Shown: positions 1-27,568 of the stretch, one piece after another
Layout: each line of letters begins with the position of its first letter
How positions within the stretch are numbered: position 1 is the first letter of the stretch
Assembly (NCBI GenBank): GCA_035602095.1
Contig: DATNMZ010000493.1
Location: 1 to 27,568 of the forward strand
Reading direction: 5' to 3'
Length of the DNA stretch: 27,568 nucleotides
DNA from: Thermoanaerobaculia bacterium
GTDB taxonomy: Bacteria > Acidobacteriota > Thermoanaerobaculia > UBA5066 > Gp7-AA6
The notes under the pieces: model-generated
Told to the model about the DNA's origin: nothing
The model's database searches: none
What the model saw: only the letters and a program-made list of their open reading frames with translations
Made by a program: the position numbers and the translations under genes

Positions 1-579
1 CGCGGTCAAGGGTGCGGCGACGATCGGCACGACGGGAGCCTGCGCCGCCACGGCGAGCCGGAAGGCTCCGCTCTTGAAGGTGAGGAGCCGTGGACTGTGA
101 TTGCGGTGCCCTTCCGGCATGAACCAGACGGCGATCTTTTCCGAGCGCATCGCTTCCGCGGCCGCTTCGAGGGAGGCGAGCGCGCTGCGGGCGTGAGCGC
201 GATCGATGATGAGGTTGCCGGAGAGGCGATAGAACCATCCGAAGACGGGGATCCGGCCGATCTCGCGCTTTCCCGCCGAGACGGTCCGGGGCGGGAAGAT
301 CGACCCGAGGGTGACCACGTCCAGGAAACTCTGGTGGTTTCCGACGATGACGCAAGGGCGAAAGTCCCGAAGGCGCTCCGGCCGGTCGGGCTCGACCCGC
401 CACCCCATCATCCGCACGAGACCCCGGCAGAAGATCCGCCCGTACCAGTACAGCGTCTGCCGGTTGCCGGGCGCGACGAGCAGCCACAGGATGCCGGCGG
501 AGGAGCAGAGAACGAACCACGCCCCTCCGAACGCGCAGCCGAGGAGGTAGGCGAGCCGCCGCGCGAGGGTTGCCTCCAT
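1..579 (-). CDS. plsC: 1-acyl-sn-glycerol-3-phosphate acyltransferase (PlsC family), truncated by the left window edge
   Basis: Not in the ORF track. Translated by hand from ATG at 579: MEATLARRLAYLLGCAFGGAWF...GNHQSFLDVVTLGSIFPPRTVSAGKREIGRIPVFGWF...WFMPEGHRN...FKSGAFRLA. Shows the NHxSxxD catalytic motif and the F(M)PEG motif; the frame stays open to base 1. Confidence 0.9.
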   Translation of the reverse strand, partial: MEATLARRLAYLLGCAFGGAWFVLCSSAGILWLLVAPGNRQTLYWYGRIFCRGLVRMMGWRVEPDRPERLRDFRPCVIVGNHQSFLDVVTLGSIFPPRTVSAGKREIGRIPVFGWFYRLSGNLIIDRAHARSALASLEAAAEAMRSEKIAVWFMPEGHRNHSPRLLTFKSGAFRLAVAAQAPVVPIVAAPLTA

Positions 580-712
580 CGCCTCTAGACGAGTTCCAAA
601 GAGCCGTTCAGCGGCGGGCCTTCCCGCGAAAACGGTGACGGAGCGGGCCTCCGAACCGCGCAGGCCGCGCCGGGGCGTTTCGCCGCGAGCCAATCGTGTG
701 GAGAGCACACGG

Positions 713-1792
713 TCAGGCGGTCGTCTGCCAGTTGTCCTTCGCCCCGACGGGCGGCACCCATGCCGGCAGGGGCATCAAGAGGTGCTGCGAGAGCGCCTGC
801 ACGTAGGGGTCGTACATCCGGACGATCCGCTCCAGGCGTTCCTCGACCTCGGCCCCCTCCTTGAGCGGCAGGCCCGCGGAGGCCATCGCCTCCCGGAGCC
901 GCGCGAGATCGCCCGCCGGAAGCCTGTTCGAGGGGAAGGACTTCGGCTTGAGCCGGAAGATCTGGCTCATGTCCGCCACGGCATGCCGCGCCATCGCGAA
1001 GGTCAGGCGCGCGGATCGGACCGGACCCTCTTCGACGCCGGCGATGATCAGCGCGCAGACGTCGAGAACCGTCGTCAGTCCCGCGACCCAGGACTGGTTG
1101 TCGTGCTGCGACCGGTAATACGCGAGCACGGGAAAGGAAATGTGGGTCTCGAGCAGATCCGCGGACCAGACGTCCCAGTCGTGGAGGAGCTCGCCGAGAC
1201 TCTGGCCGTGGTCGTCGCCGGCGTGGCGCCGGATGAGCTCCGCCGCGGTCGGGGGGGAGCCGGCGCGCGCGTCGAGCAGCGCGATGTTGGTCTCCCGGCG
1301 GGAGAACGCCTGGGAGAGCGTCGGCAGATATCCGACGACGAGCGCGAGGAATCCGAATCCGGTTCCGCTCTCGATGAACGTCAGGAGCCGCGCCGAGGCG
1401 GTGGAAGGGACGATGTCTCCCAGGCCGAGCGTGACCAGCGTCGTTCCGCTGAAGTACAGGTCCGCCTCGAACCCGCCGAGACCGCGCGGCGCGACGAGGC
1501 GCGTGCCGAGCCCCCAGTGGAGCAGGGCGAATCCGAACACGAGGGCGAGCGCCCAGATGACGAGGAGGAGGATCAGCGACAGCGGACCGAAGATCGAGAG
1601 AAAGTTCTCCCGCGGGTTCCCCTGCCGGCGGCGCAGGCCGAGAGCCCGCCACGGCCCCCACGTCAGGACGTAGAAGATTCGGGTGAGCCGGAACCGGCGG
1701 GAAACGCGGCGCGGAAGGACGATGGTCTCGAAGGCGTCCCAGAGGACGAAGAGAATCAGCAGGACTCCGCAGGCGACCGCGAGGAAGCGCAT
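713..1792 (-). CDS. Potassium channel family protein (2TM pore module plus long cytoplasmic C-terminal domain)
   Basis: C-terminal 359 aa of track ORF 713..3115, starting MRFLAVACG. Hydrophobic helices flank the pore helix and filter LYFSGTTLVTLGLGDIVP. The upstream part of the track ORF is antisense to sthA. Confidence 0.8.
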   Translation of the reverse strand: MRFLAVACGVLLILFVLWDAFETIVLPRRVSRRFRLTRIFYVLTWGPWRALGLRRRQGNPRENFLSIFGPLSLILLLVIWALALVFGFALLHWGLGTRLVAPRGLGGFEADLYFSGTTLVTLGLGDIVPSTASARLLTFIESGTGFGFLALVVGYLPTLSQAFSRRETNIALLDARAGSPPTAAELIRRHAGDDHGQSLGELLHDWDVWSADLLETHISFPVLAYYRSQHDNQSWVAGLTTVLDVCALIIAGVEEGPVRSARLTFAMARHAVADMSQIFRLKPKSFPSNRLPAGDLARLREAMASAGLPLKEGAEVEERLERIVRMYDPYVQALSQHLLMPLPAWVPPVGAKDNWQTTA

Positions 1793-1858
1793 GGGGCGGC
1801 GAGAATCTACCTCACTCCGCGGAGCCATCGGGCAACGCAGCGGTAGACTCCCCGTTCC

Positions 1859-3304
1859 ATGCCCGCTTTCGATCTCGTCGTCATCGGGACCGGCCCGGCC
1901 GGGCAGCGGGCGGCCATCCAGGCGGCGAAGCTCGACAAGAAGGTCGCCATCTGCGAGAAGGGCCGGTCCGTCGGCGGCGTCTGCATCAACACCGGCACGA
2001 TCCCCTCGAAGACCTTCCGGGAAGCCGTCCTCTACCTGACCGGCTTTCTCCACCGCGACGCCTACGGATCGGCGTGCCTCGTCAAAGATTCGATGACGAT
2101 GGAGGACCTTCTCGCCCGTTGCACGAAAGTGATGAACCGGGAGATCGACGTCATCCGGGACCAGCTCCGTCGAAACGGCGTCACGGTTCTCCAGGGGCCC
2201 GCTTCCTTCGTCGATCCGCACCGGCTCGTCGTGGAATCGAGCGCGGGGAGAATCGAAGTGACGGCGGATTTCGTCGTGATCGCGACGGGAACCGCGCCCA
2301 CCGACCCTCCCGGGGTGACGGTGGATGGCGAGACGGTTATCACGTCCGACGGAATCCTCACGCTCCAATCGATCCCACGAACCATGACGGTCGTCGGAGC
2401 GGGCGTCGTCGGAACCGAGTACGCGTCCATGTTCGCGGCGCTCGGCGTCGAGGTCACTCTGGTGGACAAGCGCCCCCGGCTGCTCGAGTTCGTCGACGCG
2501 GAGATCGCGGAGGCGCTCGCCTACAAGATGCGGGACATGGACTGCACGCTCCGGTTCGGCGAGGACGTCGCCTCGGTGGCGGTCGAACGGCCGCACCGCG
2601 CCGTGGCGATCCTGAAGTCTGGAAAGAAGATCGTTTCCGAACTGCTTCTCTACTCCATCGGCCGCGTCGGAGCCACCGCCGAGTTGAATCTCTCCGCGGC
2701 CGGGCTCACGGCGGATGACCGCGGCCGGATCGCGGTGGACGGCCGCTATCGGACCGCGGTGCCTCACATCTTCGCCGCCGGCGACGTCATCGGGTTTCCG
2801 TCTCTCGCTTCGACCTCGATGGAGCAGGGGCGGATCGCGGCGTGCACGGCGTTCGGCGTCCGCGCGACCTCGATGCCGCACCTTTTTCCCTACGGGATCT
2901 ACTCGGTCCCGGAGATCTCGATGGTCGGTCCGAACGAGGAGGAGTTGACGAAGCAGGGGATCCCTTACGAAGTCGGAATTTCGCGTTACCGGGAGATCGC
3001 GCGCGGCGCCATCCTCGGCGACAGCTACGGGCTCCTGAAGATCCTTTTCCACCGCGAGACGCGCAAGTTTCTCGCCGTGCACATCATCGGCTCGGCCGCC
3101 ACGGAGCTCGTGCACATCGGCCAGGCCGTTCTCGCCTTCGGCGGCACGATCGACTACTTCGTCGACAACGTCTTCAACTACCCGACCTTCGCGGAGTGCT
3201 ACAAGGTCGCGGCGCTCGACGGTTACAACAAGATCGGGCCGCCGTCCGGCGAGGCGATGCCGCCGGGCACGACCGGCCGCAAGACGGGAACCGTCAAGGT
3301 ATGA
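1859..3304 (+). CDS. sthA: Soluble pyridine nucleotide transhydrogenase (Si-specific NAD(P)+ transhydrogenase)
   Basis: FDLVVIGTGPAGQRAAIQAAK FAD-binding start; GGVCINTGTIPSKTFREAV with a single Cys rather than the CxxxxC disulfide of dihydrolipoamide dehydrogenase; VVGAGVVGTEYAS; C-terminal FNYPTFAECYKVAALD. Confidence 0.92.
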   Translation: MPAFDLVVIGTGPAGQRAAIQAAKLDKKVAICEKGRSVGGVCINTGTIPSKTFREAVLYLTGFLHRDAYGSACLVKDSMTMEDLLARCTKVMNREIDVIRDQLRRNGVTVLQGPASFVDPHRLVVESSAGRIEVTADFVVIATGTAPTDPPGVTVDGETVITSDGILTLQSIPRTMTVVGAGVVGTEYASMFAALGVEVTLVDKRPRLLEFVDAEIAEALAYKMRDMDCTLRFGEDVASVAVERPHRAVAILKSGKKIVSELLLYSIGRVGATAELNLSAAGLTADDRGRIAVDGRYRTAVPHIFAAGDVIGFPSLASTSMEQGRIAACTAFGVRATSMPHLFPYGIYSVPEISMVGPNEEELTKQGIPYEVGISRYREIARGAILGDSYGLLKILFHRETRKFLAVHIIGSAATELVHIGQAVLAFGGTIDYFVDNVFNYPTFAECYKVAALDGYNKIGPPSGEAMPPGTTGRKTGTVKV

Positions 3305-3378
3305 GCCGGTTTCCCTCGTTTCCAGTTTCCCCGACTCCAGGTCCCCGGTTCCGGGCTGACAGCTGACAGCTGAGAGCT
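3305..3378 (+). repeat. Short tandem repeat tract after the sthA stop: degenerate pyrimidine-rich units, then (GCTGACA)2-GCTGAGA-GCT
   Basis: Read directly: 3355-3378 gctgacagctgacagctgagagct; 3305-3353 has degenerate units (ccggttt, ccagttt, ccccggtt). Confidence 0.7.
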
Positions 3379-3440
3379 TCTAACTCACTGGCCCGGCACG
3401 TCTTCTCTGCCCGGCAGATTTCTTGAATGGGGGACCTCAG

Positions 3441-4718
3441 ATGCGGCCCTTCCTCCGAATCGGCACCCTTCTCTGGCTCGGCGCGAGCGCGCTTGGCCTT
3501 CCCGGGTGCACGTTCGTCAGCAGCATCATCGGTTCCGAGAAGCGGGACGTCTACAAGTTCGACCATCCCTTCACCGTCGAGGACGCGCAGTTCCGGCGCT
3601 CCATGGACACGCTCGGAACCCCGATGGTCGGAGGCAACGACGCCGAGCTCCTGAAAAACGGGGACGAGATCTTCCCCGCGATGACGAAGGACATCCGGGA
3701 AGCGAAGGAGTCGGTCAACCTCGAGACCTACATCTACCAGGCCGACGCGGCCGGACGGCAGTTTGCCGACGCGATGATCGCCGCGGCCCGGCGAGGCGTG
3801 GAGGTCCGGCTGCTCGTGGACGCCTGGGGGAGCAAGCTCAAGGGTCTCCAGGACGAGCTCCAGAAAGCCGGCGTGCGCGTCCGCAAGTACCGGCCTCTCC
3901 GGCTCTTCACGATCTACAAAGTGGGCCGGCGGACCCACCGCAAGATCCTGGTCGTGGACGGCCGGATCGCCTACACGGGCGGGCTCGGAATCGATGAGCG
4001 GTGGCTCGGCAATGCGCGAAACACGAAGGAGTGGCGTGACACGCAGGTTCGGGTCGTCGGTCCCGTCGTCGCGCAGATGCAGGCGATCTTCAGCGAAGAC
4101 TGGACGTACACGACGGGAGAGATCCTCGCCGGGGACAAGTTCTACCCGCGGATCGAGCACGCGGCCGCCGTCCAGGCGCAGGCGATCAAGGCTTCGCGCG
4201 GCGACTCCTCCTCGCTCGCGAAGATGCTGTACTACGTCGCCATCCAGTCCGCGAAGAAGACGATCTACATCCAGAACGCGTACTTTCTCCCCGACAAGCA
4301 GGTCCGCGAGGCGCTCGTCGCCGCGGTCGCGCGGGGCGCGGACGTCCAGGTCATGGTGCCGGGCCGGGACATCGACCTCCCGATGGTCCGGTTCGCCTCC
4401 TGGATCCACTACGGCGAGCTCCTGCAGGGCGGTGTACACATCTTCGAATACCGCGGGACCATGATGCACAACAAGGCCATGGTCGTGGACGGGCTCTACT
4501 CGACCATAGGGTCGATCAACTTCGATACCCGCTCGATGAGTCGAAACGCCGAGGAGAGCCTGGCGTTCTACGACCGCGGATTCGCGAAAAAGATGGAGGC
4601 GATGTTCTTCGAGGACAGGAAGCGCTGCGCCGAGATCACGTACGAGGAGTGGAAGAAGCGCGGCATCGTGCAGCGGATGGCGGAGCTCGTCTTCTGGATC
4701 TTCGAGCCCTATTACTGA
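3441..4718 (+). CDS. Cardiolipin synthase-like phospholipase D family protein, possible lipoprotein
   Basis: Two HKD motifs (THRKILVVDG, MHNKAMVVDG) and GSINFD. N-terminal hydrophobic stretch ends LGLPGC. ATG 3441 follows GGGGGA and is preferred over TTG 3423. Confidence 0.88.
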   Translation: MRPFLRIGTLLWLGASALGLPGCTFVSSIIGSEKRDVYKFDHPFTVEDAQFRRSMDTLGTPMVGGNDAELLKNGDEIFPAMTKDIREAKESVNLETYIYQADAAGRQFADAMIAAARRGVEVRLLVDAWGSKLKGLQDELQKAGVRVRKYRPLRLFTIYKVGRRTHRKILVVDGRIAYTGGLGIDERWLGNARNTKEWRDTQVRVVGPVVAQMQAIFSEDWTYTTGEILAGDKFYPRIEHAAAVQAQAIKASRGDSSSLAKMLYYVAIQSAKKTIYIQNAYFLPDKQVREALVAAVARGADVQVMVPGRDIDLPMVRFASWIHYGELLQGGVHIFEYRGTMMHNKAMVVDGLYSTIGSINFDTRSMSRNAEESLAFYDRGFAKKMEAMFFEDRKRCAEITYEEWKKRGIVQRMAELVFWIFEPYY

Positions 4719-4729
4719 AGGAGGCAGGC

Positions 4730-5143
4730 ATGCGTTCCAGGGCGCTCGTCGCCGCGATATTTCTGGCCCTGCTCGGCGCGCGGTTCGCCGCGGCGGCGGC
4801 ACGCCCCGCGCCCGAACAGGAAAAGATCGACTATCTCCTCGCGCAGGTTCGCGGCTCCGACGCGGTTTTCATCCGCAACGGCACGGAGCACGACGGCGCG
4901 GCGGCGGCCGCTCATTTGAAGTCGAAGCTCTGGTGGGCGGGGAAGCGCGTCCAGACCGCGCGCGATTTCATCCTCGGCGTGGCCACCCATTCGGAGCAGA
5001 CGGGGAAGCCCTACGAGATCCGCCCGCGCAATGCGCCGGCGCAGCCGTTGCGCGACTGGCTGCTCGCGCGGCTGGCGGAGCGCGAGAAGGCTTCTGCGAG
5101 CCCTTCTCAAAAGAGCGCCGCAAGCGCCCCTCGCCGCCCGTAA
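4730..5143 (+). CDS. Secreted DUF5329 (YfeK-like) family protein
   Basis: SD AAGGAGG before ATG 4730; signal-peptide-like N-terminus; KIDYLL..VRGSDAVFIRNG.EH...AAAAHLKSK...ARDFI...SEQTGKPY...DWL pattern recognised from memory as DUF5329. Confidence 0.7.
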   Translation: MRSRALVAAIFLALLGARFAAAAARPAPEQEKIDYLLAQVRGSDAVFIRNGTEHDGAAAAAHLKSKLWWAGKRVQTARDFILGVATHSEQTGKPYEIRPRNAPAQPLRDWLLARLAEREKASASPSQKSAASAPRRP

Positions 5144-5159
5144 GAGAGGCTCGGGTGAC

Positions 5160-6659
5160 CTACGCGGGCGCGGGCTCCGGAGCGCGGCGGGGCGCCTGGC
5201 CCGCGGAGAGCGCCCAGTAGAGCGTTCCGGACGCGAAAAAGCCGACGAACCAGCCGTAGGCGTAGAGCGGTTTCAGCACAGGAAAGACGAACCCGCCCCA
5301 CGCGAGGCCGCAACCGACGAGGGTCGCGAGCACGGCCCTCCAGTTCCATCCGCCGGCGTATCGGTAGATTCCGTGCGTCAGGTAGAGGTCCTCCAGCCGG
5401 AGGCGGGTGCGCCGCACGAGCCAGTAATCCGCGATGAGGACCCCCGCGATGGATCCGAGTCCTCCCGAGTAGCCGAGCAGCCAGACGAAGATGTAGCCCG
5501 AAGGGTCGGCGAGAAGTTTCCACGGCTGCAGCAGGATTCCGATGACGCCGGTGATGAGGCCGCCCGTTTTGAAGCGGATCCAGCGCGGGAAGGCGTTGGC
5601 AAAATCGTTCGCCGGAGAGACGACGTTCGCCGCGATGTTGACCGCGAGCGTCGCGACGACGACGGTGAACATCGAGATCGCAACCACGGCGGGCTGCGAG
5701 AACTTGCCGACGAGAACGACCGGGTCCCAGATCGCTTTGCCGTAAATGATGGCGGTGGCGCTCGTGATCAGAACCCCCATCGCGGCGAAGAGAGACATGG
5801 TCGTCGGAAGGGCGGCGATCTGTCCGACCATCTGGTCCCGCTGGCTGCGCCCGTAGCGGGTGAAATCGGGCATGTTCAAGGAGAGCGTGGCCCAGAAGCC
5901 GACCATCGCCGTCAGCGAGGGGACGAAGACCGGAAAGAACTCGCGGAAAGTGCGGAGAGAGCCGGGTTGGGCGAGAAGCGGGCCGAAGCCGTGCGCCCGC
6001 CGGACCGCCCAGACGAGGAGCGCGCCCGTCATCACGAGCACGAATGGAGCCGCCCAGTTCTCCACCTTACGGAGCAGGTCCATGCCGCGGTAGACGATGA
6101 GGATGTTCAGCGCCCAGAAGAAAAAGAAAGAGAGCCACTCCGCGCCCGTGTGTCCGGACCAGCCCGGCCCGAGCCGCGTCGTCCAGCGGGGATCCAGCGC
6201 GGAGAAGAGCGTGTTCAGTGCGGCGCCTCCGATCCAGCACTGAATGCCGAACCAGCCGCAGGCGACGAGAGCGCGCATGATCGCCGGCAGGTTCGACCCG
6301 AGCGTTCCGTAAGCGGCGCGAGCGAACACGGGAAATGGAATGCCGTAGCGCGTTCCCGGATGGGAGTTCAGGAGGATGGGGACGAGCACGATCGTGTTCC
6401 CGAGGAGGATCGTCAAGAGCGCCTGCCACCAGTTCATCCCCGCCGTCATCAACCCCGACGCCATGTAATAGGTCGGTATGCAGTGCGCCATGCTGATCCA
6501 GAGCGCCGCGTAGTTGTAAGTCGTCCAGGTGCGTCGCGAGACGGGCACCGGGAGGAGGTCGCGGTTGGCGAGCGGTGACGCTTCGATCCGAGTCGCGTCG
6601 ATCAACTCGACGCGGCCGTCCCCGTGGCGCTTCTCGTTGCCGTAAACGGTGGTGCGCAC
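5160..6659 (-). CDS. NCS1 family nucleobase:cation symporter (allantoin/uracil permease-like)
   Basis: About 12 hydrophobic segments; WISMAHCIPTY, GTRYGIPFPVFARAAYG, GWFGIQ, FWATLSLNMPDFTRY, NIAANVVSPANDF motifs; divergent from allB. Confidence 0.92.
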   Translation of the reverse strand: MRTTVYGNEKRHGDGRVELIDATRIEASPLANRDLLPVPVSRRTWTTYNYAALWISMAHCIPTYYMASGLMTAGMNWWQALLTILLGNTIVLVPILLNSHPGTRYGIPFPVFARAAYGTLGSNLPAIMRALVACGWFGIQCWIGGAALNTLFSALDPRWTTRLGPGWSGHTGAEWLSFFFFWALNILIVYRGMDLLRKVENWAAPFVLVMTGALLVWAVRRAHGFGPLLAQPGSLRTFREFFPVFVPSLTAMVGFWATLSLNMPDFTRYGRSQRDQMVGQIAALPTTMSLFAAMGVLITSATAIIYGKAIWDPVVLVGKFSQPAVVAISMFTVVVATLAVNIAANVVSPANDFANAFPRWIRFKTGGLITGVIGILLQPWKLLADPSGYIFVWLLGYSGGLGSIAGVLIADYWLVRRTRLRLEDLYLTHGIYRYAGGWNWRAVLATLVGCGLAWGGFVFPVLKPLYAYGWFVGFFASGTLYWALSAGQAPRRAPEPAPA

Positions 6660-6742
6660 GCCGGCTGATTCTAGCGAGTTCCAAGTTTGCGTTGTCCCGC
6701 CAACGGATTTCGGACAGCGGACAACTGATAACTTCTCGAGCC
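6660..6742. promoter_or_regulatory. Compact divergent control region (NCS1 / allB) with two -10-like hexamers and an inverted repeat
   Basis: TAACTT (6729-6734) lies 8 nt before the allB ATG; TAGAAT on - (6668-6673) lies 8 nt before the NCS1 GTG; inverted repeat GTTGTCC (6691-6697) / GGACAAC (6719-6725). No SD on either side. Confidence 0.45.
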
Positions 6743-8089
6743 ATGCCTCCGGCCGAATTCGTACTGAGGAGCCGCCGCGTCCTGACCCCCGAGGGGATGC
6801 TGCCCGCGAGCATCCGGGTCGCCGGAGGTCGGATCACGAGCATCGAGGCCTATTCGGCGCCCGCGCCCGCCGGAGTTCCGATCGAGGAGGCCGGCGACTC
6901 CGTCGTCTTCCCGGGCCTGCTCGATACGCACGTCCACGTCAACGAGCCGGGACGGGCCGACTGGGAGGGTTTCGAGACGGCCACCGCCGCCGCCGCCGCG
7001 GGGGGGATCACGACGCTGATCGACATGCCTTTGAACTCGGTGCCGCCGACGACGACCGTGGAGGCGCTCCGGGAAAAGCTCGCCGTGGCGGCGGGCCGTT
7101 GCGCCGTCGACGTCGGGTTCTGGGGCGGCGTCGTGCCGGGCAACGGCCCGGAGCTGTCCGGGCTTCGGAAGGCGGGTGCCTTCGGCTTCAAGTGCTTTCT
7201 CGCGCCTTCCGGGGTTCCCGAGTTCCCGGAAATGGAAGTCGCAGAGCTTCTCCCGGCGATGCGGCGGCTCGCCCTTCTCGAAGCGGTGCTGCTCGTGCAC
7301 GCCGAAGATCCCGCCCGGCTTCTCGAGCGAAACGGCCCGGGGCGGTCGTACGCGAGTTATCTCGCCTCTCGCCCGCGTTCCGCCGAAAACGCGGCTGTCG
7401 CGCGGATGCTCGATCTCTGCCGCGAGACGGGCGCGCGAGTACACGTGCTGCACCTTTCGAGCGCCGAGGCGCTGGCACCGCTCGAGAAGGCGCGCCGGGA
7501 GGGATTGCCGGTCACCGTCGAGACCTGTCCGCACTATCTGACGTTTGCCGCGGAGGACATCCCCGACGGCGCGACGCCGTTCAAGTGCGCGCCTCCGATT
7601 CGCGAACGGGAGAATCGGGAGCGGTTGTGGGAGGGCTTGCGGGGCGGCGTGATCGACATGGTCGTCTCCGACCACTCGCCTTGCTCGCCGGATCGAAAGA
7701 GGCTCGAGTCGGGAGACTTCTTCGAGGCGTGGGGCGGGATTTCTTCCCTGGAGCTGACCCTGGCGGCCGTCTGGACCGGGGCGTGCGAGCGTGGGATCGA
7801 TCTTTCGCGCGTCGCGGAGTGGATGGGCGCCGCGCCGGCGCGGCTTGCGGGGCTCGGCGGGTCCCGGGGCGCGCTCGCGCCGGGACGGGATGCGGATTTC
7901 GTCGTCTGGGATCCCGAGAAGACCCGTACGGTGGATCCCGCGCTCCTCCAGCAGCGCCACAAGGTGACCCCGTATGCCGGCCGCCGGCTTCAGGGGATCG
8001 TGCGGGCGACCTGGCTTCGGGGTGAGAAGATCTACGAACACGGAAGGCTCCTCTCCCGCTCGAGCGGCGAGATGCTTCTTTCCGGGTGA
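6743..8089 (+). CDS. allB: Allantoinase (metal-dependent amidohydrolase)
   Basis: DTHVHVNEPG metal site, GFKCFL carbamylated Lys, HAE, HVLHLS, VETCPHYL, FKCAPPIR, SDHSP; next to allantoicase. Start ATG 6743 (MPPAEF). Confidence 0.93.
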   Translation: MPPAEFVLRSRRVLTPEGMLPASIRVAGGRITSIEAYSAPAPAGVPIEEAGDSVVFPGLLDTHVHVNEPGRADWEGFETATAAAAAGGITTLIDMPLNSVPPTTTVEALREKLAVAAGRCAVDVGFWGGVVPGNGPELSGLRKAGAFGFKCFLAPSGVPEFPEMEVAELLPAMRRLALLEAVLLVHAEDPARLLERNGPGRSYASYLASRPRSAENAAVARMLDLCRETGARVHVLHLSSAEALAPLEKARREGLPVTVETCPHYLTFAAEDIPDGATPFKCAPPIRERENRERLWEGLRGGVIDMVVSDHSPCSPDRKRLESGDFFEAWGGISSLELTLAAVWTGACERGIDLSRVAEWMGAAPARLAGLGGSRGALAPGRDADFVVWDPEKTRTVDPALLQQRHKVTPYAGRRLQGIVRATWLRGEKIYEHGRLLSRSSGEMLLSG

Positions 8090-9144
8090 CCCGGGAGCCG
8101 GCCCGGGACAGGAGCGCTGTGGCGGATTTCACCGAACTGATCGACCTCGCCGCGGAACGCGTGGGCGGCGCGGTCCTGGCCGCCAACGACGAGTTCTTCG
8201 CTGGCAAGGAGAACCTGTTGAAGTCCGAGAAGCCCGTCTTCCGAGAGGGCGAGTACACGGACCGCGGCAAGTGGATGGACGGCTGGGAGACGCGGCGCCG
8301 GCGAACGCCCGGTCACGACTGGTGCGTCGTTCGGCTCGGTCTTGCTGGAATCCTGCACGGTTTCGTGGTCGACACGACTCACTTCCGGGGCAACGCGCCG
8401 GAGGCATGCTCGATCGACGCGTGCGAGGCCGCGACGCTCGACCCCGAGTCCCCGGGGAACGCGACCGTCCCGTGGACGGAGCTCGTCCCGCGTTCGCCGC
8501 TTCGCGCCGACGCGGAAAACCGCTTCCCGGCGGCCGCGCCCCGCCCGTTCACTCATGTCCGCCTGAACATCTACCCGGACGGGGGTGTGGCGCGTCTTCG
8601 GGTCCACGGAGACGTCGCTCCCGACTGGGCCTCGATTGCGCGCGCGGGCGGCGAGCTCGATCTCGCCGCGGTGGAAAACGGCGGACTCGTGCTCGCCGCG
8701 AGCGACGAGTTCTTCGGCTCGCGGCACAACCTGGTGATGCCGGGCCGGGGAACGGGTATGAGCGACGGATGGGAGACGCGCCGCCGGCGCGGCCCCGGGC
8801 ATGACTGGGCGATCGTGCGGCTCGGCCGTTCCGGAACGGTGCGCCGGATCGACGTCGACACGGCGCACTTCAAGGGAAACGCTCCGGGGAGCTGCTCCGT
8901 CGAGGTCTGCCGCGCGCCGGGCGCCGGCTCTTTGCAGCTGACCGAAGCCGGCCGCGCCTGGAAAGAGCTGCTCCCGGAGACGAAACTCCAGCCCCACACG
9001 CTGCACCGTTTCGAACGGGAGCTGCGCTCCGCCGGCGAGGCGACGCACGCGCGCTTGAACATCTTCCCGGACGGAGGCGTGAGCCGGCTCCGCCTCTGGG
9101 CGCCGGCTCCCGCGGCTCCGCCAGCCGCGCCAGGGGGCGAGTGA
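8086..9144 (+). CDS. alc: Allantoicase
   Basis: Two internal repeats, each with DEFF...DGWETRRRR..GHDW.(V/I)VRLG and RLNI(Y/F)PDGGV(A/S)RLR; GTGA overlap with the allB stop. Confidence 0.95.
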   Translation: MTREPARDRSAVADFTELIDLAAERVGGAVLAANDEFFAGKENLLKSEKPVFREGEYTDRGKWMDGWETRRRRTPGHDWCVVRLGLAGILHGFVVDTTHFRGNAPEACSIDACEAATLDPESPGNATVPWTELVPRSPLRADAENRFPAAAPRPFTHVRLNIYPDGGVARLRVHGDVAPDWASIARAGGELDLAAVENGGLVLAASDEFFGSRHNLVMPGRGTGMSDGWETRRRRGPGHDWAIVRLGRSGTVRRIDVDTAHFKGNAPGSCSVEVCRAPGAGSLQLTEAGRAWKELLPETKLQPHTLHRFERELRSAGEATHARLNIFPDGGVSRLRLWAPAPAAPPAAPGGE

Positions 9145-9641
9145 GCCTCGCGGCCGCGAGCATCGAGCGGCTGGACGCCCTCCCTCCCGACGCCGCCGAG
9201 CGTGAGCTCCTGGCCTGCTGCGGCTCGCGCGAATGGGCGCGGCAAATGGCGCTCGCCCGCCCGTTTCGGGAGCCGGCCGCTCTCTACCAGGCCGCGGATC
9301 GCATCTGGCGCTCGCTCTCCGAGTCGGACTGGCGCGAGGCGCTGGCCGCTCATCGCCGGATCGGGGACGCGGCCGCGTCCGGCGACGCCGCGGAGGAGCA
9401 ATCCGGAGCTCTCTCGGCGCCGGCATCGATCCGGGAAAGTCTCGCGCTCTCGAACGCCGAGTACGAGGCCCGCTTCGGCCACATGTTCGTCGTTTGTGCC
9501 TCGGGAAAGAGCGGGGAGGAGATGCTGGCCCTTTGCCGGGACCGCCTCCATAATGATCCGAAAGCGGAGCTGCGGCTCGCCGCGCAAGAGCAGCGGAAGA
9601 TCACGCGGCTCCGGCTGGAGAAACTGGCGCGCACGGAATGA
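9141..9641 (+). CDS. uraD: OHCU decarboxylase
   Basis: CCGSREW, AHRRIG (catalytic His), EQSG, NAEYEARFGHMFVVCASG, EQRKITRLRL; GTGA overlap with alc. Confidence 0.9.
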   Translation: MSLAAASIERLDALPPDAAERELLACCGSREWARQMALARPFREPAALYQAADRIWRSLSESDWREALAAHRRIGDAAASGDAAEEQSGALSAPASIRESLALSNAEYEARFGHMFVVCASGKSGEEMLALCRDRLHNDPKAELRLAAQEQRKITRLRLEKLARTE

Positions 9642-9973
9642 CGGCGATCTCGACGCACGTCCTCGATACCGCCCGCGGTCTGCCGGCCGGGGGAATGGCA
9701 ATGCTTCTCGAGGTCCGGGCGGAGGACGGGACCTGGTCGCCGCTCGGGGAGGCCGCCTCGGACGCGGATGGAAGAGCGACGCTGCCCGGCGGGCCGCTCC
9801 GGCGCGCCACGTACCGCCTGACTTTTCGCACGGCCGCGTACTTCGAGGCCCGGCGGGTCGAGGCGTTTTATCCCGAGGTCCAGGTCGTCTTCGACGTTCA
9901 CGACCCTTCGCGGCGGCACCACGTTCCCCTGCTGCTGTCTCCCTGGGGGTATTCGACGTATCGGGGCACCTAG
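9638..9973 (+). CDS. uraH: 5-hydroxyisourate hydrolase (transthyretin-like)
   Basis: ISTHVLDTARGLPA N-terminal signature, FYPEV, HHVPLLLSPWGYSTYRG(T); ATGA overlap with uraD. Confidence 0.93.
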   Translation: MTAISTHVLDTARGLPAGGMAMLLEVRAEDGTWSPLGEAASDADGRATLPGGPLRRATYRLTFRTAAYFEARRVEAFYPEVQVVFDVHDPSRRHHVPLLLSPWGYSTYRGT

Positions 9974-9975
9974 GC

Positions 9976-10809
9976 GTGCTCGCCGAAAACAGCTACGGCA
10001 AGTCCGGGATCCGTCTCGTCAAGGTGATCCGCCGCGAGGGCGGCCACAGGATCCGGGACCTGACCGTCTCCATTGCGCTCGAGGGAGACTTCGAGGCCGC
10101 GCATGTCGCGGGAGACAACTCGGCCGTCCTGCCGACGGACACGATGAAGAACACGGTGTACGCGCTGGCTCGCACGCATCCGGTCGATTCGATCGAGTCC
10201 TTCGCGCTGGAGCTGTCCGCTCACTTTCTCAAGGAAGACGGTCCGGCGTCCGTCGCGCGTGTCGGCATTTCGGAGCGCCCGTGGGAGCCTCTCGCGGGCG
10301 GCTCGGGGGGACCCTCCCACGCCTTCCTCCGGCCGGGGGCCGAGCGAAGGGTGACGCGCGTTGACCGGACCCGCGCCGGGGTCTCCGTCGAATCCGGGAT
10401 CGAAGACCTGACGATCTTGAAATCCGCGGGCTCCGGTTTCACCGGCTACGCCCGGGACCGTTACACGACCTTGAAGGAGACGGAGGACCGGATCCTCGCG
10501 ACCGCGATGGAGGCCCTGTGGCTCTACGAGCCTCGAGAGATCCCCTGGGACCTCGCCGCACGCGCCGTGCGAAGCACGCTTCTCGAGACGTTCGCCGGCC
10601 ACGCGAGCGCCTCCGTCCAGCACACCCTGTACGCGATGGGGCAGGCCGTCCTCGACCGACACGCCGAGGTCTCCCGAATCCGCTTGACGATGCGCAACAA
10701 GCATCACCTGCTCGTCGATCTCTCCCCCTTCGGCCTGGAGAACCCCAACGAGATTTTCGTCGCGACCGAGGAGCCGTACGGCCGGATCGAGGCGACCTTG
10801 AAGAGGTAG
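9976..10809 (+). CDS. pucL: Uricase (cofactor-independent urate oxidase)
   Basis: C-terminal 277 aa of track ORF 9202..10809 from GTG 9976: NSYGKSGIRLVKV, LPTDTMKNTVY catalytic motif, LKSAGSGF, DRYTTL, SVQHTLY, NKH, PYGRIEA. Stand-alone, not fused to uraD. Confidence 0.93.
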   Translation: MLAENSYGKSGIRLVKVIRREGGHRIRDLTVSIALEGDFEAAHVAGDNSAVLPTDTMKNTVYALARTHPVDSIESFALELSAHFLKEDGPASVARVGISERPWEPLAGGSGGPSHAFLRPGAERRVTRVDRTRAGVSVESGIEDLTILKSAGSGFTGYARDRYTTLKETEDRILATAMEALWLYEPREIPWDLAARAVRSTLLETFAGHASASVQHTLYAMGQAVLDRHAEVSRIRLTMRNKHHLLVDLSPFGLENPNEIFVATEEPYGRIEATLKR

Positions 10810-10935
10810 TTGTCAGTTGTCAGTTGTCAGTTGTCAGTCAAGGGTTCTCGGCTGACAGGTGACAGGTGACAGGTGACAGGTGACAGGTCTTTTTCCGGAA
10901 CCGAGAACTGAGAACTGATAACTGATAACTGAAAA
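10810..10935. repeat. Three-block heptamer tandem array filling the convergent uricase / CitE-like gap; possible bidirectional terminator
   Basis: (TTGTCAG)x4 at 10810-10837; (TGACAGG)x5 at 10853-10887 followed by TCTTTTT; (G/T)AACTGA x4 at 10905-10932 plus a degenerate GAACCGA copy. Blocks 2 and 3 are inverted relative to block 1. Confidence 0.9.
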
Positions 10936-12282
10936 CTACTTCCTCCTCGCCTTCAGGATCCGGAGGAAGGAACGCCCGCGGAGCTCGTCTACGGTCAGGC
11001 CGCTCTTTGCGACGGCCTCCTCCTCCGTGATCGCCCCGCAGCTCACGGCGCGGAGAAAGTAGTTCAAGAGTCCCTGGCCCGTCGCGGCGTCGTCGAAGAC
11101 CTCGCCGACGAGCGTCGCCTGTCCCGCCTTCTCCACGAAGTTGTTCAGCCTCGCCGAAGCGGCGGGGAGCCCCTCGAGGAAAAAAGCGTAGAGAGCGGCG
11201 TACCGCGTCGGCAGCTGCGCCGGATGCAGGTCCCACCCCTGGTAGATCCCGCCGACGAGCGAATGGCGGACGTGCTCGTAGTGGAGCTTCCAGGCGGCGT
11301 GCACCGTTTCGCGATTCTGCGCGAGCTCGCGCCGCGTCAGCGTTCGCTCGCCGGAATGGTGCGGCGGGATCGGAAGAACGTTCGTGGCGCCGTCGGAGAT
11401 CCACACGCCCGTGCCCGCGAGCGCGACCTGCATCGCCTCCCGAGCGAAGTCGCAGGCCGGATGAAGCATGTGCTGGTGCGCCGCCGTGATGTTCAAGGAG
11501 GCGGTGTAGTCGTAAATGCCGAAGTGCGCGGCCGAGCACCGTCCGCGCGCCGCGCCCACGAGGGCTCCAATCGCGATGGCGCCGCGCTCGTCGACGACCG
11601 ACTGGGGAGTCTCGACCATGATCTCCAGGCGGAGCGTCCCGGGTGGAATCGGGAGGGCCTTTTCCAGCGCTTCGAGGATGTCCGCCAGGGCCGAGACTTG
11701 GGCCGGCAAAGTCACCTTCGGAAGCGTCACGACGAAGTTGTCGGGGAGTCCGCCGGAATCCTCGACCAGCCGGGTGATGAACAGATCGAGGGTCCGGATT
11801 GTGCGCGACGCGAGCTCGTCGCCGAGCGACTTGATACGGATGCCGATCGACGCCGGGAGAGTTCCGGCCGCCTTTCCGGTCGCGACCTCGCGCGCCGCCG
11901 CCAGGGCGTGGCCGTCCTCCTCCGCGTCGGGGCGGTTGCCGTAGCCGTCTTCGAAATCGATGCGGTAGTCCTCGACCGGCTCCCGGCGGAGCTTCTCGGA
12001 GACCCGGGTCCAGACGAGGGGAGCGAGCGACGGCTCGATTCCCAGAACGCCGGCGAGGGCGTCGGGCGTCGGAGCAAATTCCTCCAGGAAGCGGAGAGCG
12101 AGAGCTCCGAGCCTCGGGGCGGTGTCCGACTGGAAGACCTGCGCACCTCCGTAGACCGTGTGGACGGGCTGTCGGCGCACGGATTCGCCGGGATACTTTC
12201 GCGCGAAGTCCGCGTTGGGCGCCGAAAGGCTCGCGCGGAAGCCCGCGGTCCGATCGGGGTCGATCGTCGTCCGAGGGTTCAT
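10936..12282 (-). CDS. Uncharacterised CitE / malyl-CoA lyase-like Mg-dependent TIM-barrel enzyme (DUF6986-like)
   Basis: Start ATG 12282 after SD GGAGGGAG (448 aa). QPVHTVYGGA, RIDFEDGYG, GIRIKS, VTLPKV, IMVETPQ, HFGIYDY, GWDLHPAQL map onto the CitE-family DxED / R / LPKV / E / FGxxD / HPxQ motifs. The DUF number is from memory. Confidence 0.8.
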   Translation of the reverse strand: MNPRTTIDPDRTAGFRASLSAPNADFARKYPGESVRRQPVHTVYGGAQVFQSDTAPRLGALALRFLEEFAPTPDALAGVLGIEPSLAPLVWTRVSEKLRREPVEDYRIDFEDGYGNRPDAEEDGHALAAAREVATGKAAGTLPASIGIRIKSLGDELASRTIRTLDLFITRLVEDSGGLPDNFVVTLPKVTLPAQVSALADILEALEKALPIPPGTLRLEIMVETPQSVVDERGAIAIGALVGAARGRCSAAHFGIYDYTASLNITAAHQHMLHPACDFAREAMQVALAGTGVWISDGATNVLPIPPHHSGERTLTRRELAQNRETVHAAWKLHYEHVRHSLVGGIYQGWDLHPAQLPTRYAALYAFFLEGLPAASARLNNFVEKAGQATLVGEVFDDAATGQGLLNYFLRAVSCGAITEEEAVAKSGLTVDELRGRSFLRILKARRK

Positions 12283-13100
12283 GCCGTCTCCCTCCAGAAC
12301 TGCTCCAGCAGATTGGCCGCGACTTCCCGGCGGTACCCGGCCGTCGAGCGCACGTCGTCGATGGGCTGGATCTCTTCCACGAGCGCGCTCCGCCCTGCCC
12401 GGATCGATCCGCGCGAGGCGAGCGCGGCCTCGGTCTTCGGAAGCCGGATCACGGTCGGCGCGACCGAGCCCAGCGCCACGCGCGGGCGCTCCGAGCGGAT
12501 CGCCGCCAGGACGACCTTCGAGATCGCCTGCGCCGCCCGGGTGCCGACCTTTCGGAACCACTGCCGGCCTTCCAGGCGGGGGATCTCGATCGCGACGATG
12601 AGCTCGTCCGGCCGCATCACGGATTGGCGGTAGCCGGTGTAGAAAGAGTCAAACGGTATGCGCCGCGTCGCTTCCGCGCTCCGGAGGACGACGACCGCCT
12701 CCGCGACGGCGAGAACGGGCAGCGTGTCGCCCGCCGGCGAGGCGTTCGCCACGTTGCCTCCGATCGTTCCCCGGTTCTGGATCTGCGCGCCGCCGATCTC
12801 CCGGGCCGCGGCGGCGAGGATGGGAAGGCGCTTCTCGACGAGCGGGGAGCGGAGGATGTCCCGGTAGGTGGCCGTCGCCCCGATCGAAAGCGCGCCCTCG
12901 CGAACCTTGATGCGGCGCAGCTCGGCGAGCGGGGAGAGATCGACGAATCGCGTCTGCCGGAGCGTCCCGAAATTCAGATGGACGTAGACGTCGGTACAGC
13001 CGGCGAGCGGAGTCAGGGGGCCGCCGTCGCGGAGCATGACGAGGGCTTCGCGGAGAGAGCGAGGCTCGAGGAGAGTCAGCGAGGAGATGGCCGTGCGCAT
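12279..13100 (-). CDS. Xanthine dehydrogenase family FAD-binding subunit (PucC/CoxM-like)
   Basis: LAGCTDV, IGGAQIQNRGTIGGNVANASPAGD, FRKVGTRAAQAISKV, IDDVRSTAGYR. Confidence 0.9.
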   Translation of the reverse strand: MRTAISSLTLLEPRSLREALVMLRDGGPLTPLAGCTDVYVHLNFGTLRQTRFVDLSPLAELRRIKVREGALSIGATATYRDILRSPLVEKRLPILAAAAREIGGAQIQNRGTIGGNVANASPAGDTLPVLAVAEAVVVLRSAEATRRIPFDSFYTGYRQSVMRPDELIVAIEIPRLEGRQWFRKVGTRAAQAISKVVLAAIRSERPRVALGSVAPTVIRLPKTEAALASRGSIRAGRSALVEEIQPIDDVRSTAGYRREVAANLLEQFWRETA

Positions 13101-13128
13101 GCCGCTCTGTCCTCGAGGCCCGCCGTTT

Positions 13129-13638
13129 TCATCGCCGCGCTCCCGCCGGCTCGAGCTTGCGAGCCGGGGCGTTTCTGCTCCGCCGCGAGGGCGCGCGCCG
13201 CTTTCGGGGCGCCCTCGCCGCCTTTCGGACCGCCCGGTAGATCCCCTCGTACCCGGTGCAGCGGCAGATGTTTCCGGCGAGCCCGATCCGAATTTCCTCC
13301 AGGCCCGAGTCGCGCGGCAACGCCGCGGCGGCGAGAATCATCCCGGGAGTGCAGATCCCGCACTGGGCTCCGCCTTCGGAGACGAACGCCTGCTGGAGCG
13401 CCGCCTTCCCCCTCAGACCTTCGATCGTCGTCACGCGGGCGCCCCGCACCTGCGCGAACGGGATGAGGCAGGAGTTCACCGGTTCGCCGTCCACGAGCAC
13501 GGTGCACGCCCCGCACTCGCCCTCCCCGCACCCTTCCTTGGTTCCCGTCAGGCCGCACTCTTCCCGCAGCACGTCCAGGAGACGCTTCATCGGGTGCGTC
13601 CGGACCTTGACCGGCCGCCCGTTCAACGAGAAGCGCAC
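13129..13638 (-). CDS. Xanthine dehydrogenase family 2x[2Fe-2S] subunit (PucE/CoxS-like)
   Basis: C-terminal 169 aa of track ORF 13129..15489 from GTG 13638: GTKEGCGEGECGACTV, NSC, QCGICTPG, GNICRCTGY. Overlaps the end of the large subunit. Confidence 0.9.
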   Translation of the reverse strand: MRFSLNGRPVKVRTHPMKRLLDVLREECGLTGTKEGCGEGECGACTVLVDGEPVNSCLIPFAQVRGARVTTIEGLRGKAALQQAFVSEGGAQCGICTPGMILAAAALPRDSGLEEIRIGLAGNICRCTGYEGIYRAVRKAARAPRKRRAPSRRSRNAPARKLEPAGARR

Positions 13639-15731
13639 GAAGCTTCCAGGATCCTCTCCGGCGTGGCCGGGATCCGGCGGATGTCGAGGCCCAGATGGCG
13701 GATCGCATTCACGACGGCCGGCGCGGGCCCGTCGATGGGCATTTCGCCGATCCCCTTGGCGCCGTGCGGGCCGTGCCGGTACGGGTTCTCGAGGATCACG
13801 GAATCGATCGGCGGAGTGTCGAGTGTCGTCGGAACCACGTAGTTGGTCATCTGCGCGTTCTCCATCCGCCCGTCGCGCAGAACGACTTCCTCGAGCAGGG
13901 CATAGCCAAGTCCTTGAGCCGTTCCCCCCTCGATCTGGCCGGCGGCGAGGACCGGGTGGATCGCCCGGCCGATCTCGCAGACGGCGGTCACGCGGACGGG
14001 CCGGACCTCGAAGGTGACGGGGTCCCGCTCGACTTCCACGACGTTGCAGCCCCATCCGTAGGCGCCGTAGGCGTCGCCCCGGTACGTCTCGTCGCTCCAT
14101 TCGAGCTCGCGCGGCTTTTCGTATTCGCGCGTCACCACGAGCGGTCCGTGGAGCTTGCGGTACCGGCGCGGGGACATCGTGCCGAGGCGCGCCTTCATTT
14201 CGAGCGCGCAGTTCTCGAGAATCTTTCCGACGACCATGCATGTCCGAGAGGCGACGGTCGGGCCGCTGTCGGGAACTCGCGCGGTGTCGGCCTCGGAGAC
14301 CTCCACGCGGTCGTACGGGATCCCGAGCGCGTCGGCCACGATCTGCGCATGGATCGTCCGCGTTCCCTGTCCGATCTCCGTGGACGCGACGAGAATGCGA
14401 GCGCCTTCGTCCGTCAGCTCGAGAGAGGCGCGCGAGGCGAGCTTCACCTCGCCCCCGCCCGTAAACCCCGAGCCGTGGAAGAAGAGGGACAGCCCGATCC
14501 CCCGATTCGTCCCGGCGAGGCTCTTCCGGAGGCGGCGAAAGCCGCTCCTCTTCACGGCCTCCCGGAGCACGGCCCGCGCGCTGCAGTCCTCTCCGAGCTT
14601 CTGTCCGGTGGCGGTGGTATCTCCGGGCTTGAACGCGTTGACTTCCCGCAGCCGCACGGGGTCCATTCCGAGGGTCTCCGCGATCCGCTCCATGTGGACT
14701 TCCGAAGCGAACTGCGTCTGCGGCGCTCCGAACCCCCGAAACGCGCCGTTCGGCGGGGTGTTCGTCCGAACGACCCGGCCGCGCACGCGGACGTGATCGC
14801 AACGGTACGGGCCCGTCGCGTGGAGCACGCCGCGCGACAGAACGACGGGAGAAAGCGTCACGTACGCCCCTCCGTCCATCCGCACGTCGATGTCCATCGC
14901 GACGATCTTTCCGTCGCGCCGGACGCCGGTGCGATGTCGGACGACCGCCGGATGCCTCTTCGTGGTGGCGACCATGTCTTCGACGCGGTCGTAGATCATC
15001 TTGACGGGCCGGTTGGCCTTCCACGCGAGGATCGCCGCGTGCCCGGCGAGGATCGACGGATATTCCTCCTTGCCCCCGAACCCGCCCCCCGTCTCGGTCT
15101 GGACGACGCGGACCTTCTGCGCGGGCAGCCCGAGCAGAGTGACGAGCGCCCGGTGAACGTAGTAGGGGCACTGGAGGGAGCCGTAGACGGTGATTCCGCC
15201 ATCCTCGGGGACCGCGATCACGCCGTTGGGCTCGATGTAGAGCTGCTCCTGGTGTCCGGTCCGATACTCCCCCTCGACGACGAGGTCCGCGAGGGAGAAG
15301 CCGCGGTCGAGAGAGCCCTTTTCGATCCGGATCTCCTTGAACACGCGCGGCGACTTCTCCGGGTCGAAAACGGGAGGCGTGGGCTCGTACTCGATCTCGG
15401 CGCGGGCCGCGAGAAGCGCTTCCCGGACCGGGTGGGCGACGAGCAGGATCGGCTCCGCGAAGTGACGCACGTGCCGTTCGACGAGACACGGCTGATCGTC
15501 TTCGATCAGGGCGACGACGTTTTTCCCGGGGATGTCTCGGAAATCGGCGACGACGTACCCCGAAGTGTCGAAGCCCGGGCGCAGGGATCGGATCTCTCCG
15601 CAGGGGATGGTCGAGCGGATCGTCGTCCCGTGCAGCATGCCGGGGAAGGAGAGATCGTCCACGTACCGGGCGGCGCCCGTGACCTTGGAGCGCCCTTCCT
15701 TGCGGGGGACGTTACGTCCGACGGACGGCAT
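13623..15731 (-). CDS. Xanthine dehydrogenase molybdopterin-binding subunit (PucD-like)
   Basis: KVTGAARY, GHQEQLYIE, GGGFGGKEE, AFRGFGAPQ, FHGSGFT, GQGT, GPTVASR, QIEGG, GAKGIGE. By eye the equivalents of bovine XDH Q767, E802, R880, F914, F1009 and E1261 are present. Confidence 0.88.
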   Translation of the reverse strand: MPSVGRNVPRKEGRSKVTGAARYVDDLSFPGMLHGTTIRSTIPCGEIRSLRPGFDTSGYVVADFRDIPGKNVVALIEDDQPCLVERHVRHFAEPILLVAHPVREALLAARAEIEYEPTPPVFDPEKSPRVFKEIRIEKGSLDRGFSLADLVVEGEYRTGHQEQLYIEPNGVIAVPEDGGITVYGSLQCPYYVHRALVTLLGLPAQKVRVVQTETGGGFGGKEEYPSILAGHAAILAWKANRPVKMIYDRVEDMVATTKRHPAVVRHRTGVRRDGKIVAMDIDVRMDGGAYVTLSPVVLSRGVLHATGPYRCDHVRVRGRVVRTNTPPNGAFRGFGAPQTQFASEVHMERIAETLGMDPVRLREVNAFKPGDTTATGQKLGEDCSARAVLREAVKRSGFRRLRKSLAGTNRGIGLSLFFHGSGFTGGGEVKLASRASLELTDEGARILVASTEIGQGTRTIHAQIVADALGIPYDRVEVSEADTARVPDSGPTVASRTCMVVGKILENCALEMKARLGTMSPRRYRKLHGPLVVTREYEKPRELEWSDETYRGDAYGAYGWGCNVVEVERDPVTFEVRPVRVTAVCEIGRAIHPVLAAGQIEGGTAQGLGYALLEEVVLRDGRMENAQMTNYVVPTTLDTPPIDSVILENPYRHGPHGAKGIGEMPIDGPAPAVVNAIRHLGLDIRRIPATPERILEASCASR

Positions 15732-15757
15732 TCTCGGAGCGGATCATTCCCGTCGGA

Positions 15758-17092
15758 TCACCGGGCTCCGGACGCGGCGAAGGATTCGCGGAGGATCGCG
15801 AGGGACTCCTGGATGTCCGGCGCGGTCACCGTCAGCGCGGGCGCGATGCGGAAGACGTTTCCGTAGAGCCCGCCCTTCCCGATCAGAAGCCCGCGCTGCC
15901 GCGCTTCCTCGAAAACGCGATTCGTCATCACCGGATCGGGCGTCCGGTCGCCTGCCGTCTCGTCGGAGACGAGCTCGATCGCCTGCATGAGTCCCATCCC
16001 GCGCACGTCGCCGATCGAGCGAGGGAAGCGCGCCTTCAGGTCCTCGAGCCCGGAGCGGAGCAATGCGCCCATGCGCGCCGCATTGCCGGGCAGGTCTTCT
16101 TCTTCGATGATCTGAAGAGTGGCGTTCGCCGCCGCGGTCGATACGGGGTTTCCTCCGAACGTCGAGATCGTGAGCGCCTTCAACGCCGACGCAATCTCCG
16201 GCGTGGCAATGGTGATCCCGAGAGGGAGCCCGTTTGCGATTCCTTTTGCCGCCGTCAGAATGTCGGGCTCGACGCCGTAGTGCTCGATGCCCCACATCTT
16301 TCCGCCCGTCCGGCCGAAGCCCGTCTGGACCTCATCGCAGATGAAGAGGCCGCCGAACTTCCGAATGATTCCGACGGCGATCTCGAAGTACTCGAGGGGA
16401 GGCGTGATGAATCCGCCGACTCCCTGGATCGGCTCGGCGAGGAACCCGGCGATGCGGCCCGTCGTCGTCGTTCGGATGAGCTCCTCGATGTCCTTCGCGC
16501 AGGCGACCCCGCACGACGGGTAGGTCAGGTGAAGCGGGCACCGATAGCAGTACGGCGACACCGCGTGCTTCACGCCGGCGATCTGGGAGGGAAGCGCGCG
16601 CCAGGTGGAGTGGCCCGTTAGCGACTGCGCGAGCGTCGAGCGGCCGGAATAGCCGTGGCGCAGCGCGATGATCTCCGTCGAGCCGGTCGCGAGCTCGGCC
16701 ATCATGACGCCGGTCTCGTCGGCCTCGGTGCCGGAGGCGGTGAAACAGGTCTGCTTCAGATTTCCCGGCGTGAGGCGCGCGAGCCGCTCGGCGAGCTCGA
16801 CGACGGGCAGCGTCGGGTACAGCGTCGAAACGTGCGAGAGCCGGTCGAGTTGCGCGCGCACGGCCGCGTTGACGCGGTCGTCGGCATGACCGATCGAGAC
16901 CGTCAGGATCCCGCCGAAAAAGTCGAGATATTCGTTTCCATCGGCGTCCCGGATCCGGAGGCCCTTGCCCTCGGTCAGGACGATCGGCTCCTTGTAGTAC
17001 TGGAGAGTCGCGGGAAAGAGAAACTCCTTGTGTTTCTCGCGGACCGAGCGCGTCAGCTCCGACGTCGGCGCCTGGGTCTTGGTGGTGCTCAT
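15758..17092 (-). CDS. Class III PLP aminotransferase, AGXT2/PYD4-like (probable beta-alanine / beta-aminoisobutyrate aminotransferase)
   Basis: YLDFFGGILTVSIGH, AEPIQGVGG, FICDEVQTGFGRTG, AKGIANG (PLP Lys), STFGGNP; SD GGAGGAG; sits between dihydropyrimidinase and xdh. Confidence 0.8.
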   Translation of the reverse strand: MSTTKTQAPTSELTRSVREKHKEFLFPATLQYYKEPIVLTEGKGLRIRDADGNEYLDFFGGILTVSIGHADDRVNAAVRAQLDRLSHVSTLYPTLPVVELAERLARLTPGNLKQTCFTASGTEADETGVMMAELATGSTEIIALRHGYSGRSTLAQSLTGHSTWRALPSQIAGVKHAVSPYCYRCPLHLTYPSCGVACAKDIEELIRTTTTGRIAGFLAEPIQGVGGFITPPLEYFEIAVGIIRKFGGLFICDEVQTGFGRTGGKMWGIEHYGVEPDILTAAKGIANGLPLGITIATPEIASALKALTISTFGGNPVSTAAANATLQIIEEEDLPGNAARMGALLRSGLEDLKARFPRSIGDVRGMGLMQAIELVSDETAGDRTPDPVMTNRVFEEARQRGLLIGKGGLYGNVFRIAPALTVTAPDIQESLAILRESFAASGAR

Positions 17093-17108
17093 GCTCTCTC
17101 CTCCGCGA

Positions 17109-18488
17109 TTACGATCGGGGACTGCGTTTCAAGAACGAGCCGGCTCCGGCCCGTCCGGTGAATTTGCCGTTTTCGACGATCACCCGGCCGCGCGAAAGCA
17201 CCGTCTCCGCCGCTCCGGTGACCGACCGGCCTTCGTACGGGTTGTAGTCCACCTTCATGTGGAGCGTCCGGGCGGAGAGAGTCACTTTTTTCTCCGGGTC
17301 GAAGATGACGAGATCGGCGTCCGAGCCCGGGGCCACCGTGCCCTTGCGCGGAAAGAGGCCGAAGATCTTCGCAGGTGCGGTGGACGTCAGCTCCACGAAC
17401 CGGTGGATGGAGATCCGGCCGGTGCGCACGCCGCCGTCCCAGACGAGGCTCATGCGGGTCTCGATGCCGGGCGCTCCGTTGGGGATCTTCGAGAAATCGT
17501 CGGCTCCGAGCTCCTTCTGGCCGCGCATACAGAACGGGCAATGGTCGGTCGAAATGGCCTGCAGGTCGTTTCCGGCGAGGCCGCGCCAGAGGCGCTCTTC
17601 GTTGCCGGCCGCGCGCAGGGGCGGGCTCATGACGTACTTTGCGCCCGCGAACCCCGGCTCCTCGTAGTTCGCGTAGGAGAGAAAGAGGTACTGGGGGCAG
17701 GTCTCCGCGTACGCGGGGAGGCCGCGGTCCCGCGCCTCGGTCACCATTTCGAGCGCTTCCGCCGCCGAGAGGTGCACGATGTAGATCGGCACGCCGGCGA
17801 TCTCCGCGAGCGCGATCGCCCGGTGGGTCGCCTCCGCTTCGGCGCGCGCCGGCCGCGTCAGGGCGTGGTATTTCGGCGCCCGCTCTCCGCGGGCGAGAGC
17901 CTTCTGGACGAGCACGTCGATCACGCCGCCATTCTCGGCGTGCATGCAGATCGTGCCGCCGTTCTCCCGCGTTCGAAGCAGCGCCCGGAAGATCGAGGCG
18001 TCGTCGAGCATGAAGACGCCCGGGTACGCCATGAAAAGCTTGAAAGAGGAGATGCCCTCGCGGACCAGGGCGTCCATCTCGTCCTCGACGCTGCCGTCGA
18101 GCTCGGTGACGATCATGTGAAACCCGTAGTCGATCGCCGCCTTGCCCTCCGCCTTCTTCATCCAGGCGTCCCGGGCGTGGCGGAGCGTCTGCCCGCGGTA
18201 CTGGATCGCGAAATCGACGACGGCGGTCGTTCCCCCGTGCGCCGCGGCGATCGTGCCGGACTCGAAGTCATCCGCCGACGTCGTTCCTCCGAAAGGCATG
18301 TCGAGGTGTGTATGGACGTCGATCCCGCCGGGGAGCACGTACCGCCCCGCGGCGTCGATGGTGCGGTCGGCCTCCATCGAGAGCGAGGTGCCGATGCACG
18401 CGATCTTTTCGTTTTCGATGAGGACGTCCCCCCGGTACAGGTCCGAGGCGGTCGCGATGGTCCCGTTGCGGATGAGCGTCTTCGTCAT
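17109..18488 (-). CDS. hydA: Dihydropyrimidinase / D-hydantoinase
   Basis: PGGIDVHTHLDMPFGGT, SFKLFMAY, MHAENG, YIVHLS, AETCPQYL, YVMSPPLR, STDHCPF, IPNGAPGIE. Confidence 0.95.
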   Translation of the reverse strand: MTKTLIRNGTIATASDLYRGDVLIENEKIACIGTSLSMEADRTIDAAGRYVLPGGIDVHTHLDMPFGGTTSADDFESGTIAAAHGGTTAVVDFAIQYRGQTLRHARDAWMKKAEGKAAIDYGFHMIVTELDGSVEDEMDALVREGISSFKLFMAYPGVFMLDDASIFRALLRTRENGGTICMHAENGGVIDVLVQKALARGERAPKYHALTRPARAEAEATHRAIALAEIAGVPIYIVHLSAAEALEMVTEARDRGLPAYAETCPQYLFLSYANYEEPGFAGAKYVMSPPLRAAGNEERLWRGLAGNDLQAISTDHCPFCMRGQKELGADDFSKIPNGAPGIETRMSLVWDGGVRTGRISIHRFVELTSTAPAKIFGLFPRKGTVAPGSDADLVIFDPEKKVTLSARTLHMKVDYNPYEGRSVTGAAETVLSRGRVIVENGKFTGRAGAGSFLKRSPRS

Positions 18489-18493
18489 TGCTC

Positions 18494-19363
18494 TTACACG
18501 AGCTGGGCCATCGCCTCGTACGTTTCGGGCCGCCGGTCCCGGTAGAACTGCCAGATGCGCCGGACTTCCTCGATCTGGTCGAGGTCCATCTCGGCCGTGA
18601 TCAGCTCATCTTTGTCTTCCGACCCGACCGCCAGGAAATTGCCTCGCGGATCGACGAAATAGGAAGAGCCGTAGAACCTGCCGATGTTCCAGGGCGCCTC
18701 CGTCCCGACCCGGTTGCTGCAGGCCATGAAGTATCCGTTCGCGACGGCGTGCGCGGGCTGTTCGAGCTTCCAGAGATACTGCGAAAGCCCGGCGACCGTG
18801 GCCGACGGATTGAAGACGATTTCCGCGCCGTTCAACCCCAGGAGCCGCGCCCCCTCGGGGAAGTGCCGGTCGTAGCAGATGTACACGCCAACTTTCGCGT
18901 AGCGGGTCGCAAAGACGGGGTAGCCGAGGTTGCCCGGCTTGAAGAAATACTTTTCCCAGAAGCCCGACGTGTGCGGAATGTGGTTCTTGCGGTACTTGCC
19001 GAGGTACGAGCCGTCCGCGTCGTACACGGCCGCGGTGTTGTAGTAGACGCCCGCCTGTTCGCGCTCGTAGACGGGGATCACCATCGCCATGCGGTACTTT
19101 TTCGCGTACTGCGCGAGCCGCTGCGTGGTCGGGCCCGGAACGGGCTCCGCCATGTCGTACCAGCGCGCGTCCTGGCTGGGGCAGAAGTACGGGCCGTTGA
19201 AGACCTCCTGGAGCCCCAGAACCTGGACGCCCCTCTTCCCGGCTTCTTCGATGAACGGAATGTGCGCCTCGATCGCCGCCTCGGAGATCTTCTCGACGGG
19301 CGCCGAAGCGTCGGAGATCGGATTCGCGCACTGGATCAGCCCGCCGAGAAGCTTACGAGGCAT
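18494..19363 (-). CDS. Nitrilase-superfamily beta-ureidopropionase (beta-alanine synthase, PydC-like)
   Basis: Glu-Lys-Cys triad in LQEVFNGPYFC, YRKNHIP, ICYDRHFPE. Position next to dihydropyrimidinase favours ureidopropionase over N-carbamoylputrescine amidase, which typically has CWDQWFPE. Confidence 0.85.
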   Translation of the reverse strand: MPRKLLGGLIQCANPISDASAPVEKISEAAIEAHIPFIEEAGKRGVQVLGLQEVFNGPYFCPSQDARWYDMAEPVPGPTTQRLAQYAKKYRMAMVIPVYEREQAGVYYNTAAVYDADGSYLGKYRKNHIPHTSGFWEKYFFKPGNLGYPVFATRYAKVGVYICYDRHFPEGARLLGLNGAEIVFNPSATVAGLSQYLWKLEQPAHAVANGYFMACSNRVGTEAPWNIGRFYGSSYFVDPRGNFLAVGSEDKDELITAEMDLDQIEEVRRIWQFYRDRRPETYEAMAQLV

Positions 19364-19393
19364 TGGAATGTCCTCCGTCCGGTCGCCGGTTCG

Positions 19394-20899
19394 TCAGAAC
19401 CATCGCGAGATGACCACCTTCTTGTCGGTGTAGAACTCGAAGGCGTCCCTCCCGTGCACTTTGAGGTCTCCGAAAAAGCTGTCCTTCGCGCCGCCGAACG
19501 GGAAGTAGGCCATCGGCGCCGCCACACCGATGTTCACTCCCACCATCGAAGCGGAGGCGTGCCGGGCGAACTCGCGCGCCGCCTTTCCGCTCGACGTGAA
19601 GATGGACGTGGCGTTCGCGTTCGGGTGCGCATGCATCAGCGCGATCGCTTCGTCGAGTGTCTTCACCGGCGTGATCGAAGCGACCGGTCCGAAGATCTCT
19701 TCGCGGCCGATCGCCATTTCCGGCGAAACGTCGTCGAAGATCGTGGGGCCGAGGAAGAACCCCTGCTCGCGCCCGGGGACGTTCACGCGCCGGCCATCGA
19801 CGACGAGCTTCGCTCCCTCGGCGACGCCTTTCTCGATGTATCCGACGACCTTCTCGCGGTGGCGGCCGCTGATGACCGGGCCCATGTCGACGCCGGGCTC
19901 TGCGCCATCGCCGACCTTGAGCGCCCGCACCGACTCCGCGAGCCTGTCGCGGGCCGTCGCGTGCGCCTCGCCGACCGGAACGAGGACGCTTCCGGCGAGG
20001 CAGCGCTCGCCGGCGCAACCGTAGAAGGACTCGGAGATGACCGGCACGGCGCGGTCCCAGTTGGCGTCCGGCATCACCACGACGAAGTTCTTCGCTCCCC
20101 CGAGGGCCTGAACGCGTTTTCCGGCGTGCGTCGCCCGGCGGTAGACCGCGCGGGCCACGGGCGTCGATCCGACGAAGGACACGGCGGCGATTCCGGGATG
20201 GTCGCAGATCGCTTCGACGACTTCGCGGCCGCCGTTGACCAGGTTCACGACCCCCGCGGGCAGCCCGCACTTCTCGAGCAGCTCGATCATCCGCTTCTGC
20301 GAAAGGGGCACCTGCTCCGAGGGCTTGACGATGAAGACGTTGCCCGTCGCGATCGCGAACGGGATGAACCACAGCGGCACCATCGCGGGAAAGTTGAAAG
20401 GCGCGATGGCGGCGCAGACGCCGACCGGCTGCCGGATGACCTGGCAGTCGATTCCGGAAGAGATGTTCTCGAGCCCGTATCCCATCGAGAGGGACGGCGT
20501 TCCGCACGCGACTTCTACGCACTCGATTCCGCGCCGGACGCTGCCGCGGGACTCGTCGAGCGTCTTGCCATGCTCGGTCGTGACGATCCGCGCGAGCTCC
20601 TCGAAATGCTCCTCGAGCTCGACCTTGAACCGGAAGAGCACCTGGGCGCGGGTCACGGCCGGCGTGTCCCGCCAGGCGGGAAACGCCTGGCGCGCGGCGG
20701 CGACGGCCTGGTCCACCTCGGCGGCCGAGGAGAGAGGCGCGCGGGCGATCACCTCCCCGCGCGCCGGGTTGGTCACGTCCTGGAATTTGGCGGCGCTCGA
20801 GGCGACCCAGCGGCCGCCGATGAAGTTCGGAAGAACGGGCGCGCCGCCGGAAGCGCCGGAACGGGCGGACCTGCCTTCCGAAATCGCGGTACCGGACAT
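19394..20899 (-). CDS. mmsA: CoA-acylating (methyl)malonate-semialdehyde dehydrogenase
   Basis: ATG 20899 after strong SD AAAGGAGG; APFNFPAMVPLW, KPSEQVP, SFVGSTPVA, LGGAKNF, GCAGERCLA, EEIFGPV, FPFGGAKDSFFGD. Confidence 0.93.
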   Translation of the reverse strand: MSGTAISEGRSARSGASGGAPVLPNFIGGRWVASSAAKFQDVTNPARGEVIARAPLSSAAEVDQAVAAARQAFPAWRDTPAVTRAQVLFRFKVELEEHFEELARIVTTEHGKTLDESRGSVRRGIECVEVACGTPSLSMGYGLENISSGIDCQVIRQPVGVCAAIAPFNFPAMVPLWFIPFAIATGNVFIVKPSEQVPLSQKRMIELLEKCGLPAGVVNLVNGGREVVEAICDHPGIAAVSFVGSTPVARAVYRRATHAGKRVQALGGAKNFVVVMPDANWDRAVPVISESFYGCAGERCLAGSVLVPVGEAHATARDRLAESVRALKVGDGAEPGVDMGPVISGRHREKVVGYIEKGVAEGAKLVVDGRRVNVPGREQGFFLGPTIFDDVSPEMAIGREEIFGPVASITPVKTLDEAIALMHAHPNANATSIFTSSGKAAREFARHASASMVGVNIGVAAPMAYFPFGGAKDSFFGDLKVHGRDAFEFYTDKKVVISRWF

Positions 20900-20938
20900 C
20901 GCGACCTCCTTTGGGGGAATGGGAAGAATATCGCGGTC

Positions 20939-21026
20939 CACGTCGCTGCGCGCTGCGCGGGGGATCTGGCTTCGCCACCGGCCACGTCGCTACGCCCTGC
21001 GCGGGGGATCTGGCTTCGCCACCGGC
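20939..21026. repeat. Tandem duplication of a 44-bp unit
   Basis: 20939-20982 and 20983-21026: CACGTCGCT(G/A)CGC(G/C)CTGCGCGGGGGATCTGGCTTCGCCACCGGC, two mismatches. Confidence 0.9.
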
Positions 21027-21145
21027 GAGCGGCTCGCGCGGATGCGCGCTCGACCGCTCGCCTGATCCCCCGCTCCGCGCTCCGCTCCCGCACCGCAAGG
21101 CTCCTCCCTCCCTTTGGTCGGGAGACTCCTCGCGGTGCGAGCGGA
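21001..21145. other. Double-hairpin structured element (REP/MITE-like or ncRNA) in the mmsA-preA intergenic region
   Basis: GCGGGGGATC (21001-10) pairs with GATCCCCCGC (21064-73) and encloses GGCGAGCGG/CCGCTCGCC (21024-32/21054-62) and CGCGC-GGAT-GCGCG. A second hairpin TCCGCTC..CGCACCGC (21081-96) / GCGGTGCGAGCGGA (21132-45) encloses CTCCC-TTTGGTC-GGGAG. Confidence 0.55.
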
Positions 21146-21312
21146 TGGACCTGCGTCGCGGAATACCGGCGTCGTGGTTCCCGTCGGGGCGTAGGGTGGG
21201 GGCTTGTGCCGTCCCGCTTCCGTCCGGCCGTCACAGGACACGCGTCCGCGCGAGCCGCCCGCCGTGCGCCGCACGCAGATTCCACCGTAAGCGAAGCCGA
21301 CGGAAAGCGACG

Positions 21313-21318
21313 TACAAT
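21313..21318 (+). promoter_or_regulatory. Candidate -10 element (TACAAT) for preA-like gene
   Basis: TACAAT ends 24 nt before ATG 21343, with SD GGAGG in between; no convincing -35. Confidence 0.4.
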
Positions 21319-21342
21319 TTAGGGTTTCCACCCGGAGGTGCC

Positions 21343-22482
21343 ATGGCCGCCGATCTCTCGGTCACGTTCACAGGGATCCGGTTCGACAACCCCTTTTTGC
21401 TCTCCTCCGCGCCGCCGACCGAATCGGAGGCCAACATCCTCCGGGCGTTCGAAGCGGGATGGGGCGGAGTGGTCACCAAGACGATCGGGCTTCACCCCGT
21501 GGTCAATGTCCGCGGCCCCAAGACGATGTTCCTTCGCGCGGATGTCGAGAATCCCGCCCTCTCCATGCGCAAGAGGCCGGGGACGGCCCTGCACTCCTCC
21601 TGGAACTGGGAGCTCATCTCCGACAAGACGCTCGACTGGTGGGCTCCACGGATCGGCCGGATCAAGAAGGCGTACCCGAACAAGGTCCTCGTCGCATCGA
21701 TCATGGCCGGGTCGGGCAGCGATTCGGAGCTCGCCCACTGGCAGACCCTCGCCCGCGTCTGCCAGGACGAGGGGGCGGACGCCCTCGAGCTGAACCTCTC
21801 CTGCCCGCACATGGACCGCCAGGACATGGGATCGAACATCGGAAAAGACCGCGATCTCATCTCCGTCGTCGCACAGGTCGTTCGAGAAGTCGCGCGGGTG
21901 CCCATCTGGGCGAAATTGACGCCGTCCACGACGGACATCGTCCTCGAGGCGCGCGCGGCCTTCCTGGGCGGCGCGGACGCGATCTCCTCCTCGAACACGT
22001 TCACCTCTCTCCCGCTCGTCGATCCTGAGACCCTGGAATTCGAGGTGAACGTCGACGGCCTGGTCTCGACCGGCGGGTTGGGCGGTCCGGCGATCCTGCC
22101 GCTCTCGCTCGCCAAGATGGCGCAGATGACGCAGGCCCTTCCGGAGCGGAGCTTCTCCGGAATCGGCGGAATTGCCACGTTCGCGCACGCTCTGAACTAT
22201 TTCCTCCTCGGGTGCGGAACCGTCCAGGTCTGCACGGCGGCGATGCTCGATCGGGCCGTCGGCCCCAACGTGATCCGCAGCCTCGTCCGGGACATGTCCG
22301 AGTTCCTGGAGAAGAGGAAGGACCGCGGCTGGAAGAGCCTCGAGGACTTCCGCGGGCTCTCCCGGAATCGGGTCGTGGCGCAGTCGCAGATCGCGAGGCC
22401 GGACGCTGCGGGTTACCACGGAGGGCGTGAGGCGGCGGAAGGTTACGCGGATCCGGCGGAAGCGCACGCCTCGGTGGAGTGA
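21343..22482 (+). CDS. preA: Dihydropyrimidine dehydrogenase FMN subunit (PreA/PYD1-like), lacking the C-terminal ferredoxin domain
   Basis: ATG after GGAGG (379 aa). FDNPFLLSSAPP, GWGGVVTKT, NWELISD, ELNLSCPH (catalytic Cys), WAKLTP, SNT, SGIGGI, VQVCTAAM. No CxxCxxC motif anywhere. Confidence 0.82.
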   Translation: MAADLSVTFTGIRFDNPFLLSSAPPTESEANILRAFEAGWGGVVTKTIGLHPVVNVRGPKTMFLRADVENPALSMRKRPGTALHSSWNWELISDKTLDWWAPRIGRIKKAYPNKVLVASIMAGSGSDSELAHWQTLARVCQDEGADALELNLSCPHMDRQDMGSNIGKDRDLISVVAQVVREVARVPIWAKLTPSTTDIVLEARAAFLGGADAISSSNTFTSLPLVDPETLEFEVNVDGLVSTGGLGGPAILPLSLAKMAQMTQALPERSFSGIGGIATFAHALNYFLLGCGTVQVCTAAMLDRAVGPNVIRSLVRDMSEFLEKRKDRGWKSLEDFRGLSRNRVVAQSQIARPDAAGYHGGREAAEGYADPAEAHASVE

Positions 22483-24431
22483 GAGAGAGCCCTTCCCGGC
22501 CGTTGGCCGAGCTCCTTCGGAGCGAGCGGGAGGCCCGCGCCGCCGCGGAGGCCGCAGAGCGGCGCGCGACCTTTCTCGCTCGGGCGAGCGAGGCCCTGGC
22601 GTCGTCGCTCGACTGCGAGACCACGCTCCGGGCCGTGGCGGGCCTGGCCGTGCCGGTCATCGCGGACTGGTGCTTCATCGACATGTTCCGCCGGGGAACG
22701 TTTCGTCGCGTCGCCGTGAGTCGCGCACCGGCCAGCCACGCGGCGCTCGCCCGCCGCCTCGAGGAGGAGCACTTCCTCGACGCGGACGCCTCCCTCGGTC
22801 CTCCTCAGGTGCTGCGGAGCGGAGTCTCGGAGCTCTACCCGGCGGTCACGGATGAATTTCTCCGGGAGGTCGCGCGCACGCAGGAGGCCTACGAGTTGCT
22901 GCGGGAAATGGACATCACCTCCGTGATGTCGGTCGCCATCCGGGATGCGGAAGCGATCGTTGGAATCATCACGTTCGTGAGCTCGGAATCGCGGAGACGT
23001 TTCGCAACCGAAGACCTGCGGCTGGCGGAGGACCTGGCCGTTCGGGCCGGCGCCGCAATGGAGAACGCGCGTCTGTTCGAGCTGGTCCACGACGAGCGGG
23101 CCGCGGCGCAACGGCACGCTCGGCGCTCCGCATATCTCGCGAGGGCGAGCGAGATCCTCGCCTCCTCGCTCGACCACAAGACCACCCTCTCGAGCGTCGC
23201 CCGCCTGGCCGTGCCGGACGTCGCCGATTGGTGCCTCGTCGACATGGTCGAGTTGGATGGCGGCTTGAAGACGATCGCCCTTTACCACTCGGATCCGGCG
23301 AAGACGGCAATCGCCCGGGAAATCGGGCGGCGGTTTCCGTACGACCCGGCGCAGCCCTGCTTCGCTCCCCACGTCGTGGCAACGGGAGAGCCCGAGCTCG
23401 CGACGCGGATTCCGGACGAAATTCTTCGCGCGGGAACTCGGAACGAGGCGCACTATCGCGCGCTCGCCGAGCTCGGATTCCGTTCCTACATGTGCGTGCC
23501 GCTCGTGGTGCGGGGGCGCGTCGCCGGCGCGATCACCTTCGCATCGGCGGAATCCGGACGGAGCTACGAGCCGGAGGATCTGTCGCTCGCGGAGGCCCTC
23601 GCCTATCGGGCGAGCCTCGCGATCGACAACGCGCGGCTCTACAGCGAAGCGCAGGACGCAATTCGGGTGCGGGATGAATTCCTGTCCATCGCCTCTCACG
23701 AGCTGAAAACGCCCGTCACCACGCTCCAGCTCCAGATTCAGAGCCTTCGGCGCCGGCTCGATTCCGGGCGCATGGAGGCGGGCGATCCGGGGTTGAGTAA
23801 GCGGCTCGCGATCTCCGAGCGGCAGATCGAGCGCCTCACGCATCTGATCAACAACCTCCTCGACATCTCCCGCATCACCGCGGGACGCATGGATCTCCGT
23901 ATCGAGGAGGTGGACTTCGCCGGCGTCGTGCGCGAGACAGTCGCACGGCTCGAAGACAGCCTTGCGCGCGCCGGGTGCACGCTGACGCTCGAAGTCTCCG
24001 ACCCGCAGAGAGGCGAGTGGGACAAGTTGAGGCTCGAGCAGATCGTCACGAATCTGATGTCCAATGCGATGAAGTACGGCGCGGGGCGCCCCATCGAAGT
24101 TTCCCTCTCCGGTACGCCGGATTCGGTCCGTCTCGAGGTCGCCGATTTTGGGATCGGCATCGCGCCCGAGAGCCAATCGCGCATCTTCGGGCGATTCGAA
24201 AGAGCGGTCTCCGAACGAAACTACGGCGGCCTCGGCCTGGGACTCTGGATCGTGCGACAGATCGTGGACGCTCTGGCAGGCACGGTCACCGTCCAGAGCG
24301 CGGCCGGAAAGGGATCCCGCTTCGCCGTCGAGCTTCCGAGGCGGAGAGCGCAGCCCGGGAAAGCTGCCGCCGAGCCTTCGATCTCCGCGGCCCCGGAGAC
24401 ACCGGAATCCGGGAACGGTCTCCCGGCGTAA
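22479..24431 (+). CDS. Cytoplasmic sensor histidine kinase with two GAF domains
   Basis: Duplicated GAF starts (ASEALASSLD...ADWC; ASEILASSLD...ADWC); H-box SIASHELKTP, N-box NLMSNAMKY, DFGIGI, IFGRFER, GLGLGL. No TM segment; GTGA overlap with the preA stop. Confidence 0.92.
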   Translation: MRESPSRPLAELLRSEREARAAAEAAERRATFLARASEALASSLDCETTLRAVAGLAVPVIADWCFIDMFRRGTFRRVAVSRAPASHAALARRLEEEHFLDADASLGPPQVLRSGVSELYPAVTDEFLREVARTQEAYELLREMDITSVMSVAIRDAEAIVGIITFVSSESRRRFATEDLRLAEDLAVRAGAAMENARLFELVHDERAAAQRHARRSAYLARASEILASSLDHKTTLSSVARLAVPDVADWCLVDMVELDGGLKTIALYHSDPAKTAIAREIGRRFPYDPAQPCFAPHVVATGEPELATRIPDEILRAGTRNEAHYRALAELGFRSYMCVPLVVRGRVAGAITFASAESGRSYEPEDLSLAEALAYRASLAIDNARLYSEAQDAIRVRDEFLSIASHELKTPVTTLQLQIQSLRRRLDSGRMEAGDPGLSKRLAISERQIERLTHLINNLLDISRITAGRMDLRIEEVDFAGVVRETVARLEDSLARAGCTLTLEVSDPQRGEWDKLRLEQIVTNLMSNAMKYGAGRPIEVSLSGTPDSVRLEVADFGIGIAPESQSRIFGRFERAVSERNYGGLGLGLWIVRQIVDALAGTVTVQSAAGKGSRFAVELPRRRAQPGKAAAEPSISAAPETPESGNGLPA

Positions 24432-24449
24432 TCCGTGCCGGAGGCGGAG

Positions 24450-25148
24450 ATGATCTCGATTCGAAGAGCCGGAGAGCGGGGGAGCGCCGACCACGGGTGG
24501 CTCGACACGCGCCATACCTTCTCGTTCGGCGACTATTACGACGAGCGCCACATGGGCTTCCGCGATCTGCGTGTCTTGAACGAGGACCGGGTGAAGCCGG
24601 GGCATGGATTCCCGACGCACGCGCACCGCGACATGGAAATCCTCTCGTGGGTGCTCGAAGGCTCGCTCGAGCACCGGGACAGCCTCGGCAACGGGTCCGT
24701 CATCCGTCCGGGCGAGCTGCAGCGGATGAGCGCGGGCTCCGGAGTCCGGCACAGCGAAGGGAATCCGTCCGGATCGGAGGCCCTCCATTTCCTGCAGATC
24801 TGGGTGCTGCCCGAGAAGAACGGGCTGTCTCCCGGCTACGAGCAGAAGTCCTTTCCGGAGGAGGACCGCCGCGGACGGTTGCGCCTGCTCGCGTCCGCCG
24901 AAGGAAGCGCGGGCTCTGTCTCGATCGGCCAGGACGTCCGGATGTCCGGAGCGCTCTGGGAGCGTCCGGAATCTTTTCCCTACGAGCTGTCTGGCGGCCG
25001 CGCCGCATGGGTCCAGGTCGCCCGGGGAGCGATCGAATTGAACGGCCGCCGCCTCCAGGCCGGTGACGGCGCGGCGGTCACGGACGAGCCCCGTCTCGAG
25101 CTGAAGGGCGAAAGCGGCGCGGAGGCCCTGCTCTTCGATCTGAGATGA
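24450..25148 (+). CDS. Pirin family protein (YhhW-like bicupin)
   Basis: HGWLDTRHTFSF, LRVLNED, GFPTHAHRDMEI and GVRHSE supply the His-His-His-Glu metal ligands; FLQIW. ATG 24450 preferred. Confidence 0.93.
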   Translation: MISIRRAGERGSADHGWLDTRHTFSFGDYYDERHMGFRDLRVLNEDRVKPGHGFPTHAHRDMEILSWVLEGSLEHRDSLGNGSVIRPGELQRMSAGSGVRHSEGNPSGSEALHFLQIWVLPEKNGLSPGYEQKSFPEEDRRGRLRLLASAEGSAGSVSIGQDVRMSGALWERPESFPYELSGGRAAWVQVARGAIELNGRRLQAGDGAAVTDEPRLELKGESGAEALLFDLR

Positions 25149-25171
25149 GAGCCCTCGGCAGAAAGCGCCTT

Positions 25172-25213
25172 CCCCCTCACCCTGACCCTCTCCCCCGTTG
25201 CGGGGGAGAGGGG
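25172..25213. repeat. REP-like palindrome CCCCCTCACCCTGACCCTCTCCCCCG-TTG-CGGGGGAGAGGGG
   Basis: Perfect 12-bp stem CCCTCTCCCCCG (25186-97) / CGGGGGAGAGGG (25201-12) with a 3-nt loop, between convergent pirin and icd; no U-tract. Confidence 0.7.
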
Positions 25214-25262
25214 ATCTCTTTGAAGGATGGTGTTGGGGATACGACCGGTTTTTCTTAAGGCT

Positions 25263-25300
25263 CCCCGATCACCCGATCACCCGATCGCCAATCACCCGAT
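25263..25300. repeat. Octamer tandem repeat (CACCCGAT) just 3' of the icd stop
   Basis: ccccgat-cacccgat-cacccgat-cgccaat-cacccgat read directly. Confidence 0.8.
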
Positions 25301-25305
25301 TCCCC

Positions 25306-26760
25306 CTACTCGCCCTGCCCGAGCGTGTATCCCTTTTCCCCGTCGTAGATCGCCAGGGTCTCGATCTTTCCGAAGACGAGCCCGGTGGCGGTGACGCGCT
25401 CGAGGAGCGCGATGATGTCCTTTGGAGTCAGAGAGGGAGTGCCCGCGGCGGCGAGGAAGCGGCACCGGAAGTTGTCGGACGTAAAGGTCTCCGGAAAGCC
25501 GTCCGGCCATACCTTCAGGCCCCGGCTCGTGATCATCGTCGGCTCGAGCCCGCCCCCTGCGGCGGCTCGAAGTTTCTGCCCGAGCTCGTCCGGCGTTCCG
25601 TACGGCCAGTCGACGAAGACGTCCACGCCGACGACTTCCTTGCGTTTCACGAGCGGGGGAGGCGCGTTCTTCGCGTCCGCGGTGCGGGTCCGGCCGGCGC
25701 CGTATGCGACGGGCTTCAACGTTTCCGGCCTCTGGCCAAGGCGTTCCACGACAGCCGCTGCGAACTCGCGGGTCCCCACCTTTTTCCGGCTGACGCTCTC
25801 GACGAACACGTCATAGGTGTGCACGCCGTCTTCGATCGTCTTGAGCCAGGCGTTGTGAACCCGCTCGGCGACGTCGGGCTGGCCGATGTGCACGAGCATC
25901 ATCACCGAGCCGAGCAGGAGGCCCGAAGGGTTGGCCAGATTCTGTCCGGCGCGGCGGGGCGCGGAGCCGTGGATCGCTTCGAACATCGCGCATCTGGCGC
26001 CGATGTTTGCGGACCCCGCGAGGCCCACCGAACCCGCGATCTGCGCGGCCACGTCCGACAGGATGTCCCCATAGAGATTGGGCATCACGATCACGTCGAA
26101 GGCTTCCGGCGTGTCGGCGAGCTTCGCGGCGCCGATGTCCACGATCCAGTGCTCCTTTTCGATCTCGGGGTATTCGGCGCCGACCTCGTCGTACACCTTG
26201 TGAAAAAGCCCGTCCGTGATCTTCATGATGTTGTCTTTGGTGAAGCACGTGACGCGCTTGCGCTTGTGCGCGCGGGCGTATTCGAAGGCATAGCGGACGA
26301 TGCGCTCGGTGCCCCGGCGCGTGATCAGCTTCAGGCACTGGGTCACGTCCGGCGAGATCCGGTACTCGATTCCGGCGTAGAGATCCTCTTCGTTCTCGCG
26401 CACGATGACGACGTCCATACCGGGGTGCAGCGTGTCGACGAACGGGTGGTAGGCGACGCAGGGCCGGACGTTGGCATAGAGGCCAAGCGACTTTCGGGCC
26501 GTGACGTTCAAACTTTTGAAGCCGCCGCCCTGAGGGGTCGTGATCGGCGCTTTCAGGAAGACCCTGGTACGTCGGAGGGACTCCCAGGCGGATGGGTCGA
26601 TCCCGGAGGTGTTGCCGGAAAGATACACTTTTTCGCCGATTTCGATGGTTTCGATGGCGAGGCGCGCTCCGGCGCTCTCCAGGATCTGCAGGGTCGCCGC
26701 CATGATCTCGGGCCCGATTCCATCGCCGTGAGCCACCGTGATGGGAACCTTCTCGTTCAT
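25306..26760 (-). CDS. icd: Isocitrate dehydrogenase, NADP-type, long form with C-terminal extension
   Basis: GDGIGPEI, KAPITTPQGGGFKSLNV, VRENEEDLYAGIE, KDNIMK, MPNLYGDILSD, FEAIHGSAPRRAG. No Asp after HGSAP plus HTYD suggests NADP specificity. Confidence 0.95.
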   Translation of the reverse strand: MNEKVPITVAHGDGIGPEIMAATLQILESAGARLAIETIEIGEKVYLSGNTSGIDPSAWESLRRTRVFLKAPITTPQGGGFKSLNVTARKSLGLYANVRPCVAYHPFVDTLHPGMDVVIVRENEEDLYAGIEYRISPDVTQCLKLITRRGTERIVRYAFEYARAHKRKRVTCFTKDNIMKITDGLFHKVYDEVGAEYPEIEKEHWIVDIGAAKLADTPEAFDVIVMPNLYGDILSDVAAQIAGSVGLAGSANIGARCAMFEAIHGSAPRRAGQNLANPSGLLLGSVMMLVHIGQPDVAERVHNAWLKTIEDGVHTYDVFVESVSRKKVGTREFAAAVVERLGQRPETLKPVAYGAGRTRTADAKNAPPPLVKRKEVVGVDVFVDWPYGTPDELGQKLRAAAGGGLEPTMITSRGLKVWPDGFPETFTSDNFRCRFLAAAGTPSLTPKDIIALLERVTATGLVFGKIETLAIYDGEKGYTLGQGE

Positions 26761-26765
26761 GCGGT

Positions 26766-26818
26766 CCTTTCGGCGAAAAGGCGGATTCTAGGGCAATCCC
26801 CGCGGAAGGGTTTATAAT
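26766..26818. promoter_or_regulatory. Back-to-back -10 elements for icd (TAGAAT on -, 26785-90) and the hypothetical gene (TATAAT on +, 26813-18)
   Basis: Hexamers read directly in a 72-bp divergent gap; no clear -35 boxes. Confidence 0.45.
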
Positions 26819-26832
26819 TGCTCAAAATCCCC

Positions 26833-27192
26833 ATGAAACCGATTCGCGTGGTCGAGAACTCGGAACCCTTTTCTCCCGGCGGAGAAGAGCGGGACGCGGT
26901 CGCCGCGCTTCGCATCGACCCTTCCCGCAGGATGACGCTGCGCTTCGCGCTCAAGCTCGCGACCACGGGGGACCTCGAAGCCCTGCGCTATGCCCGTCGC
27001 GCCATGATCCGCGAGGAGCGAACGCGCGGAGTGGAATGGGACGAGCCCTCGATGGAGGATCCCAGCCTGAGCGCAAGCGAACTGCGCTGGTTTGTGCTGA
27101 CGTCCCAGGTGGCCTGGTGCCGGCTGAAGGTCGCCGAGCTCGTCGAGCGCGCGAACCGCGCCCGGGAGGCGATGCGCACGCTCGGTCAGTAA
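26833..27192 (+). CDS. Hypothetical helical protein (paralog 1)
   Basis: 119 aa from ATG 26833, downstream of a perfect TATAAT. Coding status is supported by similarity to the next ORF and a downstream terminator-like hairpin. Confidence 0.75.
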   Translation: MKPIRVVENSEPFSPGGEERDAVAALRIDPSRRMTLRFALKLATTGDLEALRYARRAMIREERTRGVEWDEPSMEDPSLSASELRWFVLTSQVAWCRLKVAELVERANRAREAMRTLGQ

Positions 27193-27202
27193 CCCGCTCC
27201 GG

Positions 27203-27223
27203 CGTCACCGAAAGTGACGTTTT
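27203..27223 (+). terminator. Probable intrinsic terminator
   Basis: CGTCAC-CGAAA-GTGACG followed by TTTT, starting 10 nt after the stop of the hypothetical gene. Confidence 0.55.
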
Positions 27224-27330
27224 CGTAACCTCTTTTCGCGCCCGCGTCCGCCGCGATCTTCAACACTCTGTCTCCGCTGGACTTGCAGGCGCCCTGCGAT
27301 CCGGCACGGGTCTCGCTGCTTTCTCCAGCG

Positions 27331-27568
27331 ATGAGCTCCACGAAACTTTTCGAGATCGTCGCCGACACGGCCTCCGCGCACGCGGGTGAGACTCCGCAAA
27401 CGGAGGGAACGAGCGCGCTCGTGCCCGATCCCGCGGCCCTGGACGTCCTGACGTTTAAGATCCGCTCGGAAGAGGCGGGGCTCGAAGCGCTGCGCCACGC
27501 GCGCCGGTCGATGCTGCGCGAGGAATGGATGCTCGGTCTCGGAGAGGGCGAGCCTTCCTTCGAAGAGG
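27331..27568 (+). CDS. Hypothetical protein (paralog 2), truncated by the right window edge
   Basis: Not in the ORF track. MSSTKLFEIVADTASAHAGETPQTEGTSALVPDPAALDVLTFKIRSEEAGLEALRHARRSMLREEWMLGLGEGEPSFEE; 17/29 identical to paralog 1 over LEALR...EPSxE. Confidence 0.75.
   Translation, partial: MSSTKLFEIVADTASAHAGETPQTEGTSALVPDPAALDVLTFKIRSEEAGLEALRHARRSMLREEWMLGLGEGEPSFEE

What the first reader, a model, noticed from the sequence alone, without database searches (positions are those of the whole stretch)
5160..22482. Single about 17-kb supercluster for both purine and pyrimidine ring degradation
Seen: 15 contiguous genes cover xanthine to urate to HIU to OHCU to allantoin to allantoate to ureidoglycolate, and uracil/thymine to dihydro-base to ureido acid to beta-amino acid to semialdehyde to acyl-CoA, with one NCS1 importer. 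The xdh genes sit inside the pyrimidine transcription unit, not with the urate genes. Established: in E. coli, B. subtilis and Pseudomonas these pathways are separate loci with separate regulators. Inference: a coordinated nucleic-acid scavenging module for N and C from dead biomass. Uricase implies aerobic operation. Whether this layout is already described for the lineage needs checking.
Basis: partly seen in the sequence, partly recalled or inferred. Interest (0 to 1): 0.68.

Follow-up and report, generated by a model that had tools for sequence, protein, structure and literature searches.

The report
Merged purine and pyrimidine breakdown cluster
A soil Acidobacteriota genome really does carry the genes for breaking down both purine and pyrimidine bases in one 17-kb block, and related lineages have built similar blocks independently, but every pathway step is of a known kind and joint expression is not yet shown.

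Summary
5160-22482 contains 15 contiguous genes. They encode an aerobic xanthine-to-ureidoglycolate route and a reductive uracil/thymine-to-acyl-CoA route.

- **Origin.** The xdh-DUF6986 operon convergent with the allantoin genes is an old purine module. It occurs across Acidobacteriota and in other phyla. In this Thermoanaerobaculia family (f1) a pyrimidine operon was joined upstream of xdh. The NCS1 permease is of the pyrimidine-module type.
- **Conservation.** The block is kept in 6 of 11 sampled f1 genera. The other 5 lack both halves. Most other Acidobacteriota keep the two modules apart.
- **Independent assembly.** Family f5 built its own version with a different XDH clade. Several other gene orders also mix the two pathways. 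Chance adjacency is therefore unlikely.
- **DUF6986.** It has a malate-synthase/CitE fold and accompanies allantoicase in 27 of 29 genomes. It is most likely the missing ureidoglycolate lyase.

Co-transcription across 15732-15757 is unproven. The gap is 26 bp with no predicted terminator, but no RNA contig bridges it.

No urease or urea amidolyase was found in the genus. Purine nitrogen would therefore leave as urea, which weakens the nitrogen-scavenging reading.

The scan met the same junction before on other DNA (e1-4405833). I rate this a new variant of known pathways, of moderate interest.

The parts
5160..6659 (-). NCS1 nucleobase:cation symporter, pyrimidine-module type
   Evidence: PF02133 429 bits and TIGR00800 414 bits against a cut-off of 353. 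It scores below the allantoin-permease cut-offs. Homologs outside family f1 (48-77% identity) always lie beside DHPase/bUP/preA and never beside allB.
6743..8089 (+). allantoinase AllB
   Evidence: TIGR03178 567.7 bits against a cut-off of 357.85. The ATG start at 6743 was set.
8086..9144 (+). allantoicase
   Evidence: TIGR02961 446.9 bits against 277.9, and two PF03561 repeats.
9141..9641 (+). OHCU decarboxylase
   Evidence: NF010372 176.4 bits against 124, and TIGR03180 160.8 against 139.4.
9638..9973 (+). 5-hydroxyisourate hydrolase
   Evidence: TIGR02962 117.7 bits against 87.45.
9976..10809 (+). cofactor-independent urate oxidase
   Evidence: TIGR03383 314.8 bits against 168.4. The GTG start at 9976 was set.
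10936..12282 (-). DUF6986, a malate-synthase/CitE-fold enzyme and probable ureidoglycolate lyase; last gene of the long minus-strand array
   Evidence: PF22484 608.7 bits. AlphaFold model pLDDT 85; Foldseek top hits are malate synthase A, a putative lyase and CLYBL. It lies beside hiuH/alc in 57 of 80 loci across phyla. It is present in 27 of 29 allantoicase-positive Acidobacteriota. AllA was not found in the genus.
12279..13100 (-). xanthine dehydrogenase FAD subunit
   Evidence: PF00941 and PF03450. The best NCBIfam models are XDH FAD subunits, below cut-off.
13129..13626 (-). xanthine dehydrogenase 2Fe-2S subunit
   Evidence: The best NCBIfam hits are pucE/XdhC iron-sulfur subunits, below cut-off.
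13623..15731 (-). xanthine dehydrogenase molybdopterin subunit
   Evidence: PF02738, PF20256 and PF01315. The closest PDB entries are human and bovine XOR. Gln767, Glu802, Arg880, Phe914, Phe1009, Thr1010 and Glu1261 are conserved.
15732..15757 (-). 26-bp junction between the pyrimidine genes and xdh
   Evidence: No terminator-like site on the minus strand. The junction is 23-60 nt in genus g1 relatives and interrupted in other genera. A contig of run X21 (kind unknown) spans it, but no RNA contig does.
15758..17092 (-). class-III aminotransferase, presumed beta-alanine/beta-aminoisobutyrate transaminase
   Evidence: PF00202 312.8 bits. No NCBIfam model is passed. It clusters with DHPase/bUP/MMSDH in sister family f2 and elsewhere.
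17109..18488 (-). dihydropyrimidinase
   Evidence: TIGR02033 628.2 bits against 393.25.
18494..19363 (-). CN-hydrolase-type beta-ureidopropionase (presumed)
   Evidence: PF00795 218.6 bits. The best PDB match is Drosophila beta-alanine synthase 2vhh; human beta-ureidopropionase also matches.
19394..20899 (-). CoA-acylating (methyl)malonate-semialdehyde dehydrogenase
   Evidence: TIGR01722 582.5 bits against 448.5. The start at 20899 with an AGGAGG site was set.
20900..21342 (.). divergent intergenic region holding a dispersed repeat element
   Evidence: A 44-bp tandem repeat plus hairpins. The hairpin core at 21104-21129 has 20 copies in this assembly, many at contig ends. The same element lies in other intergenic regions of relatives.
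21343..22482 (+). PreA-like FMN dihydropyrimidine dehydrogenase lacking the 4Fe-4S domain
   Evidence: NF006183 301.8 bits against 335, covering profile positions 2-329 of 422. The best PDB match is pig DPD residues 531-820. No PreT/Fer4_20 was found in the own genome or in five genus genomes.
22479..24431 (+). GAF-domain histidine kinase overlapping the preA stop; a possible sensor, with no evidence of a role
   Evidence: HATPase_c, HisKA and GAF domains. Adjacency to preA is kept in genera g1, g7 and g8.

Best explanation
This is a composite catabolic cluster made of two older modules.

Module 1 (purine) is ancient and widespread. It is xdh(Mo, FeS, FAD)-DUF6986, convergent with allB-alc-uraD-hiuH(-uox). 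It converts xanthine to urate, 5-hydroxyisourate, OHCU, allantoin, allantoate and ureidoglycolate. DUF6986 probably acts as ureidoglycolate lyase and takes the route on to glyoxylate plus urea.

Module 2 (pyrimidine) is MMSDH-bUP-DHPase-aminotransferase with a divergent PreA-like reductase and an NCS1 importer. It reduces uracil or thymine, opens the ring, releases NH3 and CO2, transaminates the beta-amino acid and yields acetyl- or propionyl-CoA.

In an ancestor of this Thermoanaerobaculia family, module 2 was joined directly upstream of xdh. The purine module now sits between NCS1 and the rest of the pyrimidine genes. In genus g1 the eight minus-strand genes look like one operon.

Shown:
- gene identities
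- XDH active-site residues
- the ancestry of the modules
- conservation of the block and its joint presence or absence within the family
- independent assemblies elsewhere

Inferred:
- co-transcription
- co-induction
- DUF6986 as ureidoglycolate lyase
- a benefit from joint inheritance and expression when nucleobases from nucleic acids are used, mainly as a carbon source (glyoxylate plus acyl-CoA), with pyrimidines supplying the nitrogen
For: - **Gene functions:**
- **Operon-like spacing and no minus-strand terminators:**
- **Same order** in at least 9 fetched genus genomes and in genera g3, g4, g6 and g8.
- **Joint presence or absence in f1:** both halves are present in g1, g3, g4, g6, g8 and g7 (g7 with a secondary deletion of DUF6986..allB). 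Neither is found in g2, g5, g9, g10 or g11.
- **The purine module alone** occurs across the phylum and in Verrucomicrobiota, Gemmatimonadota and Actinomycetota.
- **The pyrimidine operon alone** occurs in sister family f2.
- **Separate loci are the rule:** among sampled genomes with both modules, they are separate except in f1 and f5.
- **Independent fusions with other gene orders:**
  - f5, using a second XDH clade that keeps the XDH residues.
  - L168 (Terriglobia).
  - L091 (family f50).
  - L139, where preA ends the urate operon.
  - L125, where bUP heads the allB operon.
  - L111, where preA lies between the aminotransferase and xdh.
- **DUF6986:** malate-synthase/CitE fold; 27 of 29 co-occurrence with allantoicase; no AllA found; a canonical malate synthase A lies elsewhere in the genome. 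The precedent is vertebrate malate-synthase-like ureidoglycolate lyase (PMC10120013).
Against: - There is no transcript evidence for one unit. No RNA contig spans 15732-15757.
- No promoter-like sites were predicted at all, so the scan says little for this lineage.
- In other f1 genera unrelated genes sit at the junction: DUF1326 in G016, and an ECF sigma factor among others in G020. Co-transcription is therefore not required for the block to persist.
- No shared regulator or operator was found. The intergenic regions are dominated by a dispersed repeat.
- PreA lacks any known electron donor.
- bUP and the aminotransferase pass no specific family model.
- The DUF6986 activity is untested.
- MAG assemblies of 89-96% completeness cannot prove that urease, PreT or AllA are absent.
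Confidence: 0.72

Rival explanations
1. Neutral juxtaposition. Two unrelated catabolic loci happened to end up side by side in one ancestor and persist by inertia. There is no joint regulation and no selective benefit.
For: - The junction is interrupted by unrelated genes in G016, G017 and G020.
- No common regulator or operator was found.
- No bridging transcript was seen.
- Most Acidobacteriota with both modules keep them apart.
Against: - At least four different gene orders join purine and pyrimidine genes in separate lineages. These include a second family that uses a non-orthologous XDH.
- Both halves are present together or missing together across 11 genera of f1.
- Spacing of 23-60 nt is kept throughout genus g1.
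- At genome level, 29 of 39 DUF6986-positive genomes have DHPase, against 66 of 262 DUF6986-negative genomes. This count is not corrected for phylogeny.
Confidence: 0.18
2. The pyrimidine-looking genes (PreA-like, DHPase, CN hydrolase, aminotransferase) do not degrade pyrimidines. They act instead on a purine-derived or hydantoin-type intermediate. This would resemble the DHase-X1/HyuA module beside xdh in the E. coli ygeW-ygfT region, or the reductive urate pathway.
For: - Barba et al. 2013 (PMC4016543) describe a DPD/DHOD-like family 'X1' that clusters with XDH and a hydantoinase.
- A 36-39% PreA-like gene sits directly upstream of xdh in L091 and L157.
- The window's PreA scores below the PreA cut-off.
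Against: - DHPase passes the dihydropyrimidinase equivalog model (628 bits against 393), and MMSDH passes its model.
- PreA is far closer to pig DPD (178 bits) than to any DHODH (at most 83 bits).
- The same gene set forms stand-alone clusters without xdh in f2 and many other families.
- The marker genes of the reductive urate route (SsnA, YgeW, carbamate kinase) are absent from the window.
- An oxygen-dependent uricase route is complete here.
Confidence: 0.05
3. Redox coupling. The XDH FAD and Fe-S subunits supply electrons from xanthine oxidation to the iron-sulfur-free, PreT-less PreA. Purine oxidation would then drive pyrimidine reduction, which would explain why xdh follows the pyrimidine genes.
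For: - PreA lacks its Fe-S domain, and no PreT was found in the genus.
- XDH genes lie next to pyrimidine genes in f1, f5 and f50.
- In L111, preA is immediately upstream of xdhMo.
Against: - The same Fe-S-free PreA occurs with DHPase/bUP but without any xdh in f2, f58, f75, f6 and others.
- XDH with DUF6986 occurs without PreA in most lineages.
- An earlier follow-up on other DNA reached the same negative conclusion (e1-4405833).
Confidence: 0.05

Closest known systems
Bacillus subtilis puc regulon and Klebsiella hpx cluster (aerobic purine-to-allantoin/ureide catabolic clusters)
   Same: A three-subunit or equivalent purine hydroxylase, urate oxidation, HIU hydrolase, OHCU decarboxylase and allantoinase are clustered for nucleobase use. 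This is my own knowledge, plus the review PMC13751858.
   Different: - This cluster uses allantoicase rather than allantoate amidohydrolase.
- It carries DUF6986 in place of AllA-type ureidoglycolate lyase.
- It has no PucR/HpxR-type regulator in the block.
- It is physically merged with a complete reductive pyrimidine pathway.
Reductive pyrimidine (Pyd) clusters: PreT/PreA or PydA/PydX, PydB, PydC, and the extended pathway with a beta-alanine aminotransferase (recalled from Yin et al. 2019, J Biol Chem; not read here)
   Same: The order of chemistry matches: base reduction, dihydropyrimidinase, beta-ureidopropionase, transamination, and removal of the semialdehyde.
   Different: - PreA lacks the 4Fe-4S domain, and no PreT partner was found.
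- Beta-ureidopropionase is of the CN-hydrolase (eukaryote-like) type.
- The semialdehyde goes to acyl-CoA through MMSDH.
- The operon continues into xdh.
Saccharomyces DAL cluster, and vertebrate malate-synthase-like ureidoglycolate lyase (PMC10120013; PMC13751858)
   Same: A malate-synthase-fold protein is genetically tied to allantoin and allantoicase genes. Purine carbon leaves as glyoxylate.
   Different: - DAL7 is a true malate synthase.
- DUF6986 is a separate family. Its Pfam match to MS_TIM-barrel is only 22.6 bits, and hhalign gives 8% probability.
- Its activity is unknown.
E. coli ygeW-ygfT / xdhD reductive urate cluster and 'DHase X1' neighbourhoods (PMC4016543)
   Same: An XDH-family enzyme lies next to a hydantoinase/DHPase-family enzyme and a DPD/DHOD-like flavoenzyme.
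   Different: That system is anaerobic and uses SsnA, carbamoyltransferase and carbamate kinase. None of these is present here. The cluster here has an oxygen-dependent uricase and a canonical DHPase and MMSDH.

Membership tests
Aerobic ureide pathway (uricase route to ureidoglycolate) | Urate oxidase, HIU hydrolase, OHCU decarboxylase, allantoinase and allantoicase, each recognisable by a curated model | tested here: met
   TIGR03383 314.8/168.4, TIGR02962 117.7/87.45, TIGR03180 160.8/139.4, TIGR03178 567.7/357.85 and TIGR02961 446.9/277.9 (score/cut-off).
Aerobic ureide pathway (uricase route to ureidoglycolate) | A ureidoglycolate-consuming enzyme (AllA lyase, amidohydrolase or dehydrogenase) | tested here: inconclusive
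   PF04115 was not found in the own genome or in G013 of the genus. DUF6986 is the candidate replacement on the grounds of fold and co-occurrence. Its activity was not tested.
Xanthine dehydrogenase (Mo hydroxylase acting on purines) | Mo, 2Fe-2S and FAD components | tested here: met
   Three adjacent genes carry the expected Pfam domains.
Xanthine dehydrogenase (Mo hydroxylase acting on purines) | Substrate-site residues Glu802, Arg880, Glu1261, Phe914, Phe1009 and Gln767 (bovine numbering) | tested here: met
   Alignment to human XOR 2ckj shows all are conserved. The same holds in relatives and in the f5-type enzyme.
Xanthine dehydrogenase (Mo hydroxylase acting on purines) | Score above the NCBIfam equivalog cut-off | tested here: not met
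   pucD 469 against 784 and XdhA 348 against 780. This is a divergent clade, so the assignment rests on the residues and the genomic context.
Reductive pyrimidine catabolism (Pyd pathway) | Dihydropyrimidinase | tested here: met
   TIGR02033 628.2 against 393.25.
Reductive pyrimidine catabolism (Pyd pathway) | Two-subunit PreT/PreA-type dihydropyrimidine dehydrogenase with Fe-S clusters | tested here: not met
   PreA scores 301.8 against 335, and only profile positions 2-329 of 422 are covered. Fer4_20 was not found in the own genome. In five genus genomes of at least 92% completeness, four had no match and one (G002) had a borderline hit of 22.9 bits (26.2 with frame neighbours, against a cut-off of 25.8) in a 1288-aa frame. 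The FMN domain is DPD-like.
Reductive pyrimidine catabolism (Pyd pathway) | Beta-ureidopropionase | tested here: inconclusive
   A CN-hydrolase whose closest PDB match is Drosophila beta-alanine synthase. N-carbamoylputrescine amidase scores nearly the same. The context supports the assignment.
Reductive pyrimidine catabolism (Pyd pathway) | Removal of malonate or methylmalonate semialdehyde | tested here: met
   TIGR01722 582.5 against 448.5.
Single operon / co-regulated unit | One transcript from MMSDH to DUF6986, and co-induction with the allB operon | not testable with these tools
   Only indirect evidence is available: spacing of -4 to 30 nt and no terminator-like site. No RNA run holds this DNA. 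Metatranscriptome contigs of relatives do not bridge the junction.
Malate synthase / CitE superfamily (for DUF6986) | TIM-barrel fold with the Arg, Glu and Asp metal and glyoxylate site | tested here: met
   Foldseek top hits are 3cuz, 3qqw, 5vxo and 2gq3, all at probability 1.00. Invariant R149, E224 and D258 and a DDAAT motif are present in alignment A1. Mapping these residues to the malate synthase site is from memory and was not tested.

The most novel reading that the evidence does not exclude
The block is a selected 'nucleobase-to-C4' module. Purine carbon leaves as glyoxylate, through DUF6986 acting as a new bacterial ureidoglycolate lyase. Pyrimidine carbon leaves as acetyl-CoA. The two are condensed by the genus's malate synthase A. 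No isocitrate lyase was found in the genus, so that enzyme has no evident glyoxylate-cycle role. This stoichiometric complementarity would be why purine and pyrimidine catabolic genes were brought together independently in several Acidobacteriota lineages.
Probability: 0.25. Interest if true: 0.65.

Novelty: new variant of a known kind. Interest (0 to 1): 0.45.

Why it matters
Nucleic acids are a large pool of carbon, nitrogen and phosphorus in soil. Acidobacteriota are among the most abundant and least cultured soil bacteria.

The two base-degradation routes are physically merged here, and merged repeatedly in different ways. This points to nucleobases being used together as a substrate class.

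The cluster also offers clean genomic handles for three open enzyme questions:
- What DUF6986 does. It may be a bacterial ureidoglycolate lyase with a malate-synthase fold.
- How an iron-sulfur-free PreA without PreT gets its electrons.
- Where the urea goes in organisms with no recognisable urease.

None of this changes the known chemistry of the pathways.

Tried and rejected
- **Transcript test.** No RNA run holds this DNA. I laid four runs at 80% likeness. Metatranscriptome X26 gave 95-98% identical pieces inside xdhMo, xdhFAD, bUP and MMSDH, but no RNA contig crosses 15732-15757. The only bridging contig (X21, 15597-15880) comes from a run of unknown kind.
- **Promoter and terminator scan.** It found no promoter-like sites at all and fewer terminator-like sites than in shuffled sequence. 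It is uninformative.
- **Shared operator search.** I compared the two divergent intergenic regions and dropped the search. These regions vary in length between relatives and are occupied by a dispersed hairpin repeat.
- **hhalign of DUF6986 against the genus's malate synthase.** It gave only 8% probability. The relationship is visible at fold level only.
- **XDH as a uracil or thymine dehydrogenase.** Rejected on active-site residues and on the phylum-wide link to urate genes.
- **Fragmented genes in G021.** Rejected as pseudogenisation, because the flanking icd and cls are equally fragmented. This indicates assembly indels.
- **Literature.** Searches for DUF6986, for Acidobacteria or Thermoanaerobaculia with purine and pyrimidine genes, and for combined clusters found nothing describing this layout.

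Full report
**What is there**

The window is a complete 27.6-kb contig of a soil MAG: 2.7 Mb, 583 contigs, 89% complete. Public names on near-identical proteins place it in Acidobacteriota, class Thermoanaerobaculia. Near-identical DNA occurs in soil, rhizosphere and permafrost metagenomes.

The sequence is about 68% G+C, so many spurious frames are open. I chose genes by third-position G+C and by Pfam and NCBIfam matches. I fixed start codons by inspection.

- The plus-strand operon is allB-alc-uraD-hiuH-uox. All five genes pass curated equivalog cut-offs. The first three junctions are 4-nt overlaps, and hiuH-uox has a 2-nt gap.
- The minus-strand array has eight genes: MMSDH, a CN-hydrolase, dihydropyrimidinase, a class-III aminotransferase, xdh Mo, xdh 2Fe-2S, xdh FAD and DUF6986. 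Gaps run from -4 to 30 nt. No terminator-like site lies on that strand.
- An NCS1 permease is divergent from allB.
- A PreA-like gene is divergent from MMSDH.

**Are the assignments sound?**

DHPase and MMSDH pass their equivalog models.

The Mo subunit scores below every XDH cut-off. Its closest solved relatives are nevertheless mammalian xanthine oxidoreductases. An alignment to human XOR shows Gln767, Glu802, Arg880, Phe914, Phe1009, Thr1010 and Glu1261 (bovine numbering) all conserved. It is a purine hydroxylase, not an aldehyde oxidase or CO dehydrogenase.

The PreA-like protein matches only the FMN domain of PreA. It is much closer to pig DPD than to any dihydroorotate dehydrogenase. It lacks the 4Fe-4S domain. 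Fer4_20 (PreT/GltD-like) was not found in this genome. In five genus genomes of 92-96% completeness, four had no match and one had a borderline hit in a 1288-aa frame.

The CN-hydrolase is closest to Drosophila and human beta-ureidopropionase, though only slightly ahead of N-carbamoylputrescine amidase. For this gene and for the aminotransferase, the assignment rests mainly on context.

**Where the block comes from**

I used DUF6986 as an anchor. The unit xdhMo-FeS-FAD-DUF6986 convergent with hiuH-uraD-alc-allB recurs across many Acidobacteriota families.
- In 80 named genome loci, DUF6986 lies beside hiuH in 57 and beside alc in 53.
- These loci include Verrucomicrobiota, Gemmatimonadota and Actinomycetota MAGs.
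- The xdh genes therefore do belong with the urate genes. This is the ancestral purine module.

The pyrimidine genes form their own cluster, usually with an NCS1 permease, in most Acidobacteriota.
- Sister family f2 has MMSDH-bUP-DHPase-aminotransferase with no xdh and no DUF6986.
- The window's NCS1 is 66-77% identical to permeases that sit beside DHPase, bUP or preA in other families. No homolog outside f1 lies beside allB.
- In this family the purine module is therefore enclosed by pyrimidine-module genes.

**Is the adjacency conserved?**

The whole block, in the same order and with the same flanks (cls, sthA, histidine kinase, icd), is present in every sufficiently long contig of genus g1 that I fetched. 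It is also present in genera g3, g4, g6 and g8.

Genus g7 (a closed genome) retains preA, the pyrimidine operon, xdh and NCS1. It has lost DUF6986 through allB, leaving a 98-residue DUF6986 remnant.

The other five sampled f1 genera have neither DHPase nor DUF6986. The two halves are gained or lost together.

The 23-60-nt aminotransferase-xdh junction holds only within g1. Other genera carry inserts there:
- preA in L111
- DUF1326 in G016
- an unassigned ORF in G017
- 3.6 kb including an ECF sigma factor in G020

**Is the adjacency more than chance?**

In an evenly drawn sample of 301 Acidobacteriota genomes:
- 39 have a strong DUF6986 match and 95 have a DHPase ortholog.
- 29 have both, which is 74% of DUF6986 carriers against 25% of non-carriers. 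These counts are not corrected for phylogeny.
- Only f1 and f5 have the two modules within about 30 kb. Elsewhere they are on different contigs or 144 kb to 1.3 Mb apart.

Family f5 has a different arrangement: NCS1 | preA ... DHPase-bUP-FeS-FAD-Mo ... allB-alc-uraD-hiuH. Its Mo subunit is only 31% identical to the window's, but it keeps all the XDH residues and belongs to another XDH clade.

Further gene orders mix the two pathways:
- L168, a Terriglobia MAG
- L091, family f50
- L139, where preA is the last gene of the urate operon
- L125, where bUP sits directly upstream of allB
- L135

Several independent assemblies argue for selection rather than accident. The scan had already met the L111-like junction on other DNA and reached the same reading (e1-4405833).

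**DUF6986 and the end of the purine route**

- No AllA-type ureidoglycolate lyase was found in this genome or in G013, the one other genus member in the sample. Only 13 of the 301 genomes have one.
- Allantoicase occurs in 29 of the 301 genomes. Of these, 27 carry DUF6986 and only 5 carry a weak AllA match.
- The AlphaFold model (pLDDT 85) matches malate synthases A and G and CitE/CLYBL lyases.
- The genus has a canonical malate synthase A elsewhere. No isocitrate lyase was found.
- Vertebrate malate-synthase-like proteins are ureidoglycolate lyases (PMC10120013).

From these points I judge DUF6986 to be the missing lyase (about 55%) rather than a second malate synthase or malyl-CoA-type enzyme (about 25%). 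The cluster would then run to glyoxylate.

**Limits of the scavenging interpretation**

Allantoicase plus a lyase release all four ring nitrogens as urea. In five genus genomes:
- the best urease-alpha match was 26 bits, against a cut-off of 680;
- allophanate hydrolase and urea carboxylase gave only paralog-level matches.

Unless an unknown enzyme exists, the purine half yields carbon and reducing power while urea is lost. Only the pyrimidine half releases usable nitrogen.

No nuclease or nucleosidase gene is in the window. 'Dead biomass' remains an inference.

Co-transcription and co-induction remain untested.

**Caveats on sources**

Genomes G003 and G013 are unpublished. They add only to genus-level counts, and no conclusion depends on them alone. 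Absences are 'not found in MAGs of 89-96% completeness'.

**Verdict**

This is a real, conserved composite cluster, and similar blocks have been assembled convergently. Its chemistry is known. Its organisation is not described in the literature I could search. Two of its parts, DUF6986 and the Fe-S-free PreA, are enzymatically unresolved. I rate it a new variant of a known kind, of moderate interest.

Noticed in passing
window 20939-21145 (core 21104-21129): The hairpin-rich element upstream of MMSDH and preA is a dispersed extragenic repeat. It has 20 copies (up to 2 mismatches) in this 2.7-Mb assembly, many within 100 nt of contig ends. The same element sits in the NCS1-allB spacer of relatives (L018, L026). 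It is therefore unlikely to be an operon-specific regulatory structure.
   Followed up: partly
whole genome G000 and G001, G007, G008, G014: No urease, allophanate hydrolase or urea carboxylase scored above cut-off, although the allantoicase route releases two urea per urate. The fate of that urea is unexplained.
   Followed up: partly
G000:C254:~2590-4183 and genus relatives: A canonical malate synthase A is present in all five genus genomes searched, but isocitrate lyase was not found in any. Glyoxylate must therefore come from elsewhere, possibly from purine breakdown.
   Followed up: partly
window 22479-24431 versus L013:6358-9390: The GAF histidine kinase after preA is 650 aa here and overlaps the preA stop codon. 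In relatives the homologous frame is about 1010 aa, and about 1.2 kb separates preA from the conserved part. This genome appears to lack an N-terminal sensor region.
   Followed up: no
L180/L181 (G020:C1:2504000-2540000): A closed genome of genus g7 has deleted most of DUF6986 together with uox-hiuH-uraD-alc-allB. It keeps xdh, the pyrimidine operon and NCS1. A LytS/LytTR two-component pair sits directly upstream of MMSDH.
   Followed up: partly
L094/L187 (G118:C61:198500-217200), L188/L062 (G106:C1:207600-224100), L135: Family f5 has a second, independently built purine-plus-pyrimidine block. It uses an XDH of another clade, with gene order FeS-FAD-Mo and 31% identity in the Mo subunit.
   Followed up: yes
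L080 and G112, G159, G200, G210, G238, G265, G282, G317, G334: A divergent DUF6986 subfamily (about 43% identity, scores around 450-470 bits) occurs in genomes where allantoicase was not found. It may have a different role.
   Followed up: no
L030:8771-9517: In genus g3, a DUF1326 gene is inserted on the same strand between the aminotransferase and xdhMo.
   Followed up: no
L091:6024-7001, L157:7346-8305: A distant PreA/DHOD-like gene (36-39% identity to the window's PreA) lies directly upstream of or near xdh. It may be the 'DHase X1' family of Barba et al. 2013.
   Followed up: no
Depth in several runs rises sharply at 10800-11150, which suggests a repeated or widely shared sequence.
   Followed up: no

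Follow-up and report, generated by a model that had tools for sequence, protein, structure and literature searches.

Ureidoglycolate lyases of the AllA/DAL3 type are cupin-like proteins (PF04115) that act after allantoicase. [quoted passage not shown] In this regard, a paralogue of malate synthase, the MSL protein of Danio rerio, was experimentally proven to be a ureidoglycolate lyase without malate-synthase activity (Dembech et al. 2023, PMC10120013). This metal-independent enzyme, which keeps the glyoxylate-binding core, was found through its co-occurrence with allantoicase and uricase, and the group to which it belongs (UGL) comprises true malate synthase A paralogues of ~560 amino acids, present only in eukaryotes and marked by the changes Arg276Ile and Trp365Met, a 2-amino-acid insertion and loss of the CoA site (PMC10120013). 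Malate synthase genes are also known in purine operons (PMC10120013). The catalytic Arg, the Mg-ligand Glu/Asp and the lid Asp are common to every CoA-dependent member of the superfamily (PMC3832036), and the CoA adenosine of CitE-like and malate synthase enzymes lies in a hydrophobic pocket at the surface, contacted mainly by the backbone (PMC3832036; PMC3112382), a helix-capping Pro packing against the adenine in malate synthases (PMC3112382).

The window analysed here is a stretch of 27,568 nucleotides from a Thermoanaerobaculia bacterium of the Acidobacteriota (contig DATNMZ010000493.1), which contains a gene of the Pfam family DUF6986 whose open frame translates into 448 amino acids (Table 1). 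It is the final one of eight closely packed minus-strand genes, separated by gaps of 5-30 nt or overlapping, in the order mmsA-type dehydrogenase, CN-hydrolase, dihydropyrimidinase, class-III aminotransferase, the Mo, 2Fe-2S and FAD subunits of a molybdenum hydroxylase, and DUF6986. The latter starts with an ATG (12282-12280) that shares two nucleotides with the TGA (12281-12279) ending the FAD-subunit gene on the minus strand, where the order of elements before the start is GGAGGGAG-ACGGC-ATGA, an arrangement from which translational coupling of both genes is predicted. Direct reading thereby confirmed a preliminary description of this DNA, which had placed the gene last in the run and coupled to the FAD gene by ATGA. 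The upstream part of the run comprises the pyrimidine-catabolic genes, with a beta-ureidopropionase-like CN-hydrolase and a CoA-acylating methylmalonate-semialdehyde dehydrogenase besides the dihydropyrimidinase and the aminotransferase, and matches to TIGR02033 (628 bits) and TIGR01722 (582 bits) that both exceed their cut-offs. The best NCBIfam match of the molybdopterin subunit was xanthine dehydrogenase subunit D (TIGR03196), at 469 bits and below the equivalog cut-off of 784. The whole run is convergent with the uricase operon, and neither an intrinsic terminator nor a sigma-70 promoter was detected when the spacer between them was scanned.

Table 1. Features of the DUF6986 locus and its surroundings (positions within the window)
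Feature	Position	Strand	Evidence
NCS1-family permease (cytosine/purine/uracil/allantoin type)	5160..6659	-	PF02133, E 1.9e-128
Convergent ureide operon, end product ureidoglycolate	6575..10809	+	Pfam matches
Allantoinase	6575-8089	+	TIGR03178, 568 bits, above cut-off of 358
Allantoicase	8086-9144	+	Pfam
OHCU decarboxylase	9141-9641	+	Pfam
HIU hydrolase	9638-9973	+	Pfam
Uricase	about 9970-10809	+	Pfam
DUF6986 gene, candidate ureidoglycolate lyase	10936..12282	-	Open frame, PF22484, AlphaFold2 model, fold matches, invariant residues
ATGA overlap, DUF6986 start codon / FAD-subunit stop codon	12279..12282	-	Sequence read directly
FAD-binding subunit, xanthine-dehydrogenase-family molybdenum hydroxylase	12279..13100	-	PF00941 (E 1.7e-46), PF03450
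Shine-Dalgarno-like GGAGGGAG, 5 nt upstream of the DUF6986 ATG	12288..12295	-	Sequence read directly
2Fe-2S subunit of the same hydroxylase	13129..13638 (start approximate, GTG near 13638)	-	Fer2, Fer2_2 in frame; translation
Molybdopterin subunit of the same hydroxylase	13623..15731	-	PF02738, PF20256, PF01315
Pyrimidine-catabolic genes, upstream part of the same run as DUF6986	15758..20941	-	Pfam, NCBIfam

Profile searches assigned the window protein to DUF6986 (PF22484) over its full length, with 609.7 bits (E 3.1e-183; gathering score 27 bits) across profile positions 3-408 of 408, and the family occurs as a single copy in the genome. The malate synthase model PF01274 gave 23.0 bits over 79 residues, below its gathering cut-off of 26.4, and the models of the N- and C-terminal malate synthase domains (PF20656 and PF20659) gave no match in the protein. 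Similarly, the HpcH/HpaI aldolase/citrate lyase model PF03328 gave 23.1 bits (gathering cut-off 25), or 23.8 bits in a six-frame search of the genome that rose to 25.5 only when neighbouring stretches were added, and the haloarchaeal model of L-malyl-CoA/beta-methylmalyl-CoA lyase (NF041626) gave 23 bits versus an equivalog cut-off of 500. The term CitE-like, used in the preliminary description, holds in consequence for the superfamily and not for the family proper, which is DUF6986. This family, whose members below E 1e-30 form 668 clusters at 50% identity, is spread over at least ten phyla. A literature search found no paper on DUF6986 nor biochemistry of any of its proteins, and searching under 'phosphoenolpyruvate kinase', the NCBI name of some homologues, yielded nothing relevant.

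The AlphaFold2 model of the protein (pLDDT 96, pTM 0.93) consists of a predicted TIM barrel (beta8/alpha8) followed by a C-terminal helical lid, which places it, at the level of the model, in the fold of CitE, malyl-CoA lyase and malate synthase. Structural comparison gave VIA-align Z values of 27.6 for CLYBL with CoA, 26.2 for malyl-CoA lyase, 25.2 for the malate synthase of H. volcanii, 23.7 for E. coli malate synthase A and 21.7 for malate synthase G (MSG), together with a Foldseek match of E 5e-9. Searching the sequences of the PDB with the single window protein gave no match, and a profile search (hmmsearch) gave weak matches only, among them 3R4I (E 9.5e-8), malyl-CoA lyase (E 5e-6) and also malate synthase. 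The best structural and profile matches are found altogether in the CitE-like superfamily, which includes malyl-CoA/beta-methylmalyl-CoA lyase, CLYBL, the citrate lyase beta subunit and the structural-genomics proteins 3R4I and 3QQW. DUF6986 has in common with it the DxED-type, Mg-Glu, Mg-Asp and HP(A/S)Q motifs and the lid Asp, but identity amounts to just 14-19%, and the ~100-150 additional residues of the protein include a helical insertion that follows strand 1 (about 47-104) and a conserved loop (262-316); moreover, its genomic context is made of ureide genes and not of acetate or propionate assimilation pathways. With the malate synthases A, G and H (haloarchaeal) it shares the barrel, the Mg ligands, WxxHP and a DAAT-type lid motif, and glyoxylate is the metabolite common to those enzymes and to the DUF6986 context; it differs from them in giving no match to the models of the N- and C-terminal domains, in lacking the Arg of the GRWDY motif, in falling below the PF01274 cut-off, and in coexisting with a canonical malate synthase instead of replacing it.

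A detailed view of the residues agrees with this placement. The motifs quoted in the preliminary description are all present in the translation (DFED at 109-112, GIRIKS with R149, VETPQ with E224, FGIYD with D258 and HPAQ at 353-356), and further key residues are K189, W350/D351, H353/P354 and D397/D398. No variation was seen at D109, E111, D112, R149, K189, E224, R248, D258, W350, D351, R360 or D397 among 62 representatives of 38-60% identity or among 89 further DUF6986 sequences, so that conservation of the motifs is not due to chance. In an hhalign comparison (probability 84%), E224 and D258 match the pair of Mg ligands in malate synthase A; in the profile search they align with those of malyl-CoA lyases, and D398 with the lid Asp of 3R4I. 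The hhalign alignment with malate synthase A spanned residues 184-385 only, and the correspondence of DFED/R149 and DDAAT to malate synthase rests accordingly on motif similarity and on the alignment with 3R4I. At the position of the GRWDY Arg (Arg276 of E. coli malate synthase A) the window protein has Ile, and T, V, A, L, I or P is found in 89 of 89 DUF6986 sequences. This missing Arg was considered as a mark of ureidoglycolate lyases and rejected, because CoA-dependent CitE and malyl-CoA lyases also lack an Arg there; judging from the alignments, its loss would separate DUF6986 from malate synthase and not from the CoA lyases. Nor do the kept catalytic residues discriminate between functions, since they are common to all CoA-dependent members of the superfamily (PMC3832036). 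The HMM and structure comparisons that had been suggested to check the initial assignment upheld in this way the fold and the catalytic residues, whereas the cut-offs for malate synthase, HpcH/CitE and malyl-CoA lyase were all missed.

Within 10 kb of 80 related DUF6986 loci from about ten phyla, HIU hydrolase was found in 60, OHCU decarboxylase in 54, allantoicase in 53 and allantoinase in 49, in line with the initial expectation that the family would track allantoin genes; the directly adjacent gene (<300 nt) was uricase in 20 loci and HIU hydrolase in 11. In a phylogenetic tree, the window protein falls inside well-supported clades composed solely of purine-context genes. The flanks of one Melainabacteria-type locus, where a route through allantoate amidohydrolase and ureidoglycine aminohydrolase was sought beside DUF6986, were uninformative. 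Among 301 genomes of Acidobacteriota, DUF6986 occurs in 39 and allantoicase in 29, with both in 27; for 251 genomes of Actinomycetota the respective numbers are 24, 31 and 21, and the co-occurrence extends to unlinked copies in large actinomycete genomes. The family is linked to the terminal, allantoin/glyoxylate part of purine breakdown. This link to the ureide pathway is not strict, as allantoicase gave no match in 12 of the 39 acidobacterial and 3 of the 24 actinobacterial genomes that carry it. In five such genomes, 98-99% complete, HIU hydrolase and ureidoglycine aminohydrolase were not found either, yet these DUF6986 copies retain all active-site residues.

The classical enzyme was mostly not found in the genomes compared. 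Of the 29 Acidobacteriota with allantoicase, 24 gave no match to AllA (PF04115); none of the 31 Actinomycetota with allantoicase gave one, and 9 of 10 genomes with DUF6986 in other phyla gave none either. AllA was likewise not found in the flanks of the 80 loci (0/80). Both families occur together in one genome (G558) and in five genomes of a single acidobacterial genus, where the matches are weak. In ten of the Actinomycetota with allantoicase, neither DUF6986 nor AllA is present, which indicates that other solutions for the ureidoglycolate step exist. In the window genome itself (89% complete) AllA was not found, nor was any other gene for the step from ureidoglycolate to glyoxylate. The sole Ldh_2 protein of this genome, which adjoins an L-2-hydroxyglutarate oxidase gene, is no confident ureidoglycolate dehydrogenase, its 166 bits being far below the AllD cut-off of 496. 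Neither isocitrate lyase nor glyoxylate carboligase was found in the genome. As the preliminary description had pointed out, the window has no canonical malate synthase, but the genome carries malate synthase A on another contig (372 bits, all three malate synthase domains), and the glyoxylate-consuming role is thus already taken.

[quoted passage not shown] In the mechanism that we infer, the alpha-hydroxy-carboxylate of ureidoglycolate would bind the Mg2+ held by E224 and D258 and be polarised by R149, and an Asp of the DDAAT motif in the C-terminal lid (D398 or D397) would take the proton of the hydroxyl; the C-N bond would then break, with departure of urea followed by release of glyoxylate. 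Such chemistry would be a retro-addition like the one that malyl-CoA lyase and malate synthase use on a C-C bond, and its glyoxylate product could then go to the separate canonical malate synthase A of the genome. As the last coupled cistron of the xdh run, DUF6986 would also connect the first and the last steps of purine breakdown.

The proposed reaction and pathway position are those of AllA/DAL3, from which DUF6986 differs by an unrelated fold. That AllA was not found in the window genome or in most of the DUF6986 genomes examined is the pattern expected from non-orthologous replacement. Comparison with the zebrafish enzyme reveals the malate-synthase/CitE fold, the same kind of association with ureide genes and, likewise, a residue other than Arg at the position of Arg276 in malate synthase A. 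However, DUF6986 keeps a Trp (W350) where the fish protein has Met, a Mg-centred mechanism is proposed for it in contrast to the metal-independent fish enzyme, and it constitutes a separate bacterial Pfam family of shorter proteins (~450 amino acids), for which the malate synthase barrel model gave just 23 bits. The window protein is not an orthologue of malate synthase A and falls outside the UGL group, so that any likeness to that group would be functional and contextual rather than one of membership. If DUF6986 is indeed a ureidoglycolate lyase, its recruitment was independent of that of the eukaryotic UGL.

Other readings of the same data must be weighed against this one. A CoA-independent enzyme acting on glyoxylate or on another small 2-oxo or 2-hydroxy acid is unlikely; it could be a class-II aldolase joining glyoxylate and pyruvate, or a lyase or hydrolase of a different glyoxylate adduct or ureide, linked to the ureide pathway through glyoxylate handling and not through ureidoglycolate cleavage. 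The 23-bit match to HpcH/HpaI aldolases is consistent with such an activity, and the presence of the family in genomes with no detectable ureide pathway and in unrelated contexts, beside radA and a PilZ gene or beside phage-like portal and capsid genes, suggests a substrate not exclusive to purine breakdown. However, CitE, malyl-CoA lyase and malate synthase are better matches than HpcH aldolases in both structure and profile, the strong co-occurrence in two phyla is specifically with allantoicase, and the neighbourhoods show no sign of a partner substrate such as pyruvate.

A CoA-dependent Claisen-type enzyme, either a non-canonical malate synthase or a (methyl)malyl-CoA lyase that would condense glyoxylate from purines with acetyl-CoA or propionyl-CoA (perhaps the MmsA products of uracil or thymine), is quite unlikely. 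The nearest structures are all acyl-CoA enzymes (Z of 21-25 in the case of malate synthases), DUF6986 retains the Arg, both Mg ligands (Glu and Asp) and the lid Asp, and the conserved P354 aligns with the adenine-packing Pro of malate synthases (PMC3112382). DUF6986 shares one operon with mmsA in the window, and a glyoxylate consumer would also suit the DUF6986 genomes without a ureide pathway; in fact, 9 of the 12 Acidobacteriota with DUF6986 but without allantoicase gave no canonical malate synthase match either. Distribution data have nevertheless weakened the CoA-dependent reading. Pyrimidine-catabolic genes lie within 10 kb of DUF6986 in only 4-8 of the 80 loci, compared to 49-60 for ureide genes. 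The anti-correlation with aceB/glcB anticipated in the preliminary description did not appear, canonical malate synthase being present in 19 of the 39 acidobacterial genomes with DUF6986 and in 107 of the 262 without it. Besides the malate synthase A of the window genome, another genome (G067) holds both genes ~6 kb apart in the same ureide neighbourhood. The scores of about 23 bits on the MS_TIM-barrel, HpcH_HpaI and haloarchaeal malyl-CoA lyase models all fall below cut-off, and the step from ureidoglycolate to glyoxylate would still be left without a gene here. More doubtful still is a dedicated purine-pyrimidine carbon junction in this operon, in which the enzyme would condense glyoxylate in a CoA-dependent manner, or cleave ureidoglycolate and transfer the glyoxylate onto acetyl- or propionyl-CoA as a bifunctional protein, with the acyl-CoA supplied by MmsA from pyrimidines; the rarity of pyrimidine neighbours, the coexistence with malate synthase and the missed cut-offs all speak against it. 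Ureidoglycolate lyase, the alternative that the preliminary description had itself named as contrary to its proposal, fits the distribution better.

Finally, the protein is highly unlikely to serve the molybdenum hydroxylase in an accessory or non-catalytic capacity, for instance in maturation or regulation: such a role would agree with the ATGA coupling in the window and with the xdh FAD gene lying directly upstream in 6 of the 80 loci, but DUF6986 adjoins uricase or HIU hydrolase more often than xdh genes, no FAD subunit gene is found within 10 kb in 45 of the 80, the fold is that of an enzyme family, and the complete metal and acid-base catalytic set is invariant across phyla.

Were the assignment as ureidoglycolate lyase true, a family present in at least ten phyla would gain a function, and purine-nitrogen recycling could be correctly annotated in soil Acidobacteriota, Actinomycetota, Verrucomicrobiota, Bacteroidota and others. 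Moreover, at least two recruitments of the malate-synthase/CitE scaffold to C-N lyase chemistry would have taken place, one among eukaryotes and one among bacteria. DUF6986 proteins appear in databases as 'citrate lyase beta subunit' and 'phosphoenolpyruvate kinase', names that would in that case need correction.

The 448-aa protein belongs to Pfam DUF6986, which it matches at full length (609.7 bits); its nearest relatives are in Acidobacteriota/Thermoanaerobaculia, and its frame contains every motif quoted in the preliminary description. Against the models of the malate synthase barrel, HpcH/HpaI and a haloarchaeal malyl-CoA lyase it reaches only 23 bits, below threshold. The family is large, comprising 2446 representatives at E <0.001 and 668 at <1e-30 (50%-identity clusters), found in Acidobacteriota, Actinomycetota, Verrucomicrobiota, Gemmatimonadota, Bacteroidota, Cyanobacteria/Melainabacteria, Bdellovibrionota, Ignavibacteriota, Elusimicrobiota and other groups. 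Its database labels include 'aldolase/citrate lyase family protein', 'citrate lyase beta subunit' and 'phosphoenolpyruvate kinase', the last two being the JGI and NCBI names, respectively, of several homologues (P0010, P0017, P0021, P0030 and others); neither of these two names is backed by a model cut-off or by any paper found, and a literature search returned no paper on DUF6986.

An AlphaFold2 model built from 62 representatives (pLDDT 96, pTM 0.93) matched human citramalyl-CoA lyase CLYBL (Z 27.6), malyl-CoA lyase (26.2), two uncharacterised CitE-like proteins (about 26), Haloferax volcanii malate synthase (25), E. coli malate synthase A (23.7) and a malate synthase G (about 21), at identities of 12-20%. 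In a profile-profile alignment with malate synthase A (probability 84%), the two Mg2+ ligands of that enzyme correspond to E224 and D258 and its WVAHP motif to W350-x-x-H353-P354; a PDB profile search lines up DFEDG, the Mg ligands, HPAQ and D398 with their counterparts in 3R4I and malyl-CoA lyase. These active-site residues are invariant family-wide and prove DUF6986 to be an active enzyme of the CitE/malate synthase superfamily, as originally proposed. Since the same residues are kept throughout the superfamily whatever the reaction (PMC3832036), they do not identify the substrate.

The source assembly is a metagenome-assembled genome of 2.73 Mb, 89% complete, and the window makes up one entire contig of it (C493). 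The ATG of the DUF6986 gene (12282-12280), preceded by GGAGGGAG, overlaps the TGA of the FAD-subunit gene (ATGA), and the minus-strand run upstream is spaced by 5-30 nt gaps or overlaps. Heptamer arrays, namely (TTGTCAG)x4, (TGACAGG)x5 and units of AACTGA type, take up nearly the whole spacer between the two convergent operons; a canonical terminator was not detected there. The molybdopterin subunit scores well under all xanthine dehydrogenase equivalog cut-offs (best pucD, 469 vs 784 bits), and the substrate of this molybdenum hydroxylase is inferred from context alone. The PreA-like subunit is short, and no PreT partner was recognised among the window genes scanned.

Features of the window and coordinates of loci elsewhere
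Feature	Position	Strand	Remarks
DUF6986 gene	10936-12282	(-)	open 448-aa frame
FAD subunit, xanthine-dehydrogenase-family enzyme		(-)	directly upstream of DUF6986
2Fe-2S subunit		(-)	upstream of FAD subunit
Molybdopterin subunit	13623-15731	(-)	upstream of FAD subunit
Class-III aminotransferase		(-)	same-strand run, upstream
Dihydropyrimidinase		(-)	same-strand run, upstream; TIGR02033, 628 bits
CN-hydrolase		(-)	same-strand run, upstream
CoA-acylating methylmalonate-semialdehyde dehydrogenase		(-)	same-strand run, upstream; TIGR01722, 582 bits
Allantoinase, allantoicase, OHCU decarboxylase, HIU hydrolase, uricase			convergent operon facing DUF6986; allantoinase TIGR03178, 568 bits
Spacer	10810-10935		126 bp, between uricase and DUF6986 stop codons
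PreA-like dihydropyrimidine dehydrogenase subunit	21343-22482		379 aa; 303 bits vs PreA equivalog cut-off 335
Malate synthase A, window's genome (G000)	contig C254, L002:1024-2604		all three malate synthase domains
AllA, genome G558	C2:3928227-3928715		171 bits
Orphan locus, genome G243	L093:7563-11327		deep-branching subclade
Orphan locus, genome G162	L097:8135-10616		deep-branching subclade
Orphan locus, genome G277	L098:7525-10884		deep-branching subclade
Orphan locus, genome G109	L092:5189-10084		main clade
Orphan locus, genome G180	L095:8340-11342		main clade

The window's own proteins were used as queries against 80 DUF6986 loci, with up to 10 kb per side. HIU hydrolase was found at 60 of these loci, OHCU decarboxylase at 54, allantoicase at 53, allantoinase at 49, the xdh FAD subunit at 35 and uricase at 33; uricase adjoined DUF6986 (<300 nt) at 20 loci, HIU hydrolase at 11 and the xdh FAD gene at six. 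Such counts assign DUF6986 to the urate-to-ureidoglycolate module and bear out the suggested link with the glyoxylate end of purine catabolism. Each of five pyrimidine genes lay near only 4-8 of the 80 loci; the purine-pyrimidine supercluster is a local trait of a few Acidobacteriota. The junction of both pathways proposed for this enzyme is not supported.

The association also holds genome-wide in two phyla. DUF6986 (E<1e-90) occurred in 39 of 301 Acidobacteriota genomes, allantoicase in 29 and both in 27, the two exceptions being a stop-interrupted allantoicase and a 230-contig assembly; for 251 Actinomycetota the figures were 24, 31 and 21. The sampled genomes are mutually related, so these counts overstate independence. 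Excluding G023 (Acidobacteriota) and G393 (Actinomycetota), two genomes that are unpublished, leaves 26/28 and 20/30 allantoicase-bearing genomes with both. In actinomycete genomes of 7.5-9 Mb the two genes lie far apart yet still co-occur.

AllA (PF04115), the usual ureidoglycolate lyase, was not found in the window's genome, in any of the 80 DUF6986 flanks, in 24 of the 29 allantoicase-bearing Acidobacteriota, in any of the 31 such Actinomycetota, or in nine of ten DUF6986 genomes of other phyla; the matches in the remaining five Acidobacteriota are weak, confined to one genus and distant from the cluster. The sole Ldh_2 protein of the window's genome is no confident ureidoglycolate dehydrogenase. 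A 10.7-Mb deltaproteobacterium-labelled MAG (G558, locus L031) holds a strong AllA together with a purine-context DUF6986, so the two are not strictly exclusive. Ten allantoicase-bearing Actinomycetota have neither (G341, G371, G374, G385, G440, G442, G455, G466, G478, G490), and at least one further, unrecognised route for ureidoglycolate probably exists.

The simplest and best-supported function for DUF6986, judged somewhat more likely than not, is that of a candidate ureidoglycolate lyase, which would supply the missing step after allantoicase, the enzyme that yields ureidoglycolate, and leave the resulting glyoxylate to a separate malate synthase A. The Mg-bound α-hydroxy acid, ureidoglycolate, would be deprotonated and its leaving group, presumably urea, expelled; malyl-CoA lyase does the same chemistry on a C-C bond, so that this cleavage would be natural for the scaffold. 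In this line, a malate-synthase-like protein of zebrafish, identified via co-occurrence with allantoicase and uricase, was shown by NMR, CD and kinetics to be a stereospecific ureidoglycolate lyase without malate synthase activity (Dembech et al., PMC10120013). DUF6986 displays the same kind of co-occurrence and, if the assignment is true, would be a new bacterial variant of this known type. It also lacks the Arg of GRWDY, paralleling Arg276Ile in zebrafish, although this absence is not diagnostic, being shared by CoA-dependent CitE-like enzymes.

The preliminary description instead envisaged a CoA-dependent stand-in for malate synthase, a reading that survives in its superfamily and its purine glyoxylate link. 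The anti-correlation it predicted is absent, canonical malate synthase occurring in 19/39 DUF6986 genomes vs 107/262 others. A true malate synthase A is encoded in the window's genome, and in genome G067 a malate synthase A gene lies ~6 kb from DUF6986 in a shared ureide neighbourhood; replacement of malate synthase is not supported by these surveys. Isocitrate lyase was not found in the 89% complete window's genome, which suggests that its malate synthase A handles glyoxylate released by routes such as purine breakdown instead of working in a glyoxylate cycle. CoA dependence drew no support from the neighbourhood and co-occurrence surveys. DUF6986 may still bind CoA; CoA contacts in the superfamily are mostly backbone and hydrophobic (PMC3112382, PMC3832036), and the helix-capping Pro is retained (P354).

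DUF6986 is not exclusive to ureide degraders. No allantoicase match was found in 12/39 acidobacterial and 3/24 actinomycete carriers, and HIU hydrolase and ureidoglycine aminohydrolase were not found in five allantoicase-negative carriers checked (98-99% complete). These orphan copies retain all catalytic residues and may act on another substrate, so the family could have a broader function related to glyoxylate. The window's protein falls within well-supported clades containing purine-context genes only. Some of the orphans group in a separate, deep-branching clade (100/100 support) whose radA-PilZ neighbourhood is conserved. Its members at L093, L097 and L098 are 42-45% identical to the window's protein; at L093 and L098 the gene directly downstream is RadA/Sms-like, and at all three loci a PilZ-domain gene flanks DUF6986 on the opposite side. 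Allantoicase gave no match in the genomes with this subclade, nor HIU hydrolase in G243 and G225. The main-clade orphans L092 and L095 (55-56% identical), from genomes where no ureide pathway was seen, lie just downstream of phage-like genes, which in L092 encode an SPP1-type portal and Phage_capsid_4.

What the first reader, a model, noticed from the sequence alone, without database searches (positions are those of the whole stretch)
21343..22482. Stand-alone PreA without Fe-S domain or PreT: plant PYD1-like enzyme with no obvious electron donor
Seen: 379 aa FMN barrel with DPD motifs (ELISD, NLSCPH) ends about 60 aa after VQVCTAAM with a clean stop, no ferredoxin Cys motifs, and no preT/GltD-like gene in the window. 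Established: bacterial PreA normally carries a C-terminal 2x[4Fe-4S] domain and needs FAD/NAD(P)H-binding PreT. Plant PYD1 has only the FMN barrel and its reductant is unresolved; related fungal proteins act as dihydrouracil oxidases. Inference: either an unknown electron partner exists (free ferredoxin/flavodoxin, or the co-clustered Xdh FAD/Fe-S subunits passing electrons from xanthine oxidation to uracil reduction), or the enzyme works oxidatively.
Basis: partly seen in the sequence, partly recalled or inferred. Interest (0 to 1): 0.65.

Follow-up and report, generated by a model that had tools for sequence, protein, structure and literature searches.

The report
Iron-sulfur-free bacterial uracil reductase family
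This gene encodes the first enzyme of uracil/thymine breakdown in a stripped-down form that has lost the usual iron-sulfur "wire" and has no partner subunit. It belongs to a conserved family found in at least five bacterial phyla, so its electron source is a real open question, and one that can be tested in cultured bacteria.

Summary
It has no CxxCxxCxxxC motif in any frame of the window, and no PreT/GltD-type domain was found anywhere in the assembly.

It is not a recent truncation. It belongs to a well-supported clade of about 365-385-aa proteins in Acidobacteriota, Gemmatimonadota, Chloroflexota, Rhodothermales and Rhodobacteraceae/SAR116. All members lack Fe-S. All share remodelled active-site loops and a conserved C-terminal motif, SQ[IV]RR[PK]..Y[HNQ]GG[YH].

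Outside Alphaproteobacteria the gene usually sits in or beside reductive pyrimidine-catabolism (Pyd) operons. No redox partner gene recurs across 62 loci.

A separate archaeal (Thermoplasmatota) Fe-S-less form sits in a complete Pyd operon. The relationship to plant PYD1 is unresolved.

Xanthine dehydrogenase adjacency is confined to this lineage, so Xdh coupling is unlikely to be general.

Best reading: a uracil/thymine reductase fed at its FMN by a general cellular reductant. Direct NAD(P)H is my leading guess, with housekeeping ferredoxin or flavodoxin next.

The donor is inferred, not shown. The scan had already noted this family on other DNA.

The parts
21343..22482 (+). Fe-S-free DPD-type FMN barrel (short PydA/PreA-like uracil/thymine reductase), 379 aa
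22399..22449 (+). Codons for the conserved C-terminal tail motif (residues about 353-369: RP..Y-H-G-G..E-G-Y-A). It replaces the ferredoxin domain and is disordered in the AF2 model.
21334..21338 (+). GGAGG ribosome-binding site, ending 4 nt before the ATG
20942..21342 (.). Divergent intergenic region between the pyd operon and the short-DPD gene. Its first ~88 nt hold two ~44-nt direct repeats. TACAAT lies at 21313-21318.
   Evidence: read directly
19394..20941 (-). CoA-acylating (methyl)malonate-semialdehyde dehydrogenase
   Evidence: TIGR01722, 582 bits > 448 cut-off
18494..19363 (-). CN-hydrolase, beta-ureidopropionase type
17109..18488 (-). Dihydropyrimidinase
   Evidence: TIGR02033, 628 bits > 393 cut-off
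15758..17092 (-). Class III aminotransferase (beta-alanine/beta-aminoisobutyrate step)
5160..6659 (-). NCS1 nucleobase:cation symporter. It is the commonest neighbour of the family in other phyla.
22479..24431 (+). GAF-HisKA-HATPase sensor kinase. Its start overlaps the short-DPD stop codon by 4 nt. The arrangement is conserved in this genus and in g7.
12279..15731 (-). Three-subunit Xdh-family molybdenum hydroxylase in the same transcription unit as the pyd genes. Listed as context; not supported as the partner.

Best explanation
The gene encodes the uracil/thymine reductase (the PydA step) of the reductive pyrimidine-catabolism pathway. It is a distinct, cross-phylum bacterial form consisting only of the FMN/pyrimidine barrel. 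Shown: a DPD-type active site, no Fe-S domain, no PreT-type protein found in this genus, conserved Pyd-operon context, and no recurrent partner gene. Inferred: uracil is reduced by FMNH2, with Cys154 (the counterpart of pig Cys671) as the proton donor, as in DPD. The FMN is re-reduced not through an iron-sulfur wire but directly by a general cellular reductant. My leading guess is NAD(P)H in a ping-pong reaction at the same site, as in dihydrouridine synthases and class 1A DHODH. The second guess is a housekeeping ferredoxin or flavodoxin docking at the flavin edge. The family-specific remodelling of the loops over the barrel mouth, and the conserved Y-x-G-G-[YH] tail that replaces the ferredoxin domain, are the likely adaptations for this new route of electron entry.
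For: The DPD catalytic and FMN residues are conserved (K46, N88, E90, N151, S153, C154, K191, N218, T219), and these columns are invariant or nearly so in a 47-sequence alignment. The AF2 model has pLDDT 90. Its best structural match is pig DPD domain IV, followed by DHODH 1B and 1A. More than 100 close clusters are all 378-396 aa. Orthologs in Gemmatimonadota, Chloroflexota, Rhodothermales, Vicinamibacterales, Rhodobacteraceae and SAR116 are all Fe-S-less and carry the same tail motif. The clade has 100/99 support. It shares indels around the active site, including a one-residue-shorter catalytic loop SCPH-MDRxDMG. Pyd genes flank it: of 54 species-level loci, 28 have DHPase, 28 NCS1, 19 MSDH, 18 bUP and 15 AT3. 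In Gemmatimonadota the operon MSDH-short-AT3-DHPase-NCS1-bUP is contiguous, with no room for another gene. Clustering all neighbour ORFs of 62 loci found no other recurrent family. PF14691 is absent from G000 and from 12 of 14 same-genus genomes, including assemblies 96%, 94%, 93% and 92% complete. One 100%-complete genome, G013, is unpublished. No fusion to a redox domain exists among close kin. An independent Thermoplasmatota Fe-S-less form sits in a complete Pyd operon, again without a redox partner gene.
Against: No biochemical data exist for any member. Recombinant rice PYD1, which has the same architecture, was inactive with NADH or NADPH (PMC9930899). If the two groups share an origin, which is not excluded (AU p = 0.18), that weighs against direct NAD(P)H. 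The canonical DPD pyrimidine pocket is small and closed by a lid, and no nucleotide-binding motif is evident. A conserved but disordered tail is also what a docking peptide for a protein partner would look like. G000 is only 89% complete. Tateyamaria and Loktanella carry the short form alongside a canonical preT-preA cluster and away from Pyd genes, so in Alphaproteobacteria its role may differ.
Confidence: 0.55

Rival explanations
1. The barrel needs a dedicated or borrowed protein partner encoded elsewhere, for example PyrK of class 1B DHODH, an NfnB/GltD-like flavoprotein where one is present, or an unknown Fe-S flavoprotein. The conserved tail would recruit this partner, which would deliver electrons to the FMN edge.
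For: Every characterised DPD and PydAc receives its electrons through Fe-S clusters (PMC7332683). Rice PYD1 alone was inactive (PMC9930899). The tail is conserved but predicted disordered. A pyrK-pyrD pair is present in G000, and PyrK is found in 39 of 41 relatives. Ferredoxin-domain proteins exist in the genome.
Against: No partner gene recurs next to the family in 62 loci from at least five phyla. No fusion to a redox domain was found. No PreT/GltD-type domain occurs in this genus. PyrK is universal among the relatives, so its presence does not discriminate.
Confidence: 0.22
2. One reading: the co-transcribed Xdh FAD/2Fe-2S subunits pass electrons from xanthine oxidation to the short DPD, linking purine oxidation to pyrimidine reduction.
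For: The xdh genes lie inside the pyd transcription unit here and in same-genus genomes. Xdh orthologs (at least 74% identical) occur in most genomes of this family-level group that carry the short DPD. Other readers of this scan noted the same adjacency in other genomes.
Against: None of 54 species-level loci has an Xdh subunit within its flank. Genus g12 has only about 52%-identical paralogs on other contigs, and G018 (85% complete) has the short DPD with no Xdh match. The operons in Gemmatimonadota, Chloroflexota, Rhodothermales and Thermoplasmatota lack xdh. A merged nucleobase-catabolism cluster explains the adjacency.
Confidence: 0.05
3. The enzyme runs oxidatively, as a dihydropyrimidine oxidase or dehydrogenase using O2, fumarate or a quinone, or it acts on a different dihydropyrimidine-like substrate.
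For: Single-FMN barrels of this superfamily include oxidases and fumarate-linked enzymes (PMC9585004). In Tateyamaria and Loktanella the short form coexists with canonical PreAT and is not in a Pyd cluster.
Against: In Acidobacteriota, Gemmatimonadota, Chloroflexota and Rhodothermales it is the only DPD-type gene, and it sits in operons whose next enzyme consumes dihydropyrimidines. Oxidising dihydrouracil back to uracil would oppose that flux. It scores far below the class 1A DHODH model (60 bits against a cut-off of 301). It has no N-terminal quinone-site extension.
Confidence: 0.08

Closest known systems
Plant/algal PYD1 (DHPD), plastid dihydropyrimidine dehydrogenase
   Same: An FMN/pyrimidine barrel only, with no Fe-S, FAD or NAD(P)H domains. 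The DPD active site is conserved. The electron donor is unknown (PMC9930899).
   Different: Only 35-38% identical. PYD1 keeps the canonical catalytic loop SCPHGMPER and lacks the bacterial clade's indels and Y-x-G-G tail. It has its own tail and a transit peptide. The trees disagree on a sister relationship: apart, together at SH-aLRT 89. The AU test does not reject a single clade (p = 0.18).
Bacterial PreA/PydA2 with PreT/PydA1 (E. coli PreAT, Pseudomonas and Brevibacillus PydA)
   Same: The catalytic domain is homologous (about 40% identical), with the same residues and the same pathway context.
   Different: This protein lacks the C-terminal 2x[4Fe-4S] domain and the PreT subunit. It scores below the NCBIfam PreA cut-off. 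Public annotations nevertheless name these proteins 'NAD-dependent ... subunit PreA'.
Clostridial ferredoxin-dependent PydAc (PMC7332683)
   Same: A DPD variant that has lost the FAD/NAD(P)H module, sits in Pyd clusters, and uses a general cellular reductant.
   Different: PydAc keeps both ferredoxin domains as the conduit. This family has none.
Thermoplasmatota 346-aa Fe-S-less PreA-like protein (P0231/P0272)
   Same: A barrel-only protein inside a full Pyd operon with no partner gene.
   Different: It is a separate lineage, nested among Fe-S-bearing PreAs (95/97), and lacks the bacterial clade's signature tail.
Dihydrouridine synthases (Dus) and class 1A DHODH / fungal dihydrouracil oxidase
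   Same: Single-FMN TIM barrels of the same superfamily. They reduce or oxidise the pyrimidine C5-C6 bond by a ping-pong reaction at one site, with a Cys acid/base. This is the proposed working analogy.
   Different: They are distant in sequence: Dus E = 0.005, and class 1A DHODH 60 bits against a cut-off of 301. This protein is not a member of either family.

Membership tests
DPD/PreA catalytic (FMN-pyrimidine) domain clade | DHO_dh TIM barrel with the best sequence and structure match to DPD domain IV | tested here: met
   PF01180 E = 1.6e-26. Pig DPD E = 2.4e-51. Foldseek's top hits are all pig DPD, with TM 0.80 normalised to the query.
DPD/PreA catalytic (FMN-pyrimidine) domain clade | Pyrimidine/FMN site residues (pig K574, N609, E611, N668, S670, C671, K709, N736, T737; residue roles recalled from the pig structure papers) | tested here: met
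   The counterparts K46, N88, E90, N151, S153, C154, K191, N218 and T219 are conserved.
Bacterial PreA (NCBIfam NF006183 equivalog) | C-terminal 2x[4Fe-4S] ferredoxin domain | tested here: not met
   No CxxCxxCxxxC in the protein or in any frame of the window. The profile is matched only over positions 2-329 of 422, at 303 bits against a cut-off of 335.
Bacterial PreA (NCBIfam NF006183 equivalog) | PreT/PydA1 partner (Fer4_20 plus Pyr_redox_2) encoded adjacent or elsewhere | tested here: not met
   PF14691 is absent from G000 (89% complete) and from 12 of 14 same-genus genomes. The two exceptions, G012 and G002, give only a partial and a weak match that were not examined further. Absence from incomplete MAGs is not proof.
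Plant PYD1 | Barrel-only architecture | tested here: met
Plant PYD1 | Placement inside or sister to the PYD1 clade | tested here: inconclusive
   Separate, with an unsupported backbone. Together at SH-aLRT 89. AU p = 0.18 for a single clade.
Plant PYD1 | PYD1-type C-terminal tail and N-terminal transit peptide | tested here: not met
   The tails differ, and there is no N-terminal extension.
Class 1A DHODH / dihydrouracil oxidase | Membership of the Ura1/PyrDa family | tested here: not met
   NF002702 scores 60 bits against a cut-off of 301. DHODA structures rank below DPD and DHODB.
Class 1B DHODH PyrD | PyrD-B equivalog with an adjacent pyrK | tested here: not met
   NF005574 scores 133 bits against a cut-off of 269. 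The genome's real pyrK-pyrD pair is on contig C527.
Cross-phylum short-DPD clade (defined here) | No Fe-S; catalytic loop SCPH-MDRxDMG; HSSWNWELISD hairpin insert; C-terminal SQ[IV]RR[PK]..Y[HNQ]GG[YH] | tested here: met

The most novel reading that the evidence does not exclude
The cross-phylum bacterial short-DPD clade and plant PYD1 descend from one Fe-S-free ancestor and share a self-sufficient way of reducing the FMN, by direct NAD(P)H or ferredoxin with no wire and no partner. Cultured bacteria such as Frigidibacter sp. MR17.14 could then settle the long-open question of how plants reduce uracil. DPD chemistry would not intrinsically need four Fe-S clusters.
Probability: 0.25. Interest if true: 0.75.

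Novelty: new variant of a known kind. Interest (0 to 1): 0.6.

Why it matters
DPD is the textbook case of a flavoenzyme that wires two flavins together through four [4Fe-4S] clusters. A widespread bacterial clade, plus an independent archaeal lineage, does the same pathway step with the FMN barrel alone. That points to a simpler and probably more oxygen-tolerant, iron-sparing way to feed electrons into uracil reduction.

The same puzzle has been open for plant PYD1 since at least 2009, and recombinant rice enzyme was still inactive in 2023 (PMC9930899). Members of this family occur in cultured Rhodobacteraceae, so the question can be tested directly.

Public annotation calls these proteins 'NAD-dependent dihydropyrimidine dehydrogenase subunit PreA'. 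That name asserts a cofactor and a partner that the genomes do not support.

Tried and rejected
- **Complex prediction.** P0001 + own-genome PyrK + FMN + 2Fe-2S scored 0.01 against a mark of 0.32. The tool returned no verdict, so this is not used as evidence either way.
- **Longer relatives.** The hits that lack Fe-S motifs (P0259, P0234, P0214 and others) are fragments of ordinary fused DPDs or chimeric gene calls.
- **Longer forms of the family.** Only three single-contig NCS1-barrel fusions turned up, probably merged calls of adjacent genes. None is fused to a redox domain.
- **Neighbour clustering.** Across 62 loci, apart from the Pyd genes, most recurrent clusters were shadow ORFs of the high-GC genes. 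A cytidine-deaminase-like gene occurs in 6 loci. No small Cys-rich or ferredoxin-like neighbour recurs, which was a lead from another reader.
- **Ferredoxin-tail hits in G000.** These are NuoI, a membrane Fe-S protein and a four-cluster polyferredoxin. None resembles a split-off PreA tail in its context.
- **'Independent loss from plants'.** I first read this from the quick tree. I withdrew it after wider sampling and the AU test.
- **Literature.** Searches found no paper on bacterial Fe-S-less DPD in the held library.

Full report
**1. Observation**

The ORF 21343-22482(+) translates to 379 aa. A GGAGG box lies at 21334-21338. Pfam sees only DHO_dh. NCBIfam's PreA equivalog matches profile positions 2-329 of 422 at 303 bits, below its cut-off of 335, so the ferredoxin part is missing.

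Pig DPD residues 531-820 align at E = 2.4e-51. The lysines that hold FMN, the Asn/Glu/Thr that hold the pyrimidine, and the catalytic Cys in NLSCPH are all conserved. These columns are invariant or nearly so in a 47-sequence alignment.

No CxxCxxCxxxC motif exists in any frame of the window. The next gene overlaps the stop codon by 4 nt. An AF2 model (pLDDT 90) is a TIM barrel whose best PDB matches are pig DPD, then DHODH 1B and 1A. Residues 356-379 are disordered.

**2. Surroundings**

The window is the whole contig C493 of a 2.73-Mb, 89%-complete MAG with 68% GC. Named homologs place it in Acidobacteriota.

Divergent from the gene lies one minus-strand operon:
- methylmalonate-semialdehyde dehydrogenase
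- beta-ureidopropionase-type CN hydrolase
- dihydropyrimidinase
- class III aminotransferase
- a three-subunit Xdh-family hydroxylase
- DUF6986

Further along are HIU hydrolase, OHCU decarboxylase, allantoicase, allantoinase and an NCS1 permease. So every step of the Pyd pathway is present, and this barrel is the only candidate for step one. The genome's only other DHO_dh gene is a class 1B pyrD next to pyrK on another contig.

**3. A conserved family, not a truncation**

More than 100 90%-identity clusters at 80-98% identity are all 378-396 aa. In an exhaustive search, full-length relatives then drop to at most 44% identity, and most of those carry two Cys motifs.

A species-level genome scan finds Fe-S-less orthologs at 52-88% identity in:
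- Vicinamibacterales and Thermoanaerobaculia
- Gemmatimonadota
- Chloroflexota
- Rhodothermales
- cultured Rhodobacteraceae (Tateyamaria sp. syn59, Loktanella sp. D2R18, Frigidibacter sp. MR17.14)
- SAR116

They form one clade with 100/99 support. They share indels around the barrel mouth:
- a roughly 12-aa hairpin insert ending in HSSWNWELISD
- a 4-aa insert after SIMAG
- a catalytic loop one residue shorter (SCPH-MDRxDMG)
- an insert after CTAAM

They also share the tail motif SQ[IV]RR[PK]..Y[HNQ]GG[YH], which sits where the ferredoxin domain begins in canonical PreA.

**4. No PreT and no recurrent partner**

PF14691 is absent from G000 and from 12 of 14 same-genus genomes, all of which carry the short gene. 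This includes assemblies 96%, 94%, 93% and 92% complete. The 100%-complete G013 is unpublished, and the claim does not depend on it. In other genera the Fer4_20 hits lie beside PyrK-like domains in long frames, an NfnAB-like arrangement, and are unlinked to the short gene.

Of 54 species-level loci, 28 have dihydropyrimidinase, 28 NCS1, 19 MSDH, 18 beta-ureidopropionase and 15 the aminotransferase. None has Xdh. In Gemmatimonadota the operon MSDH-short-AT3-DHPase-NCS1-bUP is contiguous.

Clustering every ORF around 62 loci yielded no further recurrent family apart from shadow ORFs and an occasional cytidine-deaminase-like gene. Close kin have no fusions to redox domains.

**5. Other Fe-S-less lineages**

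A 346-aa Thermoplasmatota protein sits inside an operon of AT3, Aldedh, barrel, CN hydrolase, NCS1 and two amidohydrolases. It is nested among Fe-S-bearing PreAs (95/97), so it represents an independent loss.

Plant and algal PYD1 form their own 100%-supported clade. Their position relative to the bacterial clade changes with sampling:
- apart, on an unsupported backbone
- together at SH-aLRT 89

An AU test does not reject a single clade (p = 0.18). PYD1 keeps the canonical loops. Rice PYD1 was inactive with NAD(P)H, and its reductant remains unknown (PMC9930899).

**6.

*Xdh coupling.* Adjacency holds in this genus and in g7-like kin. The synteny seen in L026 rests on the unpublished G013. 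L027 (G007) shows the pyd-side arrangement as far as its contig reaches, and L029 (G014) shows only the kinase side. Their Xdh orthologs lie on other contigs. Adjacency is not seen in g12, in G019's operon, or in any of the 54 other species.

*Oxidative direction.* This would oppose the operon's flux. The fungal oxidases belong to the class 1A DHODH family (PMC9585004), to which this protein does not belong.

*Dihydroorotate specificity.* Unlikely, given the DPD-type site and the separate pyrK-pyrD pair.

*A twist.* Tateyamaria and Loktanella carry both a canonical preT-preA-DHPase cluster and a solitary short gene. Frigidibacter has only the short one, plus dihydropyrimidinases elsewhere.

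**7. Mechanism**

Shown: a DPD-type uracil/FMN site, no wire, no dedicated partner gene, and Pyd-operon context.

Inferred: FMNH2 reduces uracil or thymine with Cys154 as the acid. The FMN is re-reduced directly by a common reductant. I favour NAD(P)H ping-pong at the remodelled barrel mouth, by analogy with Dus enzymes and class 1A DHODH (my own knowledge of those families). A housekeeping ferredoxin or flavodoxin is next, with PydAc as precedent for ferredoxin dependence (PMC7332683).

I estimate that it is the Pyd-pathway reductase at about 0.75. I estimate that no dedicated partner is needed at about 0.55. Within that, direct NAD(P)H is about 0.3.

**8. Novelty and caveats**

No paper in the held library describes bacterial Fe-S-less DPDs. 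This scan had already flagged the family in other genomes, and one follow-up reached a similar reading.

Caveats:
- The assemblies are MAGs, so absence is 'not found'.
- Several statements rest on quick trees. The backbone of the careful tree is unresolved.
- Nothing here measures activity.

Noticed in passing
window:10936-12561(-): DUF6986, a malate-synthase/HpcH-like TIM barrel, closes the pyd-xdh operon. Pyrimidine breakdown yields acetyl-CoA (through MSDH) and purine breakdown yields glyoxylate, so it could be a malate-synthase-like enzyme joining the two pathways.
   Followed up: no
window:20942-21030: Two ~44-nt direct repeats (GTCGCT.CGC.CTGCGCGGGGGATCTGGCTTCGCCACCGGC) lie immediately upstream of the MSDH start, in the divergent promoter region. 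They may be an operator.
   Followed up: no
window:22479-24431(+) vs L027:6264-9281(-): The sensor kinase after the short DPD is 650 aa here but about 1005 aa, with an N-terminal CHASE3 domain, in same-genus relatives. The window's copy lacks that sensor module.
   Followed up: partly
window:12279-15731(-): All three Xdh-family subunits score well below every NCBIfam xanthine-dehydrogenase equivalog cut-off (for example pucD, 469 bits against 784). Substrate specificity is therefore not established. No uricase was recognised in the window, although HIU hydrolase and OHCU decarboxylase are present.
   Followed up: partly
window:9970-10707(-): A 245-aa ORF with no Pfam match lies between the ureide genes and DUF6986. 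A homolog was seen in one related locus (L118).
   Followed up: no
G017:C6:13272-14340 and G021:C2:283657-284746: In two relatives the short-DPD gene is split, with in-frame TGA stops. These may be pseudogenes or assembly errors.
   Followed up: no
P0415-P0417: Three single-contig metagenome proteins fuse an NCS1 permease to the short barrel. They are probably merged calls of adjacent genes.
   Followed up: no
L032:4905-11110: P0229 is a long-branch 369-aa Fe-S-less barrel that groups with the bacterial clade. It lies after nucleoside hydrolase, cytidine deaminase, PRTase and PNP genes on a 3.7-Mb contig, which is a salvage context rather than a Pyd one. It shares with plant PYD1 an insert before the SGIGG motif.
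   Followed up: partly
P0332: One algal PYD1 homolog is annotated 'psbA translation factor' in its source record.
   Followed up: no
window:1859-3304(+): SthA, the soluble Si-specific NAD(P)+ transhydrogenase (628 bits against a cut-off of 465), lies 18 kb upstream. No link to the cluster was found.
   Followed up: no
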